From Candidatus Thorarchaeota archaeon (lineage in GTDB: Archaea > Asgardarchaeota > Thorarchaeia > Thorarchaeales > Thorarchaeaceae), in contig CP070761.1 in assembly GCA_020348985.1 (NCBI GenBank), positions 1,651,227 through 1,708,364 on the forward strand: 57,138 bases of DNA. The letters are read 5' to 3'. Both the position numbers and the translations under genes were made by a program. Position 1 is the first letter of the stretch. Each line of letters starts with the position of its first letter. The notes under the pieces were generated by a model, which had not been told where the DNA came from, did not search any database, and saw nothing but the letters and a program-made list of their open reading frames with translations. Below, one piece after another: positions 1-57,138 of this stretch.

Positions 1-106
1 TTGGGGTGAGGTGTCGTCCACTGGGCGATGACGAATCTTGGGTTCGCAAGTAGGGAGAAGTCGTAACAAGGTATCCGTAGCGGAAGCTGCGGATGGATCA
101 CCTCCT
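1..106 (+). rRNA. rrs: 16S rRNA gene, 3' end (partial, archaeal type)
   Basis: Universal AAGTCGTAACAAGGTA, helix 45 TCCGTAGC-GGAA-GCTGCGGA and anti-SD terminus GGATCACCTCCT ending at 106. Confidence 0.97.
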
Positions 107-210
107 TTGATTGCCCATCCTTAGGATGGGTAGAAGTGGAGGCTGGCGGTGGTAGAACTACGGGTAATTACCCCACTGGCATTGCTGAGCACCCTTTTCA
201 TTTTTACAGT
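107..210 (+). repeat. 16S 3' trailer element, native copy (hairpins plus T-rich terminator-like tract)
   Basis: CCCATCC-TTA-GGATGGG hairpin (114-130), palindrome GGGTAATTACCC (162-173), then GAGCACCCTTTTCATTTTT. Recurs six times downstream. Confidence 0.85.
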
Positions 211-238
211 GTTTGATTTCTTGACGGATTGAATTTAT

Positions 239-1003
239 TCATCGTTTTCTCAATAGTACTATCAGTACAACAAGACTGATTGCAACACCACCTACAATCA
301 GGTACAATTCAATACCAAAATTTGGAATTCCATCATTTCCAGTGTTTGAGGGAGGAGTATCTCTTGTGATTATTCCCAAATCCGATGTCACATGGTCACT
401 AAAAATCAAGGACATATTTGTAAATGAGTTTGCTAAAACTCCATCTTGCTTGTGATAGAGCTTTTCTCCATAACCAACATAATTACTGGATACGTAGGAC
501 TGTTGATATCCCCAAAAAGATGAATTCTCAAACACTTCAAAATCGTATGAATTGTCAACTCCTTCATAGGATGCTTCCATCAGTGTCGTTAGCAAGCTCC
601 AATTTCCAAGAGGTACTGCGAAATACTCATTCATTATCGCAATCCAAAATTGGTAAGAAGCAAGACTCTCATTATCATGAGGTATTGATGTCCCATTTAA
701 CCAGGAACCTGATATCCATGGAAAAGGTAATGTTTCACCTTCATCATGTCCAGGAATTCGATGAAACAAATCCACCTCTTGAGGGATATCGGGTAAGTGA
801 TAGAATTTAACGACTGTGATCTCACTCATTGTTTCTGAATGAATCTCACTTGCATTAGTCAATATGTTGGCAATTTCGACATTATAGTTGATTTCATAAT
901 CCTCTGCTATTCCCCAATTGAGTATAGAAGCATCATCTGCGTTTACAAAAGGTGCCCCAATGAATAGAATAGAAATTACTGCTATTACCAAGTACCTTCT
1001 CAT
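239..1003 (-). CDS. Hypothetical exported, C-terminally membrane-anchored protein
   Basis: 254-aa ORF with an N-terminal signal-like segment, several N-x-S/T sequons and a C-terminal TM helix ending in LLRKR. Visibly AT-rich. Confidence 0.8.
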   Translation of the reverse strand: MRRYLVIAVISILFIGAPFVNADDASILNWGIAEDYEINYNVEIANILTNASEIHSETMSEITVVKFYHLPDIPQEVDLFHRIPGHDEGETLPFPWISGSWLNGTSIPHDNESLASYQFWIAIMNEYFAVPLGNWSLLTTLMEASYEGVDNSYDFEVFENSSFWGYQQSYVSSNYVGYGEKLYHKQDGVLANSFTNMSLIFSDHVTSDLGIITRDTPPSNTGNDGIPNFGIELYLIVGGVAISLVVLIVLLRKR

Positions 1004-1158
1004 AACTCAGTACACCCTCTTATTCCATAAAATGGCTAGTGGCATATCAAATATCCTACGAAAATGTGTCTACTCTACACCTGAATCACAAGGCATCAAT
1101 GAGGATTGGAGTCGTACATGGCGTGCGGGGTCAGGCAAGAAGGGACTTGCCCTCCAAA

Positions 1159-1183
1159 GCATTGCTGAGCACCCTTTCATTTT
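1159..1183 (+). repeat. 16S trailer repeat copy 1 (3' part only)
   Basis: GCATTGCTGAGCACCCTTTCATTTT vs native 179-204 GCATTGCTGAGCACCCTTTTCATTTT (one T deleted). Confidence 0.85.
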
Positions 1184-1247
1184 GAATTGCTATTGCGTCT
1201 TGAAGCACAATAATTGGCTGGCACTCGGTCGCTCCGTTGGGTAATGA

Positions 1248-1427
1248 CATTGGGAATCTGGAAAGAATACGACGACAGCCATGGCCATTCTTATGGGACA
1301 GAAGTATGGGTTTACAATAAGGGACTTTCAAAACCTATTGTTCCCTTATCTGGTGCAAGTTGAGGGATTGAAACTTGCTGTACTTCCATTTGATAAGGAT
1401 GCGTCCAAGCTATCATACTGTGCCTGA
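1248..1427 (+). pseudogene. merA: Mercuric reductase C-terminal remnant
   Basis: Not in the ORF track. Translates to ...AMAILMGQKYGFTIRDFQNLLFPYLVQVEGLKLAVLPFDKDASKLSYCA*, matching the MerA tail pattern LFPYLTMVEGLKLAAQTFxKDVxxLSCCAG. The terminal CC has become YC. Confidence 0.8.
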
Positions 1428-1600
1428 AGAAACCTGAACAGATGAGTTGTTGGGTCCGTTTCTTTTGGAGTGGGAGGAATGTTTGTGCAGAATGTTGTTC
1501 ATCGAACTGGATGACCATCGAATTATTCAAATATACCACTAAGTCCATATACTGTTTGTCATAGGTCCGATGAATGTAGAAAAGGAGGAAGTGATGCAAG

Positions 1601-2212
1601 ATGAAGACACATACAACAGATGACTTTACTTATTCCGTCACCGAAATCAAGCCCTGCCTAGCTGATGAAAAGCGAATCCGAGTAATCGCTAGTTTCGAGG
1701 CTGATCTTACTCCAATTCTGGAGATTCTGTTCCTCCATCTACGAAATGCCAACTACTCCCGAAGTCTTGCCTGTGTCACATCAAAGCGTGCTGGGTGCTC
1801 AACGACAGTCTTCGGGAGTGGAAAGATAGCCATGACCTTCCTCAAAGATGAACAGGAAGCACTGGATCAACTATCAGCCCTCGCAAGGACTTTCACGAAA
1901 GCCTTTGACTATCTAGAGGCAAATGGAAGTCCCGACCCAAATGTCGTGCATGCTAAGGAGAACATCAACGCACTCGAGATTCACAAACTTCTTCCTCGAA
2001 CCGACTGTGGTGATTGCGGAGAATCGGGTTGCTTTGCATTTGCCATTGTACTCATGAATGGGGACAGGGATATTGCTAATTGTGAGCCCCTCGAGCGGAT
2101 CGAGTATTCAGACAAGCGGAACGCTCTAGTCAGGGTCATTCAGCCAATTGATCTGGATGCAACAAAAGATGGTTGCTCTGACCTTGCAGAATTTCTAGGA
2201 CTGAAGATTTGA
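1601..2212 (+). CDS. (Fe-S)-binding protein, COG4871-like, with C-terminal putative Fe-S domain
   Basis: LLPRTDCGDCGESGCFAFA...C motif typical of the RnfB/CdhE-type FeS domain; N-terminal PCLAD motif. Confidence 0.8.
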   Translation: MKTHTTDDFTYSVTEIKPCLADEKRIRVIASFEADLTPILEILFLHLRNANYSRSLACVTSKRAGCSTTVFGSGKIAMTFLKDEQEALDQLSALARTFTKAFDYLEANGSPDPNVVHAKENINALEIHKLLPRTDCGDCGESGCFAFAIVLMNGDRDIANCEPLERIEYSDKRNALVRVIQPIDLDATKDGCSDLAEFLGLKI

Positions 2213-2294
2213 GGATGACTCGCCAACAATGGCGAAGCCAAGCAGTTTCAGTTCAGCCGAAGCCCACCACTATGAACCCCTCAAAACAGTTAAA

Positions 2295-2312
2295 TATCGA
2301 GATTATTCGATA
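2295..2312. promoter_or_regulatory. Putative ArsR operator upstream of acr3
   Basis: Perfect TATCGA-gattat-TCGATA overlapping a TATA-like TTAAATA; related sites at 4228, 5459 and 9550. Confidence 0.7.
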
Positions 2313-2351
2313 AATCGAAAAACCAAGAGACGCGTTATGAGATGAAACATA

Positions 2352-3461
2352 TTGGGTGAATCTGAAACCGGTACCAAATCTGTGGTGGGCAGTCCAATAA
2401 CGGGCCTTTCTACACTCGACAAATTCCTGCCGCTTTGGATCATCTTGGCTATGGCCCTGGGTGTCTTGCTCGGCTATCTGGTACCCGGACTTGCCGCAGC
2501 ACTGGACTACTGGAGCATTGGGACCGTATCCATTCCCATTGCAATTGGTCTCTTGTGGATGATGTATCCTGTTTTGGCAAAGGTCAAGTATGAAGAACTG
2601 GGAAAGCTGAAAGGAGAGAAGAAGATGTTTGGGGTCTCCTTGACCCTGAACTGGTTGGTTGGCCCATTCCTGATGTTTGCCCTAGCCTGGATATTCCTAG
2701 CTGATCTCCCGGACTACCGAACTGGCATAATATTGGTAGGCCTTGCTCGGTGTATAGCGATGGTTCTAATCTGGAACATGATGGCAGGAGGATGTAGTGA
2801 GTCGTGCGCAGTTCTCGTTGCACTGAACTCAGTCTTCCAGATATTCATGTACAGCCCTGAAGCGTGGTTCTTTGTCACATATCTCTCTTCTATTGTATCG
2901 CCCGGAGCTGGCTCCGTTGTAGAGGTCTCGATTCTTGAGATTGCTTGGAGTGTCATCATCTTCCTTGGGATTCCACTAGCAGCAGGAATCGTCACAAGGT
3001 TCAGCCTGATGAAACGTAGGTCAAAAGAGTGGTACGACAAAGAGTTTGCACCAAAGCTGGGACCTTACGCTTTGATTGGGCTTCTATTCACGATAGTGGT
3101 CATGTTCTCTCTGAAGGGGGACACGATTGTTGCCCTTCCATTGGACGTACTCAGAATCGCTCTTCCACTTCTTTCATACTTTGTCATCATGTTCCTAGTA
3201 TCGTTTGGAGTCTCATACGCGATGAAGTTTACGTACGACAAGAATGCGACCATATCATTCACTGCAGCAAGCAACAATTTCGAACTGGCCATAGCTGTTG
3301 CAATTGGAGTGTTCGGTATTGGCTCGGGACAGGCACTTGCGGCTGTTGTTGGTCCTCTCATTGAGGTACCAGTCTTGGTCGGGTTAGTTTACGTTTCCAT
3401 GTGGCTGGGCCGACGATTCTACGGATGGACGCAAGAGGACTCAATCCCTGCTGAAACATAA
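2352..3461 (+). CDS. acr3: ACR3-family arsenite efflux transporter
   Basis: Signature motifs MMYPVL, GLARCIAMV, ASNNFELAIAVA and GPLIEVPVL; multi-pass hydrophobic protein. Confidence 0.95.
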   Translation: MGESETGTKSVVGSPITGLSTLDKFLPLWIILAMALGVLLGYLVPGLAAALDYWSIGTVSIPIAIGLLWMMYPVLAKVKYEELGKLKGEKKMFGVSLTLNWLVGPFLMFALAWIFLADLPDYRTGIILVGLARCIAMVLIWNMMAGGCSESCAVLVALNSVFQIFMYSPEAWFFVTYLSSIVSPGAGSVVEVSILEIAWSVIIFLGIPLAAGIVTRFSLMKRRSKEWYDKEFAPKLGPYALIGLLFTIVVMFSLKGDTIVALPLDVLRIALPLLSYFVIMFLVSFGVSYAMKFTYDKNATISFTAASNNFELAIAVAIGVFGIGSGQALAAVVGPLIEVPVLVGLVYVSMWLGRRFYGWTQEDSIPAET

Positions 3462-3465
3462 GATA

Positions 3466-3845
3466 TTGCTCAACTGCTCTCGTGAGGTATGTTCTGGAGG
3501 CAATGTCTCTCGTGCTGCAACGCTTGAGGTCCTCCACCGTCTGAGACCAACTGCATCAGTGACCATTTGTCTTCCCCTTTTCCTAGCTGGAGATGAAGCA
3601 GAGAGGGAGTTTGCAAGGAATTCCTTCAAACCACAATTGATGGATGCGACAAGCTCTGTGCCGCTAAGGGCACGAAGAAGTATAGCAGTAAACCAGCCAT
3701 GGAGATGAATCAAGAGGAATATCTGGGCGAATCTTGCATAGATGTTGACGAAAGATGGAGAATAGAATGATGTAGTGAGCTAGTTGACAAAATCGCTCAA
3801 GACATTGCATCGTATATCGATCGTTTAAGAGATGAATTTAGGTGA
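3466..3845 (+). pseudogene. DGC-domain (putative zinc-binding) protein pseudogene, paralogue of 11491-11898
   Basis: Collinear with 11491-11898 but has a 1-nt deletion near 3620 and CGA->TGA at 3768-3770. Confidence 0.85.
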
Positions 3846-3849
3846 TAAC

Positions 3850-4128
3850 ATGTCTGACAAGGTTCTGGTGATGGTATTCGTGGCTATGGGGGTATGCGGC
3901 TGTAGCCAGTCTGGATTCCTAGGGCGCATCTATGAAGCCATCAGGAAATATAGAAATATTGCTGATTATAGGGAATACCAAGCCGACAGTGACATAGCAA
4001 AGAAATACGGAATTGGTTACTGTGGTGTAGTGGTTAGCAGCAAATCAGTGGGAAGCAATCCCACCACAGCTAAGATTGAAGAAGCCATTCTCAAGGAGAT
4101 TAATCAACAAGGCACAGAAGCAATATGA
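3850..4128 (+). CDS. Small thioredoxin-fold-like protein with CxC motif, paralogue of 11889-12182
   Basis: GVCGCSQSGFL motif; SD-like AGGTGA before the ATG; closely similar paralogue in the second ars cassette. Confidence 0.75.
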   Translation: MSDKVLVMVFVAMGVCGCSQSGFLGRIYEAIRKYRNIADYREYQADSDIAKKYGIGYCGVVVSSKSVGSNPTTAKIEEAILKEINQQGTEAI

Positions 4129-4227
4129 AGGATGAGCAGCATCCGCATCTTTTCTCACCTGACCTTGGACATAGCTTATACCTAAGTGCAAGTCTACAGA
4201 TGAATGAGGCGCAAGGAAAGATTGATT

Positions 4228-4245
4228 TATCGAGATATACAGTGA
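4228..4245. promoter_or_regulatory. Putative ArsR operator upstream of arsR (weak right arm)
   Basis: ATTGATTTATCGAGAT at 4221-4236 is identical to 5452-5467. Confidence 0.5.
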
Positions 4246-4356
4246 AGCACAGCAATCCACTGAAGACAGTGAAGTGGTTTGAATGTTTCAGAGAACAGAT
4301 CTCACGATGTCAAGTTCTGACGAAGCATGCTTGATTTGCAAAATTGGGGTGTCGTT

Positions 4357-4653
4357 TTGAAAAGAGACAAACAAGCTGAATGGAGAGTCCACTTCCACAA
4401 GGCCCTAAGTAATCCTGAAAGACTGAGAATAGTGGATTTCCTTGCAGACGGCGAGCAATGTCAATGCGATGTGTTTCCGCAAATTGGACTGTCTCAGTCT
4501 ACAGTCTCTTCATACCTCACTCAACTTGTGAGAGCCGGTATCCTGAATGTAAGGCGCGATGGCACCAGGAAGCTCTATAGTCTCAGTGACCCACGCATAC
4601 GCAGAATGATACAAGACATACGTGGTCTTGCTGCCGAAATGACAGCTACATGA
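4357..4653 (+). CDS. arsR: ArsR/SmtB-family transcriptional repressor
   Basis: KALSNPERLRI...EQCQCDV (equivalent to the ELCVCDL As(III) box)...SQSTVSSYL...G. TTG start after GGGGTG; upstream ATG at 4327 is an alternative. Confidence 0.9.
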   Translation: MKRDKQAEWRVHFHKALSNPERLRIVDFLADGEQCQCDVFPQIGLSQSTVSSYLTQLVRAGILNVRRDGTRKLYSLSDPRIRRMIQDIRGLAAEMTAT

Positions 4654-4723
4654 GGATTACTCCTCAGTGCGCTCAGTGGTTTTGCGAATGCAATGTGAGA
4701 CACAATTCAATCTTTTATTGTGA

Positions 4724-5347
4724 GTGTTAACCTTGATCATCAAAGACCTGGATCAGACTGGTATCACAACTGAGTTAGAACACGATGCGAATGGTAAGTT
4801 GAGGATTAGAAGTGTCATAAAACTTCAGCAAGGATCTTGTATTGGGATTGAGTCACTATGGAAACCAGATTACAGGAATTCGAATCCTGAGATGCTTGAG
4901 TCCAACATCCAAATTGGTGGCTTGGCCCTACCTTTAGCAAAGGCGCCAGCACTTTTGGCGCATAGAAATCTGATACAAGATGTAAAAGAGTGTCCCCATG
5001 AGGTCCAGACTTTGCCACATGGAGCAGAACACCCAAAAACCAGCTTGAACACAGTTCATTTGGCGACGCGTCATGACGGTGCTGAGGTTTTCCTAGACCC
5101 TTTATCTGCTGCTTTCTGGGCGCGTGACTGCAGGAGGGTGAAAGAAGTCAGTGTGGAATCAGCCGCTTTCGCTCTCAAGACAGACAGGAACAGTGTAGTT
5201 GAGAGCGCCACATGCGCCTCAGAAGAAACTTGGGAAATAATCAATGTAGTTCTTTCCATTTTGTCATTGGCTAAAGAACTTGATTCGCACGTTAGTCAAA
5301 TGGGCATATCCCTCAAGGATTTACGCACCAAGAGGCCAGAAACCTAG
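4724..5347 (+). CDS. Hypothetical protein
   Basis: 207-aa open frame; no motif recognised; could be a remnant. Confidence 0.4.
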   Translation: MLTLIIKDLDQTGITTELEHDANGKLRIRSVIKLQQGSCIGIESLWKPDYRNSNPEMLESNIQIGGLALPLAKAPALLAHRNLIQDVKECPHEVQTLPHGAEHPKTSLNTVHLATRHDGAEVFLDPLSAAFWARDCRRVKEVSVESAAFALKTDRNSVVESATCASEETWEIINVVLSILSLAKELDSHVSQMGISLKDLRTKRPET

Positions 5348-5458
5348 TCTGGTGGTGCGATTTGCGTCGAATCCCATCAGCCACACTCTGTCAAGGCCAT
5401 ATCTTTGAGTAACCATAACCTAGCGAATATCACCTCACGACTCTCCGAAAAATTGATT

Positions 5459-5476
5459 TATCGAGATTATACGGTA
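5459..5476. promoter_or_regulatory. Putative ArsR operator upstream of the DUF5714-lplA operon
   Basis: TATCGA-gattat-ACGGTA; shares TATCGAGATTAT with the acr3 site. Confidence 0.6.
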
Positions 5477-5608
5477 AATGAGTGTGATGCATACCAGGAA
5501 TCTGAATCTTAGCACTCTGTGAAGGCAGTTGTTCTCTACACCATTGTCTTACAGAATGGTATCCATTATCACCGAGACCAGTGAGGCGCTTTGTGGAGGA
5601 AGGAATCA

Positions 5609-6331
5609 ATGAATGAAATTGGATTTCCTTGTGTGGTGTGTGGGAAGAGACTTCTTGAGACTCGAGGCGATGTCATCTCCTGCAGCTACTGCGGGCACGA
5701 CGAGAAGAGCGATTTCGTATGCAAAGACCGTCATTTTGTCTGTGAGACCTGTCGAACGTGCACTCCTACAGAGATAATCCTGAAAACATCCGTGGCTACA
5801 CCTACGGATGACTCTCTGTTTTTGGCGAATCTCCTTATGCATCATCCGGCAATACCAATGTCCGGCCCAGAACACCACCTTCTAGTCCCTGCGATTTTGC
5901 TGACAGCCACACATAATGCTGGGCATAGAATGGCTCTTGAATCACGGTTACGCCAAGCATTGAAACGTGCTAATAGATTCGGATTAGGGAGCTGTGCGAA
6001 TCTGGGTGCCTGCGGCGCGGCAATGGGCGTACCGATAGCAATCAGTCTGTTAATTGGCGCCGAATACACAAAACCAGAAGAGCGTAAGACCGTGCTTCGC
6101 GCTTCTGCCGTTGCCATGACCGCGGTTGCCAATCTGCCTGCACTCAGATGCTGCAAAGCATCAGTCTATTCATCTCTGAGTGTAGGAACTGATTTCATCA
6201 GGCGGGAGTTGGAATTAGGAGTCCCGCCGGTCCCTCATCCGACTTGTCATTTCGAGGGCAACAGCCTCGAATGTGTACGACAGGAGTGCCCATACTTCGA
6301 ACAGAGCAAATTGGACGGCGATTTGACGTGA
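5609..6331 (+). CDS. DUF5714-like cysteine-rich protein with N-terminal zinc-ribbon motifs
   Basis: MSGPEHHLLVP, GSCANLGACGAA and RCCK motifs; several N-terminal CxxC pairs. Confidence 0.8.
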   Translation: MNEIGFPCVVCGKRLLETRGDVISCSYCGHDEKSDFVCKDRHFVCETCRTCTPTEIILKTSVATPTDDSLFLANLLMHHPAIPMSGPEHHLLVPAILLTATHNAGHRMALESRLRQALKRANRFGLGSCANLGACGAAMGVPIAISLLIGAEYTKPEERKTVLRASAVAMTAVANLPALRCCKASVYSSLSVGTDFIRRELELGVPPVPHPTCHFEGNSLECVRQECPYFEQSKLDGDLT

Positions 6332-7410
6332 AACAGGCGTCAGTAGTCCGATTCTATACTGGCCCAAATCCGGGCGGGATCTGGGACGCCGCTCTGGATG
6401 AAGCGATTCTTCGTGTTACGTGTGAGGACCACGGGCCTCTCACGGTTCGAGTTTGGTTGAATAAGAGTCCTGTTTTGGTTCTTCCAAGAAGCCCAATGCA
6501 AAAAGAAGGAGCTTTTATCCAAGAATGCAGCACAAGAGGAATTCATGTCACCCGCGGACTCAGTGGTAGAAGATGTCTCCTACATGGTCCTAGTGTCCTG
6601 AGCTTTTCCCTTGTTGACGAATCGAATGCTTTAGCATCTGGAGATCTAGAAAGAGAGATTTGCCAATTGCTCTCTCCTGTAATACGGGGAATCCAGTCGG
6701 AGATTCCAACAAGTGAGATTGCGTTTGACCAAGGCCATGTTATCGTAGGAGAATCGATTGTAGGTGCATTCAACACATCCTACTACTTCGACTATCTTAT
6801 GCTTCAAGGTGTTGTTCATGTTCATAGCAATCAACACTTCACGACCCTCAAGATTACGAAAGAGGGAACACGTCTTACGTGTCTTGATCAAATCCAGTCT
6901 CATGTTTCAAGCCAACATATCATGGATGCAATTAAGAAGTCAATTGCACAGAATCATGGATTGCAGATGACCAACATGCCTGCCAGTGTCAGAGTAACTG
7001 AACTCATGACTGAACTTCATCAGTGGAAATACACGAATAATGACTGGGTGTACCATCAATTAGAACCACTTGCATTGGGTCGAATTCTATTGGAATCTTA
7101 TCTTGCTTATCCACCTACTAATCGCTGCCGCGAAATAATAGCCATAGTTGATGAAATATCGAAGAAATATGCGGACAAAGTGGAATGTCGAAAATGGTTA
7201 CGAGGTCGGGGTTTGATGTCGTGGCTCAAGGGTGTGCCGCCGGGCCTTCGTCCAAGCGGGGGAGTTGTCCAAGCTTCCAAGAAGAATATCGTGCCAGCTG
7301 TAGTAGTGCAGGGGAATATCACACATGAGAGGAAAGTGCCGGTTTATGATGACCTCTGTGAAATCGTCGAGACGGCCTACAACGTGACATTTGGTGGGAC
7401 ATCTGAGTAA
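6328..7410 (+). CDS. Lipoate-protein ligase-like domain (catalytic motifs degenerate) fused to a C-terminal thioredoxin-like domain
   Basis: ALDEAIL...VRVW N-terminus as in LplA. RRxSGGG has become RGLSGRR and K[IV]SG has become SIVG. The tail has PPTNRC...PAVVVQG...KVP. GTG start overlaps the upstream stop. Confidence 0.75.
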   Translation: MKQASVVRFYTGPNPGGIWDAALDEAILRVTCEDHGPLTVRVWLNKSPVLVLPRSPMQKEGAFIQECSTRGIHVTRGLSGRRCLLHGPSVLSFSLVDESNALASGDLEREICQLLSPVIRGIQSEIPTSEIAFDQGHVIVGESIVGAFNTSYYFDYLMLQGVVHVHSNQHFTTLKITKEGTRLTCLDQIQSHVSSQHIMDAIKKSIAQNHGLQMTNMPASVRVTELMTELHQWKYTNNDWVYHQLEPLALGRILLESYLAYPPTNRCREIIAIVDEISKKYADKVECRKWLRGRGLMSWLKGVPPGLRPSGGVVQASKKNIVPAVVVQGNITHERKVPVYDDLCEIVETAYNVTFGGTSE

Positions 7411-8237
7411 TGGATACGACGTGGCGTGTTGTAATCTCAGAAGAAACTGACCCAACGTGGAATCTTGCAGTTGATGAAGCTATTCTTAGAAGTGTTATAG
7501 ACGACAACTCGCCAAACACTGTACGTATCTGGCGAAGCAGCGAGTCGGTCATAATAGGTCGCAGTCAAGATACAAGAGCGGAAGTAGACATTAGATTGTG
7601 TAATGAACTCAGCATACCAATTCTTCGACGTTGCAGTGGTGGAGGAACGGTATACATGGACCTTGGTAACTACAACTACTCTGTCATCGCAAATAGTAGC
7701 GTTTTCACTCAAGTGAAGGCAGTCCACCACATTGCACGTTTCATGTGTATGGCAGTAGTTAACCTGTTGTCGCGGCTGGATTGTGATTCAAGATTTGTTC
7801 CCCCTTCCAGCGTCTTCATTGAAGATTCGAAGGTTTCTGGATCTGCTCAGTACTTTCTCTACGAAGGCATTCTCCATCATGGCACGCTGCTGGTCAATGC
7901 AGACCTAGAACTGATGCAAGAGGTCCTGGCTCCAAATCCCACGCTTGCCAAAAGACTACGGTCTGTCCCAAGCGTATCAACCCCTGTCGTAAACCTGTCA
8001 TCGCTTTTCGGAAAGCAGTATCAATTCGAAGAGATAGCAAATCTACTGGTTGATGCAATCATGGGCACTTTGGGAGCACACAATTGGGATTTGGGACCGA
8101 CCAGCACGAGTGAGAACGAACTTACACAGCTGCTCTATGATACCAAATACTCGGACCCCTGCTGGCTTTTGGGAGTACAACGGCAAAAGCAGATTACTAT
8201 TGATTCGACAGCCCTCCCTACTAATAGAATCCAATGA
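7410..8237 (+). CDS. lplA: Lipoate-protein ligase A / octanoyltransferase family protein (catalytic domain only)
   Basis: NLAVDEAIL, RRCSGGGTVYMD, KVSGSAQ (catalytic Lys) and HHGTLL; no C-terminal LplB domain. Confidence 0.9.
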   Translation: MDTTWRVVISEETDPTWNLAVDEAILRSVIDDNSPNTVRIWRSSESVIIGRSQDTRAEVDIRLCNELSIPILRRCSGGGTVYMDLGNYNYSVIANSSVFTQVKAVHHIARFMCMAVVNLLSRLDCDSRFVPPSSVFIEDSKVSGSAQYFLYEGILHHGTLLVNADLELMQEVLAPNPTLAKRLRSVPSVSTPVVNLSSLFGKQYQFEEIANLLVDAIMGTLGAHNWDLGPTSTSENELTQLLYDTKYSDPCWLLGVQRQKQITIDSTALPTNRIQ

Positions 8238-8317
8238 GAATCTCAACTCATCTATCATCATATTCCGAGTTCATTCCGTGGGGCGGTTGTTGAGAGCGGC
8301 AATGGAGCGAAGTGTCA

Positions 8318-8412
8318 CCATCCTTAGGATGGGTAGAAGTGGAGGCTGGCGGTGGTAGGACTACGGGTAATTACCCAACTGTCATTGTTAAGCACGCTTT
8401 CTCTTTTGCAGT
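8318..8412 (+). repeat. 16S trailer repeat copy 2
   Basis: 8318-8358 is identical to 115-155 (41 bp); 6 mismatches over 83 bp against 115-197. Confidence 0.95.
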
Positions 8413-8510
8413 TATCATCTTTCAATAGACGATTCTATTCTGATTTCAAGCAAGTTCTCGAATTGTGCCTAATCCTTTGAGGGAACTATGTTGATATTCA
8501 GATGCAGTTT

Positions 8511-9101
8511 TCAATGATCATTTAATCCCTTTCCATTGAGAATTCTCTGAACATGTTTTTCAACCCTTGACTCCCGAGTTTTGGATTGCTTGGGTGCAGA
8601 AAAATATAGAATGTATGCTCTTTGCCGTCCCGGCGTCAATGCATCAAAAGCAGTTTTCAAGGCAGGGCTTTCATCTAATTTCCTTTGAAACTCTTCGGGA
8701 ATCATGAATTCTGTAGTCTTTTTGAAATCCACCTTCAAACCGGCTTTTTCTACTTCAACGGCTTCATGAATATAGACTTTCAAGATTGTTTCCATCTCAG
8801 CTATTTCCTGAACATTGGTGAACCGAATCTGGCGCACCGCCTGCGTATTTTCCCCGGGTTTGGATAGTATACCATTGGCATCTTCTATCAAGGCACCTTT
8901 GAAGAAACTGAGCACGCAGTATTCTTTGAATCCCCCTATTATTGCCACGTTATTTCCCTGAAACGTGTAACAAGGTTGACGCCACTTCAATTCTTCCGTC
9001 AGCCCACAGTCAAGTATGATCCTTCTCAATTCGCCCAATTCCTTCTGCCACTTTTGGGCTCTTGCCAAAAATTCATCAACCTTAGGATTCATTCTATTCA
9101 T
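8511..9101 (-). CDS. YdeI/OmpD-associated family protein (DUF1801 + OmdA-like domain)
   Basis: EELKWRQPCYT, LSFFKGAL and AFDALTPGRQRAYILYFSAPKQSKTR motifs; bacterial-like sequence. Confidence 0.9.
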   Translation of the reverse strand: MNRMNPKVDEFLARAQKWQKELGELRRIILDCGLTEELKWRQPCYTFQGNNVAIIGGFKEYCVLSFFKGALIEDANGILSKPGENTQAVRQIRFTNVQEIAEMETILKVYIHEAVEVEKAGLKVDFKKTTEFMIPEEFQRKLDESPALKTAFDALTPGRQRAYILYFSAPKQSKTRESRVEKHVQRILNGKGLNDH

Positions 9102-9159
9102 TTGTTGGCGCTCCGAAACGAAGTGAGCCTATATCTGCCTACAATTCCTATCTATTCTT

Positions 9160-9390
9160 TAACAAGGTATCCGTAGCGGAAGTTACGAATAAAAGAAGAT
9201 GAGAGTCAATCTAGCCTTCCATCAATTACCTCCTGTGATTTCTCTCTCATAGAAGTAGAAGCAGATTGATCTCTCTTCAGAGAGAGAGGTTCGGGTCTTC
9301 GACGGGGCAGGCGGTGCATTCGAAGAAGTTGTCCATCGCCACATTCAGACTTGCCACACTCATGCTGCCGAGCACCCTTTCATTTTGCAT
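9160..9390 (+). repeat. 16S trailer repeat copy 3, including a degenerate duplicate of the 16S 3' end
   Basis: 9160-9182 TAACAAGGTATCCGTAGCGGAAG is identical to 64-86. Then ATTACCTCCTGTGATT (~9225, cf. ATCACCTCCTTTGATT), TAGAAGTAGAAGC and GAGCACCCTTTTCATTTT (~9370), with insertions between them. Confidence 0.85.
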
Positions 9391-9549
9391 ATGTTGTCCT
9401 GTGACTAGGCAGCATCCTCATTCTCTCCTCAAGGTCATCTTGAATCGAGATTCTGCCGTTCTGGTTGTCGAATGACTCCAAAGGCTCGACATCAAGATCC
9501 GGTAAACGACTTTCAAGAAACACGGCGCGCCTCCGCAGCAACACTGATA

Positions 9550-9567
9550 TATCGAAATAAACCGATA
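9550..9567. promoter_or_regulatory. Putative ArsR operator upstream of the hdrA-like/gcvH-like operon
   Basis: TATCGA-aataaa-CCGATA followed by AATCGAA, the same downstream flank as the acr3 site. Confidence 0.7.
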
Positions 9568-9595
9568 AATCGAACATTGAAACGAGCTGATTGCG

Positions 9596-9970
9596 ATGAG
9601 TTCCGAAAGACCCGCGTTCATCATGTGTGTGTGTACGGGCAAGTGCCCGGGTTTTGGGAAGATGGATATTTGGGACTTCATCAATACAGTTCGAATGGCC
9701 CTTCCGGTTCAATATGGGATTATCCATCCCCAATTATGTGAGGAGGATGGTGATCGGTACCTGGAAGATGTTTTGAAACCCAATCAGAAGTTCTTCATTG
9801 GAGGTTGCGCTCCAACAATGCAGTACAAGCTCTTCCGGGATGCGTTCCAGAAAAGGAACCTGGACGTGAAAGGCGATCTTGTACCGATTGATGTGCGCGA
9901 CATGACTACCGAAGAGGCCATTGGTCGAGTGTCTGAGGAGCTGAAGAAACATGGATATCACCTCGAGTAA
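9596..9970 (+). CDS. Stand-alone protein resembling the HdrA N-terminal domain
   Basis: IMCVCTG...LCEEDG...GGCAP...LFR mirrors the HdrA pattern VYVCHCG...MCSDPG...AACSP...TFR. Confidence 0.7.
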   Translation: MSSERPAFIMCVCTGKCPGFGKMDIWDFINTVRMALPVQYGIIHPQLCEEDGDRYLEDVLKPNQKFFIGGCAPTMQYKLFRDAFQKRNLDVKGDLVPIDVRDMTTEEAIGRVSEELKKHGYHLE

Positions 9971-10259
9971 TCCGAGTCCAGATTTGACCTTCATGGGCGT
10001 TGATCGGGAGAAGATTCCTTGGTGGCCAACCATTGACCTGCAAGATTGTGATGGGTGCAGTGGTGACTACGACTGTCTGAAGTTCTGCCCGCACGGCGTC
10101 TACAAGCCCCTTGAGAATTCCTCGAGAATTGCCGTTGAGAATCCCTACAACTGTGTGGTCTTTTGCCAAGCGTGTAAGAAGATGTGCCCGAAGAATGCTA
10201 TCTCCTTTCCCTCAAAACGAGCCATTCTCGATTTGATCAAGAATGAGCGTGCAAAATAG
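9951..10259 (+). CDS. 2x[4Fe-4S] ferredoxin-family protein
   Basis: WWPTID, CDGC...CLKFCP and CVVFCQACKKMCP. Confidence 0.9.
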   Translation: MDITSSNPSPDLTFMGVDREKIPWWPTIDLQDCDGCSGDYDCLKFCPHGVYKPLENSSRIAVENPYNCVVFCQACKKMCPKNAISFPSKRAILDLIKNERAK

Positions 10260-10270
10260 GGTGGTGTTGG

Positions 10271-11107
10271 GTGGAACGAAAATACATCCTTCCATGCGCA
10301 GGATATGACCGTCCCGGCGGTCAGGTTTCAAGAGCCGCCGCAGAAAGACTTGCCATCATTCGTGACGATGTGATTATCGGAAGCATGGGGGCACTCTTCA
10401 AGGAACGTCCTGGTGAGATGCGTGACTATAGGACCTCCGATGTATTCTGTCTTGATGGTTGCGGAGAGAACTGCGCCTCTGAACTTGCACGTGCTAGAGG
10501 TAGGAATGACAGCACCAGCATTGTCATCCATGAGGTTGTGGGCTCAATTGAGAACTTCGAAGGAAAAGTAGACCGCTTGATGCAGTCTTTGACCCAAGAA
10601 ATTGACAAGACAAGGCCTAGGGTTTCGTCCAAGATCACTTCGGAACCTCCACATGAGATTGAGCTCATTGAGGAGAAGTTCGACAAGTTTACACTCAAGG
10701 TGGCCAAGGGTTTGAAATACTCTGACAATGACTTCTGGGTCAGCACTGAAGGAGAACAGGTTCGTGTAGGAGTCTCAGACTTCCTTCAACAGATGATGTC
10801 CGATGTGTACTTCGTGGAACTCGCTGAGATTGGCACACATGTAGACATGTTTGACGACGCAGGTCTGATGGAATCGACAAAGATTCTCGTCGAGATTATA
10901 GTCCCTGTGTCGGGGTCTATAGTAGAAGCCAATATCTCCCTTGAGGACAGCCCTGAGTTCATCAATGAGAGTCCATATGATAAAGGCTGGCTCTATGTCC
11001 TTAAGCCGGATGACATCAATGAACTGGAACTACTCCGAGATGCTCACGACTACATGACTTATGCCTTGGCGAAAGCAAAGGAGGAGATTGGAAAAAGGGT
11101 GGAGTAG
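10271..11107 (+). CDS. gcvH: DGC domain fused to a glycine-cleavage-H-like lipoyl carrier domain
   Basis: N-terminal ILPCAG...LDGCGENCA. C-terminal LKYSDNDFWV...VGVSDF...MESTK (lipoyl Lys retained)...PVSG...INESPYDKGWL. Confidence 0.85.
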   Translation: MERKYILPCAGYDRPGGQVSRAAAERLAIIRDDVIIGSMGALFKERPGEMRDYRTSDVFCLDGCGENCASELARARGRNDSTSIVIHEVVGSIENFEGKVDRLMQSLTQEIDKTRPRVSSKITSEPPHEIELIEEKFDKFTLKVAKGLKYSDNDFWVSTEGEQVRVGVSDFLQQMMSDVYFVELAEIGTHVDMFDDAGLMESTKILVEIIVPVSGSIVEANISLEDSPEFINESPYDKGWLYVLKPDDINELELLRDAHDYMTYALAKAKEEIGKRVE

Positions 11108-11110
11108 AGA

Positions 11111-11494
11111 ATGAAGAAAGTAGTAATTCCATGCAGTGGAATAGGAAAAGCATTTGGTGCTGTTGCACGTGAAGCAACGTATCTTTTGACCGACTCTGAT
11201 CATTCTAATGAATATGTGACAATATGCCTTCCATTGTTGATGACCGACGATGTAGAGTCCAAACAGAGGGTTACGGAATCCAATGTCTATACAGTTGATG
11301 GATGTCCAAAGCGCTGCGCATCAATCCTTGTTAGACATGCAGGGGGAAAACCAGTCATGGAGATAATGACGCCGAAGGTTCTTGCCGCTAACAAGGAACA
11401 CAAGCCCGAGACGGTTCTGAACATTGGCGATGGTGGTCAGCTGCTGGCAACAGACATAGTGAATCTAATTCTTAATCATGGAGATGACAAGTGA
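11111..11494 (+). CDS. DGC-domain putative zinc-binding protein
   Basis: VIPCSG...TICLP...VDGCPKRCA. Confidence 0.85.
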   Translation: MKKVVIPCSGIGKAFGAVAREATYLLTDSDHSNEYVTICLPLLMTDDVESKQRVTESNVYTVDGCPKRCASILVRHAGGKPVMEIMTPKVLAANKEHKPETVLNIGDGGQLLATDIVNLILNHGDDK

Positions 11495-11898
11495 TGGCCT
11501 TCAAACCCAAGGTGGGTCTTATCTCTTGTAGTGGTGAGGCATGTTCCGGAGGGAATATCTCTCGTGCCGCGACACTTGAGGTCCTACACTATCTGAGACC
11601 AACTGAAACGGTGACTATTTGTCTTCCTCTTTTCCTGGCTGGAGATGAAGGAGAACGGGAGTTTGCGAGAAGCTTCCCTACAATCACAATTGATGGGTGC
11701 AGCAAACTCTGTGCGGCTAGGGGTACGGAAAGGTATAGCAGCACACCAGCCATGAAGATGAATCTAGAAGAATATCTGGGAGAATCCTGCACTAGCACTG
11801 ATGAGAGATGGAGACTAGAACGAAGTAGCGAGCTTGTCGATAGAATTGCTCAAGACATCGCATCTCATGTTAATCGTCTAAGAGAAGAATGGGGGTGA
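11491..11898 (+). CDS. DGC-domain putative zinc-binding protein
   Basis: LISCSGEAC...TICLP...IDGCSKLCA. Confidence 0.85.
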   Translation: MMAFKPKVGLISCSGEACSGGNISRAATLEVLHYLRPTETVTICLPLFLAGDEGEREFARSFPTITIDGCSKLCAARGTERYSSTPAMKMNLEEYLGESCTSTDERWRLERSSELVDRIAQDIASHVNRLREEWG

Positions 11899-12182
11899 AT
11901 CAAATATCCGATAAGATTCCAGTAATGGTGTTCCTTGCAGTGGGAGTTTGCAGTTGCAGCCAGACTGGATTCCTAGGGCGCGTTTATGAAGCCATCAGGA
12001 AATACAGAGATGTTGTTGACTATAGGGAATACTCCGCTGGAAGTGATATCGCAAAGAGATATGGGATTAGCTATCGTGGGGTCGTGGTTGGCAGCAAATC
12101 AGTAGGTAGCAATCCCACCACAGCAAGGATTGAAGAGGCCATTCTCAAGGAAATCGAAAAGCAAGACTTAGATTCAATGTGA
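11889..12182 (+). CDS. Small thioredoxin-fold-like protein with CxC motif
   Basis: GVCSCSQTGFL; paralogue of 3850-4128; overlaps the upstream stop. Confidence 0.75.
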   Translation: MGVNQISDKIPVMVFLAVGVCSCSQTGFLGRVYEAIRKYRDVVDYREYSAGSDIAKRYGISYRGVVVGSKSVGSNPTTARIEEAILKEIEKQDLDSM

Positions 12183-12316
12183 TGAATCTACGTGATCTAT
12201 TATACCGTGAGACACACTCCGTCTACTACTATGGAAGTGAATTCCCTTCCAACCTAACTGAATCTGCCAAGGCCCGATACTTCAACAACCACATTCTGAC
12301 GAATGTCAGTCTGCAT

Positions 12317-12362
12317 TACGGGTAATTACCCACCCGTCACTTTTGAGCACCTGTTCATTCTT
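12317..12362 (+). repeat. 16S trailer repeat copy 4 (3' half)
   Basis: TACGGGTAATTACCCACCCGTCACTTTTGAGCACCTGTTCATTCTT aligns without gaps to 159-204. Confidence 0.85.
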
Positions 12363-12512
12363 CCGTCTGCTATTTGCGACTCCGGACTATTCTCATCGAT
12401 AAACAGAATTAAACTCACACACATTGATCTTGGTCAATCGCGAAGGACCAAGATTGCTTCAAACCCTCTTGAGAGCTTGATATCAAGTACATAAATGGCG
12501 AAATCTCTGCAG

Positions 12513-12547
12513 GTGCGTCTGACTAGGACGCACAAAACGAAAAAGAA
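12513..12547 (-). terminator. Possible terminator of the ferredoxin-domain gene
   Basis: On the minus strand a T-rich tract follows the stop, then a GTGCGTC-N7-GACGCAC hairpin. Confidence 0.35.
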
Positions 12548-12549
12548 TG

Positions 12550-13269
12550 CTACGCTGTAACTACTCCCTTGACATTTTCCTTCAGTCTTGTTCCATCCCG
12601 ATCGATTCTTGAGATTATGCCCTTTAGAGTGTGCAGCAGACCCGCAAGATCTTCATCCAGTTTCCTATGAGTAAGAATCTTCTCGACATTCAAGAGAGCG
12701 AGCTGCGCTTCATAGATTGTATCATAAACCGTACTGGGATACTTGAGGATGTATTCCTCTGACAGAACATGCTGGATTAGATCCAACAACTCGCCTGTTC
12801 CATAAACCTTCATGTCAATGGCCATTTTGGGACACGCGGAAACGCAGACACCACAGCCATGACATCTCTCTTGACGAACAAACAGTGTTCTGTCCTCTAT
12901 GATCGGAGCTTTCCACGGGCACATTTCGGTGCATAGGCCACAAAGAATACAACCTCTAGCACCATCCATTCTTACTTCAATGGTTGATAGCAATGCAATC
13001 TCTTCAGCATCCAGAGTTTCCTTCGAATCCCCAAAAACAATTGGATCCGGCACCTTTGACTTAAGCTCATCTGGATCGTGAAGGATTGCAGTAGTGCTTC
13101 CTCTCTTTCTGAGCTCTCTCTCAATCCGAGAGATGTAGATTGTGCAAGCCTGGATCGTATTCTTCAATGAAACAAGCATGTGCTTGAGATCAACGTCTGG
13201 ATGTTCAGGGAGCTTTCTAGGAAGAAGGACCCTGAATTCATGTGTCCGCCATTTCAGAGTTTTACCCAT
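12550..13269 (-). CDS. 4Fe-4S dicluster domain protein with helical flanks
   Basis: CILCGLCTEMCP and CHGCGVCVSACP. Confidence 0.85.
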   Translation of the reverse strand: MGKTLKWRTHEFRVLLPRKLPEHPDVDLKHMLVSLKNTIQACTIYISRIERELRKRGSTTAILHDPDELKSKVPDPIVFGDSKETLDAEEIALLSTIEVRMDGARGCILCGLCTEMCPWKAPIIEDRTLFVRQERCHGCGVCVSACPKMAIDMKVYGTGELLDLIQHVLSEEYILKYPSTVYDTIYEAQLALLNVEKILTHRKLDEDLAGLLHTLKGIISRIDRDGTRLKENVKGVVTA

Positions 13270-13278
13270 TATACCACC

Positions 13279-13710
13279 TCACCTATACCTTTGATCAACG
13301 CGAAGCCCCACTGAAAGTGTGACTTCCGGTGTGATCAACCCATTGTTAAGGAGGAATCTATCAACTTCATTCTGAAAGATCTGCTGAAGCGACTCCTCCT
13401 GCTTTCCCTCGGGCACGATGACCCGAGTCTGCACTTTGAGCGAGGTCAGATTCTTTTGCTCGGCCATCTTGCTTTTCGCATACTCGCCCATTGCATTCGA
13501 TTGGAGTTCTATCACTCCCACTCCAATGTCTTTCGTAGCCATCTCTAGAAGAAGATTAATGCAGGCCTCGCCAGCCGCCAAACACAAGTACTCTGAGTAG
13601 TCTGGATCGAAACATTCAGGCGCAACCGTCGAATAACGTAGAACGGGGGATTCCGAGTCTGTTGTTCTGACCTCGTGTTCACCAAGTTCATCTATTCTTT
13701 TCAACTTCAT
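13279..13710 (-). CDS. OsmC-like protein (divergent)
   Basis: EYLCLAAGEAC resembles the OsmC/Ohr PxELLLAALxxC motif; size and layout fit; resolving Cys not evident. Confidence 0.55.
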   Translation of the reverse strand: MKLKRIDELGEHEVRTTDSESPVLRYSTVAPECFDPDYSEYLCLAAGEACINLLLEMATKDIGVGVIELQSNAMGEYAKSKMAEQKNLTSLKVQTRVIVPEGKQEESLQQIFQNEVDRFLLNNGLITPEVTLSVGLRVDQRYR

Positions 13711-13796
13711 ACGAAGTATGTCTTCCGTGTATATTCACCTCCATGACCAGAACCACCTCTTTTGACACAGACATCAATCGTCTCATTGATTGAGGT

Positions 13797-13940
13797 CTAC
13801 GTGTGGTTTAGGCAACAGAGGGTGAATTCATTCAGACCTTTGTTTCTGGCTCCTTCAATTACTCTTTGGAGAACCCTTGATGACATCTGTGCATCAAAGG
13901 ACTGGTTCTCATGTACATATTTCGATTGAAGTCTAATATA
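13797..13940 (-). pseudogene. Possible decayed GNAT acetyltransferase fragment
   Basis: Translates YIRLQSKYVHENQSFDAQMSSRVLQRVIEGARNKGLNEFTLCC, resembling the GNAT motif A/B region. Confidence 0.3.
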
Positions 13941-14210
13941 TTTGATGAGTTATGAATCAAAAGAACACCAGAGAATAATGCACGATAAGCGACTCCTTCG
14001 TCATGAAGCTGTCCGTTTTGTGCCATAGGAACTCCGTTCTTGAAGAAGCCATATTTTCAACTAAAAAGCAACTCTTCGATTGCTGCCTATTTCAACAGAA
14101 TCCTTTCAGATGTGAGACTGGGGCAATTTCGGTCAGTTTCGCCTCGTCGTCGAGAGTGAAGACATCTATTATGGTTTCTGAAGCGTTTGCAGTCTCGAAC
14201 ATCACAAAGT

Positions 14211-14303
14211 CCCATCTTTGGGATGAGTAGAAGTGGAGGCTTACGGTGGTATAACTACGGGTAATTACCCAACTGTCACTGTAGAGCACCCTTTCATTCT
14301 ACA
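14211..14303 (+). repeat. 16S trailer repeat copy 5
   Basis: Gapless match to 114-197 with about 11 mismatches; GGGTAATTACCC intact. Confidence 0.95.
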
Positions 14304-14366
14304 TCAGTCAAGTTTGAGCTTTCGTTGAACTGCATGCTTATTACTAATCTCTCGCTCGGTTTTGTC

Positions 14367-14936
14367 ATGAGCAGAGTTCTAATTCTGAACGGGAGCGCTA
14401 GAGCAAAGGGCAATACCCGTTTTCTAATCAATCAGTTGAACAGGGTTCTAGAAGAGAAAGGATTGGAATCAAGTATTCTTCAACTTCACGAACTCAATGT
14501 CAAGCACTGTCGAGGATGCTTCTGGTGTTACAAGGGTTTTCCACTCCGATGCGTTCAAGATGACGATGATATGAATGGGATCTACCCTACTATAATCGAA
14601 GCTGATGTAATCGTTTTTGCATCACCCATTTACTGGTTCAATTATTCTGGTCAACTGAAATTATTCATAGATCGATTGGTGGCATTGCATGTCAAAGGCG
14701 GTCACAAGCTAGATGGAAAACGATTTGCTGCCATCTTTGTATATGGAGACACTAATGTTGAAGAATCCGGTGTTCAACATGCTATAGCGTCCATCAAACA
14801 TCTAATACGTTACATGAAAGGGGAGACCATAGGGATTGTTCATGGAACTGCAAACGATATTGGGGATGCCGAAAAGAATACCACATTAGTTGCTGAGGTT
14901 CGTGAATTAGCTAACAGGATTTGTGATGCATCTTAG
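14367..14936 (+). CDS. Flavodoxin-family / iron-sulfur flavoprotein (NADPH-dependent FMN reductase fold)
   Basis: LNGSARAKGNT, CRGCFWC...C..DDDM, ASPIYW and KLFIDRL. Confidence 0.9.
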   Translation: MSRVLILNGSARAKGNTRFLINQLNRVLEEKGLESSILQLHELNVKHCRGCFWCYKGFPLRCVQDDDDMNGIYPTIIEADVIVFASPIYWFNYSGQLKLFIDRLVALHVKGGHKLDGKRFAAIFVYGDTNVEESGVQHAIASIKHLIRYMKGETIGIVHGTANDIGDAEKNTTLVAEVRELANRICDAS

Positions 14937-15017
14937 ACAGTCAAACAATCCTCCAATAATGATGGTCAAGTGGATTTCTTCAAGACCTCATGGCGTGAAC
15001 CATGATATCTCACAGAT

Positions 15018-15395
15018 TCATCCTGCCATTTGAGACCTATCCAGGTAATATCCAACCAAGAACGCAGCAGTGAAAATCAAGGCAAATGGAATCCAGGTTC
15101 CAATGGGACTGTAGAACATCTCATAGCTTTGGAGTATGATTGTGGCAGTCAAGAAGAAGTCCAACAATATGACTGTTGCAACTATCACCAATGCAGTCAC
15201 GATTGGACTAGTGTGGTTGAACTTCTTGTAGTAGATAAATGAGAATGTTGCAGAAACGAACGGCGCGGCAGCAGCATGAACCACCAAGGCCGTGCTCTCA
15301 TCTAGAGTAGCCATAGAAGCACCCATCACTGCAAAACATACGAAGTAGATTACGATTGCATGAACAAGCAGAATCATCGATTCTTTCGGATCCAT
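15018..15395 (-). CDS. Hypothetical membrane protein (about 4 TM)
   Basis: Hydrophobic 125-aa ORF with a GTWIPF motif and SD-like GGAG upstream. Confidence 0.8.
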   Translation of the reverse strand: MDPKESMILLVHAIVIYFVCFAVMGASMATLDESTALVVHAAAAPFVSATFSFIYYKKFNHTSPIVTALVIVATVILLDFFLTATIILQSYEMFYSPIGTWIPFALIFTAAFLVGYYLDRSQMAG

Positions 15396-15582
15396 TTCTT
15401 CTCGCTCCAGGTGAACAGTGTTTAGGCCTAAGTTTCAAAACGTAACTAAATCTGTTTTGGTACTCTTTGAACTGCACACGAAGCTGACCCCGTCTGATAT
15501 GCATCCATCTCTCATCCATAAACAGATTCAAATCCAAACTATTCTCAAAACAGACGCCTGCTTCAGTACGTTGGGGAGATGT

Positions 15583-16416
15583 GTGTTGAGATTTGGCATT
15601 CAAGAGAAGCTGTTAGGACTAATGATTGCCATTATTGCAGCCTTCGTGGTTTGGCTAGCCACCGCAGATGCTCTGTCCTCCATTTTGGTTGCACTTGTAA
15701 CAGAGCTGGTCGCGTTGACTTTGGAAACGCAGGCTGAGTTGTCACATACCACAGAAGTAATCTCCGACACGTTGTCAATCTCAGAAGTCAGTGCCACGTA
15801 CGGGCCTCTGAGAGAGGTTGTGACCGAATACGACGAGATCATGAGACAAGGAAGTCCACTTCACACGCAAGAAGCACAACGAGGACTGTCAAAGTTCGGA
15901 GAGATGATCAAGGACCTCAAGAGAGGTCGGATTAGCATCCCACGTGAGGAAGCCTACGTGAGAGCAGGACAGATATTCGACACCATTGAGAAGGGCGCAG
16001 TCATAACGGATGTCGTCATGGACCCGGACAAATGGTCAAGTGGTGATTATCCGTTCTGGCATGGGACAAACATCAAAGCGGCCCAGAGCGGACTGGAAAT
16101 GACTAGAATCTTCATTATCAAGGATATGAGTTACCTGGGAGAGGAATTCTCACTTTTCAACACAATGAGGCAACAGGGCGAGGCTGGAATATCAGTACGC
16201 TATGTGACCATTGATGAGCTTGAGCCTGAACTCATCCGAGACGGAGGGATTCTTGATGACAGAATTGTCATAACAACCCTGTTCACGCCTGCTGGGGAGT
16301 TTGGGCTTTTCAAACTTGAGACGGCAAGTTCTGTTGTGGATGACAGTCGCAGGTACTTCGAACGAATTCTGGCACGTTCACATCCATTCGAGAATCTTGG
16401 TGGTTCTGATATTTAG
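15583..16416 (+). CDS. Membrane-anchored protein with DUF6879-like C-terminal domain
   Basis: Two N-terminal TM segments; C-terminal TRIFII...QQGEAGISVRYV...DGGILDD pattern; start placed after GGGGAG. Confidence 0.65.
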   Translation: MLRFGIQEKLLGLMIAIIAAFVVWLATADALSSILVALVTELVALTLETQAELSHTTEVISDTLSISEVSATYGPLREVVTEYDEIMRQGSPLHTQEAQRGLSKFGEMIKDLKRGRISIPREEAYVRAGQIFDTIEKGAVITDVVMDPDKWSSGDYPFWHGTNIKAAQSGLEMTRIFIIKDMSYLGEEFSLFNTMRQQGEAGISVRYVTIDELEPELIRDGGILDDRIVITTLFTPAGEFGLFKLETASSVVDDSRRYFERILARSHPFENLGGSDI

Positions 16417-16502
16417 CAGTTCATCAGTCAGATACATTGAATGAAGACAATAGCGTCTTACTCCGCCCAGTGTCGGCGAAGCAAAGAAAGACCCTTGTCA
16501 GG

Positions 16503-17171
16503 TTACTTTTGGAGCAGTTTACTCAATCGCATCTTCTCCTCAGGAGCCAACAATCGGTAACCATCCAGTTTCTCAAGCGGAATATAAAACGTCGGGGCGA
16601 TACACTTTGGGTGATGCCATCTATAGGATAGGTGTTCTTCATAGAAATATGGCTCCCCTATTCTGAATCGTCCTTCTTCTATTGGTCTTCCACAAGATCG
16701 GCATTTAGATCGTCCTGATTTTGCAGTCTCAACCTTCCATACCGGCTCGGGTTCTTTCTTACTTCGCTTCAGTTTTTCTAGGAAGTCGATAGGCTTCTGA
16801 CCCACCATCTCGATTGTGAATCTAAGATTGAACGAATCATATTCACTAGGAGAGAATAGAATCACAATGTCACCATCCTTTAACGAGTCTTTGATAGTCA
16901 TGTCTGGCGGCCATCGTTTGGTCTGTTTCATGTATTCAAGCGCTTGCTCTGCTAGTATCATACTGGCTTCCTTCTTTGAAATATCCCTTACCCCAGTTTT
17001 TTCGGCAATCCCATAATCTGTTTCAATGTACTTTGCACCCTCTTCTGTAACACCTCTAGATTTTATCAATACCACAGACCCTACCAGTACTGATTTTTGC
17101 AGGCGCCTTAGTCTGAATGTTTTAGTATTTACCCAGTATGCCCAATCCACTTCATAATCCACTTCGGACAT
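16503..17171 (-). CDS. Protein with C-terminal PARP-type zinc finger (paralogue 1)
   Basis: VETAKSGRSKCRSC...RFRIG...RWHHPKC equals the zf-PARP C-x2-C...H-x2-C pattern. Confidence 0.85.
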   Translation of the reverse strand: MSEVDYEVDWAYWVNTKTFRLRRLQKSVLVGSVVLIKSRGVTEEGAKYIETDYGIAEKTGVRDISKKEASMILAEQALEYMKQTKRWPPDMTIKDSLKDGDIVILFSPSEYDSFNLRFTIEMVGQKPIDFLEKLKRSKKEPEPVWKVETAKSGRSKCRSCGRPIEEGRFRIGEPYFYEEHLSYRWHHPKCIAPTFYIPLEKLDGYRLLAPEEKMRLSKLLQK

Positions 17172-17330
17172 CCAATATCGACCTGCCCGATTTGCTGCCT
17201 TAGCCCCTGGCGGCTCTCCCATACGATTGGGAGTGTTCGTTTGTGGTGTGGCGAATAACCGATTTCATAACACAAGCTTGTGTCACGCCAAGAACAGCCG
17301 CATCAAGAAAGATGCCTATCGAGTTTAACA

Positions 17331-17756
17331 TTATTCCACTTTGACCCTGTATCCCAGAGCATCCTTTGGTTCGATTGGTTTCAAAACAACCTCAAGGACT
17401 CCATTGTTGAAGGCAGCCTTTGTCTTTGAGGGGTCGAATCTCCTCGAAAACGAGTAGCTACGTCTGTACTTCCTGTTTTCACTCTCTGCCTTGACTACCA
17501 CATCGTTCTCAGTAACTGAAATGTCAATATCACTCCTGTCTACACCAGGCATCTCAAGAATGATTGTTGTCGTTCCTGTTTTTTCATCAGTGTTTATTTC
17601 CGAGAGCGGGGTGCGAAATCCCTCTTCAAAGCCACGCGCCCAATCCCAAGGATATCTCACCATTGATCTGAATACTCTTTCTATGTCTGATAGACCAAAT
17701 GAATCGAAAGGGGCCCGTCTTTCTGCAATATCTCTTCGCTCATCATCATCATTCAT
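17331..17756 (-). CDS. Small heat-shock protein (Hsp20/alpha-crystallin)
   Basis: EMPGVDRSDIDISV...KAAFNNGVLEV...GYRVKVE. Confidence 0.92.
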   Translation of the reverse strand: MNDDDERRDIAERRAPFDSFGLSDIERVFRSMVRYPWDWARGFEEGFRTPLSEINTDEKTGTTTIILEMPGVDRSDIDISVTENDVVVKAESENRKYRRSYSFSRRFDPSKTKAAFNNGVLEVVLKPIEPKDALGYRVKVE

Positions 17757-17778
17757 CGATGTTCTCTCTCCAGAATCT

Positions 17779-18492
17779 CTACTGTCTCAAGAGCCGCTTC
17801 AGACGCAATCTCTCGCTTGCGTTCAGGTTCTTGTATCCATCAAGGTTTTCAACATCATCCGCATCAATCCTTTTTGCCACACATCTCGGATGATGCCATC
17901 TACAAAAGATGCTCCCTTCACTGAAGATTGGTTCACCGATTCGGAATCTGCTTTTTAGGATTACATCTTTGCAGGAATAGCACTTTGTCTTCCCTGACCT
18001 GGCAGTTTCAACTCTCCATGATGGGTGCTGTCGTGTATCATCTTTCCCGAGTCGTGCCAAGAACATCTCCGGATCATCACCAATCAACTCTCGTGTCATA
18101 ATAAGAGCAAAGGAGTCATACTCAGTGGGCTCGTACCAAACCTCCACATCTCTCGATTCTAGAACTCTCTTCCTCGATGTGAATGGAGGCCAATGATTCG
18201 TCCCTTGCATGTACTCAAGAACTTGCCTAGCAAGTATAGTGCATGTTTGTTTCTTTGTTAGCTCCACTATGCCTGTTTCATCAACTATGCCAAAAGAAGA
18301 CCTTACGTACGTTCTCTCATCATCAATACTCTCTCGACTCTTCACCACGATGATTGCACCAACAGGAGCATGCTTCTTGACTCGCTTGAAGTTCAACGAA
18401 TCCACATCAATCCAATACGCCCACTCGGTTTCTATCTTAACCCAAACCGGTCCATGTCGATTGGGTTCCGATATTGCCCCAGATTGCATCAT
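17779..18492 (-). CDS. Protein with C-terminal PARP-type zinc finger (paralogue 2)
   Basis: VETARSGKTKCYSC...RFRIG...RWHHPRC; N-terminal WAYW domain shared with paralogue 1. Start uncertain (18492 or 18507). Confidence 0.85.
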   Translation of the reverse strand: MMQSGAISEPNRHGPVWVKIETEWAYWIDVDSLNFKRVKKHAPVGAIIVVKSRESIDDERTYVRSSFGIVDETGIVELTKKQTCTILARQVLEYMQGTNHWPPFTSRKRVLESRDVEVWYEPTEYDSFALIMTRELIGDDPEMFLARLGKDDTRQHPSWRVETARSGKTKCYSCKDVILKSRFRIGEPIFSEGSIFCRWHHPRCVAKRIDADDVENLDGYKNLNASERLRLKRLLRQ

Positions 18493-18530
18493 GTTTGCTT
18501 TCAACATGTTAATCGCCCGCATTACACATA

Positions 18531-18583
18531 CTGTAAACGATTGTATACAATATGTCATCAGATTGTTATAAACTTGTCTACAA
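18531..18583. promoter_or_regulatory. Phased TTGTATACAA-like box array over the zf-PARP promoter
   Basis: Boxes at 18531, 18541 (perfect), 18552, 18563 and 18574, spaced 10-11 bp; overlaps a minus-strand TTTATAA. Confidence 0.65.
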
Positions 18584-18666
18584 AAATGATCAATCCGGAG
18601 ACTTACGCTATCATGACCTTGCTACAGTCTGATTCTCGAATTGACCGTTCATTTGACACGTCGAAT

Positions 18667-19239
18667 CTAGGTCGCAACCGTCCTTGTTTTCTTCCTATCC
18701 CATCCTAGTTTCTTCGCTCTCTTGAAGGCAGAGCTCGCCTCGTCGTATCTGCCCAGAATCCATAGAACGAGTCTATGCTGGTTCCACGTCTCAGGATCGT
18801 CTGGTTTCTCTTTCAACTGAGCTGAAAGCTGCTTCTCCATTCTCTCGTATCTCTCAATCTCTCTTGTGTTTACGACCTGAGCAGCGCGTAGAACTCCGCT
18901 TATGAACTCGCCCGATCGTATGAGTGCATAGGACTGAAACTCTACTGGGGTGTCTTTCAGAAACATGTTGATTGTAGCACTAGGTGTATCTTTTTCTCGT
19001 CTAAGATCACCCGCTAGGAGCCGACGTTCATAATCACTGCGCATGAAATTGAGAAGCTCGCCCAGATGAATTGTCACTGGATCATTGTCGCCGAGGCTCT
19101 TTGTTGCTTCCTGCCACTCAAAGTAGACAACCTCGGTGCCGATTGTGTATAGCACATTTGGCGTGAGTTTCAGTTTCTTCAGGTCATTGAGGAGCGTCTT
19201 CACAGTGTATGCGTCTCTAATAGGAAGTCTTCGTCCCAT
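18667..19239 (-). CDS. Hypothetical protein with C-terminal TPR motif
   Basis: PDDPETWNQHRLVLWILGRYDEASSAFKRA is a TPR-like repeat. Confidence 0.8.
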   Translation of the reverse strand: MGRRLPIRDAYTVKTLLNDLKKLKLTPNVLYTIGTEVVYFEWQEATKSLGDNDPVTIHLGELLNFMRSDYERRLLAGDLRREKDTPSATINMFLKDTPVEFQSYALIRSGEFISGVLRAAQVVNTREIERYERMEKQLSAQLKEKPDDPETWNQHRLVLWILGRYDEASSAFKRAKKLGWDRKKTRTVAT

Positions 19240-19490
19240 ATTTCTCCCTCTATGCTACTATTCTTCTTTGAACGGGTCATAGGCAACATGAACTACCTGC
19301 CACAATTTTATCTCTCGTTTCTCTCATGATGGTCAAGATGGAAACGTATTGCCTCTCTCACAAAGGACGGGAATCCTTTCCAAGAGTCTTTCTTCTCTAG
19401 ACTCTCAAAACGTTTTCTGAGTTCACGAGGTACTCTCATCATAATATCTTCAGTCACAAGATCAGCTTCCTAGTTCAATGAACAGGGTTT

Positions 19491-19543
19491 GCGTATACAA
19501 GAATAGACATATTTATATACATTTCGATTACAATTGTATACAA
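19491..19543. promoter_or_regulatory. Phased TTGTATACAA-like box array upstream of the AbrB-like gene
   Basis: Boxes at 19491, 19513, 19524 and 19534 (perfect); contains TTTATATA; 19508-19534 closely matches 23160-23186. Confidence 0.65.
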
Positions 19544-19600
19544 TAGTTCTGAAGATTTGGAAATTTCAAGTCTCAGAGCTGAACGCGAGGTGAAGGTCGA

Positions 19601-19960
19601 ATGCCTTTGAGATTCCTAACTAGATTGACGAAAGGTGCGGGTCGCTACCACATGTTCTACGTGCCAAAGTATGTGAAGGAGTTTTATGGTCTCAAATCCG
19701 GAAGCTACAAGGGTGGAGTAACCCTAAAGAATGGCAATACAGCCAGTTATAGGATTCAGCTATCAACGTATAGGAATACCTTACGTGGTCGTGTTCCAGA
19801 ATCAGCCGGGCCTTCGAAGAGCATTGTTGAGATCTGGATGTACGCACACACTTGGATTCCACCTGTCAACAGACAATTTCAATATGAGGCCAAAGCGCCA
19901 GAATGGTCCATGCAGGCCACTGGATATCCTAGGCCACTTACCAGCAGTCATGGATCATAA
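19601..19960 (+). CDS. Small basic protein, AbrB/MazE-like swapped-hairpin pattern
   Basis: HMFYVPKYVKEFYGLKSG resembles the AbrB pattern I[PT]xxxRxxLGLxxG; SD-like GAGGTGA upstream. Confidence 0.55.
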   Translation: MPLRFLTRLTKGAGRYHMFYVPKYVKEFYGLKSGSYKGGVTLKNGNTASYRIQLSTYRNTLRGRVPESAGPSKSIVEIWMYAHTWIPPVNRQFQYEAKAPEWSMQATGYPRPLTSSHGS

Positions 19961-20214
19961 TGAATGACTGCATTAAGTTGACTTGGAGCAGGCAAAACAT
20001 TAGAGAAAGGGATTGCTTGTCCTGCTACTAGAGGATCAGTACAATCACCCGAATGACAAGAAATCCTATGATACCTGTTGAACGATCCCAGCTGTGGATA
20101 TGCATCAATGTGCTAGGAACCTCCAAGATAATGGAGCTTGATGCCAGAGGGAGTCCCATTCTAGAATGAAGTTGTAGTCTCGTGAATGCACGCATGAGTT
20201 GAGGATACGAAACC

Positions 20215-21263
20215 TTGCGTGATGAGCCGCTGGGGAGCCCTACCAAGGGCTCTCATATATCATCTGATGAAACTGAAGGCGTGGAGGAGATATCCGCGAT
20301 GCTTTCGATGATTGATTTCAGTACAATTCACATGAAAGTCCATGACAAGATTTCTATCGACGATTGTGTTCTACCACAAGATTCTGCGTTGACAAGGTCG
20401 GTCCATCTTGCGGGACTTCAAGATAGACAATCGATTGAGCAGATTGGCAGGCAGTTTGGTATTCACCCACTCCTTGTTGAAGACATCCTCAATCCTAGAC
20501 ACCGTCCCAAGTTAGATGCTGAGTCCGATCAATTCTGTCTGATTCTTCGAGAGTTCAGATTGATCCCATCACTGCAAATGGAGTCTGAACAGGTTAGTAT
20601 TGTTGTAGGTTCTGGATTCGTCCTATCATTTCAAGAAAGCAATGTTGATCTGTTCTCTGACATTAAACTAAGACTATCAAATCCAAAGAGCAGGGTGAGA
20701 AGAAGCAAGTCTGACTTCTTGGGTTATTTGTTGATTGATGCCTTGATTGACCGTTACTTAACCATAATGGACGCATTTGATGACAGGATTCAGACACTTG
20801 AGGACACGTCAGAATCATGGGACAGGATGACCCTAAACGAAATCTACAGGCTAAGATATCTGATGGAATCCTGCAGAGAACTGTCCGCCCTCTCCGAGAG
20901 GCCATTTCGAGACTTGTACGAAGCGAGTCTGAAGTTGTCATTGAAACGTCTCGTCCCTACCTAAGAAATCTCTATGACCATCTTCTTCAGATCGGAGAAA
21001 TGGCAGAAGCATACTTAGATAATCTGTCCAACATGCTAGAGATTCATCTTTTGCGGCTTGATACAAAGACGAACGAAACCGTCAAGATTGTTACAGTTGT
21101 TTCAACGATTCTAATGCCAGTTACATTCATTACAAGCATTTTTGGGATGAACTTCGAAAGTATGCCTTTTCAGTTAGAGTATGGATATCCACTGGTTGTC
21201 ATATCAATGACCGTAGTTGGCTTTTTTCTCATCCACTACTTCCGAAGAAAGCAATGGATTTGA
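20215..21263 (+). pseudogene. corA: Mg/Co transporter CorA, frameshifted
   Basis: IHPLLVEDILNPRHRPKL and EQVS...LSFQE in one frame; RPLRE...YLRNLYDH...FGMNF in another; shift near 20855. The N-terminus also looks degenerate. Confidence 0.85.
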
Positions 21264-21397
21264 GCCGTTCTCCCAAAGACCACATCATTCAATTCCCACT
21301 TCTTTGGCCTCAATTCTATGAACTCTTTGGGTCAAGGGAATTCATAGTCATGATATGGTAGGCAGATGAATCTCAGGGGAAAGGACTTGGCTCGAAA

Positions 21398-22906
21398 TCA
21401 CTCTAGGCCTTCCAAATTTTCTTCGTTGATTCTTTCCGTGCTACGAGTGCGACGTCGTCTTTTGGACAGTGGCAAATGAAAAGTCTGTCTGAGGCCATCG
21501 ACAGTCGAAAGGGTCTTCACATTACGTCGAGTCTCAGCGATAATGGCTTCAACCACCACCCTTTCTTCAACTTCTCCTATCTCATTCACCAATGCTAGTC
21601 TATGAAGTGCAAAGACCCCAATTATGACAGATAACAAGAAGACAAAATCCAGCCCCTGAATGTGATATGTGTGAATGACTGTCACACCGCCTGGATCCAC
21701 CCAAGTGAACGAAAAATACAGCTCACGTGATGCAAAGAAATCAGCAAGCAATCCACCTATGACCGATGCAACTCCACCAGCCGCGGCATTGATTGTTCCC
21801 CTTGCAGCCAAATACGAATGCGCCTCTCCTCTTGGGGCAATCTTTAGATCGATGTTACTCCCAGCCAGGTTTACGCCGGCTGAAGCAAACCCTGTCATTA
21901 CATGAATTATGATGAGTAGTGGCAAGAGCAGTGAGACTGATTCTGCAACACTGCTGAAGGTCCACAGAAGCGTTCCTATTATGTAGATTGGAACAGTGAC
22001 TTGAAGGATGGATTTATTGCTGAATCGATCTGAGAGCCGACCCCAAAACCGAAGAAAGATGATGCTTGTCATCTGTGTCAAAGCGACGAAGGCCGCTGCA
22101 ATCTGGAGGCCAAACCCTAGTCGCACGAGAAGGTATACGCTGAAGAATGGTGCAGCAAGATTAGCACTCAGAACCCAGACAAGCGAAAACCACATCACGT
22201 TTCTGAAATTGCCATCCTTGAATGGTTTTGCTACCAATTCTAGGAAGGCTGGCTTCTTATCATAAAAAAAGAGCAAGGGTTCCGGAGTTCTTGAAGTGAA
22301 GTATACTGCTATCATACCTGAAATGAACGCTATAAAGAAGAGAATCGAGTACGCGCGTGCAAGGTCGGCCGGACTCCAGCTTAACCACAGTGCCACAAGA
22401 ACACCCCCTCCTAGAGAGGTGGCAACAGAAACCGCACCCATAATCGACATTCTTCTAGAGAAGAAAGCCCCTAGCTGATGTTGAGGGACCAGGTCTCGCA
22501 ACCAAGAATTCCAACTCGACGTTCCAAGGGACGTGAAGATTGCTTGAATGCTGACAGAGAGAAGAAGCAGTATTAGGCCTTGCGTTGTCATTGATATATA
22601 CGGTATCAGCACCATAATGAGAACTGCTAGCCTGTTCCCTAGCTGAGTTATGAAGTTCAGTTTCTTTCTACTTCCAAATCTGTGGATCAGATAGATTGAA
22701 GGTATCTGAAGAAACTGGGCAAGGAATGGAATAGCTGCGAAAATTCCAATGACCGAATTTGACGCTCCAAGCAGCAGTGCAAATCCAACCAGAAAGACAC
22801 TCTCGGTAAGTGAGAGTCTCACTTGAGCGGTGATGCCCTGCAGTATTACTCTCTGCTGGGCGACGGCGACTTCGTCGTCGGTCAAATGACCTTTAATCTG
22901 AGACAT
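21398..22906 (-). CDS. MFS transporter
   Basis: About 12 TM segments; FWGRLSDRFSNK MFS loop motif. Confidence 0.9.
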   Translation of the reverse strand: MSQIKGHLTDDEVAVAQQRVILQGITAQVRLSLTESVFLVGFALLLGASNSVIGIFAAIPFLAQFLQIPSIYLIHRFGSRKKLNFITQLGNRLAVLIMVLIPYISMTTQGLILLLLSVSIQAIFTSLGTSSWNSWLRDLVPQHQLGAFFSRRMSIMGAVSVATSLGGGVLVALWLSWSPADLARAYSILFFIAFISGMIAVYFTSRTPEPLLFFYDKKPAFLELVAKPFKDGNFRNVMWFSLVWVLSANLAAPFFSVYLLVRLGFGLQIAAAFVALTQMTSIIFLRFWGRLSDRFSNKSILQVTVPIYIIGTLLWTFSSVAESVSLLLPLLIIIHVMTGFASAGVNLAGSNIDLKIAPRGEAHSYLAARGTINAAAGGVASVIGGLLADFFASRELYFSFTWVDPGGVTVIHTYHIQGLDFVFLLSVIIGVFALHRLALVNEIGEVEERVVVEAIIAETRRNVKTLSTVDGLRQTFHLPLSKRRRRTRSTERINEENLEGLE

Positions 22907-22931
22907 CAGTCTACCCGCTGAGAAGTAGGAT

Positions 22932-23111
22932 TCAATTCCGGTCAGTCATTGTGGCCTGTTCGATTCTTTCCCTTTCCTCATACTCATCCAAGTGAGAACG
23001 AATTGCTTCTCGAACGAATGAGGGAAACCCCTTCCATGAGTCCTTCTTGGCAAGGTTTTCGTAACGGGTCTTGAGATCCCGCGGCACTCTAATCATGATG
23101 TCATCTGACAT
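22932..23111 (-). CDS. Ribbon-helix-helix (CopG/Arc-like) DNA-binding protein
   Basis: MSDDIMIRVPRDLKTRYENLA...FPSFVREAIRSHL. Confidence 0.8.
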   Translation of the reverse strand: MSDDIMIRVPRDLKTRYENLAKKDSWKGFPSFVREAIRSHLDEYEERERIEQATMTDRN

Positions 23112-23142
23112 AGCAAACGCCACACTGATGGTCCGAACATGC

Positions 23143-23239
23143 CTGTATACATATGGCAGCATCTTTATATACATTCAGTTTACAATGTGTATGCCAAGAA
23201 GCTACAAATCTATACAATGGGTATACCAAATGTATACTC
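23143..23239. promoter_or_regulatory. Array of about 8 degenerate NNGTATACNN boxes with ~11-bp period upstream of the RHH gene
   Basis: Boxes begin at 23143, 23165, 23176, 23187, 23198, 23208, 23219 and 23230. Confidence 0.7.
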
Positions 23240-23425
23240 GTCCAAACAGATTGAGCTGATTGGCGTTTGTGGGGAGCTAATGCTCTCCCATGTGCTTGTG
23301 AAAACACAGAGGACAGGAAGGTCTCCACCGAGATCATCCGTGTCCTCACTATGCTGGATACATAATCATCTTGCACATCTTATATCGTGCCTGCAAGCTG
23401 AGTCCAGTCCAAACACCATCGAAAA

Positions 23426-23911
23426 ATGAAGCGAATGCAATCGAAGACAGCTGTGAAGTCAGGCAAAGGCGACTCCACAAAGTCCGCTACAAAGAACCAA
23501 CGAAAGAAAGAGCGCAGGAGAATGATGCTCGACCAGCTCTCAAAGACCTCAAGGAGAAGCTCCAACGATAGTAGAGCCGGAGCCGGGTCAAAGAAGAAGC
23601 AGGGTGGCGGCGGGAAACCTAAGAAGAAGCGGAAGTAGATGCAAGATGAGAATCCAACAGGTATACCATCACCACCTAGTTTGAAAATGACGCAAAAGAC
23701 AGTCAGTCCTCGAAGGACACGAGAAAATGTGAGTGTCCAAGAACGGCCCGGGATCAAGAGAAAGAAATCACGAAAGCGAAACACCAAAGCTGAGCCCATT
23801 CGAGTGATGTCTTCTGAGCTGGTATTTGAATATACTATGATTGCCATTCCAATCTTTATTCTTGTCAGCCTGCTTTTCATTCTGGCTTTGATGGGTGGGT
23901 TTAGGATTTAG
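23426..23911 (+). pseudogene. Lys/Arg-rich ORF pair with C-terminal TM, split by an in-frame TAG (possibly one decayed gene)
   Basis: 23426-23638 and 23639-23911 are in the same frame, separated only by TAG. Confidence 0.35.
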
Positions 23912-24040
23912 GACTCACGAGGTTCCCTTGGTCTGGATGTCCATCTTGGCATTCTCCTTCCGGAATCTTTCTGTAAACCGATTTATTGCAGAAGTGCGAT
24001 ACACAAATATGTCCCAAACTCAGACCTTCGTATCTCTATT

Positions 24041-24541
24041 ATGACACCTGACGAATCAGCTCCTCCCGATGTTGGTGATCTAGCACCTGATTTCGCATTG
24101 CCATCTACTCAGGGGGAGACAGTCCAGCTGTTGTCTTTGAGAGAATGTCCTGTTATCTTGTTCTTCCTTACTGACACCTTTACTTTCTTCTCACGTGGTT
24201 TTTCCAAGATTTTCGAAGCACTACACGAATCTCTAAGCATGATGGAAGTCAGGGTCGTCGGTGTATCCACCGAACCAGTGGAAACTCTTTGTACATTCTC
24301 TGATGATCAGCATATCCCCTACACGCTACTCAGCGACTTTGACCGTCATGTTTCACGTGCATATGGCACACTAACAGATAGAATCGCTGGTTTGACCATG
24401 GTAACCCGTGCGGGTATCTTTGTCATCGACACGAAGGGGAGAATCGCGTACAGATGGATTTATGATGAAGAGGGTCCGGTTCCAGATGCCGACCAGATAG
24501 TTGAACTAGTTTCAAAGCTCCAGAGCGAAACAAGCAGCTAG
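24041..24541 (+). CDS. Peroxiredoxin/BCP-family protein lacking the peroxidatic Cys
   Basis: VGDLAPDFAL, VVGVS, LLSD...YG and R.IFVID..G.I; the PxxxTxxC site reads TDTFTFFS. Confidence 0.85.
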   Translation: MTPDESAPPDVGDLAPDFALPSTQGETVQLLSLRECPVILFFLTDTFTFFSRGFSKIFEALHESLSMMEVRVVGVSTEPVETLCTFSDDQHIPYTLLSDFDRHVSRAYGTLTDRIAGLTMVTRAGIFVIDTKGRIAYRWIYDEEGPVPDADQIVELVSKLQSETSS

Positions 24542-25647
24542 ACACCGCCAAGCTGCAGTATGCTGAAGACAGCAATCTGAGCGAAAACATAACACAATAT
24601 AAGTAAAACCCCCTCTCTCCTTGTAACACGCCAGTCCACTTTGATAACAAAGTAGAACAGTGTTGAGATTGCGAGAGAAAGTCCCATCAGCAGTCCCGCC
24701 GTGAGCATGTCTATTGAGACGGATACAGCCAAAACGCCGATACCCAATCCCAGTGTAATGTTGATTATGTTGCTTCCAATCACGTTTCCAATGAGTAGCC
24801 TGCCAAATCCCTTGCGGGCACTGTTAACAGAAACCATGATTTCCGGCAGAGATGTACCCAAGGCAACTACTGTAAGTCCAATCAACCCCTCATTTACTCC
24901 CCAAAAGAGACTAAGGTGTGTTGCTCCTTGGATCACGAATTGCGCTCCTACAACCACTCCCAAACATGAGAGAATGACGATCATGCTATCACGATACGGT
25001 CGAACGAGTTGCTTTTGCTGTGCTGATTCGTCATGTTCTTCTTCATGATTGGAATCAACCACCTTTGATTTGGTGGCATGGGATTTACGTGCGAGTCCTT
25101 GAAGCGTTGTTAGGAACCGCAACCTAATCAGATAGTCTACGAAGACTTCGAACTGATAGCATGTTTCACATTCATCTCGGTTATCATAAAGAAATAGAAC
25201 GTACGCGACAAACAAAAGCAGCAATACGACACCCTCGTAGGCAACAATCTGTGCTGGTGTGACTGGATCAAACATCGAGAACCCCAAGAAGAGGAGAATA
25301 AAGATCATGACCTTGGAATCTCGACCAAGAAGTGCTGCGTTTGACGCGAGAGGCGCAAGCACTGCGCTAAGACCAATAACCAAAGTCAGGTTTGCTATGT
25401 AACTCCCTAGGACATTACCAAAGGCCAAATATGCACTGCCTGCCACAACCGCTAGAGAGCTCGAGACTATCTCCGGAAGCGAAGTCCCAACGGCAACAAG
25501 TGTAAGACCTATGAAGAGCTCGGATATGCCTGCAGATCTTGCTAGTTTGGATGCTGTCTCTACAAAGTATTCGGAACCTTGACTAAGCATGATAAGGCCA
25601 AGGGCTAGGAGCCCGACATTGAAGATTGCTGCCAAGGACTGCAACAA
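24538..25647 (-). CDS. Calcium/sodium antiporter (CaCA, YrbG-like)
   Basis: Two GTSLPE repeats, each followed by GNV.GS. Confidence 0.93.
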   Translation of the reverse strand: MLQSLAAIFNVGLLALGLIMLSQGSEYFVETASKLARSAGISELFIGLTLVAVGTSLPEIVSSSLAVVAGSAYLAFGNVLGSYIANLTLVIGLSAVLAPLASNAALLGRDSKVMIFILLFLGFSMFDPVTPAQIVAYEGVVLLLLFVAYVLFLYDNRDECETCYQFEVFVDYLIRLRFLTTLQGLARKSHATKSKVVDSNHEEEHDESAQQKQLVRPYRDSMIVILSCLGVVVGAQFVIQGATHLSLFWGVNEGLIGLTVVALGTSLPEIMVSVNSARKGFGRLLIGNVIGSNIINITLGLGIGVLAVSVSIDMLTAGLLMGLSLAISTLFYFVIKVDWRVTRREGVLLILCYVFAQIAVFSILQLGGV

Positions 25648-25753
25648 GACTCACCATCGGAAAACGCTGTATCACTGCATTCTATCATGAATCTATCCTT
25701 TTCTATTAGGTCTGAATCTCGTCTCAAAATCAGTCATCGACATAATGCTATCA

Positions 25754-25811
25754 GTAGTAGGACTACGGGTAATAACTCCGCCGCCACTATTAGACAACCT
25801 TTCGTTTTCCA
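25754..25811 (+). repeat. 16S trailer repeat copy 6 (highly decayed)
   Basis: GTAGTAGGACTACGGGTAATAACTCCGCCGCCACTATTAGACAACCTTTCG aligns without gaps from position 149 onward; differences are mostly transitions. Confidence 0.7.
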
Positions 25812-25945
25812 ACTTCACATATTGACAAAACAACAATGAATTCTTGAGATTCGTGCCATTGTGAATTTGGACAATCCTGAGAATGAATTGATACTGGAGG
25901 GTTTTTATTGCAGTGCACACTCGAGTCATGGAGTGAGGGGCAGAA

Positions 25946-26710
25946 ATGACCATACAATCCGACACAAGAGATGAATTTGCCGCTGACGCTATCGAGGACA
26001 CCAGAATAGCTCAAGGAATGCAGGCAATGAGTATTGTCCGTTCTCGACGTTCTATTCGACATTTCACAGGTCAAAAAATACCTGATAATCACATTGAATT
26101 CATCCTGGAAGCTGCTCGACACGCCCCAAGTCCTGAGAACATGCTGAGTATACGGCTCATTGTAATCAGAGATGATCAAGAGACAAAGGAGTTCTTGGCA
26201 GGCATCGCTCAGGAGAACGCACAGAAAGTATTCGGGTCAGCGCCCTTCGAGCTCACGAGCGGCCGGAATTGGTACATTGAAGATCAATTCAGAGCTGCTG
26301 TCTATTCTCGACTCCGTGATGGCGAGCTGTTCAGGTATCCTGAGAAGAGTGACACTGTAATCATAGTCTGTGCAAGTGATGCATGGAATGATGCGACAAA
26401 GTTGTATCCAAATGAGCTGTTTGGCTCCGTCACTGCAGGCATGGCTGTCCAAAACATGTGGATGGTAGCCTCTGCAATGGGCTATGGATGTGGGTACGAG
26501 GCTCTGGTTTGTTCTGACCCTAGGATTACAATGCTCATTCGCGACAGGCTCGGGATTCCTCCGACCTGGACCCCGCTTACAGCGTTTTGTATTGGTGTGC
26601 CTAGTAGGGCCAGACAGCTAGGACCAAGCAGACCGCCACTTGAAGGGCTGCTTTATGATGAGCGTTGGGGAAAACCATACAAGAGACTCGCCTTTAGGAG
26701 AAAGGAGTAG
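25946..26710 (+). CDS. Nitroreductase family protein
   Basis: SRRSIRHF, ARHAPSPEN and MAVQNMWMVASAMGYG. Confidence 0.9.
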   Translation: MTIQSDTRDEFAADAIEDTRIAQGMQAMSIVRSRRSIRHFTGQKIPDNHIEFILEAARHAPSPENMLSIRLIVIRDDQETKEFLAGIAQENAQKVFGSAPFELTSGRNWYIEDQFRAAVYSRLRDGELFRYPEKSDTVIIVCASDAWNDATKLYPNELFGSVTAGMAVQNMWMVASAMGYGCGYEALVCSDPRITMLIRDRLGIPPTWTPLTAFCIGVPSRARQLGPSRPPLEGLLYDERWGKPYKRLAFRRKE

Positions 26711-26744
26711 GCCCCTCTTTGTAAGTTAATGAGAGGTACTTGAA

Positions 26745-27869
26745 ATGAGTGTCAAAAAGATTGCAGTCATTGGTGCAGGCTTGATGGGTTCAGGAATCTC
26801 GTATGTTTCTGCATGGTCTAGCTATGATGTGACAATGGTAGACGTAAACGATGAAGCTCTAGAACGTGGAGTGGAGAGGTTGCGTTCTTATGTGACGTCT
26901 GGAATCAAGAGAGGCAAGCTTTCTGATTCTGAGGCGAAGGATCTCCTAGGTCGTGTGAAGACAACCACAAACCTGGAGGAAGCGGTGAGTGACATTGATC
27001 TAGTCATTGAGGCCGTCTACGAGAACATGGAGGTCAAGAAGGATCTTTTCAACAGAATGGATAGTGTCGCGAGTCCACGGACTATTCTCGCTTCGAACAC
27101 ATCCTCGCTCAGCATTAGTGAGCTCGGCAAGTCAACAGCAAGGCCTGCCAAGGTAATAGGCATGCATTACTTCTCTCCAGTCCCAGCGATGAAGCTGCTT
27201 GAGGTCGTTGTCGGAGAACAGACAAGCAAGTCCACGATTGACACTGCAATAGCAGTCGGCCATAGTCAAGGCAAAACCACTGTCAGAGCTAAAGATAGTC
27301 CTGGTTTCATTGTCAATAGACTCGGAGCGCAGATCCTGAGAGCATCCGTCTTGGTCTTCGAACAAGGGATAGCAACTGCTGGCGAGATTGATTCGGCAAT
27401 GAAGGAGCAATTCGGGATGCCTATGGGGCCATTGGAACTCACTGACTTCGTTGGAATAGACGTTTCATTTAGTACTATGACCACACTGTATAGGGCATTC
27501 GGCAATTGTTTCAAGCCTCCTGCAACTCTAACCGAACTGGTGGAATCAGGCACAATCGGAAGAAAGACAGGCAGCGGGTTCTACGAGTATGGTGACCAGC
27601 AACCTAGGACAGAAGAAGCCAAGGGTGCAGATCCAGTGAAGATAGCACTACGTATCATCGTGCCGTATCTCCGGGAGGCAATGATCGAAGTTGAAACAGC
27701 CATTGCAGTGGAGGAAGATATCGATAAGGCAATGAAGCTTGGCAGGAATTTCAAGGAAGGTCCATTCGAGACTATTGAACGTCTGGGACGTGACACAGTC
27801 CGTAAGGAGTTGAGGAAACTTCAGGAACAGTTTGGGGACTGCTACAGTCCTCCCAAAATGCTTCAATGA
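26745..27869 (+). CDS. 3-hydroxyacyl-CoA dehydrogenase with duplicated C-terminal domain
   Basis: GAGLMGSGI, ASNTSSL, GMHYFSP, PGFIVNR and PMGP; second partial dimerisation domain (IDKAMKLG...GPF). Confidence 0.93.
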   Translation: MSVKKIAVIGAGLMGSGISYVSAWSSYDVTMVDVNDEALERGVERLRSYVTSGIKRGKLSDSEAKDLLGRVKTTTNLEEAVSDIDLVIEAVYENMEVKKDLFNRMDSVASPRTILASNTSSLSISELGKSTARPAKVIGMHYFSPVPAMKLLEVVVGEQTSKSTIDTAIAVGHSQGKTTVRAKDSPGFIVNRLGAQILRASVLVFEQGIATAGEIDSAMKEQFGMPMGPLELTDFVGIDVSFSTMTTLYRAFGNCFKPPATLTELVESGTIGRKTGSGFYEYGDQQPRTEEAKGADPVKIALRIIVPYLREAMIEVETAIAVEEDIDKAMKLGRNFKEGPFETIERLGRDTVRKELRKLQEQFGDCYSPPKMLQ

Positions 27870-27897
27870 GCATTAATATGGAAGGAGAGTTTGAACA

Positions 27898-28683
27898 ATG
27901 ACTGAGCAAGTTGTGCTTTATGATGTAGGAGACGCTGTGGCAACAATCACAGTAAATCGACCAGAGAAATACAACGCTCTCAACATGGAAGTCAAGGAAG
28001 CACTTCTTGAAATGTTCATGAAAGCTGACAAGGACGAATCTGTTAGAGTAGTTGTATTGACTGGCAAAGGAGAAAAAGGCTTCATTTCCGGTGCAGATGT
28101 CAATGATTTCGTGGGCCGAGACTCGAAGACCATAAGACCCGTTGTTGAATCCAGCCGAAGAATATCTCGGCACATTGAATCCATGAGCAAACCTGTTGTC
28201 GCAGCAGTGAATGGCTATGCCCTGGGTGGCGGCTGTGAGATTGCAATGGCATGTGACATTAGATATGCATCTGTCAACGCTCGCTTCGGACAGCCGGAGA
28301 TAAATCTTGGAACAATACCCGGAAATGGGGGAACTGTCAGGCTAGCGAGAATTGTGGGTCTTGGGATTGCCAAAGAACTTGTTCTGACTGGAGGCTTGAT
28401 TTCAGCTGAGGATGCATTCAGAATAGGACTTGTGAATAGACTCTTTGAGTCTGTGAGTGCTTTGAGAGAGGGTGTTGCAGACCTTGCAACAAAGCTGGCC
28501 AAAAAACCCGGAGTTGCTGTTGGGCTTGCAAAGCAGTCTCTCAACAATACGTGGCGAATGTCACTTGATGAGCATCTAGAGTGTGAGCTCGAAGCCTTCT
28601 GCCAGACATTCGATACACAAGATATCAGTGAGGGGGTGGCGGCGTTTCTTGAGAAACGCAAACCCGAATTTGACCATCAGTGA
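27898..28683 (+). CDS. Enoyl-CoA hydratase/isomerase (crotonase)
   Basis: NRPEKYNAL, FISGAD, ALGGGCEIAMACD and GQPEINLG. Confidence 0.95.
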   Translation: MTEQVVLYDVGDAVATITVNRPEKYNALNMEVKEALLEMFMKADKDESVRVVVLTGKGEKGFISGADVNDFVGRDSKTIRPVVESSRRISRHIESMSKPVVAAVNGYALGGGCEIAMACDIRYASVNARFGQPEINLGTIPGNGGTVRLARIVGLGIAKELVLTGGLISAEDAFRIGLVNRLFESVSALREGVADLATKLAKKPGVAVGLAKQSLNNTWRMSLDEHLECELEAFCQTFDTQDISEGVAAFLEKRKPEFDHQ

Positions 28684-28784
28684 TGGATGACTGCTTGATC
28701 CGCTCTTCGCATCACCCGTGGGGTAGTTGGAGACTGATGGAGTTTTTAGGGCGAGAATCCAGCTAGATGTGATGTGGTAGCCTA

Positions 28785-29660
28785 ATGTATCTCAAAGGAA
28801 TGGACAAGTTTCGTGAGAAACTGCCGAAGTATACTGGGCGAAAGATAGCGCTTCTTGGGTTGGTAATACTCGCAACATGGACGGCTGTCTTCATTCTCCT
28901 TCTGTTGGCTGATTCTATTGCACGACTCTATCCACAGATCTCTGTTCTTGTCACTGCCGAGCCGGTCATTCCAGTTGTCGCGGCCCTCATTGTGCAGCTA
29001 ATGGCATTTGGGCTGATATGGCGAGTATGGCACAACAAGGATCGGTTTCGCAAGGAACTCGGGGATCTTGCCTATCAGAAGGCGATACCCAGAGGACTAT
29101 TCGGAGTCTCTTTAGTCGTTGCAGTATGCCTTCACATTTATGTCCCAATTGGAGCACTCCCATTTGGTCCTCCGGTCAATGACCTCACAACAGCGCTCTC
29201 CGAGCCTTTTCTATCCATTCTTGGTGTCCCCTTTGAGATCGACATATCGATTCGAGTTCTTGGTGCACTCTTCTTCATCATACTGGGTATGTTAACGGTC
29301 AGAAGTGCAGTCTTTACCTTCGGAATTGATTACATGGCATTGGTCTACCTGTATTTTCCAGAAGAATCTGAAATCCAACAGCACGAGATATACTCGGTTC
29401 TTCGTCATCCCGCTTATTTCGCGGTACTATCCTTCGCATTAGGTGGCTTCCTATTTCAGATGTCAGTCTATTCGTTCTCGTTCTTCTTCATGTTCTTCCT
29501 CGGTCTGATGGCCCACATTCTACTTGTCGAGGAAAAAGAGCTTGAAGAGAGATTTGGTGATTCGTTCAGAGAGTATAGACAAAGAGTGCCAGCGCTTCGA
29601 ATAAGGGCACAAGACCTCAGGAAGTTCTTCAGATTCTTGACCAAGAAAGGGACAGAATAG
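28785..29660 (+). CDS. Isoprenylcysteine carboxylmethyltransferase / PEMT-family membrane methyltransferase
   Basis: IYSVLRHPAY and EEKELEERFGDSFREYRQRVP. Confidence 0.85.
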   Translation: MYLKGMDKFREKLPKYTGRKIALLGLVILATWTAVFILLLLADSIARLYPQISVLVTAEPVIPVVAALIVQLMAFGLIWRVWHNKDRFRKELGDLAYQKAIPRGLFGVSLVVAVCLHIYVPIGALPFGPPVNDLTTALSEPFLSILGVPFEIDISIRVLGALFFIILGMLTVRSAVFTFGIDYMALVYLYFPEESEIQQHEIYSVLRHPAYFAVLSFALGGFLFQMSVYSFSFFFMFFLGLMAHILLVEEKELEERFGDSFREYRQRVPALRIRAQDLRKFFRFLTKKGTE

Positions 29661-29671
29661 AATCCTATCGA

Positions 29672-30139
29672 TTACCATTCAATCGTCTTGTCTTCATGCT
29701 TTGAGTAGCAAGATTCGCAGACTCGCAGAGGGAAGCTGGGTTTCGTGCACATCAGCTGATGAGATTCGACGCCAACGTCGCTGACCGGCAAGGTTGTTCC
29801 ACACAAGTTGCACCGGTATAGAGCTGTAATCTCAAACTTGATTTCCCGGGACGGACAATTATATACTCTCACATTTCGCTTGGAACTGCCTAGCTCTCTC
29901 ATATCGCCAAAAACTCTCAGAGAGTGTAGAACAGGATACATGCCAACAAGGCTCTCAGTACAGAGGCTTTTGGGGGATCCCCAGCTGAACTCATATGTCT
30001 GACCCTTCTTGTGACCTGCGCGGCAGTTTCCATCATCTGTGACTTTGACACAGAAATTGACTGGTTCAGCCCAATTGTCCCGAAGTCTAAGCAAGGATTT
30101 ATCCGGCGACTGTCTTCTTGTAGGCAAAAACATCACCAC
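29672..30139 (-). CDS. TIGR04076-like protein with C-terminal zinc ribbon
   Basis: CRAGHKKGQTY...LC...CP..IKFEI, then CxxC pairs. Confidence 0.7.
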   Translation of the reverse strand: MVMFLPTRRQSPDKSLLRLRDNWAEPVNFCVKVTDDGNCRAGHKKGQTYEFSWGSPKSLCTESLVGMYPVLHSLRVFGDMRELGSSKRNVRVYNCPSREIKFEITALYRCNLCGTTLPVSDVGVESHQLMCTKPSFPLRVCESCYSKHEDKTIEW

Positions 30140-30520
30140 ATACGAAAGAATACTCTATGGTAATATCCGATTTGCTCGGTCCTTCTGAGTACACGTGTTG
30201 AACCTGTGTAATAAACCACTCTAAGCTGATAATGGAAGCTGCTGATAGTGGGAGTATTGCCCTTCTTCCCAGATTCAATATATGCGATTACCGGATTAGG
30301 AGACTTCCTGAACCCCCTAAAGGTTGTACTTGGAGCGCTAACCTTTCTCCTAATCATCATTGACTGGAAAAGACTCTGAAGTCATGACCCACCAAAACTA
30401 TCGATAGGGCTTCTAGTCTTCCCACATGTGAGAATGAACGAGACAGCTCTAGGTTTGACAGCTCCTTTCAGAAGCCTTTAATGATGCCAATCAGCGCACT
30501 CGTATTGACAAGGTTTCTTC

Positions 30521-31960
30521 GTGGAGGCATCCGACTTGAATAATCGAAACGTCGCAATCGTCCTGCTGGTGATCCTTATCGTCGCATCAGTTGGAATCGC
30601 AATCATGTTCCTGCCAGGCTCTGCACCACCGGAGGAACCAAACGTGCGTCCTCAAGTCGCGTTGACAAGCCCTAGCGAAGGCCTTACAGTCTCGGGTATG
30701 GTCACAATCAATGTCTCAGTAGTAGACGAAGAGGATCTAGTTGCGGATATCTTCATTGACGGCTCACTGATTGCAGTGGCCAACACCCTGGAGTGGAATA
30801 CAACTGCGTACCCGGATGGGAAACATTCGATACGTGTTGACGTGGTCGACAGCGATGGTCTGGATGACTCTGACAGTATTGAGGTCACTGTGGACAATGT
30901 TGAAGAAACGCTGCTTCCTTTCAGTGACCCTTTCAGCGTTTTGAACTACAACATCCTTGAATCTGGACATGGTGACGAATGGCTAACTGTCATCAAGGGC
31001 GCTAATCCGGATCTAATGATACTTGTCGAAACTGGCTACTGGGATGACAACTCGAATGAGGTACTCAACGCAGCAGTTAGTGAGCTCAATTTGTACTTCC
31101 CAGAGGAGAATCCATTCGTCGGATATTGCGCACAAAATGTCTACTATCCCACAACCGGAGAAGCCATTCTGAGTCGATTCCCCATCAAGAGCTTCAGGCA
31201 AATTGGTGTAGTACCTCTTGATGATGGTTCTGACTATGATGTCACACATGACTTCATTGAAGCAGTCGTTGATATCAATGGCACAGATGTCTACGTCTTC
31301 GGAGGTCACTTGAAAGCATCGCAGGGTGAAACCGAAGAATGGAGGCGGGAGAGAGAGATGGAGGGAATGATAAACTACATGGACAGTCTTGGCAATGTGC
31401 CCATATTGTACCTTAGTGATCAGAACTCCTTCTCACCGTATGATACTGATTCTCTGGGACCATTTGGTATGGAGTTGGGTTATGGTCCCATGACAATGAT
31501 GCTGAATCCAGATGACACGACCTATGGTCAGTATGCCTCAACAGTACACAATTTCACTGATGTCTTCAGGACCCTGAACTCCACAGATCCGGGCCACACT
31601 TACGGACATCAAGACCGTTACATATCATTTCGAATTGACTACATAGTTGTGAACTCCTTCTTCGAGGACATGCTTGTGAATTGCACAGTCATTGATGACC
31701 CACCAGCCCACACGGCATCAGATCACTATGCAGTTGAAGCATTCTTCCACTGGAACATAAGCCTAATTCATGAGCCAGGTTCATCTGGCAATGAAGGTTC
31801 ATCGGAAGCAATGCATCAAGCAGACTTACCTCGGACCGTGCAGTCTCAATCCAAAGCCACAACACATCTACGTTTTATTCTTCAGTGCCTGTCTGAAGAG
31901 TTGAATGTGAGGGACAAGGGCCTTGACCAGTTTGCTCTCCGCCTTGTTCAGGTGTTCTGA
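30521..31960 (+). CDS. Membrane-anchored Ig-like + endonuclease/exonuclease/phosphatase domain protein
   Basis: N-terminal TM; WNTTAYPDGKH Ig-like domain; NYNI, GHL, SDQN, RIDYI and ASDH EEP motifs. Confidence 0.88.
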   Translation: MEASDLNNRNVAIVLLVILIVASVGIAIMFLPGSAPPEEPNVRPQVALTSPSEGLTVSGMVTINVSVVDEEDLVADIFIDGSLIAVANTLEWNTTAYPDGKHSIRVDVVDSDGLDDSDSIEVTVDNVEETLLPFSDPFSVLNYNILESGHGDEWLTVIKGANPDLMILVETGYWDDNSNEVLNAAVSELNLYFPEENPFVGYCAQNVYYPTTGEAILSRFPIKSFRQIGVVPLDDGSDYDVTHDFIEAVVDINGTDVYVFGGHLKASQGETEEWRREREMEGMINYMDSLGNVPILYLSDQNSFSPYDTDSLGPFGMELGYGPMTMMLNPDDTTYGQYASTVHNFTDVFRTLNSTDPGHTYGHQDRYISFRIDYIVVNSFFEDMLVNCTVIDDPPAHTASDHYAVEAFFHWNISLIHEPGSSGNEGSSEAMHQADLPRTVQSQSKATTHLRFILQCLSEELNVRDKGLDQFALRLVQVF

Positions 31961-32563
31961 AAACGTTGTTCGAGGAACCTGATTGTCCGCGGCTATGGTC
32001 TGAACGTTTGACTTCCTGGGGAAATTGAAGTAACCGTATATGTAGGCCGTCAGCAATGCGTCTATTTGCTTCTCGGTTAGGTCAGCAAACAGGGAATCAA
32101 CGGTTAAGGTCAGCGAGCCCGCAATTGATCCGTTGAAGGGAATCTTCCTCAGAATCTCCACTTCGAAATCTCTGGCTTTCAGCCTCTTTAACAGCTTCTT
32201 CACGTCCTCGTGCTTGAATGCAATTACCCTGCGGTACTCCCATCCGTTCTCATAAGTGACGGGTGGCAAATCTAGTATGTTCAAGCCTTCAAGTTGATTG
32301 GTGACCGAATCATATGAACCGATATCACATTTCTTTGTGATAAGGTGGACCTTGTTTCCATCATCTACCTCTTCCATGATGTGCGAAAACTCAGCGAACT
32401 GCTCGAGAACCGACTCGTATTGATCAACGTCTTCAGTGACGAGCTCAATAACATCATGTTCAAGATTGCACCATTCTACCATCTTCAGGGTCGGGAACCT
32501 TCTTGATATGTTTCCGGTTGGACAATCGTGCCTTACTTTGAGGAATACTTCGAACAGTGGCAT
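31868..32563 (-). CDS. Bat-like (HTH_10) transcriptional regulator
   Basis: LTEKQIDALLTAYIYGYFNFPR...TFSEHLNKAE. Confidence 0.9.
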   Translation of the reverse strand: MPLFEVFLKVRHDCPTGNISRRFPTLKMVEWCNLEHDVIELVTEDVDQYESVLEQFAEFSHIMEEVDDGNKVHLITKKCDIGSYDSVTNQLEGLNILDLPPVTYENGWEYRRVIAFKHEDVKKLLKRLKARDFEVEILRKIPFNGSIAGSLTLTVDSLFADLTEKQIDALLTAYIYGYFNFPRKSNVQTIAADNQVPRTTFSEHLNKAESKLVKALVPHIQLFRQALKNKT

Positions 32564-32599
32564 GGATCGTAATCGACAGCTTTGACACTTATAGTATGG

Positions 32600-32615
32600 G
32601 CCGTCATATGACGGC
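32600..32615. promoter_or_regulatory. Palindromic operator upstream of the HTH_10 regulator
   Basis: Perfect GCCGTCATATGACGGC; related sites at 33821 and 51614. Confidence 0.65.
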
Positions 32616-32773
32616 ATCGTCTTCGAGGTCCATTGATCATCAGTTGATTGCATCAGTCTGATGCAGTTTCAAGCTATTGTCAAAAGAAATTGACATGACC
32701 CAAAAGCCTTGTCAAAAAATCTAGTGGAGATTACTTAAATATCTCTGAAACAGGTCATAGCCTGAGATTAGGA

Positions 32774-33565
32774 ATGAAATCCCAAATGACGCGTGACGAA
32801 GGTGTCTTGAAAGCACTGGCAAACTCGACCAGAAGAGAGATAATTCGACAGATTGCCGACAGGGGCACTGCAACATACTCCGAGATAATGCAAGTTCTTG
32901 GTTTGGATTCCTCACTTGAGAGTGGGCGATTCAATTACCATCTCAAGGAGCTAACCGACGCAGGTCTTATCGACAGAATCGATGGCGTCTATACTATCAC
33001 CGATCTTGGCACGGGGGCTCTTTTTTTGTTGGACCAAGTCAGAGATGACAGACATGTGGACAGACACGGTGTACTCTCGGCGGTCATCTCCATGAGCCCG
33101 AAAGAGGAGATAAAATTGTTCATCAATCAAAACCTGTTTGGACTTGGTCTGGTCACATCCATGGTCAGCTTGCTGCTTTCGTTTATCTTTCCTTGGCTTT
33201 TCCCAATCTTCCTTGTTCTCATGACCGTAGGACTGTTGACGCTAAGGGAATCAGCCATCTATCTATTAGGCATTGCCAAAAAACACAATCTGGGACTCTC
33301 CACGCTGTTGCTGATTGATAGCAACTGGTTCTTGATAAGATCACCCAATAGAGGAAGTTTCATGGCTTTCGCTTTCTTCTCCCTTACTTCTGTTGTTTCT
33401 TTGATTCTATTCATCATCTTGGTTGCTTCTGGAGGTATAATGGCTCTCCCAGGTGTAGGTCTACTCCTGTTTGCGGTTGTACTCTTCACTACACCTATTG
33501 CTTTCAGCATTGCAGAGACAGCGATTAAGAAGGCCGATGCACTGGAGCTGATGGAGAGTGAATGA
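32774..33565 (+). CDS. ArsR-like winged-helix protein with C-terminal TM segments
   Basis: LKALANSTRREII...FNYHLKEL..AGLI...YTITDLG, followed by about 4 TM helices. Confidence 0.85.
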   Translation: MKSQMTRDEGVLKALANSTRREIIRQIADRGTATYSEIMQVLGLDSSLESGRFNYHLKELTDAGLIDRIDGVYTITDLGTGALFLLDQVRDDRHVDRHGVLSAVISMSPKEEIKLFINQNLFGLGLVTSMVSLLLSFIFPWLFPIFLVLMTVGLLTLRESAIYLLGIAKKHNLGLSTLLLIDSNWFLIRSPNRGSFMAFAFFSLTSVVSLILFIILVASGGIMALPGVGLLLFAVVLFTTPIAFSIAETAIKKADALELMESE

Positions 33566-33710
33566 TGACACCCAGGACGAGAAGAAACTGGATGAGCTTC
33601 TTCTCTTGCTGTCTCAACCCCTTACGAGGCTAATACTCACACTATTAGCGGGATCTGATCCTGGACCTCTGCCTATTCAGAATCCAGACGTTGCACGAAT
33701 ATCGAAATGA
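33558..33710 (+). pseudogene. Truncated winged-helix gene remnant
   Basis: MNDDTQDEKKLDELLLLLSQPLTRLILTLL resembles an ArsR-type HTH start, overlaps the upstream stop and terminates early. Confidence 0.35.
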
Positions 33711-33820
33711 GAAGAGAAGCAGGAGTGTATTGCTCTTATCGGACAATTGGAATGACAGTCATGCTGTGTAATATCCGCTTTCTGACGTCACATGAATTGG
33801 TCATTTTGGAATCTCTGAAC

Positions 33821-33836
33821 ACCGTCATATGCCGGT
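33821..33836. promoter_or_regulatory. Second copy of the CCGTC-N4-GACGG operator
   Basis: ACCGTCATATGCCGGT; core has one mismatch to 32601-32614. Confidence 0.45.
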
Positions 33837-34278
33837 AGAAAGCTAATGCAGTTTGGGGCTTTGGTGAAGACAGAACTAACATGTCAGATTGCACAGCTGG
33901 TACACAATGTATAGTGAAGCGAGTTCGCCCAGCAGCTTTTGGTATTGAAGAAGAGAAGTCATCTATTACAGAGCGGAAGGGAGAATCTCTTCATTCAACA
34001 GATTCCCAGGAGACCCTCAAAGATGATAGACACCGTATCAGATCCGAACAACAGAAGGCAAGGGCACTTGCAGTGTGGCATAGGACATCTCTCATTCGCT
34101 GAACTCATCGAGGAAGGGAACTGTGTGGATGAGATAGAATTCCGGGGGAGTCTTTCGTCTCATCTCCAACACCGCGGCCAAACAAGAGTCCGAATTCAGA
34201 TTTCAGTAATGATGTATGAACCTGAGAACTCCTTTATAACTGGAAATCCTTCAAGAGTCCAGGTAGGAGGCATTTCAC

Positions 34279-34513
34279 ATGCCTTCAGTGTACCTTCTGA
34301 TTCAAAGTAAAACCATAGTATGTGTGGGATGTACTTGATAATCTCACGAAGATTGAGGGGATTAACGAACCAAATGTCGTTACAGGTCCATATGACATAA
34401 TCGCCTACGTCGAAGTCTTCTCAAATGACGAGACAAATGACCTCGTCAGCAGCATTCATGAAGTAGAGTAGGTCATTCTTTCCGGAACTTGCATGTCCAT
34501 ATTAAGCGAATGA
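34279..34513 (+). pseudogene. Stand-alone Lrp/AsnC ligand-binding (RAM) domain pseudogene
   Basis: MPSVYLLIQSK, a frameshift, then YVWDVLDNLTKIEGINEPNVVTGPYDIIAYVEV...SIHEVE*VILSGTCMSI; SD GGAGG upstream. Confidence 0.75.
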
Positions 34514-34521
34514 TAGTGAAA

Positions 34522-34923
34522 TCACTCGCTGCTCTTGACACGCGGATCCGACACGATCTGAATGGCGTTTCCCTCTGTGTCATCAATGTTGAAGTATGAG
34601 ACCATATCAGGGATGTCTTCTATCTCTGTAGCTTCAACTCCCTTTCCAATCAAGTATTCTCGTGTGGCATCAAGGTCTTCGACGACCAGGGTCAAGGTCC
34701 CAGAGCCTCTTTGAATTTCTCCCTCTCTCCTTAGATTGAGACCTAATCGTGCTCCAGTCACAGGTAGTGCTAGTTCTGCCCAGCCTGCTTCTTCGCCGCC
34801 GTCCCACACAGTCTCGAAACCTAGAACATCCATATAGAACGACTTGGCCCGATTAAAGTCCTTAACGTTGTACTGAAAGTAAACTTGGTCTTGTTTGTAA
34901 GGTATTGGATACTTTGCAGACAT
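34522..34923 (-). CDS. VOC/glyoxalase family protein
   Basis: VKDFNRAKSFYMDVLGF...VEDLDA...DTEGNAIQI. Confidence 0.9.
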   Translation of the reverse strand: MSAKYPIPYKQDQVYFQYNVKDFNRAKSFYMDVLGFETVWDGGEEAGWAELALPVTGARLGLNLRREGEIQRGSGTLTLVVEDLDATREYLIGKGVEATEIEDIPDMVSYFNIDDTEGNAIQIVSDPRVKSSE

Positions 34924-35074
34924 AATGCTCTCTCCTCAAAGATACCTATACGTTGGCTTCAGAAGACATAAGCCCATTGATGAGTACCTTTTGCGAGGTT
35001 CTAAATGGAGGATTGTCACTAGTAATTGAACATGGGGCAACAATCTGGTTGTCTGAGAGAGAGGCACAGCAGAT

Positions 35075-37030
35075 ATGAAAGAGGCTCTCTGGAACCCGAC
35101 GAAGCAGACAATCGAGAATGCAAACATCACGAAGTTTATCGATTCTGTAAACAAGAAACACAATCTGGGAATCAGTAACTACAATGAATTATACAGATGG
35201 TCCATAGACAACATCGAAGACTTCTGGGCCGCTATGTGGGAATTTGGAGATATACGTGCATCAAAGAAGTACAGAGCAGTTGTGGACGACCTGGGGAAGT
35301 TTCCCGGCGCAGATTGGTTCCCGGAAGCTCGACTGAATTTTGCAGAGAATCTCTTGAGGCACAGGGATGAATCAACGGCGCTCATCTTCAAAGGTGAGAC
35401 AAGAAGTATTACCAGAATGACCTATGCAGAATTGTACAATGCTGTTGCAGTGCTATCCGATTCACTGCGCAATATTGGGGTTCAGGCCGGAGATCGCATT
35501 GCATCATACATGCCTAACACTCCGGACACAGCAATAGCTATGCTAGCTACCACAAGCATCGGTGCAGTCTGGTCATCGTGCGGAACCGGACTAGGACCAA
35601 AAGCTGTTCTTGACAGGTTTGAACAGGTTGAGCCGAGAGTTCTATTCACAGTCGACAGCTACTCCTACAAAGGAAAGGATTTCGATGTGTTGTCGAAAGC
35701 TGAAGAAGTCGCCAATGGAATACCGTCAATTGAGAAGACAGTTGTAGTCCCCTATCTCAGAGAGGAGTTTGACATCAGTTCACTTCCACACTCTATTCTC
35801 TATAGTGATTTCACAACAGCAAGCATGAGGCCAGAAATCCAGTTTGAACAGTTACCCTTTGGCCATCCGGTCTACATCATGTTCTCATCTGGTACTACAG
35901 GCAGGCCGAAATGTATGGTTCAAAGCGCTGGAGGGGTTCTAATCAAACATCTCAAAGAGCTATTGCTTCACACCGACTTGAAGCGGGAAGACAGAATGTT
36001 CTACACCACAAGTCCTAGTTGGATGATGTGGAACTGGATGCTGAGCTCACTGGCTGTAGGTGCTACTGTCGTACTCTATGATGGCAATCCCAACTACCCA
36101 GATTGGCGTACAATGTGGCAGTTAATCCAAGACGAACGTGTTACAATCTTCGGCTGTAGTGCTACCTACATAAACTACCTGAAGAGCCAGAATGCAAGGC
36201 CTAGAGAGGATTTCGACTTATCCTCGCTGAGAGAAATATCTCAAACTGGATCTGCACTATCTGCTGAAGGATTCCAATACGTGTACAAGGAGATCAAAGA
36301 GGACTTGCACTTCAACTCAATCAGTGGCGGCACAGACATCAATGGATGTTTCGCCGCAGGAACACCGATACAACCTGTCTATGCCGGTGAGCTACAGGGC
36401 CCATGTCTCGGAATGAGGATTCGAGCATATGATGAAGAAGGAAACAGTGTACTTGACCAAGAAGGTGAGCTTGTCTGCGAAGCCCCGGCCCCTTCTATGC
36501 CTCTGTACTTTTGGGATGACTCCGATGGTACAAGATACAAGGAGGCATACTTCAATGTCTATCCTAATGTGTGGCATCACGGAGATTGGATTATAATGCA
36601 TGTTGACACGGGAGGGTTGACATTCCTCGGTCGGTCTGACTTTACATTGAAACCGTCTGGAGTTCGGATTGGGCCATCGGAGATCTACAACGTTATTGAA
36701 GAGATTAGGGAAATCGCAGATAGTATAGTGGTTGGACAGAACTGGGCGGGTGACCAACGTATACTGCTTTTCGTCAAACTGACAGATGGGGTTCAGTTGA
36801 CAGAGGAATTGAAACAAGAGATCAGGCGGGATTTACGTGTTAAGGCGGGTCCCAGACATGTACCTGAACTAATACTGGAGGTGCAGGCCATCCCATACAC
36901 TTTCAGCATGAAGAAGGTTGAGAGTGCTGTGTGGAATATCGTGAACAACAGGCCTGTCACAAATAGGGATGCAATCAGCAATCCGGAATCACTTGACCAC
37001 TACCAGAGAATTGTGGACAGTCTAAAGTAA
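35075..37030 (+). CDS. Acetoacetate--CoA ligase
   Basis: WFPEARLNFAENLL, MFSSGTTGRPKCMVQ, WMMWNW, SISGGTD and GRSD..LKPSGVRIG. Confidence 0.93.
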   Translation: MKEALWNPTKQTIENANITKFIDSVNKKHNLGISNYNELYRWSIDNIEDFWAAMWEFGDIRASKKYRAVVDDLGKFPGADWFPEARLNFAENLLRHRDESTALIFKGETRSITRMTYAELYNAVAVLSDSLRNIGVQAGDRIASYMPNTPDTAIAMLATTSIGAVWSSCGTGLGPKAVLDRFEQVEPRVLFTVDSYSYKGKDFDVLSKAEEVANGIPSIEKTVVVPYLREEFDISSLPHSILYSDFTTASMRPEIQFEQLPFGHPVYIMFSSGTTGRPKCMVQSAGGVLIKHLKELLLHTDLKREDRMFYTTSPSWMMWNWMLSSLAVGATVVLYDGNPNYPDWRTMWQLIQDERVTIFGCSATYINYLKSQNARPREDFDLSSLREISQTGSALSAEGFQYVYKEIKEDLHFNSISGGTDINGCFAAGTPIQPVYAGELQGPCLGMRIRAYDEEGNSVLDQEGELVCEAPAPSMPLYFWDDSDGTRYKEAYFNVYPNVWHHGDWIIMHVDTGGLTFLGRSDFTLKPSGVRIGPSEIYNVIEEIREIADSIVVGQNWAGDQRILLFVKLTDGVQLTEELKQEIRRDLRVKAGPRHVPELILEVQAIPYTFSMKKVESAVWNIVNNRPVTNRDAISNPESLDHYQRIVDSLK

Positions 37031-37067
37031 CCAAGGAATAGATCAACTGGACCGATTCTAACTAAAG

Positions 37068-38321
37068 CTAAACAAGTTTCTCACCGAGTCCCTTTCTGAT
37101 TATTATGATAATTACCAGAAGGGCGAGGATTTCCAGAAGACCGGCTACTACGAAAACACCCACGAAGTCGGTGAATATTGTCAATATCCCAAACACAAGC
37201 GGTCCAATGGTTATTCCAATATTGCCCATGAGATTGAAGAATCCCATTCCCATGGCGGAATCCTTCTGTTCCACAGTATCGCCTACCAGGGCCATAGCAG
37301 GTGGTGCCGTTACTCCAGAGAACAGTCCAAGGAGTGCTAGCATGAGCAATAGTGACTCAAAGCCAAGGACGCCAACAGCACCAAGTAGGGTCAGGATAAT
37401 GCCATAGCTGATGCTCCCGACAACTAGAGGTCTATAGCGACCGTACTTGTCAGATAACTTGCCCATTGGATACTGGAGGATTATGAATGGGGTTGCGAAG
37501 ATGGCCAAAGACAAACCTCTGAGAGATTCTGATAAGCCGAGAACAGTTGATAGGAAGAGGGGCAACGCTGTCAGTATGAACCCAATGTGAAGTCTGTCAA
37601 CCATATTGAACAGGCCAGGGACCACAAGCCTAGGATGGGTTCTTACTATATCGAGGCTTTCCCTCAGCTCCGGCCGGGCCTTCGTGAATTCGGGCTCTTT
37701 TAGGCCAGCGAGAGCAAGAATGAATGCCGCTATGTTCAGGCCAGATGCAACGTAATATGGCATGAACACTCCATACGATGCAATAACACCCCCTAGTGCG
37801 GGTCCCAATCCCATTGCCGTAGCCAGGAAGGCTCCAAAGAGGCCCATATTCTTCCCACGGGAACGCTCTCCCGAGAAGTCAATTGCAAGTGTCATGAAAG
37901 TCTGCCATGCCATGACTGTAAATGCACCCTGTATGAACCTGTAGACTAGAAGCAGTGGATACACTAGCGCAGTGGTCATCAGAAAATAGAACAGAACTGA
38001 CCCTGCTGTTCCAACGAAGACAAAGGCTCTTCTCTTTGCCCAAAGGTCAGAGAGTGCGCCTACGGTTATTCCTACTGTCAGATACGACAAATAGAGTGTT
38101 GTATCGAATAGCGAATACTCGAGCTCGCTGATTCCGACAAATCTGTCCAGAATGAACTCTGGCTGGTTTACGTGAAGTATGGCGGCCGCCGTGATGGTGA
38201 GTAGTGTCAAGAATCCAAGGAAGCCGATCCTTCTCGTTTCTCCGGTGCGGCCTTCTTGTCTATCTAGTGCGAGACTCTCTTGTTCAGACACCACATCGCT
38301 ATCTCCGTACTTCGAAATCAT
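37068..38321 (-). CDS. MFS transporter
   Basis: GALSDLWAKR and GKLSDKYGR motifs; about 12 TM. Confidence 0.92.
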   Translation of the reverse strand: MISKYGDSDVVSEQESLALDRQEGRTGETRRIGFLGFLTLLTITAAAILHVNQPEFILDRFVGISELEYSLFDTTLYLSYLTVGITVGALSDLWAKRRAFVFVGTAGSVLFYFLMTTALVYPLLLVYRFIQGAFTVMAWQTFMTLAIDFSGERSRGKNMGLFGAFLATAMGLGPALGGVIASYGVFMPYYVASGLNIAAFILALAGLKEPEFTKARPELRESLDIVRTHPRLVVPGLFNMVDRLHIGFILTALPLFLSTVLGLSESLRGLSLAIFATPFIILQYPMGKLSDKYGRYRPLVVGSISYGIILTLLGAVGVLGFESLLLMLALLGLFSGVTAPPAMALVGDTVEQKDSAMGMGFFNLMGNIGITIGPLVFGILTIFTDFVGVFVVAGLLEILALLVIIIIIRKGLGEKLV

Positions 38322-38415
38322 TCTGCGGCAGAATTGCAGCGTTTGCCTTGCGACTCACAGATAAGGCTTGTCTTTGAGTCTCAATATAGATGTGCACAGG
38401 GATACTGAATCAATG

Positions 38416-39231
38416 TCAGTCCGAAGGGTCAAGCGTCTCATCCATGGCTCCAGTTCTGTATCCATAAACATCTAAGGTCACGTACTTGAAACCATTCTCC
38501 CTCGCTAGCTCGTGAAGCGTATCCAGAAGAGATTCATCAAACAACTTGTTTCTCTCATCGCGCCCGACCTCAATGCGGACGACATCCCCGTGGAATCTTG
38601 CACGGACACAGTCAATGTCAAAGAGGTCTTTGACCCCCTGTTCGATTCTTTCGATTCTTCTTACTCTCTCTTCAGTAATCTCAATGCCGTAGGGGAACCT
38701 GCTTGACAAGCATGCCATGGAAGGTCTATCTGCTACAGACAGACCGATCTCTCGAGCATATTCACGAATCTCGTCCTTTGTGATGCCTGCTGTTCTGAAG
38801 GGGGAGACTATGCCTGCTTCCTGCAGCGCCTTAGCACCCGGTCTATGTCCTTCCATATCACTTGCATTCGTGCCATCAACCACAAGGTCCATACCCAGAT
38901 TATCAGCAGCATTCAACCACACGACTGCCAACTCCTGTTTACAATGGTAGCAGCGATCAACTGGGTTTTTCACAAGTTCTTCATTGGCGAGCTCGTCAAC
39001 TTCAATGATTTCTAGCCTAATTCCCAACTCCTTGGCTACATCCTGTGCAGCAGCTAGTTCGGATCTCGGAAAAGTAATACTGTCCACTGTCAGGAGAGCG
39101 GTTTCTTTCGCGTTTTGCTTTGAAAGGTGAGCCAAGACCGTGCTGTCTACTCCCCCACTGAATGCAACTAGGACCCTCTTCTCTCTAAACAGGTTTCGGA
39201 CTATGTCGAATTTGGCTTCAGCTAACATCAT
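38416..39231 (-). CDS. larE: ATP-dependent sacrificial sulfur transferase LarE family (PP-loop)
   Basis: AFSGGVDST, RCYHCK, DGTNASD..HRPG and ACLSSRFPYG. Confidence 0.92.
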   Translation of the reverse strand: MMLAEAKFDIVRNLFREKRVLVAFSGGVDSTVLAHLSKQNAKETALLTVDSITFPRSELAAAQDVAKELGIRLEIIEVDELANEELVKNPVDRCYHCKQELAVVWLNAADNLGMDLVVDGTNASDMEGHRPGAKALQEAGIVSPFRTAGITKDEIREYAREIGLSVADRPSMACLSSRFPYGIEITEERVRRIERIEQGVKDLFDIDCVRARFHGDVVRIEVGRDERNKLFDESLLDTLHELARENGFKYVTLDVYGYRTGAMDETLDPSD

Positions 39232-39385
39232 CGGCTACTTCTCGAGGCAGACTGAATGAGCGGTCTTAAGCCTATGGAAAGCAACAACAGACTACTCTCA
39301 TTTCAGTTCCGACATTGCAAGAAATACAAAACGTTATTCATTGATCGCTCAGATTCATTGTCCCTAGCCGATATGCACAGCGAAA

Positions 39386-39398
39386 CATAACAGTTATG
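39386..39398. promoter_or_regulatory. Putative W/Mo-responsive operator upstream of tupA
   Basis: Perfect CATAAC-A-GTTATG; near-identical site upstream of moaA. Confidence 0.6.
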
Positions 39399-39453
39399 AG
39401 GACCCCTTTCTGCAATCGCTCAAGTCTACAGAAATGTCTGGTGAGGCTACATA

Positions 39454-40455
39454 GTGAAACGCGAAAGAAAGACTCTGGCGGCAATCTTTGTCGTCTGCAT
39501 CGTGGGTATAACGACTGGAGTAGTTATATACACCGGACAGACTCTAGGTAAGAGCTTGTTGACAGTGTCAACAACCACAAGCCTCTTCGATACTGGAGTG
39601 CTTGACACACTCAAGACCGAGTATGAGGCTAGTCATCCCGACATCATTCTGGCCTTCATATCAGCAGGCACAGGTATTGCGATCACCCATGCCAAGAACG
39701 GCGATGCAGATCTGATTCTCGTCCATTCTCCGTCGCACGAGAAGGCATTCATGGATGAGGGCTTTGGAGTCAACCGGAAAATACTCGCTTACAACTTCTT
39801 CACTATAGTGGGGCCAAGCGAAGATCCAGCAAACATTAGCGGAGTTGACGCGAGTACGGCGTTGTCTCGAATCTATGATTATGGTCAGAGCCTGAACTCG
39901 AGCATCTGGGTCACAAGAGATGATAACTCCGGGACGAACTCGAAAGAGAAACAGCTATGGGCTGCTGCAGGTTTTGACTATGAAACAATCAAGGAGGCCG
40001 ATTGGCTAGTTTCGTCCGGTACGGGAATGGGTGCAACATTACGAATGGCAACTGAACTCGAATTGTACACACTTTCTGACATCGGGACCTACTTGAAGTT
40101 CTTCGCTGATGGTCTTATTGACCTGCAGCAATTGGTTGTTCCCTCGGAGTCATTGCTCAATGTGTATAGCGCGATAGCTGTCAATGCGTCACGTGTTGAG
40201 GGTGCAAGATTCAATCTTGCGATGGACTTCATTGCCTGGTTGGTTGACAGTTCAGCTCAGGAGACCATCGGCAACTTTGGACTTGAGGACTATGGCCAAG
40301 CCCTTTTCCTTCCAGCCGTGGGGGTTATCGAGTCTCAGACATCCAATGAAATCTATGGTTGGATCCGAAGCTATGCATTCTTCGATTATGACGGCACGCT
40401 ATACGAGTGTCCTCCACCGTGGAGAGAAGGTGATTATGGACTGTATCAGTCCTAG
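39454..40455 (+). CDS. tupA: Tungstate ABC transporter substrate-binding protein
   Basis: TTTSLFDTG, GTG.A...GDAD..LVH, R.DNSGT, GMG.TL and YTLSD.GT. Confidence 0.92.
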   Translation: MKRERKTLAAIFVVCIVGITTGVVIYTGQTLGKSLLTVSTTTSLFDTGVLDTLKTEYEASHPDIILAFISAGTGIAITHAKNGDADLILVHSPSHEKAFMDEGFGVNRKILAYNFFTIVGPSEDPANISGVDASTALSRIYDYGQSLNSSIWVTRDDNSGTNSKEKQLWAAAGFDYETIKEADWLVSSGTGMGATLRMATELELYTLSDIGTYLKFFADGLIDLQQLVVPSESLLNVYSAIAVNASRVEGARFNLAMDFIAWLVDSSAQETIGNFGLEDYGQALFLPAVGVIESQTSNEIYGWIRSYAFFDYDGTLYECPPPWREGDYGLYQS

Positions 40456-40473
40456 CGGAGAGTAGGAAGTACC

Positions 40474-41136
40474 ATGACCCTAGCAAGTGAAATCGTGGAA
40501 ATAACCCTCAGAAGTCTATTCGTGTCTGGGTTTGCCGCATTCATAGCCACGCTGATTGGCCTTCCCATCGGCGTCCTAGTCGGATTGAGGAAATTCCGAG
40601 GGAGACCTTTGGTCAAAGGAGTTTTCAATGGTATGATGGCTATGCCAACCGTAGCTCTAGGGTTGATTCTCTACTTGCTATTCTCCCAGACTGGGCCCTT
40701 GGGCTTTCTTCAACTTCTGTACTCCCCTTATGCCATCATTGTTGGACAAGCAATTCTGGTTGTCCCCATAATGGTGAGCATAACTACTGAAACAATTGAG
40801 AACGTTGACCCCTCGATTCGAGAGCTTGCCCTCACGCTCGGGGCTGACGAAAGCGGCGCCCGGGCTGCAGTACTCCGTGAATCCATTGGGGGCATTCTCC
40901 TGGCCTCGTCTGCCAGCTTTAGTCGAGCTATCTCCGAACTTGGAGTGGCACTGATGCTTGGGGGAAACATCGTAGGGCTCACAAGGATACTAACGACTGC
41001 TATTGCACTTGAGACCGCGAGAGGAGAGGTTGCTCTAGGTATTGGCTTAGCCGTCGTTCTTCTAGTGGTTATGCTTGTGATTAACGTGTCTCTGCGTCTT
41101 GCTGAGAAAAGAGTGCGGTGGTGGTTATGGCAATAA
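40474..41136 (+). CDS. tupB: Tungstate ABC transporter permease
   Basis: MPTVALGL..YLL.S..GPLG and RAISELG..LMLGGNI...TR.LTTAI.LET. Confidence 0.92.
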   Translation: MTLASEIVEITLRSLFVSGFAAFIATLIGLPIGVLVGLRKFRGRPLVKGVFNGMMAMPTVALGLILYLLFSQTGPLGFLQLLYSPYAIIVGQAILVVPIMVSITTETIENVDPSIRELALTLGADESGARAAVLRESIGGILLASSASFSRAISELGVALMLGGNIVGLTRILTTAIALETARGEVALGIGLAVVLLVVMLVINVSLRLAEKRVRWWLWQ

Positions 41137-42200
41137 TCGAACTCGTTGATTTGAGGGCTGGCTACGATGGCCAGCTTGCTCTAAAAGGTGTGAACCTAGA
41201 GATCGATCAGGGTGAGATTCTCTCGCTCATCGGCCCCAATGGCGCAGGGAAGACGACACTGCTAAAGACGATCGGGGGTCTCATATCGCCATCATCAGGA
41301 AGTCTAGTATTTCGGGACACGGATATAACAGACACAAACAGAGAGATTCTACGAGAAAACGCAACTCTTGTCTTCCAGAACCCGGTTCATTTTGGAACAA
41401 CTGTTTACAAGAATGTGGCTTATGGTCTTCGCATAAGAGGTGTCGATGAATCCGATGTTGACAAAAGAGTGAAAGAGACCCTCGAGCTCTTGGGCCTGTC
41501 GGGATTTGAGTCACGCAATGCCCGGAAGCTGTCCGGTGGGGAGCAGCGGAGAGTGTCTCTTGCTAGGGCAGTAGCTATTGACTCCTCAATACTCTTGCTG
41601 GATGAGCCCGGAGCGGACCTTGACCTAGAGAGCAAGCGAATTGTCGAGGAAACTCTAAGATCACTAAGCAAGGATAGAGGAACCACTGTTGTTATGGCAA
41701 CACACGATATGTTTCAGGCGAAGACGCTTGCAAGCAGAATAGCGACTGTTCAGGATGGACAGATTGAGCGCATCGGACGAGCCTCCACAGTATTCAGGCT
41801 TGAGCTGGAGAGCAGAATCGGAGACCATCCCGTCCTCAACAGATTCCGTGCACAAGCAGTCTGGATTGAATCTGATTGGACCAAAGGAGGACATCTCAGA
41901 TTGAGACTAGAAGGAGGCCTAACACTTGAGGCAACAGGCCATCGGGATGGCGATGTCACAATCATCATTCCTCCTGAAGACATCATAATCTCTAGGCAAG
42001 CCGTTTTATCAAGCGCTCGGAACTCGCTGAAAGGGAGTGTAATCAACATCGAGGCGTCCAACTCATCAGTTCTACTCACAGTTGATGTGGGTATTGAGTT
42101 AGTGGCACAGATCACAGAAGATTCCCTGAAACGTTTGAAGATAGAGAAGGGAGATGAAGTATTTGTCACATTCAAGGCGTCATCAGTGACTGTCTACTAG
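41127..42200 (+). CDS. tupC: Tungstate/molybdate ABC ATPase with C-terminal TOBE domain
   Basis: GPNGAGKTT, LSGGEQ, LLLDEP and SSARN...FKASSV. Confidence 0.9.
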   Translation: MAIIELVDLRAGYDGQLALKGVNLEIDQGEILSLIGPNGAGKTTLLKTIGGLISPSSGSLVFRDTDITDTNREILRENATLVFQNPVHFGTTVYKNVAYGLRIRGVDESDVDKRVKETLELLGLSGFESRNARKLSGGEQRRVSLARAVAIDSSILLLDEPGADLDLESKRIVEETLRSLSKDRGTTVVMATHDMFQAKTLASRIATVQDGQIERIGRASTVFRLELESRIGDHPVLNRFRAQAVWIESDWTKGGHLRLRLEGGLTLEATGHRDGDVTIIIPPEDIIISRQAVLSSARNSLKGSVINIEASNSSVLLTVDVGIELVAQITEDSLKRLKIEKGDEVFVTFKASSVTVY

Positions 42201-42223
42201 GATGGCCGAAGTGCATGATGGAA

Positions 42224-42236
42224 CATAACAGTTATC
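42224..42236. promoter_or_regulatory. Putative W/Mo-responsive operator upstream of moaA
   Basis: CATAACAGTTATC; AACATAACAGTTAT is shared with 39384-39397. Confidence 0.6.
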
Positions 42237-42255
42237 TCCAAACCGCATTGCCAGT

Positions 42256-43251
42256 GTGATGAAAATGGTCGACATGCAAGCCAAAGGCACTGCAGAGGAT
42301 TCAGCAAAGCAATTCGAACCTCTCATGGATGATTATGGTCGGCCAATAAACTACCTTAGATTGTCACTCACTCAGCGATGTAATCACTCTTGCCTCTTTT
42401 GCCACAGAGAGGGTGAGTACGAACCCGGATCCGAGATGACAATACAAGAGATTGAGCGCTTGGTTCAGCTTGCTGCTCGACACGGAATCAAAAGAGTCAA
42501 GCTAACGGGTGGAGAGCCTCTTCTGAGAGATGACATAATCGACATTGTCAAACTTCTCTCTCCACTTGTGGACGACCTATCTCTTACAACAAATGGATCG
42601 CTTCTCCAAGATCTGGCTCCAGACCTGAAAGCAGCTGGACTTGATAGAATCAACGTCAGCCTTCACACACTCAGAGAGGAAACGCACGGACGAGTCACTG
42701 GCAGCAAGGACTTGGACAGAGTGAAGAAGGGCATCAAAAAGTGCATTGAGGTTGGTTTGACCCCTGTCAAGATCAATATGACCTTGCTTAGCGGTTTCAA
42801 TGAGAATGAGGTCGAGTCAATGATAGACTTCGCCGGAGAGGTCGGTGCCACACTCCAACTAATTGAGCTTCAGGAGTTTTCTGGAGACACTGAGAGCTAC
42901 ACGAATCTATGGGTTGATCTCAATCCGATTGAAAAACATCTTGACAAAGTCAGCATCAAGGTGGAGCAGAGGTCACTGCATGGGCGCAGATTGTACACAG
43001 TTCCCACAGAGAAGGGATTGGTCAGAATAGAGGTTGTTCGACCGATGAACAACCCCTCATTCTGCGGTCAATGTACGAGACTGAGGGTGACTTCCGATGG
43101 TAAGCTGAAGCCATGTCTCAGACGAAATGACAATCTCGTGAACACTCGTGAGTATCAGGACATATCTGAGGCTGAAACCAAGCTCCTTGACGCCTTGCTG
43201 AAGGCGGTCCGACTTAGGGAGCCCTTCTGGAATGAGGAGGACAAAACATGA
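42256..43251 (+). CDS. moaA: GTP 3',8-cyclase (radical SAM)
   Basis: YLRLSLTQRCNHSCLFCH, TGGEPLLR and FCGQCTRLRVTSDGKLKPCL. Confidence 0.95.
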   Translation: MMKMVDMQAKGTAEDSAKQFEPLMDDYGRPINYLRLSLTQRCNHSCLFCHREGEYEPGSEMTIQEIERLVQLAARHGIKRVKLTGGEPLLRDDIIDIVKLLSPLVDDLSLTTNGSLLQDLAPDLKAAGLDRINVSLHTLREETHGRVTGSKDLDRVKKGIKKCIEVGLTPVKINMTLLSGFNENEVESMIDFAGEVGATLQLIELQEFSGDTESYTNLWVDLNPIEKHLDKVSIKVEQRSLHGRRLYTVPTEKGLVRIEVVRPMNNPSFCGQCTRLRVTSDGKLKPCLRRNDNLVNTREYQDISEAETKLLDALLKAVRLREPFWNEEDKT

Positions 43252-44132
43252 TAGATGTTAGAGAGAATGACTTCTCAATCGATGAGGTAGTAGAAAACAC
43301 ACGTAAGCCCGAGATGGGAGCGATAGCGCTTTTCCTAGGAACAGTGAGAAACTTCAGCAGAGGAAAGGCTGTCGAGAGACTCGAGTTTGAGAGCTATGAA
43401 GGTCTAGATGTCGAGAAGCTTGAAGAAGTCCGGAAGGAGACCATAGATCGGTTTGGAGTCACAGACGTATCCATCATACACAGGATTGGTACGCTACAGG
43501 TCGGAGAGAACATTGTTGTCATTGTAGTTGGCTCTGCACATCGTGACGAAGCTTTCAAGGGTTGTCGATATGCAATTGACCGACTAAAAGAGATTGTACC
43601 AATCTGGAAGAAGGAGTTCTTCGAAGGAGGAAGCTATTGGGTTGGGGAGGAAGAAGCTATGGATAGAGAGTCCATGGCAAAAGACACTCGCGTTAGCATG
43701 GTCGACATATCACAGAAAGAGCTCAGTCTGAGGACCGCAATTGCTGAAGGGTTTGCCATCCTTGCACCAGAGACAGTCGAAGCAATTCGCCTCCAGAAGA
43801 CTAAGAAAGGAGACGTACTATCTGTTTCAGAAACAGCAGGTATTCTAGCCGCAAAGAAGACTTGGGATCTTATCCCGTTGTGCCATCAGATTCCGCTTTC
43901 CTCTGTCGGCGTTTCTTTCGAATTCCTTGAAGATCGCGTGAAGGCGGTCTGTGAGGTTACTGCGACCTATTCCACGGGCGTAGAGATGGAAGCACTCGTA
44001 GGAGTCACAACTGCTCTTCTTTCTGTGTGGGACATGGTCAAGTATCTGGAGAAAGACGAAGATGGCCAGTATCCAACGTCGCGTCTTGAGGGAATCCAAG
44101 TCACAGAGAAAAGGAAGAGTGTTGTGGAATGA
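43248..44132 (+). CDS. moaE-moaC: MoaE-MoaC fusion (molybdopterin synthase catalytic subunit + cPMP synthase)
   Basis: F.GTVR...HRIG...SAHR...LKEIVPIWKKE, then MVDISQK...KGDVL...LIPLCH...TGVEMEAL. Confidence 0.92.
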   Translation: MIDVRENDFSIDEVVENTRKPEMGAIALFLGTVRNFSRGKAVERLEFESYEGLDVEKLEEVRKETIDRFGVTDVSIIHRIGTLQVGENIVVIVVGSAHRDEAFKGCRYAIDRLKEIVPIWKKEFFEGGSYWVGEEEAMDRESMAKDTRVSMVDISQKELSLRTAIAEGFAILAPETVEAIRLQKTKKGDVLSVSETAGILAAKKTWDLIPLCHQIPLSSVGVSFEFLEDRVKAVCEVTATYSTGVEMEALVGVTTALLSVWDMVKYLEKDEDGQYPTSRLEGIQVTEKRKSVVE

Positions 44133-44629
44133 AGGATGAACATAGTCGAGATCAGAAGATATCAACAGGATTCGCAGTTCTTGTTGTCAGCGATTCTCGG
44201 ACCATTGAGACCGACAAATCAGGAAAGTTGGCTCAAGAGCTTCTAGTCAGGGAAGGACATTCCGTTGAGAGGTACGACATCGTGCGGAATGATGAGACTG
44301 AGATCAGGCAGACTGTGGAAACCTACCTTCGTAATTCCGCAATACGTGTGATTCTTACGAGTGGTGGAACTGGTGTTGGCAGAAAGGATCTGACTGCAAG
44401 CGTCCTAGAATCAATGTTTGACAAGACCCTGACCGGATTTGGTGAGCACTTCCGTCGCCTCAGTATCAAAGAAGTTGGGCTCGCCGCTGTGTATAGCCGC
44501 AGTACGGCCGGACTAATCGGAAGCACAGTTGTGTATTGTCTTCCAGGTTCTAAGAACGCAATGAAGACTGCGCTCAAGAAAGTAATCCTGCCGAGCATTG
44601 GTCATCTGATTTGGGAGGTTGACCGTTGA
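44129..44629 (+). CDS. moaB: MoaB/Mog-family molybdopterin adenylyltransferase
   Basis: VVSDSR...DKSG, TSGGTG...D.T, SR..AG and LPGS. Confidence 0.92.
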   Translation: MKDEHSRDQKISTGFAVLVVSDSRTIETDKSGKLAQELLVREGHSVERYDIVRNDETEIRQTVETYLRNSAIRVILTSGGTGVGRKDLTASVLESMFDKTLTGFGEHFRRLSIKEVGLAAVYSRSTAGLIGSTVVYCLPGSKNAMKTALKKVILPSIGHLIWEVDR

Positions 44630-45840
44630 GAGAAATGGAACCATTCAAACTACTTGTATCACAAGAGAAAGCCGAAGAGATAGTTCTCGAGAACTGTACT
44701 CCAATAGAGGACACAGAGAGTGTCAAGATTGAGGCCTCTGCAGGACGGGTTCTGGCAGTCGATGTCAGGGCTGACAGATCAGTTCCACCATTCGACAGGT
44801 CGGCGATGGATGGATATGCAGTCATCGCAAAGGACACTTTCGGAGCGGATACAAAGGAGGTACTTTTGCGGCTAGATGGAGTCATCCATGCAGGGGAAGT
44901 ATCAGACGTTCGAGTCTCAGGTGGTCGCTGCATTCAGATAGCAACAGGCTCTCCACTGCCCGAGGGAGCAGATTCGGTTGTCATGGTCGAATACACAGAG
45001 AAACGCGGCGATGAGATTCTCATCACCCGACCAGTGTATCCCGGGGCAAATGTATCAAACAAGGGCGAGGACATAGTCGAAGGTGACGTAGTACTAGAGA
45101 AGGGTACTTTCCTGACGCCGGCAAAGACTGGCACACTTGCTGCACTTGGACTGACTGAGATCGAAGTTTATTCGAAACCGCGCGTCGCTGTGATTCCAAC
45201 TGGAAAGGAAATAGTCTCTCCTGGAGAACAGCTCGCCCCTGGACAAATCTATGACATTAACTCCTACACACTTCTGACGGTTCTCGAGAAGCACGGCGTA
45301 TCGGTTGAGCAATTCCCTGTTGCAGCAGATGAAATTGAGACACTAAAGGAAGCACTGACCCAGGGATTGGAGTACGATATGGTAGTACTCTCTGGTGGTA
45401 GCTCTGTGGGAGAAAAGGACTTGTTGGCGGGAATCCTGACTGAATTAGGTGAGGTTCTTTTCCATGGCGTTCAGATTAAGCCAGGGAAGCCTACGCTTTT
45501 CGGTATAGTAAACAACACACCGGTCTTCGGAATGCCAGGATACCCCACTTCATGCCTAAGCAACGCATACATCTTCTTGGTTCCTGCAGTGAGGAAAATG
45601 GCACGTCTTCCCAGTGTGTACGAGAGAACAGTCACTGCTAAGATTGGAAAACGGATAGTGTCCTCGTCCGGACGAAGGCAGTTTCTCACTGTTAGACTGG
45701 AGGGTGATGTTGCACATCCAGTATACAAGCACTCTGGAGCTATCACTAGCATGGCACAGGCAGATGGTTATGTCATCCTTCCAGTCAATCTTGATGTGAT
45801 TGAGGAAGGCGAATCTATCGAGGTTATATTGCTTGACTAG
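44626..45840 (+). CDS. moeA: Molybdopterin molybdenum/tungsten transferase
   Basis: PPFDRSAMDGYAV, IATG.PLP.GADSVVM.E, SGGSSVG..D, KPGKPT and MPGYP.S. Confidence 0.95.
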   Translation: MREMEPFKLLVSQEKAEEIVLENCTPIEDTESVKIEASAGRVLAVDVRADRSVPPFDRSAMDGYAVIAKDTFGADTKEVLLRLDGVIHAGEVSDVRVSGGRCIQIATGSPLPEGADSVVMVEYTEKRGDEILITRPVYPGANVSNKGEDIVEGDVVLEKGTFLTPAKTGTLAALGLTEIEVYSKPRVAVIPTGKEIVSPGEQLAPGQIYDINSYTLLTVLEKHGVSVEQFPVAADEIETLKEALTQGLEYDMVVLSGGSSVGEKDLLAGILTELGEVLFHGVQIKPGKPTLFGIVNNTPVFGMPGYPTSCLSNAYIFLVPAVRKMARLPSVYERTVTAKIGKRIVSSSGRRQFLTVRLEGDVAHPVYKHSGAITSMAQADGYVILPVNLDVIEEGESIEVILLD

Positions 45841-45841
45841 A

Positions 45842-46819
45842 TTAGTCGCTTTCAAACCAAATTCCATCAACAATCCTATCATACAGTGATTGCTCGATGT
45901 TTCCACCGCTTACAATTGCGACCACAGTCATTCCCTTGAATCTCTCTGGATCCTCAACTATCGGTCCAATGGAAGTAGCGCCGGCGCCTTCGACTATTTG
46001 ATTGTGCTCTAACCACAGTAATCGAATTGCTTTGGCGACTGTAACTTCTTCTGTGAGTACTAGCTCGTCAACATTCTGAGCAATCAAATCAAAGGTCATG
46101 GAATCAGGTTCGAGCCCTCCTAGAAACGCCTCAGCTAAAGTTTCGAACTCCTCTATCTGAACAATCTTCCCTGCGAGCCACGATTGATACATTGTTGCTG
46201 CGCCTTCCGTTTGCACTCCCATCACATGCGTTTCAGGGCGTAGCGCCTTGACTGCAATGGCGATTCCAGATATCAGCCCTCCACCTCCCACAGGAACGAT
46301 AATTGAGTCGAATGAATTCAGCTGTCTAATGATTTCCAATCCGATGGTGCCTTGTCCAGCGATGACGTCTGCGTCGTTGTACGGACTGATGTAGGGCTTG
46401 CCGGTATCTTCTGCCAGTTCTCTTGCCCTGGCTTCCACTTCATCAAAACCGCCTTCTAGGACAATGTCAACATCGTATCTCCGAATCTTCTCTAGTTTCG
46501 CTCCAGAGACATTCGCAGGGATGACTATCGTCGCAGGGATATTCAATTCTTGAGCAGCTCTAGCCACGGCCTGAGCATGGTTTCCAGACGATGCTGTGAC
46601 AACACCCCTTTCCCTTTCTCCTGGACTGAGTCGTGACATTCGATTGAGTGCACCTCGTATCTTGAAGGAGTTGGTGTGTTGAGTGTTCTCAAGCTTGAGG
46701 AAAACCTCGCCCTTCGTTATTTCGCTGAGTTTCTCAGACCTAATCAATGGGGTTTCAAGTACCAGTCCGCGGATAGTATCTTCTGCCTCCTCAATCATCT
46801 CAAGTGTAACCAAAGCCAT
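45842..46819 (-). CDS. ilvA: Threonine/serine dehydratase (PLP), catalytic domain only
   Basis: KLEN.Q.TNSFKIRGA, ASSGNHAQ, PVGGGGLISG and SGGN. Confidence 0.9.
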   Translation of the reverse strand: MALVTLEMIEEAEDTIRGLVLETPLIRSEKLSEITKGEVFLKLENTQHTNSFKIRGALNRMSRLSPGERERGVVTASSGNHAQAVARAAQELNIPATIVIPANVSGAKLEKIRRYDVDIVLEGGFDEVEARARELAEDTGKPYISPYNDADVIAGQGTIGLEIIRQLNSFDSIIVPVGGGGLISGIAIAVKALRPETHVMGVQTEGAATMYQSWLAGKIVQIEEFETLAEAFLGGLEPDSMTFDLIAQNVDELVLTEEVTVAKAIRLLWLEHNQIVEGAGATSIGPIVEDPERFKGMTVVAIVSGGNIEQSLYDRIVDGIWFESD

Positions 46820-46843
46820 TCTTGTTCTCCACGCTCTTGTCGT

Positions 46844-47839
46844 CTATGTATCGAGAAGGTTGATTGTCCGGCCTAGGTCCCTTGATTTCGCCTGTTCCAG
46901 AACAACATAGGCGGCCGCAATGTCTTGAGCTGCGATACCCGTCGAATCAAAAAGTGTTATCTCATCTTCTGTTTCGCGGCCCGCTTTTTTCCCGATAAGA
47001 ATTTGACCTATCTCGGCATGGATATCAGTCTCGGCAATCAACCCTTGTGAGAGAGCATGCTGAATCTCTCCGATCTTTCGACACTGTGCCATGCTATCAA
47101 CCACTATCTTGTCAGCCTTCTTCACAATCATGGGATCTAGCTCTTGCTTTCCTGGACCATCAGCACCAATAGCATTGATGTGAACGCCCTTTTCTACCCA
47201 CTCTGCATTGACAAGTGCTTCTCTTGAAGGTGTTACAGTCACAACAATGTCAGCACCACGAACGACGCTCTCGACATTATCCTTTGCAGTCACATCAATC
47301 CCCATTCTGTCCGACATTTCCCTAGCATAATCGATTCCTGCCTTATCGATAATGTCCCAAACTTGGATTTCTTCCAAGGAGAACACCTCATTCAAAGCGA
47401 GTACCTGCATCCTTGCTTGAGTTCCTGCACCAACTAATCCGACCTTTGCCGAGTCCCTTCTGGCCAGCAAGCTTGCTGCTACGGCTCCCGCAGCTCCCGT
47501 TCGGTACGCCGTGATGTACGTCCCGTCCATGACTGCTAGCGGCATACTGGTTCTCAAGTCCATCAAAACGATTATCGCAACCCCTGGAGGGAGGCCCATC
47601 TTCTGATTGTCATAAAAACCACTTGCGATTTTGGTGCCAATTAGACCGAAATCTTCGACATATCCAGACTTTATGTCAATCTCTCCGTTGTGTATGCTGA
47701 CATCCAAATGGGCAACTGGCGCCAGCTCAACGGATCCTTTCGAAAAGGCAACATAGGCTTCTCGAACGGCCTCAATCGTCTTATCCATTGGCAGACATGA
47801 CTGGACTTCTTGCTGTGTCAAGATGCGTACTTCTGACAT
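46844..47839 (-). CDS. Ornithine cyclodeaminase / mu-crystallin family (archaeal alanine dehydrogenase-like)
   Basis: ITAYRTGAAGA, GAGTQA, HINAIGAD.PGKQEL and FDSTG.A.QD. Confidence 0.92.
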   Translation of the reverse strand: MSEVRILTQQEVQSCLPMDKTIEAVREAYVAFSKGSVELAPVAHLDVSIHNGEIDIKSGYVEDFGLIGTKIASGFYDNQKMGLPPGVAIIVLMDLRTSMPLAVMDGTYITAYRTGAAGAVAASLLARRDSAKVGLVGAGTQARMQVLALNEVFSLEEIQVWDIIDKAGIDYAREMSDRMGIDVTAKDNVESVVRGADIVVTVTPSREALVNAEWVEKGVHINAIGADGPGKQELDPMIVKKADKIVVDSMAQCRKIGEIQHALSQGLIAETDIHAEIGQILIGKKAGRETEDEITLFDSTGIAAQDIAAAYVVLEQAKSRDLGRTINLLDT

Positions 47840-47978
47840 TGCAATCGCAGTCGGTTTTGAATCCTGTCTAATGACTGTTCGGGAAAGAGACATGCGTTTG
47901 TCAAGGAGCTTTGGTCATGCTAGAACGAAATCTCCAGACTACGATGTTCCAAATCGAGGAATGATCGATGAAGCTTAC

Positions 47979-48086
47979 GGGAACTGTGGCAAGCCGTAGG
48001 AAATCGCAGAAGGAATACTCTATCTTGTCACGGCAGAGTTCTGCACTGGAACGTCTCTCTCAGTGGATGGTGGTATGACTCTCTAG
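47979..48086 (+). pseudogene. Short-chain dehydrogenase C-terminal remnant
   Basis: GNCGKP*EIAEGILYLVTAEFCTGTSLSVDGGMTL* matches the SDR tail G.PEEIA..V.FL....TG..L.VDGG. Confidence 0.7.
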
Positions 48087-48119
48087 AAAGGTTCATCACA
48101 GAGTCTTCTGCGTGTCTAG

Positions 48120-49070
48120 GTGATGAGTTCAGCAGACCAAGCTAGCGTTGCAAGTGAGACACAGCTTGAATTGATTGAGAGAGAATCATCAAGCGAACCG
48201 CGTCTCTTGCGAGTGATGAACGACAATCTTGTTGCCGCCACGTTCATTATTGAGTCCTCTTCGGCGCTTGAGATTCTGTTGGAACCATGGACCGTGGGTG
48301 CCAGATTGGCCCACCTTGCCCGGTCCAGCAGCGTGGACTTCCTCAAGGCCGCAGGAAGCCAAGTGAATGAGCTGAAGGAGGCCCGTTTTGAGAATGTCAC
48401 AGAGGTTGTTCCACTCGCCGGCGCACTCTACTACAGTATGGCCGAAGCTTTCGAAACAGTATTCGGAGAAGCAATCAACCGCTGTTTCATTGGTGCGAAA
48501 CGCAACCTAACTCCTACAGGTTGGATGACCGAACTGTCCTACGAAAACTTCGAGGCGATGTCTCCAGAGCCGATCATTCTGATAGGAGACACAATCGCAA
48601 CAGGTGGAACCATTGAAAGCATAATCAACGCCACCGTAGACAACTGCAAAAACATTGAGGCTATTGTGATCTACTCAATAGCCGGAGGATTGGTCGGCGC
48701 GATCCGTATATCGAAGCTTGCCGAGAAGCTGGAGATACCAATCTATCAATTCTACTCAAATGCAATCTTCGGCGTCGAACCAAACGGTACAGACATGCCT
48801 TGGCTACATCCGGGCACCATAGTATCTCAGCAGATTCGGGAGCGGGCAGAGTCAACGTACGGGCCGGACTTAGGCAGACGATGGTGCTCAATCTGGGACT
48901 GGGGGGATAGAGCAAAGCACCCGATCAAGCATCTCACTGAGCTTATTGAGAGATGTGAGGATGAATTAGCAAAGGATGTAACTGAAGAAACCAAGAGTGT
49001 CCTAGAGGAGTTTCTCCAAGAAACGCAAGACGCACTAAAGAAGTGGAAGGGACCAATTCAAAAGCTCTGA
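48120..49070 (+). CDS. Phosphoribosyltransferase-fold protein
   Basis: IILIGDTIATGGT PRPP-binding loop. Confidence 0.75.
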   Translation: MMSSADQASVASETQLELIERESSSEPRLLRVMNDNLVAATFIIESSSALEILLEPWTVGARLAHLARSSSVDFLKAAGSQVNELKEARFENVTEVVPLAGALYYSMAEAFETVFGEAINRCFIGAKRNLTPTGWMTELSYENFEAMSPEPIILIGDTIATGGTIESIINATVDNCKNIEAIVIYSIAGGLVGAIRISKLAEKLEIPIYQFYSNAIFGVEPNGTDMPWLHPGTIVSQQIRERAESTYGPDLGRRWCSIWDWGDRAKHPIKHLTELIERCEDELAKDVTEETKSVLEEFLQETQDALKKWKGPIQKL

Positions 49071-49115
49071 AGAGGCACCCTTCCGCCTGTCTGTATTCTG
49101 GTAGAGGATTACAAC

Positions 49116-49700
49116 TCAACCTCCCAGAGCCAGTCCGTACGCTTCGTGGAAAGCAATCTCTTCCAGAGTCTTCCTAGAAATGGGAGAGGGGCTCTCGTCC
49201 GGAACGCCGAGTAAAACAAGGGCAACGATACTCGCAGCCTCAGGGATTCGAAGTGCATTCTTTACTTCTTTGACGTTCTCGGTGTTTCTTGAGTCAAGCA
49301 TGGCAATCCAGCAGGAGCCATAGCCGAGGGCTGTGGCCGCTAATACCACATGCTCAGTTGCAATCATGGTGTCCAGAATATGCCACTGCGATGGATTTCC
49401 TGGGCAACACGATGCCTGTTTATCTGCTATGGCCACGATTATGGTGTTTGCATCGGCGATGAATCTCTGATTCCCAGCCACAAGCGTGAGAAGATCCTTA
49501 GTGGCCTGTTCCTTCACAACTATGTATTTCCAGGGTTGAGTATTGTTTGTGGAGGGTGCCAGGCGAGCCGCTTCCAGAATCTTGGCTATGTCTTCCTGAG
49601 GAATGTCTATCTCTTTGTATCTTCGTATACTGCGTCTATTCCCTACAACTTGGAAGAACTCTTCTGATCGAAAAGATTCAAAAATCTCGCTCCTAGTCAT
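49116..49700 (-). CDS. Nitroreductase family protein
   Basis: RRSIRRY, APSTNNTQPW and LAATALGYGSCWI. Confidence 0.93.
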   Translation of the reverse strand: MTRSEIFESFRSEEFFQVVGNRRSIRRYKEIDIPQEDIAKILEAARLAPSTNNTQPWKYIVVKEQATKDLLTLVAGNQRFIADANTIIVAIADKQASCCPGNPSQWHILDTMIATEHVVLAATALGYGSCWIAMLDSRNTENVKEVKNALRIPEAASIVALVLLGVPDESPSPISRKTLEEIAFHEAYGLALGG

Positions 49701-49722
49701 ATAATCCTACTCCGAACAGTCT

Positions 49723-49780
49723 TATCGGACACCCAATACATCAATAGATGGCTACTTAAATCTATCGGACATCCAATACA
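49723..49780. promoter_or_regulatory. Tandem operator pair upstream of the nitroreductase
   Basis: TATCGGACACCCAATACA (49723-49740) and TATCGGACATCCAATACA (49763-49780). Each is an imperfect TATYGG-N4-CCRATA palindrome; together they flank a minus-strand TTTAAGTA. Confidence 0.65.
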
Positions 49781-49800
49781 AAATGAGCTCTGGCTGACAA

Positions 49801-50544
49801 TCATAGGCTAGAACATGTAGGACAATTCGGATTTCTTCCAATCTCGACCGAGTCGAAGTCCATGAACTCACCGTCGAAGTAGATCAGTCTGCCTTTCAGT
49901 GTTTCACCGATTCCTGTGATGAGCTTCAATGTTTCTATCACTTGAAGTGTTCCAAACAGCCCTGGTGTGGCGCCTAGGACTGGAAATGTGGTCACAGGCT
50001 CTGGTTCTTCCGGAATGATGCATTTGAGACAAGGACCCTCGCCAGGAATAATCGTCGTTATCTGACCTGATAACCCGATGATTCCGGCGTGGACAAAAGG
50101 TATCTTGCTTCTAACACACGCATCATTCACAATGAACCTTGTATCCCAGTTGTCCAGTGCATCCACTACAACTGTGGCTCCGTCGATTATGTTATCGACG
50201 TTGTGCATCGTTACCTCAGTAATCTTCTCTGTCACCGAAATCGCCGGATTGAAGCCGTTGAGCTTCTCTCTTGCAACTTCCACCTTGTGGCGACCAATGT
50301 CCTTCTCCCACCCGAGCACCTGCCGATTGAGATTGCTTAGCTCAAAGGTCTCTTTGTCGACCAGTACTAGATTACCTACTCCTGCAGCAGCCAAATAGAG
50401 TGAAACAGGACATCCAAGTCCACCCAATCCCACAACGACAACCTTCGCAGATTTCAGTAGAAGCTGACCTTCTTCTCCCCATCCAGAGATCATTATCTGA
50501 CGGTGATATCTATCCAGCTCGGAGTTTGACAGAGGGACATCCAT
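49801..50544 (-). CDS. moeB: HesA/MoeB/ThiF-family adenylyltransferase
   Basis: RYHRQI, GLGGLG, ELSNLNRQ, DALDN, PCLKC and CPTC. Confidence 0.9.
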   Translation of the reverse strand: MDVPLSNSELDRYHRQIMISGWGEEGQLLLKSAKVVVVGLGGLGCPVSLYLAAAGVGNLVLVDKETFELSNLNRQVLGWEKDIGRHKVEVAREKLNGFNPAISVTEKITEVTMHNVDNIIDGATVVVDALDNWDTRFIVNDACVRSKIPFVHAGIIGLSGQITTIIPGEGPCLKCIIPEEPEPVTTFPVLGATPGLFGTLQVIETLKLITGIGETLKGRLIYFDGEFMDFDSVEIGRNPNCPTCSSL

Positions 50545-50591
50545 CTATGCAACCCAATCCCTCATAGTCATAATACGTGATAAATCGGTTG

Positions 50592-51581
50592 CTAGCCATC
50601 CTCTTCTGATGCCTTCCTAGCTTGGCTAATCTGAACGGCGGCCACACTCAGTCCAATCAGAATCAATCCAATCCAATCGAGTACATCTGGCATCTCCCCA
50701 AGAAACAAGATAGACAATACGACAATCTGAGGCAACATTGTGCTGTTGATTAGAGTCGTATCTATCGCGCGCAGAGTTTGCATCGCTTTATTCCACAGAG
50801 TGAACGCAAAGGCAGTGTTGACAACACTCAGCCACAGTATATAGAACCACGACAGGGGACTAATCGCCACTGGGCCTTCAAGAAGCAATCCTGCCAAGAG
50901 CAGAAGTGCAGAGCCAATCGCCATGCTCATACCTGTTACTACAACCGAAGGTGCTCGCTTTTCTCGATTGATTGCTCGGCCTATGATGGACGAGAATGCG
51001 TTTGCGATGACTCCACAGACAACTACCAGAAGACCGAGCATTTCAGCACCTGCTAGGCTGACGGGATGGAAGTACAAGAAAACGCCAATAACACTCAGGA
51101 CAATCCATGCAATCTGCGTAGAGGCTGGTCTCTCTCTTAGTAGGAAGACACCTAAGACAAGAACGACCATGGGAGTCAGGTTCAGCAGCATTGATACTGT
51201 GATCGCTTCCAGCAATGCAAGACCAACAAACTGTGCACCTTGTGTCACTGCAACAAATACAATCCCATAGATAGTAATCTGTGCCCACCAGTCTCTTCTC
51301 TGTGATCTCACAGAAACACGAAGATCCACTCTGGATGCGATGACTCCCAGAAGGATTACTGCTGCAATCGTGTATCTAAGGCCTGAAAATGTGACTGGGG
51401 GCAGCTCTTCCAAACCAAACTTGATAATCACCCACGAGGAGGACCAGAGAACAGTCACCAACAGTGCCAAACCAACGGCACGTAGCCAACCCAGGGCGTC
51501 GGTCTTCTCTTTCTTCTCAGTGACTTCGATATCACCCTTTGGAACTCCTTCTAAGTCCATTCTTTCCTTTTCTCCTGTCAA
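50592..51581 (-). CDS. DMT/EamA-family transporter
   Basis: LWSSSW..IKFGL..LPP.TF...R; two EamA repeats. Start may be the ATG at 51560. Confidence 0.92.
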   Translation of the reverse strand: MTGEKERMDLEGVPKGDIEVTEKKEKTDALGWLRAVGLALLVTVLWSSSWVIIKFGLEELPPVTFSGLRYTIAAVILLGVIASRVDLRVSVRSQRRDWWAQITIYGIVFVAVTQGAQFVGLALLEAITVSMLLNLTPMVVLVLGVFLLRERPASTQIAWIVLSVIGVFLYFHPVSLAGAEMLGLLVVVCGVIANAFSSIIGRAINREKRAPSVVVTGMSMAIGSALLLLAGLLLEGPVAISPLSWFYILWLSVVNTAFAFTLWNKAMQTLRAIDTTLINSTMLPQIVVLSILFLGEMPDVLDWIGLILIGLSVAAVQISQARKASEEDG

Positions 51582-51613
51582 TGCGAAGGATTCATTTTGG
51601 AATTAGGATAATG

Positions 51614-51627
51614 CCGTCGTACGACGG
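51614..51627. promoter_or_regulatory. Palindromic operator between the EamA gene and the HTH_10 regulator
   Basis: Perfect CCGTCGTACGACGG. Confidence 0.65.
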
Positions 51628-51636
51628 GTGCATATA

Positions 51637-52287
51637 ATGGTCGTTCAGTGTACGATTGAAGTGACCGCAGAGGACTATTACTCGTGCGATTTGACTAGGA
51701 GAATACCAGTGAGAGTCTCAATTATAACCATCAATGGTGATACTGGTTTTGGGATAGTTGAGCCAACAGATGGAAGGGAACAATCAATCAAGGACTACGT
51801 GAACGCAATGAGCTCGTCTGGAAGCATAAAGAGAGTCGACGTGACATTCAGTTCCCCCGCTGGCTATTGGACAGAGGTTGTTCACCACATGGGCCGGCCT
51901 TCAATCTACGAGACAGTTCTCCAGAGCGGATGCATGACTCAGCTCCCAGTCGTAATCCAACAAGGAATTCAGACACACAGAGTGCTTGCACCCTCTCGAA
52001 ACGCTCTCAGAGATCTTCTAAAGACCTTGAGATTGCGATTCGCAAAGGTCTCGGTTAAGCAGTTGAAGTCCACCAAACTCGGAGGTACCGGCATTACACT
52101 CACCGAGAAGCAGAAGGAAGCATTTCTCCTAGCAATACGTCGTGGCTATTACTCGATTCCTCGAGGAGTCAAGCTTGAGGATTTGTGCAAGGAGTTAAGC
52201 ATTAAACGCGTGGCAATACAAGAACGTCTGAGGAGGGCTGAGATTCAGATTCTCAACTCCTACGCTGAGGAATTACTCGGAAACTGA
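51637..52287 (+). CDS. Bat-like (HTH_10) transcriptional regulator
   Basis: LTEKQKEAFLLAIRRGYYSIPR...ERLRRAE. Confidence 0.9.
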   Translation: MVVQCTIEVTAEDYYSCDLTRRIPVRVSIITINGDTGFGIVEPTDGREQSIKDYVNAMSSSGSIKRVDVTFSSPAGYWTEVVHHMGRPSIYETVLQSGCMTQLPVVIQQGIQTHRVLAPSRNALRDLLKTLRLRFAKVSVKQLKSTKLGGTGITLTEKQKEAFLLAIRRGYYSIPRGVKLEDLCKELSIKRVAIQERLRRAEIQILNSYAEELLGN

Positions 52288-52318
52288 TGTTTGTTCAAAT
52301 CATTGTTCGCTTGACACT

Positions 52319-54328
52319 TCATCTCTTCAAAATCTCAAGTGCCTTCTTTGCGATATGTTCTGATGTGAACCCATATTCCTTGAAGAGGACCTTGTGGGGC
52401 GCTGAAGACCCAAAGCACTCAATGGAGATTACATCTCCTCCCGCACCCACCCACTGCTCCCATCCTTGGGAGATTCCTGCTTCTACAGCCAAGCGCGCTG
52501 TTATCGAATCTGGCAACACAGACCTTCTGTATTCATCATCCTGCTCAGAGAATAGCTCCCAGCTCGGGAAGGATACCAGCCGCACGCCGATGCCATCTGC
52601 TGCGAGTTTTTGAGCCGCTTCCACTATCAAGTGCAGTTCTGATCCTGTTGCCATCAAGATAATCTCGACAGCCTCGTCACCGAGATCTGCAAGCACATAG
52701 GCACCTTTTCTGAGTCCCTCGGCAGATTGTAGACTCTTTCTGTCCAGAATTGGAATATTCTGTCTGGTTAGTGCGATCAATGTCGGACCTGTCTTACGAC
52801 TGACAGCAACCTTCCATGCTTCCACTACTTCATTAGCGTCTCCTGGGCGAATCACAACAAGATCTGGAATCGCACGGAGCGCAGCTAGATGCTCTATTGG
52901 CTGATGAGTTGGGCCATCCTCACCCAGTCCAATACTATCATGTGTAAATATCCAAATGGAGTGGTGTCGTGATAGTGATGACAATCTGATGGCCGGACGC
53001 ATATAGTCGGAGAAGACAAGGAAAGATGCTCCGTACGGAATGATGCCCCCATGGGCTGCGAGGCCGTTCACTATGGCCCCCATTGCATGCTCTCGCACAC
53101 CGAAGTATAGGTTGCGTCCTTCCGGACTATCTTTCTGAAACGCGACACTGCTGTCAATCCAAGTCTTGTTTGATCCGGTGAGGTCTGCAGACCCTCCCAT
53201 CAATTCACCCAACCGTGCAGCAAGCACATTCAAGGTTTTCCCAGAAGCCGCGCGCGTAGCAATTTCACCCTGGTCCGGAGTAAACACAGGAAGGTCCGAG
53301 TCCCAGTCATCAATCAAATCACGATCCATTCGTCGCTCAAACTCTGAAGCTGTCTCTGGATATCTTTGCCTGTAATCATCCAGCAAGGCTTGCCACTCAG
53401 TTTCAAACGCTTCACCATTCGTCACTGCTTGTCGGAAATGTTCAAGCACATCCTCTGGAATGTGGAACCAAGGCTCCAGAGGCCAACCCAAATTCTTTTT
53501 CGCGCCCGCCAACTCCTCTTCTCCTGCGGGCTCACCATGAGCCTTGGCGGTGTCTTGCTTCGTAGGAAGACCGTAGCCAATGTGCGTTCTACATAGAATT
53601 ATGGAAGGACGAGCATCTTGTTTTGCTTTTGCAATCGCCTTGTCGACTTTTTCAAAGTCATTACCATCATCGACTCTCTGTGTGTGCCATCCGAATGCCT
53701 CAAACCTAGCGGCTACATTCTCAGTGAATGTCAGGTCAGTACTGCCATCAATCGAGATTTTGTTATCATCATAAAGCACAATCAGTTTGCCCAATCCCAG
53801 ATGCCCTGCCAATGAAGCTGCTTCTGACGAAACTCCCTCCATCATGTCGCCATCGGTGGCGATAATGTAAGTATAGTGATCAACAATCTTTGCATCAGGT
53901 TTGTTGAGCACAGCACTGAGATGTTTCTCAGCAATCGCCATGCCAACCCCATTACCGAACCCCTGTCCCAATGGTCCAGTAGTGACCTCAACACCTGGAG
54001 TAAGCCAGCATTCAGGATGGCCTGGAGTCTTACTCTCCCATTGCCTGAAGTTCTTCACTTCGTCAATTGACAAGTCATAGCCAGTAAGGTGAAGAAGTGA
54101 GTAAAGGAGCATTGAGCCATGACCGCCAGAAAGAATGAACCTGTCCCGATTATACCAATCGGGATTCTTTGGATTGTGTCTAAGGTGCTTGGTCCACAAA
54201 GTGTATGCAATTACTGCGGTTCCCATTGGCATCCCGGGATGGCCTGAATTAGCCTTCTGAACTGCATCCGCGGACAGGAAGCGAATCGTGTTTACTGCCC
54301 TTTCCATGAGGTCTTCTGAGGGAGTCAA
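52319..54328 (-). CDS. tkt: Transketolase (single-chain, bacterial type)
   Basis: [42 protein letters not shown] and [15 protein letters not shown]. Confidence 0.97.
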
Positions 54329-54501
54329 ATGAGGGGTTCTCCTTTTCTTGAGAGCGGAGAGCTCTGTGGGCGTATGCTGTCTGAACCATTCCTCATCATA
54401 ACCGTTGTGGAATACGTTACCCGGAAGAGTCAGTCATCAGGAATGCTGTCTCCCACAAATCGAAACCTTGGATCTGTAATCATGCCCCAGGTGCAATTCA
54501 C

Positions 54502-55071
54502 CTACGATTCGGCAATTAGCTGTCCGGGAGGACACTCCTCAAGAAACTCCTCGCAGAGTATATCCATTGCAGCAAGATCGTGGTATTCACCATCTGAGAA
54601 CATGGCCTTTCTAAAGACTCCAGCGTGTTTGAAGCCTGCCTTTTCATAGGACCTTATCGCCCGCTTGTTCTGAGCCATCACATAAAGATACACGCTTCTT
54701 AGTCCTAGCACGTGAAATGCAATCCAAAGAGTCACGTTGGTGGCATCAGTTCCATAGCCTTTACCGTGCTTCTCGGGGTTGTGGATGGCAACCCCAAACT
54801 CAGCACGTCGGAATGGCTTTGAAATGTCAAACAGACTGGTAGTTCCCAAGAACTCTCCTGACTTCTTGTCCTCAATTACGAGAACCATGCTACCTTGTTC
54901 CCATGGCTGTGCCGTTGTCGCACGTTCAAGCCATTGCTTCTCGGTGGTCTCGGACATGGGGATTGCCGAGCCAAGGAACCGACGTGACTGATACGTATTC
55001 CAATACTTCATCACGTGTTCCAGATCAGTCATCTCCGGCGCTCTCAGCTTCACTAACTTGCCGAAGTACAT
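54502..55071 (-). CDS. RimJ/RimL-type GNAT acetyltransferase
   Basis: LRAPEMTD, RAEFGVAI...GKGYGTDA and N.RAIRSYEKAGF. Confidence 0.9.
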   Translation of the reverse strand: MYFGKLVKLRAPEMTDLEHVMKYWNTYQSRRFLGSAIPMSETTEKQWLERATTAQPWEQGSMVLVIEDKKSGEFLGTTSLFDISKPFRRAEFGVAIHNPEKHGKGYGTDATNVTLWIAFHVLGLRSVYLYVMAQNKRAIRSYEKAGFKHAGVFRKAMFSDGEYHDLAAMDILCEEFLEECPPGQLIAES

Positions 55072-55479
55072 AGCCTTGGAAGCGTGCAGATTCCTGATAA
55101 GGTCTGGGACGTCACCCCACACGGAAATACAGTGTGGGTAAGATCCCTCTGTCCCAAGCCGCATGCCTGGTATATGACATTGAGATCTTACCGCTTGAAG
55201 TAGACCGACGCTATTGCCTCTGTGGATTCGTTCTTTCTAGTCGACCTTCGACGTTTCTTGTTCTTTACTAGAGCCATTTTATTTCTCAAGATAGTATAGG
55301 GTGGTCACTGAATATGCTAATTCTGAGTAAAACTGCCCAAGACCGTGACCACAGAGTGACCATAAGGGCACAGATTTGGCGCATTTCGACAGACTCTTTT
55401 ACAGAAGGGCGAGCACTAGCTGACGGAAAGAAAGGGGCGGAAAACTCTGAGCCCGAAAAAGGAATACTTCGACGAACCG

Positions 55480-56043
55480 TTGATACGGTCCAATTCTTCT
55501 AAAGTGAGATTTCCGAAGGTTTGTCCGGTATGTTCAGAACCTGCAACCAACAACACAAGAGTTACTATCGCTCCAAACAAGAGGCGGTACCTACGTCCCG
55601 AATGGGACCCTGCCTTCTACCCTTCCGCCCGGAGAAGAATGGGTCTTGGTCCCCTAGAGCTGAAGACCTTTGTCGTCCCAGTGTGTGAGGATCACCAATA
55701 CACGGACGAGTTTACATGCAGGCCAAGGGTCCTCTGCATGGTAGGAGATGGTCTCTGCCTAGCCGGCCTAATCTTTGCTCTAATGACATTCGGGAATCTA
55801 CTCTGGGCCGGTCGACCAGTATCAGTCATCGAGCTTTGGCCGTTTGCACTCTTCGGTCTATTCATGATTCTGACACTTGTAGCGTTTCGACCCAATAGGT
55901 TCCAAGCAATGTTCAGAATTGTCGGGTTTGACGTGAACCGCGATAATGTACTCTTTGAGTTCAAAAACAGTGATTATCGTGAAGCCTTTCTACGGGAGAA
56001 CCCAATGAATGCTGACTTGGTGAACTGGGTCATTCGAGTCTAG
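55480..56043 (+). CDS. Hypothetical membrane protein with zinc-binding motifs
   Basis: FPKVCPVC...VPVCEDH, two TM segments and FKNSDYREAF; the start may lie slightly upstream. Confidence 0.75.
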   Translation: MIRSNSSKVRFPKVCPVCSEPATNNTRVTIAPNKRRYLRPEWDPAFYPSARRRMGLGPLELKTFVVPVCEDHQYTDEFTCRPRVLCMVGDGLCLAGLIFALMTFGNLLWAGRPVSVIELWPFALFGLFMILTLVAFRPNRFQAMFRIVGFDVNRDNVLFEFKNSDYREAFLRENPMNADLVNWVIRV

Positions 56044-56139
56044 TCATAACTCTACTGATGAACACATCCAGAATGAGTATATAATGAACCTCTCCTATCT
56101 TGATTCAGTGTAGGGGGTTTTCTAACCTCTGGGTCACAG

Positions 56140-56388
56140 GTGAGAGTATTGAGCAGTGAACTGAAAGACATCACAGTTACTGGGCTTATCTCAAGAATTC
56201 TCGAACGTTATGTCGTAACAACAGATGATGGCACGGAATACGAACTATCGGCCATACTGCCTTGGGAGGCAGTTGCACCAGACCATGGTACACACGTATT
56301 TGCCCAAAATCTAGGGAAGAAGATGACAGTATCTGGTCAGTGTGATGGATACACAATATACGGTGCCAGCCTATCTCCTATCGATTGA
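56140..56388 (+). CDS. Small hypothetical protein
   Basis: 82-aa ORF with globular beta-rich composition (YELSAILPWEAV). Confidence 0.65.
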   Translation: MRVLSSELKDITVTGLISRILERYVVTTDDGTEYELSAILPWEAVAPDHGTHVFAQNLGKKMTVSGQCDGYTIYGASLSPID

Positions 56389-56426
56389 TTTGTCCACCAA
56401 TCGTGTTTCTACAGTTGCATCAACTA

Positions 56427-57138
56427 TCAAGGAGTAGTCCCCATCTGCCGCTTCTGACGGATTTGCTCGATCTTTCCTGTGAAGTCAGTTCTTGCAGCCC
56501 TATCGGCGATAGCCGGCGATATCAACAGAAACAAACAGGCTAAAACCCAGATCGTTGTTAGGTCGACTAGCAAGTGTGTGTAGGTTCCCTGAACCAACAT
56601 CTCAATCATCGTGCGGTAGACGTTGGAGAACGGTGAGTACTCATTGACCACAACAAAGCCCATTCCAACCAATGATAGCGGAGCTATTCCACCGCCAACA
56701 ATCCAATAGAATAGAGCACCCATCGCACTCAACGGCACGACGTAGACAGAGTTTCTCATGAAAGACCCAATAATCACACCCAATCCTGCTGAGAAGAGAG
56801 CCAGAGGCAGAGTCATTAGAAAGAACACAACCAGATCTCCTTTTGGCCAGAGGCCGAAGAGTCCCTGCGCCAAGAGCAATACGGCTGGAACTGAGATATA
56901 ACTCAGGATGACTCCACTGAACATCTTTGCTGTATAGATTGCATTCGCTGATTGATTGGACATTGTCAGCTCGTCCAAGGTTTCTTGCTCGAACTCTTGC
57001 GCTGCAGATGACGCAGACAAGAACAGTGCGCCAAAAGTCAGTCCATAGACGACCACTGTCCAAGCCATATACGCCAGCCTAGGAGGTGTGAACTCGTTAA
57101 GCAATTCAACCTCAAATTTGGAGATTGCAGCGTCTGGC
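56427..57138 (-). CDS. ABC-2 type transporter permease (5' end outside the window)
   Basis: EFEQETLDEL...AKM and GG.APL...SP; about 6 TM; the frame stays open to the window edge. Confidence 0.85.
   Translation of the reverse strand, partial: PDAAISKFEVELLNEFTPPRLAYMAWTVVVYGLTFGALFLSASSAAQEFEQETLDELTMSNQSANAIYTAKMFSGVILSYISVPAVLLLAQGLFGLWPKGDLVVFFLMTLPLALFSAGLGVIIGSFMRNSVYVVPLSAMGALFYWIVGGGIAPLSLVGMGFVVVNEYSPFSNVYRTMIEMLVQGTYTHLLVDLTTIWVLACLFLLISPAIADRAARTDFTGKIEQIRQKRQMGTTP

Follow-up and report, generated by a model that had tools for sequence, protein, structure and literature searches.

Tandem islands at tRNA and tmRNA genes, i.e. tyrosine-integrase islands and the hypervariable islands of Prochlorococcus, carry a direct repeat of the 3' end of that gene at each border. 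At the minimal mobile elements of Neisseria and in additive flexible genomic islands, cassettes are exchanged by homologous recombination in conserved flanks, Neisseria-type sites carrying one alternative cassette between two conserved genes. In Asgard archaea, the position directly after the single 16S gene is already known as an integration spot: Wu et al. (2022, PMC8813620) present HeimM2 and HeimV2, large elements of 8 and 44 kb that lie, singly or as a pair, after 16S in Ca. Heimdallarchaeum and whose integration is attributed to a co-opted rRNA-intron homing endonuclease. These elements are the closest precedent for the locus studied here, and the section of the paper that presents them describes neither a trailer-repeat array nor small cassettes. 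CALINs have been reported in Archaea (Ghaly et al. 2022, PMC9668308), only two Thorarchaeaceae genomes being listed there, with two attC each; the arrays described below therefore differ from what was reported in that survey.

We analysed a window of 57,138 nucleotides, which is an entire contig of a Thorarchaeaceae (Asgard) MAG and begins inside a 16S gene, and found a hypervariable, integron-like array that grows from the 3' end of this stand-alone gene and is family-wide in Thorarchaeaceae. The 16S end matches Rfam RF01959 (archaeal SSU rRNA, model positions 1372-1478; 74.4 bits, E 1.3e-17), and neither 23S nor tRNA was found in the window. The 16S trailer, about 100 nt long, is present seven times in 25.8 kb, i.e. 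R0 plus six further copies, all in the same orientation and all intergenic (Table 1). This recurrence had been pointed out in the initial annotation; our repeat searches confirmed it and extended it to other genomes of the family. The proposed confinement of the repeat to the region downstream of 16S was also borne out, since a profile search of the whole MAG, limited by its state (3.16 Mb, about 131 contigs, 86% complete), returned no further copy at E < 0.1. The placement of the repeat directly after 16S holds for most copies, which start about 8 nt past the mature 16S end, but some take in the last 43-50 nt of the gene; likewise, copies do differ in identity as claimed, but with no simple gradient of decay along the array. 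Upstream of 16S lie collinear, syntenic housekeeping genes in four genera, unlike the variable downstream side. Metabolic genes are found distal to R6, and synteny with the congener G002 picks up again at 45.8-54.3 kb of the window.

Table 1. Features of the array, with positions counted from the first nucleotide of the window.
Feature	Position	Strand	Description
16S rRNA 3' end (last 106 nt), stand-alone gene	1..106	+	Rfam RF01959
R0, 16S trailer, reference copy	107..211	+	hairpin 114-130; motifs GAAGTGGAGGCTGGCGG, GGGTAATTACCC; then core CATTGCTGAGCACCCTTTTCATTTTT; T-tract terminator
C1, one gene	212..1116	-	gene 239-1003, 254 aa, no Pfam family; converges on R0; GC 37.1%
R1, short copy	1117..1189	+	foreign-type arm 47% identical to R0; core 96%
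C2	1190..8315	+	Fe-S protein, ACR3/SBF arsenite-type carrier, DGC-domain proteins, ArsR, DUF5714, two LplA-like lipoate ligases (Pfam)
R2, chimeric repeat	8316..8411	+	resident-type arm 94% identical to R0; diverged core 74%
C3, ydeI	8412..9158	-	gene 8511-9101, DUF1801 plus OmdA (Pfam); GC 41.1%
R3, full-length foreign-type copy	9159..9389	+	16S 3' fragment 9160-9190; diverged trailer with insertion; core 9366-9389
C4	9390..12308	+	ferredoxin-like protein, DGC-GcvH fusion, two DGC proteins, small ORF (Pfam)
R4, 5'-truncated resident-type copy	12309..12362	+	TACGGGTAATTACCC plus decayed core
C5	12363..14156	-	4Fe-4S ferredoxin-domain protein 12550-13269; 143-aa ORF 13279-13710
R5, long resident-type copy	14157..14303	+	arm 84%, core 81%; degenerate 16S-like stretch on 5' side
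C6, cassette or block, 11.4 kb	14304..25746		FMN reductase, DUF6879, two zf-PARP, Hsp20, split CorA, MFS, peroxiredoxin, Na/Ca exchanger (Pfam)
R6, most decayed copy, closing the array distally	25747..25811	+	profile match

The repeated sequence is the 3' strand of the leader-trailer helix from pre-16S processing, a pairing shown in relatives; the leader of the window's MAG lies outside the assembly. In relatives with a complete 16S according to Rfam, leader and trailer pair over about 200 nt, with energies of -134 and -126 kcal/mol (loci L022 and L025). A complementary leader block stands opposite each of the conserved blocks GAAGTGCAGGC, GACGGGG, GTTTACCC and CACTGCTGAGCA, and between L022 and L025 a C/T variant in the core is accompanied by a covarying G/A in the leader. 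Because this pairing must be maintained, few non-coding sequences of the family are as well conserved as the trailer, which has a T-tract terminator at its end; therefore every member carries the same core of 25-33 nt, CAYTGYTGAGCACCCTTT(T)CATTTT. In the family's repeats, about 50 nt is the upper limit of the 16S fragments, and copies of the leader do not occur.

When searched with the trailer as query, R2 showed 90% identity over 90 nt (nhmmer E 2e-20) and R5 82% (E 1.4e-17), and the partial copies R1, R4 and R6 had E values of 4e-4 to 3e-3 with the single query, improving to 1e-12 to 2e-4 when the family profile was used. A copy of 16S positions 64-94 forms the start of R3, and homology to locus L027 extends from ydeI into R3. 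Arm and core identity are decoupled, as R1 and R2 illustrate (Table 1).

Regarding the cassettes, three of them (C1, C3 and C5) do begin, as the initial annotation had it, with a gene converging on the preceding T-tract. Deviating composition was found for C1 and C3, both outliers in GC and tetranucleotide content compared with the genome (48.0 +/- 1.5% GC); these are the two cassettes with foreign-type arms directly downstream. C2 is host-like in composition (46.7% GC), and C6, with 45.2% GC, has a tetranucleotide distance at the 98th percentile. Several genes recur elsewhere: ACR3 and LplA genes of C2 in the arrays of other genomes, the FMN reductase and Na/Ca exchanger of C6 as single-gene cassettes in other arrays, and ydeI, adjoined by the identical 16S-fragment repeat type, in five further Thorarchaeota arrays. 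Within the window, the region 11534-12187 of C4 is a paralogue of the region 3482-4133 of C2, with roughly 80% nucleotide identity.

The same architecture was retrieved in at least 30 Thorarchaeaceae MAGs, with 161 copies at 37 loci and up to 19 copies per genome, as counted in MAGs titled Thorarchaeota, Promethearchaeota or Hermodarchaeota. A single copy out of 161 lay on the opposite strand, namely the 16S leader itself. A covariance model matched 25 of 26 family genomes (1 to 19 copies each) and none of 125 genomes of other families. All genomes are MAGs and none is closed, so that linkage to 16S is established for those arrays which share a contig with it. The segments between repeats (n = 122) have a median length of 1040 bp, with about 38% of cassette ORFs on the opposite strand. 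Recurrent cassette families include PIN/VapC, VapB, ParE, YdeI, GNAT, Na/Ca exchanger, ACR3, methyltransferases, hydrolases and FMN reductase, and cassette products comprise VapBC, ParE, GNAT and YdeI proteins as well as transporters and proteins of arsenic or redox function.

Short, non-coding and numerous copies, some of them 'solo' and differing between genomes that are otherwise collinear, might suggest a MITE- or REP-like element inserting between pre-existing genes, remnants of decayed tandem 16S genes, or an assembly artefact. We regard these explanations as extremely improbable, given that the copies are strictly co-oriented at one locus, that neither terminal inverted repeats nor a self-complementary consensus structure was found in the repeats, that arms equal lineage-specific trailers, that gene content between repeats is not conserved from one relative to another, and that 16S fragments are so short and leader copies absent. 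Moreover, dozens of assemblies made independently, in different studies and with different assemblers, show the architecture, and an independent Logan contig covers 120-1188, i.e. R0-C1-R1.

Like sedentary chromosomal integrons, these arrays consist of roughly 1-kb cassettes between repeated sites of about 100 nt, with a content that is hypervariable among close relatives and shuffled in order, a cargo made mostly of toxin-antitoxin pairs, acetyltransferases, transporters and unknowns, and a downstream repeat that tends to move with its cassette. Unlike integrons, no IntI was found with the trailer arrays, whose repeats derive from the 16S trailer and are not attC (neither an R''/R' inverse core nor a conserved hairpin was detected in them); cassettes lie in both orientations and have their own promoters, and the anchor is an rRNA gene instead of attI beside intI. 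With tRNA/tmRNA islands they share the duplication of a conserved RNA gene's 3' end at every boundary, additive downstream growth and the foreign composition of recent units, but the target is the 16S 3' end with its processing-stem trailer, most units measure about 1 kb and hold a single gene, as opposed to 10-100-kb elements, and no integrase was found at the borders examined. Co-oriented repeats alternating with acquired inserts beside a conserved leader-like end also recall CRISPR arrays, in contrast to which the inserts are genes (0.25-11 kb), the repeats measure 50-230 nt, cas genes are absent and there is no clean age polarity.

Array content is fast-changing and entirely different among congeners: the window's MAG, G001 and G002 have no array gene in common, G001 having no array at all. 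Two cassettes ordered A-B in locus L057 are found as B-X-A in L098, with breakpoints at repeats. At the population level, position 178 is followed by 1159 in one metagenome contig, the junction lying in the 19-nt core that both repeats share, and exactly C1 is missing (a single Logan contig of depth 3, with a shorter side of 47 nt and a likeness threshold of 90%), and a C1-bearing contig is present in the same metagenome run. The initial annotation had anticipated gain and loss of blocks among relatives with breakpoints at the repeats, as well as junction variants, and both were found; its central proposal, i.e. repeated cassette addition at the stand-alone 16S gene, is thus supported by the confinement of the repeat, the arrays of relatives and the C1-less junction. 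Its impression of novelty for archaea holds as far as the array is concerned, no description of one having been found in the literature searched, but a similar site was noted once, in Heimdallarchaeum (PMC8813620).

Repeat arms can be grouped into types, each equal to the trailer found beside 16S in one lineage or another, and arrays combine these types as mosaics; between loci, core identity amounts to 79-81% versus 54% for arms. Of 38 pairs of homologous cassettes, 11 had the same downstream arm type, compared with a background of 16% (Fisher P = 0.03), a statistically modest association among related, non-independent genomes; no excess was seen for the upstream arm (3 of 25 pairs alike). 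In a trio of ParE cassettes, nucleotide homology runs from the promoter across the downstream arm and core and ends at the T-tract. We favour, as the probable explanation, an integron-like accretion and exchange site where recombination occurs at the conserved trailer core, most likely by host homologous recombination of looped-out circles. A cassette with its downstream repeat would leave as a circle through recombination between two direct repeats. Re-entry, into the genome of origin or that of another Thorarchaeaceae member, may take place through one Campbell-type crossover with a repeat resident there. Where the two repeats come from different lineages, crossovers would be located in the core because it alone is identical enough; the outcome would be chimeric repeats, the donor's arm carried downstream of the cassette, uniform repeat orientation and confinement to one locus. 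The enzyme would most likely be the host homologous-recombination machinery. Such exchange of accessory cassettes in the absence of a dedicated recombinase, with a conserved flank as homology anchor, resembles that of the Neisseria minimal mobile elements, from which the present locus differs in that one conserved non-coding sequence is reiterated and cassettes stand in series. Canonical homologous recombination would normally call for more than the 19-25 nt of the core; Sulfolobus is known to recombine efficiently over short homologies. No circular intermediate was seen.

The 5' ends of the repeats scatter within some 100 nt, and a 3' extension occurs in some copies but not in others; such variable boundaries fit homology-driven events better than one fixed site. 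On the other hand, most copies have a sharp, constant 3' end, which, like the strong conservation of the core where the arms are unrelated, would also be compatible with a site-specific enzyme. A dedicated recombinase acting in trans (of an unrecognised family, or on a transient virus or plasmid) might thus recognise the core within the same architecture, as IntI reads attI and attC or island integrases read tRNA 3' ends, a possibility that we consider rather doubtful. In its favour, the indel junction falls inside the core, copies with a 16S fragment begin at a recurrent point (43-50 nt before the 16S end) and follow six of six ydeI cassettes, and half of the cores read GTTGAGC, which matches the integron R' consensus GTTRRRY, although the other common variant, GCTGAGC, which is that of the window, does not. 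Another Asgard family has 300-nt duplications of the 16S end flanking a 14-kb island, the Heimdallarchaeum elements are ascribed to a co-opted homing endonuclease (PMC8813620), and a novel enzyme could sit among the many unannotated ORFs. Searches nevertheless argue against it. In agreement with the initial annotation, no integrase or transposase domain was detected by Pfam in window ORFs scanned up to 43 kb, and PF00589 has no match anywhere in the MAG. This domain is also absent from G011, a 97% complete genome with a rich array, and in G002, G004, G005 and G016 it is never on an array contig. No LAGLIDADG domain or homing endonuclease was detected in the window's MAG, unlike the case made for HeimM2 and HeimV2, and the LAGLIDADG domains of other genomes are mostly inteins. 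Finally, no recombinase was found upstream of 16S, and no IMG/VR viral contig carries the repeat.

The core could instead be conserved for its function as a signal, copies being kept as terminators, 3'-UTR modules or leader-pairing sequences and spread by segmental duplication, with the regional variability incidental. Every copy ends in a T-tract, copies are located at gene ends, their common orientation would allow pairing of transcripts with the leader, and the core is far better conserved than the arms; in locus L050, where the arm plus 165 nt are deleted, core and T-tract are retained directly after the stop codon. We nonetheless judge this account quite unlikely, as it leaves unexplained the confinement to one locus, the mosaic of other lineages' arm types, the cassettes of foreign composition, the shuffling and the cassette-sized population indel. 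Distal cores of the window are decayed (62-81% identity), and the opposite-strand ORFs have the copy outside their 3' UTR, which also counts against it. Under the favoured accretion by recombination at the core, the retained core and T-tract probably serve as terminator for cassette genes, and accumulated toxin-antitoxin cassettes may stabilise the array. In four sediment metagenomes, the summed contig depth of C3 exceeded that of neighbouring bins, with many variants.

The window, a complete contig of a metagenome-assembled genome (MAG), opens inside an archaeal 16S rRNA gene, of which the final 106 nt are present (Rfam RF01959, 74.4 bits), and neither a 23S rRNA nor a tRNA was detected after it across the 57-kb window; the remainder of the rRNA operon therefore does not follow the 16S gene. 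A search of the window's own MAG (ca. 131 contigs joined by 100-N spacers, 3.16 Mb, 86% complete) with RF01959 and RF02540 returned no match, its 16S being cut off by the contig start, and the blank obtained with RF01959 in the genome G041 carries no weight as absence. The trailer directly following the 16S end recurs further downstream, as listed below.

Copies of the 16S trailer repeat (R0 to R6) along the window
Feature	Coordinates	Strand	Evidence
R0, reference copy (16S trailer)	107-211	+	recurs on the same strand downstream
R1, shorter or more decayed copy	1117-1189	+	sequence recurrence
R2, copy	8316-8411	+	90% identity over 90 nt, E 2e-20
R3, copy whose 5' start duplicates 16S positions 64-94	9159-9389	+	sequence comparison
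R4, shorter or more decayed copy	12309-12362	+	sequence recurrence
R5, copy	14157-14303	+	82% identity, E 1.4e-17
R6, shorter or more decayed copy	25747-25811	+	sequence recurrence

These copies bear out the initial annotation, which had described trailer repeats in one orientation, intergenic and downstream of the 16S gene: all of them are intergenic without exception, and three blocks, as had also been noted, open with a gene converging on the preceding T-tract. The repeat had been predicted to be confined to this region, and a search with a profile of the three long copies retrieved no further copy (E < 0.1) from the MAG at its 86% completeness. As in islands inserted at RNA genes, direct repeats stand at the block borders, i.e. 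the trailer is duplicated there, some copies extending back over the final 43-50 nt of the 16S. The observation of a cassette array is confirmed and its earlier interpretation supported. A simple clock placing the newest cassette nearest to the 16S was dropped, since identity to R0 falls non-monotonically with distance. Exact-protein look-ups for alternative contexts returned solely an independent short Logan contig and the source record.

Using an iterated profile, 161 copies were retrieved from 37 loci in at least 30 independent MAGs, co-oriented within each locus with the lone exception of the 16S leader itself. A sequence-only covariance model matched 25 of the 26 genomes sampled in the family, which we infer to be the Thorarchaeaceae, with 1 to 19 copies each, and had no match in any of 125 genomes representing 26 further families of the phylum, the model being specific to the trailer of Thorarchaeaceae. 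Wherever array and 16S share a contig (the window and loci L021, L022, L025, L052, L053, L055, L094, L106 and L109), the array begins at the 16S. In G004, repeat copies at two contig ends point to an array spanning 56 kb or more, and several high-quality genomes, e.g. G001 from the genus of the window MAG, hold the 16S-adjacent copy only. Arrays are borne by genomes such as G004, G005, G011, G022 and G157, whereas G001, G006, G014, G015, G017 and G021 carry one or two copies and lack an array. The record CP070658.1 (Thorarchaeota bin8, labelled 'chromosome'; loci L122-L124) has a run of 100 N every few kb and is thus a concatenation of contigs, not a closed genome; its repeat copies lie within one 10-kb contig, and as joined contigs it was rejected as a test of genome-wide confinement or linkage.

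The nature of the repeat was deduced from two relatives with a complete 16S on one contig, L022 (1001-2532) and L025 (208-1795), in which leader-trailer pairing was computed, the assembly of the window MAG lacking the leader. Trailer and 5' leader show extensive complementarity in both relatives (-134 and -126 kcal/mol for the duplexes), and the conserved trailer blocks GAAGTGCAGGC, GACGGGG, GTTTACCC and the core CACTGCTGAGCA each lie opposite a complementary leader block. One compensatory change was found, a C/T difference in the core between L022 and L025 being paired with G/A in their leaders. Because trailer and leader match block by block in these relatives, the repeat is predicted to represent the 3' side of the pre-16S processing helix plus the T-tract terminator after it, and not a self-folding element. 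RNAalifold gave no consensus pairs on two alignments (arm + core, i.e. the lineage-variable 5' part and the conserved 3' stretch before the T-tract), and the only local hairpin is the first one after the 16S. Single-sequence folds had z-scores of -2.5 to -3.4, values attributable to the strand forming one side of an intermolecular helix. The core of 25-33 nt, CAYTGYTGAGCACCCTTT(T)CATTTT, is nearly invariant across genera and the rest of the repeat variable (79-81% identity between loci for the core vs 54% for the arm); membership of the core in the leader-pairing strand would account for this near-invariance.

Array content turns over rapidly at this fixed position. Three species of the window's genus have no array gene in common, and synteny between the congener G002 and the window returns only past the last repeat, at 45.8-54.3 kb; the ca. 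10 kb upstream of the 16S are collinear housekeeping genes in four genera, among them those for an M1 aminopeptidase, a class I tRNA synthetase, a methyltransferase and OsmC proteins. Two cassettes adjacent in the order A-B in L057 are found as B-X-A in L098, with the repeats as breakpoints, so that the anticipated differences in blocks between relatives, with breakpoints at repeats, were indeed recovered. The window contig is also present in public sediment metagenomes from four studies (window parts lacking contig cover in runs X3, X4 and X12 were left out of this reading). The initial annotation had called for junction variants, and one candidate was found: a metagenome contig links position 178 to 1159 through 19 nt common to R0 and R1, exactly the first cassette (C1) and its arm being missing; this junction is a single low-depth contig, and the same run also holds C1. 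For ydeI, the summed contig depth exceeds that of neighbouring bins, variants are numerous and contigs show loose ends at the borders of the gene, hence its presence in several contexts. In run X3, a contig returns from 9107 to 8516 with 17 extra letters, which could reflect a tandem ydeI of another, related organism or a small circle; it was not counted as evidence for circles. With a median of 1040 bp for the inter-repeat segments (n=122), no gene common to congeners, reordering and population polymorphism, the locus behaves between relatives as integrons do, i.e. as a variable and shuffled array of ca. 1-kb cassettes.

Arms fall into discrete types that match the 16S-adjacent trailers of different lineages, and arrays are mosaics of these types. 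R1 combines a foreign arm with a 96% core and R2 a 94% arm with a 74% core; arm and core similarity being decoupled, the repeats are chimeric. Among homologous cassettes of different genomes, the downstream arm was of the same type in 11 of 38 cases against a background of 16% (P = 0.03), and no excess was seen for the upstream arm (3/25). This downstream association appears in the typed analysis of closer pairs only, arm identity over all homologous pairs together being no higher than background. A ParE cassette found in three genomes (85-88% amino-acid identity) shows nucleotide homology that begins at the promoter, covers both genes together with the arm and core downstream of them, and ends at the T-tract. 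Additionally, the two window cassettes preceding foreign-type arms, C1 (37.1% GC) and C3 (41.1% GC), are compositional outliers relative to the genome (48.0 ± 1.5%), so that the outcome of the proposed per-cassette GC profiling also fits. Arm, ParE and composition data together indicate that genes are transferred as a unit with the repeat downstream of them and that crossovers fall in the core or close to it.

The locus is a new type of integron-like cassette array, anchored on the 16S processing-stem trailer and family-wide in Thorarchaeaceae. Unlike integrons, in which an IntI-type tyrosine recombinase sits beside the array, the arrays here lack one, as judged from PF00589 searches and from the housekeeping genes upstream of the 16S in four relatives. 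PF00589 had no match in the whole MAG or in G011 and never matched an array contig in G002, G004, G005 or G016. Likewise, no recombinase or transposase domain was found in window ORFs (Pfam, to 43 kb) or upstream of the 16S in four relatives, and no integrase gene at an island border (window ORFs to 43 kb; relatives checked for PF00589), so the earlier remark that no integrase or transposase is visible holds. The repeats also differ from attC, whose R'' (RYYYAAC) and R' (GTTRRRY) form a hairpin palindrome: GTTRRRY occurs in 81 of 161 repeat units, none of which has RYYYAAC 40-140 nt upstream of it, and the attC definition thus fails. Cassette ORFs lie on both strands (139 on that of the repeat, 86 on the other), in contrast to co-oriented integron cassettes under a common promoter, and the ParE cassette has its own conserved TATA-like promoter region where integron cassettes are promoterless. 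MITE and REP elements, which are dispersed in both orientations and carry inverted repeats or palindromes, differ from a repeat restricted to one locus and one strand and devoid of consensus self-structure.

The 5' ends of the copies are scattered over ca. 100 nt, and a ca. 35-nt extension past the T-tract is present in many copies and absent from others; given these features and the lack of an enzyme candidate, we favour host homologous recombination. A cassette would loop out between two direct repeats and the resulting circle would re-integrate via a Campbell-type crossover, which would be limited to the core whenever arms differ. Most 3' ends of copies are sharp, which would also fit a trans-acting site-specific enzyme moving the cassettes, a serious rival even though the window, the MAG (PF00589) and the relatives' array contigs yielded no recombinase candidate. 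With host recombination still preferred, a broader reading may be put forward tentatively, at somewhat below even chances: Thorarchaeaceae, and possibly other Asgard archaea, would possess an undescribed gene-capture platform on the trailer of their single 16S, functionally equivalent to integrons, recombinase-free or served by an unrecognised enzyme family, its cassette pool exchanged across genera. No contig with the full repeat was found in IMG/VR, where a core scan gave seven chance matches.

No description of trailer-repeat cassette arrays was found in a full-text search of the literature. Integrons and attC clusters are enriched in Asgard archaea, with only two Thorarchaeaceae genomes listed, each with two attC (Ghaly et al. 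2022, PMC9668308). The closest precedent is the pair HeimM2 and HeimV2 of Ca. Heimdallarchaeum, which Wu et al. (2022, PMC8813620) place exactly between the single 16S and tRNA-Arg, suggesting a co-opted rRNA-intron endonuclease. A HeimM2-like insertion driven by a homing endonuclease would be expected to carry its gene within the element, no such gene being present in the arrays studied here according to the LAGLIDADG_3 model (PF14528), which had no match in the window MAG and, in relatives, mostly matched inteins and never a gene within an array. G011, a Thorarchaeaceae relative, has one LAGLIDADG domain inside its 16S (267-aa open frame, G011:C2:591390-591629), probably an rRNA intron with a homing endonuclease.

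Beyond the family, G028 (another family of the phylum) carries, downstream of its 16S, 300-nt duplicates comprising the terminal 110 nt of the 16S and its trailer, one 89% and one 61% identical; they enclose two blocks, one defence-like (14 kb) and one of 1.4 kb, without a recognisable integrase. The larger block (L139:4187-18266) encodes a SIR2-STAND-TPR protein, a HEPN protein and a 1625-aa ORF without Pfam family, and resembles a defence island that occupies the 16S site. Giant ORFs abutting the trailer in G005 and G028 were rejected as homologues (E = 0.47). In G036 (another Asgard family; L138:1548-2581), a 57-nt duplicate, comprising the 16S 3' end and a hairpin with compensatory changes, lies ca. 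1 kb downstream. The LAGLIDADG_3 ORF between both copies is located in a 3.8-kb 16S-23S spacer, and the case is probably distinct from the arrays and of intron or homing type. No copies were found within 18 kb in six other genomes.

The locus represents a sequence-recognisable hotspot where accessory genes are stored and swapped across the whole family. A conserved rRNA processing signal doubling as a recombination landing pad would be a new route to an integron-like system, possibly recombinase-free, and the trailer core offers a simple marker for mining cassette pools in sediment metagenomes. Caution is needed with 16S-adjacent contigs of Thorarchaeaceae MAGs, which are mosaic and repeat-rich, hence assembly breaks and poor 16S binning.

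Families recurring in the arrays of different genomes include PIN/VapC with VapB, ParE with a small antitoxin, YdeI and GNAT acetyltransferases, as well as Na/Ca exchangers, ACR3-type carriers, methyltransferases, hydrolases, FMN and flavin reductases, MFS transporters and a TnpB-like gene. The window carries arsenic, lipoate and DGC genes, ydeI, ferredoxins and an 11-kb stress and transport block. We take this array cargo profile to be strikingly like that of sedentary chromosomal integrons.

Several minor observations concern individual cassettes. An 8.7-kb unit common to the arrays of two genera at ca. 86% amino-acid identity (L022:2749-11202 and L025:7357-15941), located directly after the 16S trailer in one of them, encodes a 1693-aa ORF without Pfam family, a TnpB-like protein (Cas12f1-like_TNB) and a ClpP-like SDH protease, and resembles a larger mobile element that has settled in the array. 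In the window, a small gene pair (a DGC-domain protein and a 97-98-aa ORF; repeat families D1 and D4-D6) is duplicated between the second (3482-4133) and fourth (11534-12187) cassettes with ca. 80% nucleotide identity. The motif GATTTATCGAGAT...TCGATAAATCGAA, upstream of genes in two cassettes (2285-2319, 4216-4236, 5447-5483 and 9538-9574), looks like a putative common operator. The Hsp20 gene of the sixth cassette is flanked by two paralogous proteins with a terminal zf-PARP domain (16503-18558). Finally, a CorA Mg2+ transporter is split at 20215-21263 into two overlapping ORFs (20215-20964 and 20817-21263) corresponding to the N- and C-terminal halves of PF01544, i.e. a frameshift, a pseudogene or a sequencing error.

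Follow-up and report, generated by a model that had tools for sequence, protein, structure and literature searches.

A Thorarchaeote arsenic-type regulon that holds a lipoyl-carrier module

Canonical ars operons combine a CxC ArsR/SmtB repressor, which autoregulates through an inverted-repeat operator, with an Acr3 or ArsB pump, ArsC, ArsD/ArsA and accessory thiol proteins of the thioredoxin type. Lipoyl carriers are familiar from other systems. In sHdr-LbpA sulfur oxidation, a GcvH-like carrier works outside glycine cleavage, with its own lipoylation enzymes (sLpl(AB), LipS1/LipS2) and an adjoining Hdr-derived Fe-S module; the lipoyl arm of LbpA is proposed to carry sulfur. The Firmicutes GcvH-L/LplA2/SirTM-macrodomain stress operons hold a second H-protein paralogue and a dedicated LplA paralogue. 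In Mycobacterium tuberculosis, the Lpd-DlaT-AhpD-AhpC chain draws on NADH and reduces a thiol-based defence enzyme through the dithiol of a protein-bound lipoyl group.

The locus described here shares features with each of these. It spans positions 1601 to 12182 of a 57,138-nucleotide stretch (the window) from the 3.16-Mb genome of Candidatus Thorarchaeota archaeon, a sediment Asgard archaeon. It contains acr3, a CxC-motif ArsR, an operon of DUF5714, a dead ligase and an intact LplA, and a six-gene cassette that encodes an HdrA-N-like Fe-S protein, a ferredoxin, a DGC-GcvH fusion, DGC2, DGC3 and a CxC thioredoxin-like protein (Table 1). Profile searches and motif reading found in place every part that a preliminary description of this DNA had named. 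Repressor, pump, inverted-repeat autoregulation and accessory thiol proteins are as in canonical ars operons. Annotation of the locus showed no ArsC and, as far as general profile scans go, no ArsD or ArsA. Instead, the locus encodes a lipoyl carrier together with three DGC domains and a pair of Fe-S carriers; to our knowledge, no part in arsenic biology has been described for any of them.

Table 1. Features of the locus, in window coordinates
Feature	Position	Strand	Evidence
Fe-S protein, 203 aa	1601..2212	+	PF04060 [4Fe-4S] motif after TBP-like fold; Pfam FeS E 8.8e-11
Operator O1	2290..2315	.	37 nt upstream of acr3; 1 of 3 genome-wide consensus matches
acr3, arsenite efflux permease	2352..3461	+	TIGR00832 428 bits (cut-off 282.8)
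Pseudogene, first-copy DGC3 remnant	3466..3845	+	Aligns with 11534-11898 at 80% nt identity
CxC thioredoxin-like protein, copy a, intact	3832..4128	+	GVCGCS motif; 78% nt identity to copy b
Operator half-site O2	4223..4248	.	Precedes arsR; the left arm is conserved, the right one degenerate
arsR, ArsR/SmtB repressor	4327..4653	+	HTH_5 E 3.7e-11; NF033788 70.6 bits; CQCD in metal-binding helix
Conserved 207-aa protein, no assigned family	4724..5347	+	Orthologues in seven related loci
Operator O3	5454..5479	.	Upstream of DUF5714-ligase operon; perfect consensus match
DUF5714 protein, Cys-rich, N-terminal zinc ribbon	5591..6331	+	PF18978 E 1.7e-42; MbdU-like E 1e-37, below cut-off
Catalytically dead LplA paralogue	6328..7410	+	LplA-B_cat only 23 bits; RRxSGGG and catalytic Lys replaced
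LplA, intact lipoate-protein ligase catalytic subunit	7410..8237	+	PF21948 158 bits; RRCSGGG and KVSGSAQ
Operator O4	9545..9570	.	26 nt upstream of six-gene cassette
HdrA-N-terminal-domain-like Fe-S protein, 124 aa	9596..9970	+	Five invariant Cys; profile matches HdrA N-terminus
2x[4Fe-4S] ferredoxin	9951..10259	+	Fer4_9 and Fer4_7 matches; 20-nt overlap with gene before
DGC-GcvH fusion	10271..11107	+	GCV_H E 2.8e-31; DGC E 8e-9
DGC2	11111..11494	+	PF08859 E 1.1e-13; four invariant Cys (8, 39, 65, 69; alignment A3)
DGC3	11491..11898	+	PF08859 E 1.3e-15; four invariant Cys (13, 44, 70, 74; alignment A4)
CxC thioredoxin-like protein, copy b	11889..12182	+	Weak SaoT-like match E 5.5e-6, below cut-off

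The repressor is of the arsenic type. Its CQCD sits at the position of CVCD in R773 ArsR, and CxC is present in all 12 cassette-linked regulators that were translated. The operator is a 26-nt palindrome with the core TATCGA-N6-TCGATA. A scan of the genome with the 26-nt consensus, with up to five mismatches allowed, gave only three matches, all ahead of these units (2290, 5454 and 9545). One motif had been said to precede all four transcription units; the full operator stands before three, and arsR has only a half-site. This half-site variant recurs upstream of arsR in the related locus L006 (position 4908), where O3 also has a counterpart (6125). An O1 counterpart is conserved upstream of acr3 in six related loci, and 17 related loci keep the operator before the gene that opens the cassette; for this locus comparison, the background at three or fewer mismatches is 25 genome-wide matches in 6.3 Mb (both strands). 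The co-occurrence of repressor and motif suggests that ArsR binds the operator. No operator was detected ahead of the 203-aa Fe-S gene. ORF 4125-4334 contains the arsR half-site and is probably not a gene.

The preliminary description tied the lipoyl module to ars genes and would have counted a lack of such linkage among homologues elsewhere as a refutation; a neighbourhood survey showed no such lack. Among 27 cassette loci examined, a neighbouring ArsR is found at 16 and an Acr3-type gene at 17, with ArsP additionally at L029. This linkage appears in at least five gene orders. Neither gene is present at six loci, all of which keep the operator. Four divergent transporters of cassette loci score 281.5-287.9 bits with TIGR00832 against the cut-off of 282.8, one falling slightly below it. 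In relatives L004 and L006 the 13 genes are contiguous in a single cluster, of which the locus described here is a rearranged version that carries a decayed duplicate. The 203-aa Fe-S gene is a conserved upstream neighbour of acr3, with orthologues so placed in seven loci. In Thorarchaeota loci the 207-aa gene, whose product gave no match in Pfam or NCBIfam, stands behind either arsR or the thioredoxin-like gene.

The cassette could still have no functional link to arsenic, either as a passenger of a resistance island or as a system for some soft metal or metalloid other than arsenic (Sb, Cd, Te or Se). Its distribution is patchy (21/60 family genomes and 15/191 other Asgard genomes sampled), and rearrangement and duplication of the kind seen at this locus are what accessory islands typically show. 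CxC ArsR/SmtB sensors are not exclusive to arsenic and may also answer to Sb, Cd, Pb or Bi, which counts against an arsenic-only reading. Against the absence of any link, the shared operator is private to these units in the genome and is kept from locus to locus, unlinked cassettes included, and the linkage recurs in several independent gene orders. We consider this explanation very unlikely, and it is quite probable that the cassette belongs functionally to an arsenic or metalloid response. A literature search found no paper that describes the cassette, a conserved gene set that is unstudied.

By sequence and predicted fold, the DGC-GcvH fusion is a genuine lipoyl carrier. In it, a linker joins a three-Cys DGC domain (C9, C64, C68) to an H-protein domain that bears the lipoyl lysine, Lys204. 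The lysine, which the preliminary description had read as retained, lies in an ESTK motif, is invariant in 25/25 sequences and is conserved at 95% or more in 94 homologues. The AF2 model (pLDDT 85) predicts an H-protein fold, with a TM-score of 0.94 against 1htp and a Z-score of 22.6 against 1dxm. Like the GcvH-L operons, the locus offers a stress-linked setting for an H-protein paralogue and a dedicated LplA paralogue. Unlike them, it has no sirtuin or macrodomain, and its H domain resembles true H-proteins, with 36-40% identity, more than it does GcvH-L, with 20-21%. The fold match of the DGC domain is generic (best 3pu6_A, Z 9.3). ArsC-type LMW phosphatases match it with Z just 6.7-6.8, within noise, and the CX5R arsenate-reductase loop is absent; these points count against the reductase-type mechanism proposed below.

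Ligase genes accompany the carrier. The intact LplA scores 164 bits with TIGR00545, under the cut-off of 280, has no accessory C-terminal domain and has a start that overlaps the preceding stop (TAATG). That preceding gene, the dead ligase, truly starts at GTG 6328 in a GTGA overlap with the DUF5714 stop. It had been described as a degenerate ligase-thioredoxin fusion. The degenerate ligase holds, its motifs being lost; the thioredoxin part is a sequence pattern in a conserved, single-Cys C-terminal tail that may be thioredoxin-like and to which Pfam gives no match. The dead ligase family comprises only nine clusters among 5.8 billion proteins, all Thorarchaeota-like. Only 5/60 family genomes have the dedicated ligase operon, a rare add-on outside the cassette core; in one case, G134, the ligase occurs although no fusion was found in the genome. 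Its DUF5714 gene is the sole copy in the genome, and an orthologue (37% identity) adjoins LplA and ArsR in a distant locus. At seven loci the cassette has a ligase gene next to it; these genes stem from several ligase lineages, with identities of 61-66%, 40-45%, 31% and 28%. At an eighth locus a ligase gene is linked to arsR. That lipoate ligases joined the cassette repeatedly supports a lipoyl-carrier module. The genome also carries a LipS1/LipS2-type lipoate assembly cluster, and every other lipoyl acceptor inspected in it has a ligase nearby.

The ars linkage at most loci and the shared operator, together with the invariant lysine, the H-protein fold and the recruitment of ligases, support the view that the locus is a Thorarchaeote arsenic-type (ArsR-CxC) regulon holding a genuine lipoyl-carrier module. 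Since acr3, the lipoyl cassette and a dedicated lipoate ligase appear to stand under one arsenic-type repressor, lipoic acid, which is arsenic's classic cellular target, is perhaps a tool in arsenic defence.

How might such a module act? The preliminary description had proposed complex prediction, and the DGC2-DGC3 pair scored an ipSAE of 0.78 against 0.00 for the best control, a mark reached by 58/80 solved complexes and 2/110 mismatched pairs. At least 85% of contacts are shared between runs, and the partner's pLDDT is no lower than 82. The predicted interface is made of Cys loops, with DGC2 C8, C39, C65 and C69 facing DGC3 C13, C44 and C74. This supports a putative heterodimer with conserved cysteines at its interface. 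Because DGC2 and DGC3 are paralogous, the model could reflect a generic way in which DGC domains pair. Cysteines of two homologous units that face across an interface recall the metalloid site of ArsA or bridging clusters at dimer interfaces, and As(III), zinc or an Fe-S cluster are candidate ligands. The DGC fold is, however, unrelated to that of ArsA, and there is no ATPase.

In the first option of the preliminary description, the module would be a sink or metallochaperone for As(III). Both the dihydrolipoyl arm and the DGC sites, with their three or four cysteines, would bind As(III) and pass it to Acr3, by analogy with ArsD and ArsA, and the Fe-S proteins would merely keep thiols reduced. 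Chelation of trivalent arsenicals by dihydrolipoamide is established chemistry. The three invariant cysteines of the fused DGC domain and the predicted DGC2-DGC3 clusters resemble S3 As(III) sites, and in 17/27 loci acr3 and the cassette are immediate neighbours. However, the ferredoxin and the HdrA-N-like protein are two dedicated Fe-S electron carriers and constant cassette members, which pure binding does not need and which argue for turnover. The six cassette loci with no pump nearby also speak against this explanation, as does the point that Acr3 is not known to have a chaperone. We regard it as unlikely.

We favour, at a probability of about 0.4, a ferredoxin-fed lipoyl/thiol redox machine of the reductase type that acts on arsenic upstream of Acr3. 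As(III) would bind ArsR and release it from its operators, switching on acr3, the lipoylation operon and the cassette together. LplA would then lipoylate the H domain of DGC-GcvH. Ferredoxin and the HdrA-N-like [4Fe-4S] protein would feed low-potential electrons to the DGC proteins, both the Cys-rich DGC2-DGC3 heterodimer and the domain fused to GcvH, and the DGC proteins would reduce the lipoyl disulfide. The resulting dihydrolipoyl arm would act as a two-electron dithiol, either to reduce an arsenic species (arsenate, a thioarsenical or an organoarsenical) or to capture the As(III) produced, perhaps with help from the CxC thioredoxin-like protein. As(III) would exit via Acr3.

Other arsenic genes of the genome count against this redox reading. 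The preliminary description reported no arsC, arsM or gcvT in the window; arsM, a canonical gcvH with gcvT, and an LMWP ArsC-like gene lie elsewhere in the genome. The presence of the last, which scores 117 bits, weakens the ArsC independence of the reductase that the preliminary description had proposed as its second option. As(III) predominates in anoxic sediments, so an arsenate reductase may be unnecessary, and the rarity of the dedicated ligase also counts against the redox reading. In its favour, no annotated cassette locus has an ArsC gene, a genome search with PF03960 (ArsC) gave no match, and the LMWP ArsC-like gene, the best LMWP match, stays below the 174-bit arsC cut-off.

Two other explanations arise from variable neighbours of the cassette, which fit a general thiol or sulfur relay equally well. 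In the first, arsenic stress would induce a thiol/disulfide repair or antioxidant relay that does not act on arsenic itself. By analogy with the M. tuberculosis chain, a ferredoxin-driven lipoyl protein would reduce thioredoxin-like, AhpD-like or peroxiredoxin partners. An AhpD-like CMD gene lies inside the cassette of L021, AhpC/Redoxin genes with CcdA and Thioredoxin_3 accompany it at three loci (L018, L029, L030), the window has its CxC thioredoxin-like genes, and an E2-LplA-CMD trio is found elsewhere in its genome. Set against this, CxC ArsR and Acr3 are the most constant partners, the operator is private to these units, and the window lacks a peroxiredoxin. The electron source here appears to be ferredoxin and Fe-S proteins, where the M. 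tuberculosis chain has NADH and Lpd. Such a relay seems distinctly improbable.

In the second, the lipoyl arm would carry sulfur, strip thioarsenates and yield As(III) for Acr3. In sulfidic sediment arsenic occurs mainly as thioarsenates, and the host lives in sediment. In L029 the cassette is bordered by genes for rhodanese and DsrE/TusA/DsrE, and an HdrA-derived domain beside a GcvH-like carrier with its own ligase recalls sHdr-LbpA. Profile A5 of the HdrA-N-like protein matches 7bkb_A residues 7-93 (E 7.5e-4) and 5odc_A residues 3-90, and four of its cysteines align with HdrA cysteines. Unlike in sHdr-LbpA, the HdrA N-terminal domain is here a free protein on its own, the flavin domain and DsrE3 are missing, the carrier forms part of a DGC fusion, and the setting is ArsR control with Acr3 as a neighbour. 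No HdrB/CCG, HdrC, DsrE or TusA was found among the ORFs scanned in window positions 1601-13269, and the sulfur-relay neighbours occur at one locus only. We give this explanation little credence.

The preliminary description listed further DGC proteins; DGC2 and DGC3 are intact, but 3466-3708 was rejected as a DGC gene. It is part of the decayed DGC3 copy (3482-3845), which lacks its 5' end and in three-frame translation shows a single frameshift and a single in-frame stop. Thioredoxin-like copies a and b are paralogous, and the copy-b gene comes after DGC3 in most Thorarchaeota loci.

The preliminary description's list of parts for the arsenic island is borne out on the forward strand by Pfam and NCBIfam scans and translations, with the corrections noted below. 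The genome around the window is a single contig of 3.16 Mb, and the nearest protein relatives are all named as Thorarchaeota or, more broadly, Asgard archaea. Sediment metagenomes also contain this DNA. Contigs of four sediment runs match pieces of the window (3683-5051 and 6027-7649 among them) with about 99% identity; these contigs are short, and none spans the acr3/pseudogene junction.

Features of the arsenic island (window coordinates)
Feature	Position	Strand	Basis or remark
Fe-S/TBP-like protein	1601-2212	+	Pfam/NCBIfam scans, translations
acr3	2352-3461	+	TIGR00832 428.2 bits (cut-off 282.8)
CxC thioredoxin-like gene (first)	3832-4128	+	Pfam/NCBIfam scans, translations
arsR	4327-4653	+	HTH_5 and NF033788 matches; CQCD motif
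unk207 (207 aa, family not recognised)	4724-5347	+	
DUF5714	5591-6331	+	Pfam/NCBIfam scans, translations
dead LplA paralogue	6328-7410	+	true start GTG 6328, overlaps DUF5714 stop as GTGA
LplA, intact catalytic subunit	7410-8237	+	PF21948 158 bits
DUF1801/YdeI gene		opposite	inserted between LplA and cassette
HdrA-N-like protein	9596-9970	+	cassette
ferredoxin, 2x[4Fe-4S]	9951-10259	+	cassette
DGC-GcvH fusion	10271-11107	+	cassette
DGC2	11111-11494	+	cassette
DGC3	11491-11898	+	cassette
CxC thioredoxin-like gene (second)	11889-12182	+	cassette

For unk207, Pfam and NCBIfam gave no family and the Atlas no usable match. A search for longer DUF5714 proteins found no fusions of that domain. Matches to the NCBIfam selenoprotein-operon models MbdU, SaoT and TsoR all fell far below their cut-offs.

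A repeat search detected a common motif before acr3, arsR, DUF5714 and the cassette. This operator is a 26-nt palindrome with the core TATCGA-N6-TCGATA. Allowing up to five mismatches, its consensus has only three matches in the whole genome, at window 2290, 5454 and 9545. At the arsR site (4223) the left arm alone is kept. The earlier claim of one motif before all four transcription units thus holds in full for acr3, DUF5714 and the cassette, and as a half-site for arsR. The ORF containing this half-site (4125-4334) is probably not a gene. In 17 related loci, the first cassette gene has the 18-nt core (up to three mismatches) no more than about 100 nt upstream; in six, the core lies upstream of acr3. 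One related locus, L006, also has it upstream of arsR and of DUF5714. The background at this threshold is 25 matches on both strands of the 3.16 Mb of this genome. The operator is retained in all six cassette loci that have no arsR or Acr3 gene close by (L001, L003, L009, L013, L017 and L020). Co-regulation is therefore the part of the finding with the best support.

The protein binding this operator would be ArsR, judging from operator co-occurrence and conservation. The ArsR of the island carries a CxC As(III) site in its DNA-binding domain; its CQCD sits where the ArsR of R773 has its CVCD As(III) site. The CxC is present in all 12 translated cassette-linked regulators, as CQC, CVC or CNC. 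The neighboring acr3 scores well above the cut-off of the Acr3-family equivalog.

The lipoyl module is linked to ars genes elsewhere as well. Among 27 cassette loci, the window counted in, 16 have an ArsR-family gene and 17 an Acr3-type gene. Four of the divergent Acr3-type proteins (about 34% identical) score 281.5-287.9 bits against the TIGR00832 cut-off of 282.8, one of them just below it. Gene order varies. One locus (L030) reads arsR, acr3, DGC, DGC, HdrA-N-like, ferredoxin, fusion; in another (L029) the cassette faces an acr3-arsP pair; in a third (L007) the cassette is followed by arsR and acr3. The linkage is therefore not one inherited arrangement.

The full-length DGC-GcvH fusion is patchy: 21 of the 60 genomes sampled from the family have it, as do 15 of the 191 sampled from other Asgard archaea. 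Full-length fusions fall in about 25 clusters at 50% identity, and all those with a taxon name are from Asgard archaea. Two other arrangements were also seen. The distant locus L029 (15212-17360 and 17616-18843) has acr3 beside arsP, which belongs to the methylarsenite permease family, plus a DsrE/TusA/DsrE set. In L021, from another Asgard archaeon, a CMD/AhpD-like gene lies between ferredoxin and fusion (8640-8990) and a CC_Se_fam protein takes the place of the thioredoxin-like gene (10760-11050).

The second half of the fusion has the fold of an H protein with the lipoyl lysine in its hairpin. In the AF2 model (pLDDT 85), this domain superposes on the pea and E. coli H proteins (1htp, TM 0.94, 36% identity; 1dxm, Z 22.6). 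The lysine (K204, in the motif ESTK) is invariant in a 25-sequence alignment whose members are 44-79% identical to the query, and is at least 95% conserved among 94 sequences. The fusion scores just below the GcvH equivalog cut-offs (114.2 against 117 bits for NF002270; 109 against 115.85 for TIGR00527) and, unlike GcvH proper, is not linked to gcvT or gcvP. The canonical gcvH is found beside gcvT at genome position 2.74 Mb, a distance of about 1.08 Mb. On these scores and this separate gcvH-gcvT pair, we read the fusion as a lipoyl-carrier paralogue and not the H protein of glycine cleavage.

The lipoate ligase is intact, as first described: both the RRxSGGG motif and the lipoyl-AMP lysine are read in its translation. 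It stops after the catalytic domain (TIGR00545, 164 against 280 bits). In known two-part ligases, adenylation needs an accessory C-terminal domain or a separate LplB subunit. The AF2 model of the dead paralogue (pLDDT 48, from an 8-row alignment) is unusable. An orthologue of the island LplA occurs in just 5 of 60 other family genomes, and the dead ligase with its putative thioredoxin-like tail forms only 9 clusters among 5.8 billion proteins. The dedicated ligase operon is therefore a rare add-on. Other ligases have been recruited repeatedly. Ligases of four lineages adjoin the cassette in 7 loci, and a ligase lies by arsR in L032. In L019, a distant Asgard locus, DUF5714 (37% identity), a full-length LplA and ArsR again stand together, divergent from the cassette. 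Such repeated recruitment speaks well, if indirectly, for lipoylation of the H domain.

Lipoate synthesis is within the capacity of the genome. Canonical LipA (TIGR00510) has no match in it. At 2.32 Mb (C1:2324500-2329400; L023:2508-7356) there is a row of genes with the layout of LipS1/LipS2/LipT lipoate assembly: two for radical-SAM proteins, one for an LplA-DUF116 fusion (553 aa) and one for an FAD oxidoreductase. Two further ligase loci were observed. At C1:2794800-2797600 (L026:2774-5568), an E2 acyltransferase carrying a lipoyl domain has its own LplA after it, and then an AhpD-like CMD protein; the layout resembles that of the mycobacterial lipoyl-AhpD relay. A lone, 64%-identical orthologue of the island LplA (L031, G134:C14:40708-41481) occurs in a genome that is 92% complete and in which the DGC-GcvH fusion was not found.

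The constant members of the cassette include two Fe-S carriers, the HdrA-N-like protein and the 2x[4Fe-4S] ferredoxin. The profile of the former (124 aa) matches the N-terminal Fe-S domain of HdrA (7bkb_A residues 7-93, E 7.5e-4; 5odc_A residues 3-90), with no other meaningful match, and four of its five invariant cysteines align with HdrA cysteines. HdrA itself continues with thioredoxin-reductase-like FAD and ferredoxin domains, whereas the locus protein covers the N-domain only (HdrA residues 7-93).

The three DGC domains score 35.9, 51.6 and 57.8 bits against the PF08859 cut-off of 27 and show the conserved cysteines and DGC motif of this family. We know of no function for this family. The domain models as a flavodoxin-like alpha/beta fold, matched best by an uncharacterised protein of Wolinella (3pu6_A, Z 9.3); beyond that, matches are generic flavodoxin-like only. 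ArsC-type LMW-PTPs appear amid many generic alpha/beta matches (1jf8_A, Z 6.8; 3rh0_B, Z 6.7). ArsC of this type has a CX5R(S/T) oxyanion loop, whereas the DGC loops read C-A-G-Y-D-R, C-S-G-I-G-K and C-S-G-E-A-C and thus contain no CX5R motif. Profiles of DGC2 and DGC3 found nothing significant among PDB sequences.

DGC2 and DGC3 have four invariant cysteines each. In the fused DGC there are three, the "CLP" cysteine being absent. Complex prediction for DGC2-DGC3 gave an ipSAE of 0.78, against 0.00 for the best control. Of 80 solved complexes, 58 reach this value, as do 2 of 110 mismatched pairs; these counts hold only roughly here because our own alignments were used. At least 85% of contacts agree between runs, and partner pLDDT is at least 82. 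The predicted interface is formed by cysteine-bearing loops, with C39 of DGC2 facing C13, C18 and C74 of DGC3. The model supports, rather than shows, a heterodimer with an inter-subunit cysteine site. Since the two proteins are paralogues, this mode may be generic to DGC proteins. We suggest that the "CLP" cysteine completes the partner's three-Cys site; the fused DGC lacks it, so that its own site would remain free to receive the lipoyl arm or a substrate. The DGC2 tail (window 11340-11485, residues 77-124) weakly resembles the E3-binding domain of E2 (three top PDB matches, E 0.26-0.38). That assignment was rejected, as Pfam E3_binding matches 0 of 17 members.

No ArsC is encoded in any cassette locus with annotated genes. 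In this genome PF03960 ArsC has no match, and an LMWP outside the island matches the pI258 ArsC family over its full length, at a score below the threshold (117 bits against 174). An arsM is also found elsewhere (318 bits).

The system thus joins a private conserved operator, recurrent linkage to CxC ArsR and Acr3, a lipoyl-carrier domain, ligase recruitment, two Fe-S carriers and Cys-rich DGC proteins. In the mechanism we propose, As(III) would derepress the units and LplA would lipoylate K204. The lipoyl disulfide would receive ferredoxin-level electrons by way of the HdrA-N-like and DGC proteins. The dithiol arm would then reduce an arsenic species or capture As(III), and Acr3 would export As(III). 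Because the electron carriers are constant and ArsC is absent from annotated loci, we prefer a redox, reductase-type role, at a probability of about 0.4. Competing explanations are that the cassette acts purely as an As(III) chaperone, serves as a relay for general thiol repair, processes thioarsenate or sulfane sulfur, or simply hitch-hikes. The preliminary description, which proposed an arsenic regulon with a lipoyl module acting as As(III) decoy or as ArsC-independent reductase, therefore stands in part: regulon and module are real and conserved (operator, linkage, K204), and the biochemical role stays a candidate.

In part, the locus resembles an ars operon; in other respects it recalls sHdr-LbpA or the mycobacterial lipoyl-AhpD relay. 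In sHdr, hdrC1B1A-hyp-C2B2, with CCG-domain HdrB and flavin HdrA, stands beside the lipoate-binding protein. In contrast, the main ORFs of 1601-13269 contain no CCG domain, HdrB or HdrC by Pfam and NCBIfam, only the HdrA N-domain-like protein. We found no description of the cassette in literature on DGC-domain or lipoyl proteins together with arsenic.

More specifically, and rather doubtfully, protein-bound lipoate could be the catalytic dithiol of a ferredoxin-dependent, ArsC-independent reduction of arsenate or thioarsenate, or of other arsenic processing, in strict anaerobes including Asgard archaea, with DGC proteins providing inter-subunit sites of a new class (Cys/Fe-S or As(III)). If true, arsenic biochemistry would gain a new branch, and lipoate a new role. 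In textbook accounts of arsenite poisoning, lipoic acid is the victim; a conserved, arsenic-regulated system that makes a lipoylated protein on purpose would turn target into tool and add a mechanism to arsenic resistance. It would also give a first functional context to the DGC domain, the free HdrA N-terminal module and perhaps DUF5714, and would show ferredoxin-level electrons reaching a lipoyl disulfide without an NAD-dependent E3 enzyme. The carriers, Asgard relatives of eukaryotes, are abundant sediment archaea, so the system would bear on arsenic cycling in anoxic sediments.

The island itself has been reshaped. The ORF at 3466-3708, described before as a further DGC gene, is a pseudogene that has lost its 5' end and has a frameshift and an in-frame stop. 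The stretch 3482-4133 duplicates 11534-12187 at 80% identity; its DGC3 part has decayed, and its thioredoxin-like gene is intact. In two related loci (L004 and L006), all 13 genes form a single unbroken cluster in the order Fe-S protein, acr3, HdrA-N-like, ferredoxin, DGC-GcvH, DGC2, DGC3, thioredoxin-like, arsR, unk207, DUF5714, dead ligase, LplA. The window is therefore a rearranged version. The first cassette copy, behind acr3, is deleted down to the pseudogene and the thioredoxin-like gene, whereas the second copy, 6 kb downstream, is complete.

The window opens (1-106) with the 3' end of a 16S rRNA gene (Rfam, 74 bits). Its end and trailer figure in a set of repeats at 1-106, 115-207, 1163-1187, 8318-8407, 9160-9190, 9366-9390 and 12317-12350; copies at 85-92% identity, the last four of these, surround the inserted DUF1801 gene or follow the cassette. 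The pattern points to reshaping of the island through recombination at these repeats. One sediment contig (run X2) joins 8400 to 9366 and omits the 965 nt carrying the DUF1801 gene. With just 22 nt on its shorter side and the joint within repeats, it hints only weakly at a variant lacking the insertion. A second acr3 lies outside the island (C1:2103940-2104932; L027:5085-6002; 414 bits), with neither ArsR nor operator nearby. An in-frame TGA interrupts this copy, which is probably broken.

Follow-up and report, generated by a model that had tools for sequence, protein, structure and literature searches.

The Pelagibacter HVR is an rRNA-bounded replacement island, and homology-facilitated illegitimate recombination combines one homologous with one illegitimate joint. 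Additive flexible islands have been described at the 3′ ends of tRNA and tmRNA genes of Alteromonas (PMC3698932), and in the fGI-2 island of Methylopumilus the final 20 nt of tRNA-Lys are repeated (PMC10872708). Integrons and CALINs, including those of archaea (PMC9668308), carry their cassettes between repeated structured sites, whereas the pdif modules of Acinetobacter (PMC6449649) are adaptive modules that lie between copies of a housekeeping site and owe their movement to housekeeping machinery. The nearest Asgard case is HeimM2 of Ca. Heimdallarchaeum (PMC8813620), mobile DNA located directly behind the sole 16S gene; the accessible part of that report describes one 8-kb element with its own homing-endonuclease homologue and no array of tail copies. 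In the literature searched, which left most subscription papers out of reach, we found no earlier description of cassette arrays built on rRNA tails.

The Thorarchaeota locus analyzed here resembles each of these systems in part. Like the tRNA and tmRNA islands, it holds sequential cassettes of variable size and content at one conserved locus behind a stable-RNA gene, with direct repeats of the 3′ end of that gene at the unit borders. Unlike those islands, which have a short fixed att core, its repeats are 15-230 nt long, fixed at the 3′ end and ragged at the 5′ end; furthermore, the target is the 16S tail, no integrase was found in or beside the island, and tails are exchanged between genera through helix 45. 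With integrons and CALINs, it shares cassettes of about 1 kb with one or two genes, toxin-antitoxin and GNAT cargo, a repeated structured site, and genes common to different domains. However, IntI was not found, 41% of the cargo open reading frames (ORFs) are reversed instead of being mostly co-oriented (251 on the + and 175 on the - strand, by simple ORF calls), and the repeated site at the unit borders appears, from its sequence, to be a variable-length rRNA tail rather than attC; the archaeal integron study mentions neither Thorarchaeota nor rRNA (PMC9668308). Unlike in pdif modules, with their 28-bp two-arm XerC/XerD sites and Xer proteins, the copies are all direct and of variable length, the conserved motif is a processing-stem arm followed by a T-tract, and no Xer-like protein was found in this genome (86% complete). 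The Pelagibacter HVR and homology-facilitated illegitimate recombination offer the parallel of conserved rRNA as an anchor and of one homologous plus one illegitimate joint, but the Thorarchaeota island grows by addition, and a copy of the anchor stands between its units. Neither the Cas1, fixed-length duplication and polar growth of a casposon or CRISPR-like system, nor the reverse transcriptase (RT) and spliced copies of a retro-copy or target-primed retroelement, nor the intron-encoded LAGLIDADG endonuclease of a homing intron at 16S position 1498 were found at the arrays. The array works like an additive tRNA-3′-end island and looks like an integron or pdif array, but neither the integrase nor the fixed site of these systems was found.

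The window, that is, the whole 57,138-nt stretch of DNA that was analyzed, is one entire contig of a metagenome-assembled genome (MAG; G000, genus g1, completeness 86%) in which contigs are joined by 100-N spacers. It begins inside the 16S rRNA gene, so that just the final 106 nt of the gene are present, and the 5′ end and leader sit on a separate contig, at G000 position 1854808. The gene is single in this genome and lacks introns at both 3′ sites discussed below. Its trailer and 5′ leader are predicted by folding to pair as the 16S processing stem (-72.6 kcal/mol), and we infer that the T-tract at the end of the trailer is the terminator. No 23S gene was found in this 86% complete genome, the 16S gene being without one behind it, and there is no tRNA gene in the window. 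Window positions 1-97 (helix 44/45) match genomes of genera g6 and g3 at 100% identity but the two genus mates at only 92-98%; either the 3′ part of the 16S gene has recombined or the contig start is chimeric, both being possible.

Behind the stand-alone 16S gene lie co-oriented, 5′-truncated copies of its tail (the 3′ end, the processing-stem arm and the terminator), each of which closes one unit (Table 1). Six copies were identified in the window (at 1136, 8318, 9160, 12315, 14211 and 25747), all on the + strand, and no further copy of comparable score occurs elsewhere in the genome. Position labels such as U1498, A1499 and A1531 follow E. coli numbering. The cassettes have features of their own: a paralogous block (3482-4128 and 11534-12182, 78-85% identity) recurs in two different cassettes, with a copy at 3466-3708 that looks shortened; a tandem pair of paralogues, each with a zf-PARP zinc finger at its C terminus, lies at 16503-17222 and 17779-18558; and two lipoate-ligase genes and a DGC plus glycine-cleavage-H fusion occupy separate array cassettes (6244-8237 and 10271-11107). 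A partly palindromic AT-rich motif is repeated upstream of several cassette operons (2285-2319, 4216-4236, 5447-5483 and 9538-9574) and is possibly an ArsR-type operator, an HTH-like ORF being present at 4327-4653.

Table 1. Features of the 16S locus and the cassette array, in window coordinates
Feature	Position	Strand	Basis or remark
16S rRNA 3′ end (helix 44 part, helix 45, anti-Shine-Dalgarno)	1..106	+	Rfam SSU_rRNA_archaea positions 1372-1478
Native short trailer: hairpin, processing-stem 3′ arm, conserved motif 183-194, T-tract	107..207	+	pairs with 5′ leader
Tail copy 1, short, not own type	1136..1187	+	sequence comparison
Tail copy 2, own type, 90% identical, begins in first trailer hairpin	8318..8412	+	
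ydeI cassette gene (DUF1801 + OmdA)	8511..9101	-	78% amino acid and 78% fourfold-site identity with Anaerolineales gene
ydeI upstream region and cargo/tail junction, TTTAA	9102..9162	+	junction recurs in 12 other genomes
Tail copy 3, 16S 3′ end from about U1498 through helix 45; 3′ arm decayed	9160..9193	+	9160-9182 identical to 64-86
Hairpin intron, bulge-helix-bulge type, 32 nt, directly before anti-Shine-Dalgarno (after about A1531)	9194..9225	+	homology to g8 intron
Anti-Shine-Dalgarno copy, one change	9226..9234	+	sequence comparison
Long-type trailer as in other genera; ends with conserved motif 9366-9377 and T-tract (9366-9390)	9235..9390	+	alignment with native tails
Cassette block, ferredoxin-like and GCV_H/DGC genes	9537..12160	+	same order behind ydeI and tail in genus-g6 genome G082
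Tail copy 4, own type, 79%, truncated	12315..12361	+	
Tail copy 5, own type, 87%	14211..14300	+	
Tail copy 6, own type, most decayed (about 70%), last copy found	25747..25808	+	

The first-pass annotation had taken 9160-9390 for a fossil duplicate of the host's own 16S end. The 23-bp identity that it reported is exact (9160-9182 against window positions 64-86 of the 16S gene, 23 of 23 nt, chance expectation genome-wide about 1e-5), and the decay that it saw in the helix-45/anti-Shine-Dalgarno (anti-SD) segment is real, the 3′ arm of helix 45 having undergone five C>T/G>A transitions such that its fold is weakened to -7.2 from -16.2 kcal/mol in the native gene. The insertion that was counted as part of this decay, however, is an intron found at the same site in other genera, and the supposed trailer fragments turn out to be one continuous trailer of a foreign type. 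Indeed, in the alignment with the 16S ends of related taxa that had been proposed as a check, about 230 nt align end to end with the native tails of genera g6, g3 and g8, with a local score of 222 against 50 for the host's own tail and a global identity of 73-75% against 46%. Thus, 9160-9390 is the whole 16S tail of another genus in a mildly decayed state, comprising helix 45, intron, anti-SD, long processing-stem arm and terminator.

Given this alignment and an intron that the native genes of g1 lack, we consider the tail foreign rather than a duplicate made by the host. That it is a decayed duplicate of the host's own, or ancestral, 16S end, or was vertically inherited, would fit the 23-nt identity with the native gene, and a long, intron-bearing tail could be the ancestral state; we give this reading very little credence because all 3 native genes of g1 have short trailers and no anti-SD-site intron, the flanking own-type copies are equally or more decayed, and the intron is 30/32 identical to that of another genus although neutral sites are saturated between genera. 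The foreign, intron-bearing copy is surrounded by copies of the own type (8318, 12315, 14211 and 25747) and therefore most likely came ready-made with its cassette, so that a target duplication of the own 16S end is not supported. An assembly chimera at a conserved 16S word would be conceivable in a MAG built from short reads, rRNA being prone to chimeras, but the chance of it is negligible: the copy is decayed and hence no live 16S, its junction recurs in 12 other genomes, the same junction word is found in a JGI contig, and a tail copy is present in the single-contig genome G048 as well. Moreover, a Logan contig of public run X1, an assembled contig rather than raw reads from what may be the source sample of G000, covers 9071-14775 with 38 differences in 5705 nt and reaches 89 nt leftward beyond 9160, which means that the join exists outside the G000 assembly as well, and the search for a chimeric join at this position came out negative.

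The insertion at 9194-9225 is 30/32 identical to an intron at the same site in intact 16S genes of genus g8. The anti-SD-site intron is present in 12 native 16S genes, where it adopts a bulge-helix-bulge (BHB) fold and its removal restores the conserved rRNA end (exon join by eye). Both 9194-9225 and its native homologues show the 4-bp helix with 3-nt bulges and are thus predicted to be archaeal BHB rRNA introns. A further 30-nt BHB-type intron follows about A1499 in 15 of 30 native genes and splits the 1492R primer site. In size, hairpin and BHB shape, the 9194-9225 insertion matches the short (<50 nt) hairpin introns of Thermoproteales 16S genes, although the 13 intron loci listed for those do not include sites near 1499 and 1531 (PMC4496867). 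No endonuclease-bearing allele was found for the Thorarchaeota 16S hairpin introns. Altogether, Thorarchaeota 16S genes contain up to five insertions of about 30 nt, namely after about 871, 1317 and 1358 (intron-free numbering) and the two 3′ BHB introns, and the set varies between 16S genes that are 99% identical (L064, L071, L074, L075, L081, L130, L021 and L008). Longer insertions in or beside helix 45 include about 90 nt in the helix-45 loop of L017/L125 (G021, a Thorarchaeota genus) and, in other Asgard families, about 170 nt in L167 (G048, ~3880-4047) and about 30 nt after helix 45 in L160 (G040).

To the left of this tail lies the ydeI cassette. The ydeI/tail junction at 9160 is found again in 12 other genomes, which belong to genera g3, g6, g8 and g15; the left neighbor of ydeI differs in nearly every genome, and behind the junction there are at least five types of tail, with or without intron, helix 45 alone being common to all. 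In G028 and G101, the tail behind ydeI best matches the native tail of the host; the one in G016 looks like the other copies of that genome. One junction followed by different, often host-type tails indicates that crossovers occurred within helix 45, in agreement with the earlier proposal of a crossover inside the conserved 16S 3′ end, although the event emerges from comparison across genomes and cannot be placed within G000. These tails are most simply explained by one capture event with later crossovers or conversion in helix 45, and the 9160 junction is both old and mobile. The TTTAA at the junction is possibly a microhomology of 2-3 nt; read on the minus strand, it may also serve ydeI as a TATA box. 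A JGI contig (L175:1-230) opens with the same junction word after 3 nt of upstream flank and continues into an undecayed, intron-bearing tail, an arrangement that would be expected after a fresh crossover.

Transfer between genera is apparent at fourfold sites, which were used because the YdeI protein is conserved, so that the raw nucleotide identity (76-85% for ydeI and 63-67% for the backbone) was not taken as proof. The ydeI gene of G000 retains 71-82% identity at these sites with other genera and 78% with an Anaerolineales bacterium (about 50 sites per comparison), whereas four backbone genes retain only 26-31% between genera; the earlier idea that conserved rRNA lets DNA of other lineages recombine in is supported. 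The ydeI tree is mostly unresolved and the 16S-body tree has 8 open forks, so neither names the donor. In the genus-g6 genome G082, ydeI is likewise followed by the tail and then by the 9537-12160 block, an arrangement that points to entry of the segment as one piece; the block shows 72% nucleotide identity with G082 and 38% at fourfold sites.

The array is one of many. The first-pass annotation had suggested looking for 16S fragments behind the 16S gene of other Asgard genomes, and in relatives such fragments abound at cassette borders: 214 tail copies were identified in the fetched loci of 40 Thorarchaeota genomes, and the terminator motif yielded 276 matches, compared to 10 for a reversed control, with at least 2 matches in 61 of the 86 family genomes. 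Copies within a locus are all co-oriented (0 of 64 loci are mixed), and the 182 units between copies range from 0.3 to 8 kb (median, 1.2 kb). For 134 of these units, a relative was found in another genome, and orientation agreed in 237 of 239 pairs. Among the 133 cargo proteins, PIN toxins and antitoxins, GNAT proteins and methyltransferases lead; one cassette encodes an IS200/IS605-type TnpB (1 of the 133, alignment A1), and TnpA was not found in five genomes. In g1, g3, g6 and g11, a shared backbone lies beyond the arrays, and an age gradient along the arrays is not supported (5 of 9 negative). Other Asgard families have isolated tail copies, which reach into helix 44 in G040, G222 and G153 but not in G226 and G048. 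In G001, G006, G015, G017 and G021, and in G037 of a sister family, the native tail has no downstream copies in the DNA fetched, so arrays are not universal. Neither the tail nor the terminator motif was found in viral contigs.

Native 16S ends may bear marks of the same exchange. The 5′ leaders follow genus (86-91% identity within g3 or g6) but the native trailers do not (58% between G004 and G028, 69% between G004 and G070), a mismatch consistent with tail replacement to which gain or loss of hairpins could contribute. Leaders pair with foreign trailers, and folding energies do not single out the native pairs; trailer swaps are therefore tolerated.

We think it probable, if not firmly established, that the Thorarchaeota arrays are integrase-free additive gene-cassette islands for which the 16S tail serves as the docking site, and we favor, with similar reservation, their formation by rare illegitimate capture followed by spread through homologous recombination between tails. 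The anatomy of the array, the foreign origin of the 9160 copy and the transfer between genera are seen directly or strongly implied by the comparisons above. Capture would join foreign DNA between the terminator and a re-copied, 5′-truncated tail, as an insertion with a duplication of 15-230 bp, probably through microhomology break repair at a heavily transcribed end. Cargo with a tail on its right would then spread via ordinary homologous recombination (RadA) between tails, a step for which the evidence argues strongly and for which the substrate could be either an excised circle or linear DNA with the cargo between two tails. Helix 45 is identical across the family, and tails that retain it could cross over in any genus; such a crossover would spare the cargo junction, and everything behind it would take on the intron state and trailer of the recipient. 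Tails that are not native decay. The 9160 copy would have arisen and undergone recombination in a lineage with introns and long trailers, and would have entered G000 within the segment of ydeI, tail and block. Points against this model are that no circular intermediate or capture enzyme was seen in the data, which are MAG contigs throughout, that the arrays show no age gradient, that a weak DprA-like match was obtained in only 4 of the 5 array-rich genomes and none in G000, and that the model offers no reason for the uniform 3′ ends of the copies or for the limit at 1498 described below.

The uniform 3′ ends could be explained if an unrecognized site-specific recombinase or transposase acted in trans and crossed over at the terminator motif, in the manner of integrons, pdif modules or tRNA islands. 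The motif is near-invariant and the 3′ end sharp, similarity between copies stopping within ~20 nt past the motif in 206 of 233 cases; some discrete units share both ends between genera (for example, G005/G022 at 86%), and the cargo is rich in toxin-antitoxin genes. Nevertheless, we regard this explanation as improbable. Tyrosine integrases (PF00589) are absent from G000, from every array contig and from 57 of the 86 family genomes, integrases are not among the 25 most frequent families listed for the cargo proteins, and no Cas1, resolvase or Y1 transposase is common to the five array-rich genomes; the conservation of the motif is explained by its being the base of the processing stem; and crossovers 110-200 nt upstream of it are required for the exchange of tails behind ydeI, whose left ends vary. 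No tyrosine recombinase of any sort, not even XerA, was detected in G000.

The 5′ ends of the copies are ragged, starting 0-210 nt upstream of the motif, but in the Thorarchaeota family no tail begins upstream of 16S position about 1498. Helix 45 is retained in 41 copies, which represent about 30 independent junctions and without exception begin between -2 and +14 of the 3′ splice site of the first intron, and the helix-44 part is found once per genome in 86 genomes. The limit holds in short- and long-trailer lineages alike and is thus positional. These observations, along with the fact that SSU/1498 is a known archaeal intron site (PMC6125680) that carries LAGLIDADG_2 genes in CPR bacteria (PMC11270868), would suit a site-specific cut at 1498-1500, by a homing-type nuclease or one tied to the intron hairpin, as the start of capture: the gene would be repaired off a donor copy, synthesis would run through the donor terminator and cargo, and the product would be joined back to the right end, which, after slight resection, would form the downstream tail, with later spread as in the preferred model. 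This scenario seems unlikely, given that 84% of the copies are trailer-only, that tails outside the family extend into helix 44, and that the 86 genomes contain no LAGLIDADG_1 match above the cut-off and no LAGLIDADG_2, the LAGLIDADG_3 matches being confined to long ORFs on contigs other than those of the arrays, with none in G000 or G070. A wider version, tentative and somewhat doubtful in our estimate, holds that the arrays are a dedicated Asgard capture platform in which a cut or RNA-processing event at 1498-1500 would license tail duplication around incoming DNA; the result would be integrase-free, integron-like arrays, with helix 45 as their universal attachment site, through which bacterial genes would be taken up and genera would trade introns and 16S 3′ ends as well.

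Fixed 3′ and ragged 5′ ends, with copies reaching from the 3′ splice site of intron 1 at most to the T-tract, are also what might be left by an RNA intermediate, that is, a 3′ fragment of pre-rRNA, from the EndA cut to the terminator, that was ligated to other RNA and reverse transcribed. This route is already disfavored and in our judgment most improbable: unspliced introns in the copies and the proportion of antisense cargo argue for a DNA route, the second intron being retained in the tails, and, furthermore, ydeI has its promoter side at the junction, copies start in the 5′ arm of helix 45 rather than at its 3′ base, and no RT was found in the five array-rich genomes. Hence capture and homologous spread at the DNA level remain our preferred account.

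These results define a route of gene gain at one locus in Thorarchaeota and, sporadically, in other Asgard families. Cassettes pass between genera so far apart that their neutral sites are saturated, and one of the genes carried was recently shared with a bacterium. An essential single-copy rRNA gene is used as portable homology, with the consequence that inheritance does not keep 16S 3′ ends, trailers and introns together in this group. The arrays explain the breaks of Thorarchaeota contigs behind the 16S gene, and their short motif is usable for harvesting the accessory genes of this group. Use of the 1492R primer calls for caution, since half of the native genes examined carry an intron within its site. 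Finally, that the copies have so sharp a 5′ limit is a testable clue to a possible cut at 1498-1500.

What the first reader, a model, noticed from the sequence alone, without database searches (positions are those of the whole stretch)
9160..9390. A fossil duplicate of the 16S rRNA 3' terminus 9 kb downstream
Seen: 23 bp identical to 16S positions 64-86, followed by a decayed helix-45/anti-SD segment with an insertion and then trailer fragments. Inference: at least one crossover occurred inside the universally conserved 16S 3' end. This is the signature of target duplication and suggests the conserved rRNA sequence lets DNA from other lineages recombine in.
Basis: partly seen in the sequence, partly recalled or inferred. 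Interest (0 to 1): 0.72.

Follow-up and report, generated by a model that had tools for sequence, protein, structure and literature searches.

The report
16S-end repeat closing a gene cassette
This stretch is a real second copy of the last part of the 16S rRNA gene plus its downstream flank, and it is one of many such copies that mark the ends of exchangeable gene cassettes lined up behind the 16S gene across a whole family of Thor-type Asgard archaea, an integron-like layout with no integrase found.

Summary
Window 9160-9182 is identical to 64-86 inside the 16S 3' end, and 9160-9393 parallels a complete 16S terminus plus trailer. The interpretation needs revising. The "decay with an insertion" is mostly not decay of this genome's own 16S end. 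The copy is 83% identical to a conserved ~230-nt module: helix 45, a ~32-nt expansion hairpin, the anti-SD, trailer hairpins and a T-rich core. That module ends cassettes in many related genomes, and the same layout is the true 16S 3' end in some relatives.

The copy and its neighbouring YdeI/DUF1801 gene form an orthologous unit in five genomes. It belongs to an array of trailer-derived repeats (REPs). There are six in the window, all downstream of the 16S gene on the same strand, and 59 of 86 family genomes have three or more. The REPs bound cassettes with a median length of 1.5 kb, rich in toxin-antitoxin pairs, whose content differs between congeners. One cassette is missing from a contig of another study, with the junction inside the REP core.

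No tyrosine, serine or Y1 recombinase tracks the arrays. The best reading is cassette exchange by recombination through the 16S-end/trailer repeats, with the enzyme unknown. I found no published description.

The parts
1..106 (+). 3' end of the resident 16S rRNA gene. The contig starts inside the gene, and the 5' part is lost in a 100-N scaffold gap.
   Evidence: Rfam RF01959, model positions 1372-1478. The window is one whole contig of a scaffolded MAG.
64..86 (+). Proximal copy of the 23-nt repeat (h44/h45 linker and the 5' strand and loop of helix 45).
110..211 (+). REP0: the true 16S trailer. It has a first hairpin, a small GGGTAATTACCC hairpin and a conserved core (CATTGCTGAGCACCCTTTTCATTTT).
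   Evidence: nhmmer 70 bits. In relatives the equivalent stretch pairs with the 16S leader at dG -91 to -133 kcal/mol.
239..1003 (-). Gene of cassette 1 (254 aa, no Pfam family).
   Evidence: The cassette is absent from a contig of run X3, which joins 178 to 1159.
1098..1186 (+). REP1: a foreign-type left part with the shared core.
   Evidence: Its nearest types are in G010 and G067.
1601..8237 (+). Cassette 2 block: Fe-S protein, ACR3-like SBF transporter, DGC-domain fragment, ArsR, DUF5714 and two LplA-like ligases.
   Evidence: Pfam.
8319..8414 (+). REP2: own-type trailer copy (90% identical over 115-204).
8511..9101 (-). YdeI/DUF1801-OmdA gene, transcribed away from the 16S-like fragment. 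It is orthologous in G067, G087, G089 and G016 (74-78% aa identity).
9102..9159 (.). Conserved spacer and probable promoter of the YdeI gene, ending ...TTCTT directly before the 16S-like fragment.
   Evidence: Alignment A3 and the flanks.
9160..9233 (+). 16S-like part of the long-form module. It comprises the 23-nt exact repeat (9160-9182), a helix-45-like hairpin (9169-9190), a degraded ~32-nt expansion hairpin (9191-9224) and the anti-SD-like ATTACCTCC (9225-9233).
   Evidence: It is 83% identical to the consensus of 15 such modules.
9234..9393 (+). Trailer part of the module (REP3): hairpin 9240-9260, hairpin 9269-9289, a GACGGGG..GCGGTGCA segment, and the core at 9363-9390.
   Evidence: nhmmer 27.6 bits for 9309-9393. 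It is nearest to the true trailer of G055 (71%), not to REP0.
9596..12182 (+). Genes after the module (small ORFs, GcvH-DGC fusion, two DGC-domain genes, a 97-aa ORF). They lie in the same order as after the YdeI module in G067.
12298..12372 (+). REP4 (partial: small hairpin plus core).
14209..14304 (+). REP5: own-type trailer copy (82%).
25764..25808 (+). Possible degenerate REP6 (69% identity to the 45-nt reference). It falls below the profile thresholds.
   Evidence: family D3 only. Not found by nhmmer.

Best explanation
Window 9160-9393 is the terminal 'long-form' repeat of one gene cassette (the YdeI/DUF1801 unit). It sits in a cassette array anchored on the 3' end of the 16S rRNA gene, a feature of the family Thorarchaeaceae.

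The repeated unit (REP) is the 16S trailer: the 3' strand of the pre-16S processing stem plus a T-rich tail. In long forms it is preceded by the last ~43 nt of the 16S gene, starting at the h44/h45 linker.

Shown: (1) REPs lie only downstream of the 16S gene, on the same strand, at cassette borders. (2) Cassettes differ between close relatives, and one is polymorphic with its junction inside the REP core. (3) This particular copy is an old unit shared by several genera, whose sequence matches the 16S end and trailer of other lineages.

Inferred: cassettes enter and leave by recombination between a REP (or the 16S end) on incoming or excised DNA and the resident 16S end, trailer or another REP. 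This would be a Campbell-type single crossover, which always leaves an intact 16S 3' end and pushes the former copy downstream. The universally conserved 16S tail and the conserved core supply the homology between lineages.

The catalyst is not identified. Host homologous recombination is the simplest candidate, and an unrecognised site-specific enzyme is not excluded. The copies appear to be kept or refreshed by gene conversion or by selection on their hairpins, rather than drifting freely.
For: - Exact 23-mer, with 0 expected by chance.
- Six REPs in the window, all on the + strand and within 14.3 kb after the 16S gene, and none elsewhere in the 3.16-Mb assembly.
- The same architecture (16S, then REP-bounded units) occurs in G002, G005, G067, G087, G089, G013, G095, G055 and G004.
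- REP was found in 77 of 86 family genomes, and 59 have three or more copies.
- Extra 16S-3' fragments starting at window-equivalent positions 64-83 precede REPs in at least 10 genomes.
- The long-form module is conserved: the window copy is 83% identical to the consensus, and 91% of cells pair in four hairpins against 41-53% with slid partners.
- True 16S genes carrying the same expansion hairpin exist (L142, L151, L152).
- The YdeI gene plus module is orthologous in five genomes, with 0-3 changes in the 23-mer against 74-78% aa identity of the gene. The downstream operon is syntenic with G067.
- Cassettes are mobile. Toxin-antitoxin and other units are shared between arrays in a different order. 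G087 and G089 differ by whole cassettes between REPs. G001 has no array. A contig of run X3 lacks cassette 1, with 19 nt shared at the junction.
- REP left parts in the window are of mixed types.
- No integrase is needed to describe the data: PF00589 is absent from G000 and from 56 of 86 genomes, PF00239 is absent from 63 of 86, and neither lies on an array contig. PF01797 was found in 1 of 5 genomes.
Against: - No recombination intermediate (an excised circle) was seen.
- Only assembled contigs, not raw reads, were available, and almost all genomes are MAGs.
- The single polymorphic junction fits a site-specific crossover as well as homologous recombination over only 19-25 nt.
- The same cassette carries host-type REPs in different genomes. 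This needs added concerted evolution, or crossovers at the left edge of the repeat.
- ORF orientation is only weakly biased (146 same, 85 opposite, from crude ORF calls).
- Conservation of hairpins and of the 23-mer over genus-level divergence could reflect an RNA or protein-binding function unrelated to recombination.
- The window copy on its own does not fold better than shuffles (z -1.25).
Confidence: 0.6

Rival explanations
1. A neutral fossil. One crossover or target duplication in this genome's own 16S 3' end left a copy that has since decayed, gaining a random insertion.
For: The copy sits in direct orientation 9.1 kb downstream. The exact 23-mer is followed by diverged sequence. Relative to its own module type the window copy is somewhat degraded: GGATGG has become GAATAA, the expansion stem is weakened and the fold z-score is -1.25.
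Against: The rest of the copy matches other lineages' 16S end and trailer rather than G000's. The 'insertion' is a conserved hairpin present in true 16S genes. The unit is orthologous in five genomes, with its 16S-like part better conserved than the adjacent gene. Uniform decay strong enough to explain the remainder would not leave 23 of 23 bases intact.
Confidence: 0.12
2. A functional RNA or DNA signal rather than a recombination scar. Each REP or long-form module would be kept because it acts as a terminator or insulator against read-through from the strong 16S promoter, as a 3' stabiliser, or as a site used by rRNA-maturation factors (pairing with the 16S leader, Nob1 or KsgA-type recognition). 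Its position at gene borders would follow from that role.
For: The core is T-rich and lies at the foot of the processing stem. Leader and core covary (GCTCA[G/A]CAGTG with CACTG[C/T]TGAGC). Hairpins are kept with compensatory changes between paralogous copies. REPs are host-specific in type. The 23-mer is conserved across genera.
Against: About a third of the ORFs face the other way, so the REP is not at their 3' end. REP-bounded units are the units of gain and loss. The window copy has lost pairing in the expansion stem. No expression data could be obtained.
Confidence: 0.18
3. A canonical integron or CALIN, in which REPs are attC sites handled by an IntI integrase encoded elsewhere or in other cells.
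For: The layout is an array of short cassettes with one repeat each, rich in toxin-antitoxin pairs, GNATs and methyltransferases. In some genomes the core reads GTTGAGC, which fits GTTRRRY. CALINs have been reported in Asgard MAGs, including two Thorarchaeaceae with 2 attCs each (PMC9668308).
Against: There is no PF00589 gene in G000 or on any array contig, and none in high-quality array-bearing genomes (G011, G013, G095, G077, G055). REP is complementary to the 16S leader, not self-complementary in the R''/R' manner. G000's core reads GCTGAGC. About 17 nt beyond the putative R' are also conserved.
Confidence: 0.04
4. An assembly chimera. The 23-mer would have joined a 16S-bearing fragment of another organism to this contig.
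For: The genome is a scaffolded MAG from sediment, and the contig starts inside the 16S gene. Depth over the YdeI gene is 10-25 times that of its flanks, which shows many related sequences in the samples.
Against: A Logan contig spans 9071-14775. The identical junction and gene order occur in four other genomes. The sequence after the 23-mer is not a functional 16S end.
Confidence: 0.02

Closest known systems
Sedentary chromosomal integrons and CALINs, including those reported in Archaea (Ghaly et al. 2022, PMC9668308)
   Same: One-sided array of short cassettes, each closed by a ~100-nt structured repeat. [quoted passage not shown] The content is rich in toxin-antitoxin pairs and small accessory enzymes. 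The cassette next to the anchor is the most variable.
   Different: No IntI was found, and the repeat lacks the attC R''/R' architecture. The repeat is the 16S rRNA trailer (a processing-stem strand), sometimes with the 16S 3' terminus, and the anchor is the rRNA gene itself rather than attI. Many cassettes carry their own promoter, and a third of the ORFs are inverted.
Integrative elements that target the 3' end of tRNA or tmRNA genes, with tandem accretion of their remnants (established knowledge, recalled from memory, for bacteria and Sulfolobales)
   Same: The distal border carries a direct repeat of the RNA gene's 3' part while the gene itself stays intact. Repeated use of one site stacks units downstream.
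   Different: The target is the 16S rRNA gene. The units are 0.3-12 kb gene cassettes without an integrase. The repeat extends about 100-190 nt beyond the gene.
HeimM2 of Heimdallarchaeum (Wu et al. 2022, PMC8813620)
   Same: An Asgard mobile element inserted directly downstream of the single 16S rRNA gene.
   Different: It is a single 8-kb element with a homing-endonuclease-like gene, located between the 16S gene and a tRNA. No array of trailer repeats or 16S-end duplicates was described.
SCC-type cassette chromosomes at the 3' end of rlmH (recalled from memory; seen in passing)
   Same: Tandem composite arrays bounded by direct repeats of one attachment site at the 3' end of a conserved gene.
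   Different: These depend on Ccr serine recombinases. Serine recombinases are absent from G000 and from most array-bearing genomes.
Homologous or homology-facilitated recombination anchored in conserved rRNA or tRNA genes during exchange between species (recalled from memory; not verified in the library)
   Same: A universally conserved RNA-gene sequence acts as the landing pad for foreign DNA.
   Different: Here the anchor is duplicated at every unit border, giving an ordered array rather than allelic replacement.

Membership tests
Integron (IntI / attI / attC) | An intI tyrosine-recombinase gene beside the array, or at least in the genome | tested here: not met
   PF00589 gave 0 hits in G000. 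It hit 30 of 86 family genomes, none on an array contig, and none in G011, G013, G095, G077 or G055.
Integron (IntI / attI / attC) | attC sites: an imperfect self-complementary R''-L''...L'-R' structure with R' = GTTRRRY | tested here: not met
   Tested by inspection only; the IntegronFinder model was not run. The G000 core reads GCTGAGC, and no R'' partner was found. REP pairs with the 16S leader instead. Conservation continues about 17 nt past the putative R'.
Integron (IntI / attI / attC) | An array of short cassettes, one repeat per cassette, with the repeats co-oriented | tested here: met
   There are 85 REP-to-REP intervals with a median of 1.5 kb. All REPs of an array lie on one strand.
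RNA-gene-targeting integrative element (tRNA/tmRNA type) | A direct repeat of the 3' part of the RNA gene at the far border, with the gene left intact | tested here: met
   64-86 equals 9160-9182, and the resident 16S end is intact. The same pattern occurs in relatives.
RNA-gene-targeting integrative element (tRNA/tmRNA type) | An integrase encoded inside the element | tested here: not met
   Pfam scans of all larger ORFs from 239 to 38321 and of 101 array ORFs from relatives found no integrase.
SCC-type cassette chromosome | A large serine recombinase (Ccr) | tested here: not met
   PF00239 is absent from G000 and present in 23 of 86 genomes, none on an array contig.
IS200/IS605-type single-strand transposition | A Y1 (HUH) transposase | tested here: not met
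   PF01797 was found in 1 of 5 high-quality array-bearing genomes. Only 2 of 101 array ORFs are TnpB-like.
Neutral pseudogene of the resident 16S 3' end | Closest relative is the resident gene end and trailer, with no conservation between genomes | tested here: not met
   Beyond the first 23 nt the copy is closest to other lineages' 16S end and trailer. It is orthologous in five genomes with 0-3 changes in the 23-mer.
Archaeal pre-16S processing stem (leader-trailer helix), for the REP prototype | Long complementarity between the 5' leader and the 3' trailer, with covariation | tested here: met
   In six relatives with complete 16S genes the duplex dG is -91 to -133 kcal/mol, and the leader covaries with the core. 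This cannot be tested in G000 itself, because its leader lies in the scaffold gap.

The most novel reading that the evidence does not exclude
Thorarchaeaceae carry a previously undescribed gene-capture platform, an integron analogue. Its attachment site and cassette-end repeats are the 3' terminus and processing-stem strand of the single 16S rRNA gene. It would work without any known integrase, either through host recombination on rRNA-derived homology or through a new kind of recombinase that recognises these hairpins. Accretion at this site may also be what drove the 16S and 23S genes 55-70 kb apart in this lineage.
Probability: 0.3. Interest if true: 0.9.

Novelty: new variant of a known kind. 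Interest (0 to 1): 0.74.

Why it matters
If this reading holds, a whole family of Asgard archaea uses the flank of its only 16S rRNA gene as a landing pad for accessory genes. The most conserved sequence in the genome would supply the homology, giving a ready route for gene flow between genera and a cassette system that needs no integrase. That bears on how Asgard genomes acquire genes, a central theme in eukaryogenesis debates.

It also bears on why rRNA genes are unlinked in Asgard archaea. In two relatives the 16S and 23S genes are co-oriented 55-70 kb apart, with the array on the 16S side.

There are practical consequences too:
- Partial 16S 3' ends scattered downstream, and inserts inside the 1492R primer site, can break assemblies, mislead 16S callers and bias full-length amplicon surveys.
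- The arrays are rich in toxin-antitoxin pairs and other small accessory genes, so they are a concentrated source of such genes.

Tried and rejected
- RNAalifold on the 37-REP alignment gave no consensus structure; the alignment is too ragged. I used hand-defined helices on the better long-form alignment instead.
- Rfam at gathering thresholds found nothing in the window except the 16S end, and ARAGORN found no tRNA.
- No RNA holder is listed among the public runs, so expression could not be examined.
- Only Logan contigs, not raw reads, could be laid. Read-level spanning, starts and ends are therefore unavailable.
- A 'go-back' joint, 9107 to 8516 with 17 nt between (run X3, depth 4), could be a tandem or circular YdeI unit or another organism. 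It is left unexplained.
- Joints 106 to 1160/1163 in run X1 have only 24 nt on one side and were not used.
- Searches for tyrosine, serine and Y1 recombinases and for LAGLIDADG endonucleases found nothing tied to the arrays. The one LAGLIDADG hit near an array lies in an unrelated intron at about position 874 of G011's 16S gene.
- The metagenome scan for the 23-mer not preceded by G returned only 7 contigs, mostly true 16S genes with the small insert.
- Seven literature searches found no description of these arrays. This shows absence from the searchable library only.
- I could not check whether the two Thorarchaeaceae 'CALINs' in PMC9668308 coincide with REP arrays.
- A gene tree to decide between horizontal transfer and vertical descent of the YdeI unit was not attempted, because five sequences are too few.

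Full report
**1. The observation**

The window begins inside a 16S rRNA gene. Rfam places positions 1-106 on model positions 1372-1478 of the archaeal SSU model. The 23-mer at 64-86 recurs exactly at 9160-9182 on the same strand. These are the only two hits with up to three mismatches, against none in 100 shuffles.

The distal copy continues with these features:
- a helix-45-like hairpin at 9169-9190, with three changes, two of which keep pairing;
- about 32 extra bases;
- an anti-SD-like ATTACCTCC at 9225-9233;
- two hairpins;
- the motif TGCCGAGCACCCTTTCATTTTGCAT at 9366-9390, which also ends the true trailer (183-207).

The assembly is a MAG scaffolded from 132 contigs, and the window is one whole contig. 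The junction is nevertheless sound. A 5705-nt Logan contig covers 9071-14775. The same junction and gene order also occur in four independently assembled genomes.

**2. The wider array in the window**

The 16S trailer is repeated. Profile searches find copies (REPs) at 110-211 (the true trailer), 1098-1186, 8319-8414, 9309-9393, 12298-12372 and 14209-14304. All are on the + strand, and there are none elsewhere in the 3.16-Mb assembly. The finding is therefore the third border of an array.

The genes between REPs are ordinary accessory genes: an ACR3-like transporter, ArsR, lipoate ligases, a YdeI/DUF1801 protein, GcvH/DGC-domain proteins and ferredoxins. None is a recombinase.

**3. The array in relatives**

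Record titles of relatives place the family in Thorarchaeota.
- In every relative with an assembled 16S gene that I examined, except G001, the 16S gene is followed by REP-bounded units on the same strand (G002, G005, G067, G087, G089, G013, G095, G055, G004).
- A sequence-only covariance model of REP hits 77 of 86 family genomes. Of these, 59 have three or more copies and the maximum is 19. Several high-quality genomes of other genera have only the trailer.
- REP-to-REP intervals have a median of 1.5 kb.
- Units shared between arrays, in a different order, are mostly toxin-antitoxin pairs: ParE/RelE with an RHH antitoxin in seven arrays, several VapBC pairs, MazE-PIN and UPF0175-PIN. Other ORFs are GNATs, methyltransferases, hydrolases and transporters.

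**4. What REP is**

In six relatives with complete 16S genes, the 5' leader is complementary to the trailer over about 150 nt (dG -91 to -133 kcal/mol). The leader segment GCTCA(G/A)CAGTG covaries with the REP core CACTG(C/T)TGAGC. REP is therefore the 3' strand of the pre-16S processing stem followed by a T-rich tail.

**5. What the 9160-9393 copy is**

A search with the last 77 nt of the 16S gene finds extra partial 16S ends in many family genomes. They begin at the equivalents of window positions 64-83 and lie directly before REPs.

Fifteen such long-form modules from seven other genomes share one layout: helix 45, a ~32-nt expansion hairpin between GGATGG and ATCACCTCC, the anti-SD, and a trailer hairpin.
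- Across the copies, 91% of cells pair in these helices, against 41-53% when the partners are slid. Six pairs show double changes.
- The window copy is 83% identical to their consensus, within the 78-92% range of the others.
- The same expansion hairpin sits in true 16S genes of G004 and of two metagenome contigs.
- The trailer half of the window copy is closest to the true trailer of G055 (71%), not to G000's own trailer.

So the 'insertion' is ancestral to the module type, not decay. Relative to that type the window copy is moderately degraded. For example, GGATGG has become GAATAA, and the isolated fold z-score is -1.25.

**6. Age of the unit**

The adjacent YdeI/DUF1801 gene (8511-9101, minus strand) has orthologues at 74-78% aa identity in G067, G087, G089 and G016. 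Each is followed by a conserved spacer ending ...TTCTT and then TAACAAGG....
- The 23-mer shows 0-3 changes among the five genomes, while the spacer shows about 25%.
- In G067 the genes after the module are the homologues of window 9596-12182, in the same order.
- In G067, G087 and G089 this is the last REP unit of the array.
- In G087 and G089 the module resembles their own non-expanded trailer, which suggests conversion by the resident copy.

The unit is therefore old, and either maintained or refreshed. It is not a recent scar.

**7. Evidence that cassettes move**

- G001, of the same genus, has only the trailer and shows no synteny with the window over 20 kb.
- G087 and G089, which are congeners, share the 16S gene plus REP0 at 97.5% identity. 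They then carry one versus three unrelated cassettes, and then shared blocks.
- A contig from a different study (run X3) joins 178 to 1159. It lacks cassette 1, and 19 nt of REP core are common to both sides.
- REP left parts in the window are of mixed types, whereas within-genome REPs are generally more alike than between-genome REPs (65.6% against 54.0% median identity).

**8. Mechanism**

No tyrosine recombinase is present in G000 or on any array contig, and 56 of 86 genomes have none. Serine recombinases are absent from 63 of 86 genomes, and Y1 transposases from 4 of 5 tested. This excludes membership of the integron, integrase-island, SCC and IS200/605 classes.

The simplest model that fits is Campbell-type recombination between a REP or 16S tail on excised or imported DNA and the resident 16S end, trailer or another REP. 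A crossover inside the 16S tail recreates an intact gene and moves the old tail and trailer to the far end of the insert. A crossover in the core adds or removes a cassette with its own REP. Whether host recombination or an unknown enzyme does this is open.

The sharp left boundary at position 64 occurs in at least two unrelated flank contexts (...TTCTT| and ...ATCTC|). It coincides with the site where many true 16S genes carry a 27-28-nt hairpin insert flanked by TAA repeats. This site may be prone to breakage; that link is speculative.

A rival that I cannot exclude is that REPs are kept for an RNA-level role as terminator, insulator or processing signal.

**9. Comparison with the literature, and verdict**

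The layout works like a sedentary integron or CALIN and like tandem accretion at tRNA genes, but it fails their defining tests. The archaeal integron survey lists only two Thorarchaeaceae MAGs, with two attCs each, and does not mention rRNA. The nearest Asgard precedent is HeimM2, a single element next to the 16S gene of Heimdallarchaeum. Thorarchaeota are reported to have unlinked rRNA genes (PMC8997704). In G067 and G011 the 23S gene lies 55-70 kb downstream of the 16S gene on the same strand, with the array on the 16S side.

I found no description of 16S-anchored cassette arrays, and I rate this a new variant of a known kind.

Noticed in passing
L014:209-238, L138:1418-1444, L139:3822-3848, L140:4364-4390, L142:3761-3788, L143:499-526; also L149-L153 and L155. 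Absent from window 60-70.: Many true Thorarchaeota 16S genes carry a 27-28-nt hairpin insert between GTCGTAA and CAAGG (about E. coli 1498-1500, by my own numbering). It is flanked by a TAA repeat and folds as GUCG-UAA-[stem-loop]-CGAU-UAA, with compensatory changes between lineages. It may be a bulge-helix-bulge-like mini-intron or an expansion. It splits the 1492R primer site, and it lies exactly where the distal 16S fragments begin.
   Followed up: partly
L142:3819-3852 (G004 true 16S); L151 and L152 (metagenome 16S genes): Some true 16S genes have a ~32-nt expansion hairpin between helix 45 (GGATGG) and the anti-SD (ATCACCTCC). This is the same feature seen in the cassette-end modules.
   Followed up: partly
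G067:C205 (23S at 65200-68309, 16S at about 137.7-139.2 kb, both minus strand); G011:C9 (array at 2.3-16 kb, 23S at 71161-74266, plus strand): The 16S and 23S genes are unlinked but co-oriented, 55-70 kb apart, with the cassette array on the 16S side. Homologues of window genes at 50-54 kb lie in these inter-rRNA regions. Insertion behind the 16S gene may have contributed to the unlinking.
   Followed up: partly
L146:15842-16688 (G011:C2, inside the 16S gene): The 16S gene of G011 is interrupted at about position 874 by an 847-nt intron that contains a 267-aa LAGLIDADG-type open frame.
   Followed up: partly
Whole genome G000 and the family: No Phage_integrase (PF00589) domain was found in G000 or in 56 of 86 family genomes, including several that are 97-99% complete. 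A XerA-type recombinase therefore seems to be missing from much of the family.
   Followed up: no
window 8545-9078: Summed contig depth over the YdeI/DUF1801 gene is 10-25 times that of its flanks in four sediment runs from three studies. Many relatives at 90% identity or more must be present in these communities. A 'go-back' joint, 9107 to 8516, was also seen in one run.
   Followed up: no
window 2285-2319, 4216-4236, 5447-5483, 9538-9574: A repeated palindromic motif (TTTATCGAGAT...TCGATAAATCGAA-like) lies in front of several operons of the ArsR/ACR3/DGC gene blocks. It is probably a shared operator for the ArsR-family regulator at 4327-4653.
   Followed up: no
window 3482-4133 and 11534-12187: Two paralogous copies (78-85% nt identity) of a DGC-domain gene plus a ~97-aa ORF lie in different cassettes. 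In G067 only one such block exists.
   Followed up: partly
window 16503-17222 and 17779-18558 (minus strand): Two paralogous proteins have a C-terminal PARP-type zinc finger (PF00645), flanking an Hsp20 gene.
   Followed up: no
L015:5749-10827, L139:4173-6863, L142:9388-13686 and related ORFs: Very large ORFs (up to about 1690 aa) of one homologous group sit directly after the 16S trailer in several genomes, on the opposite strand.
   Followed up: no
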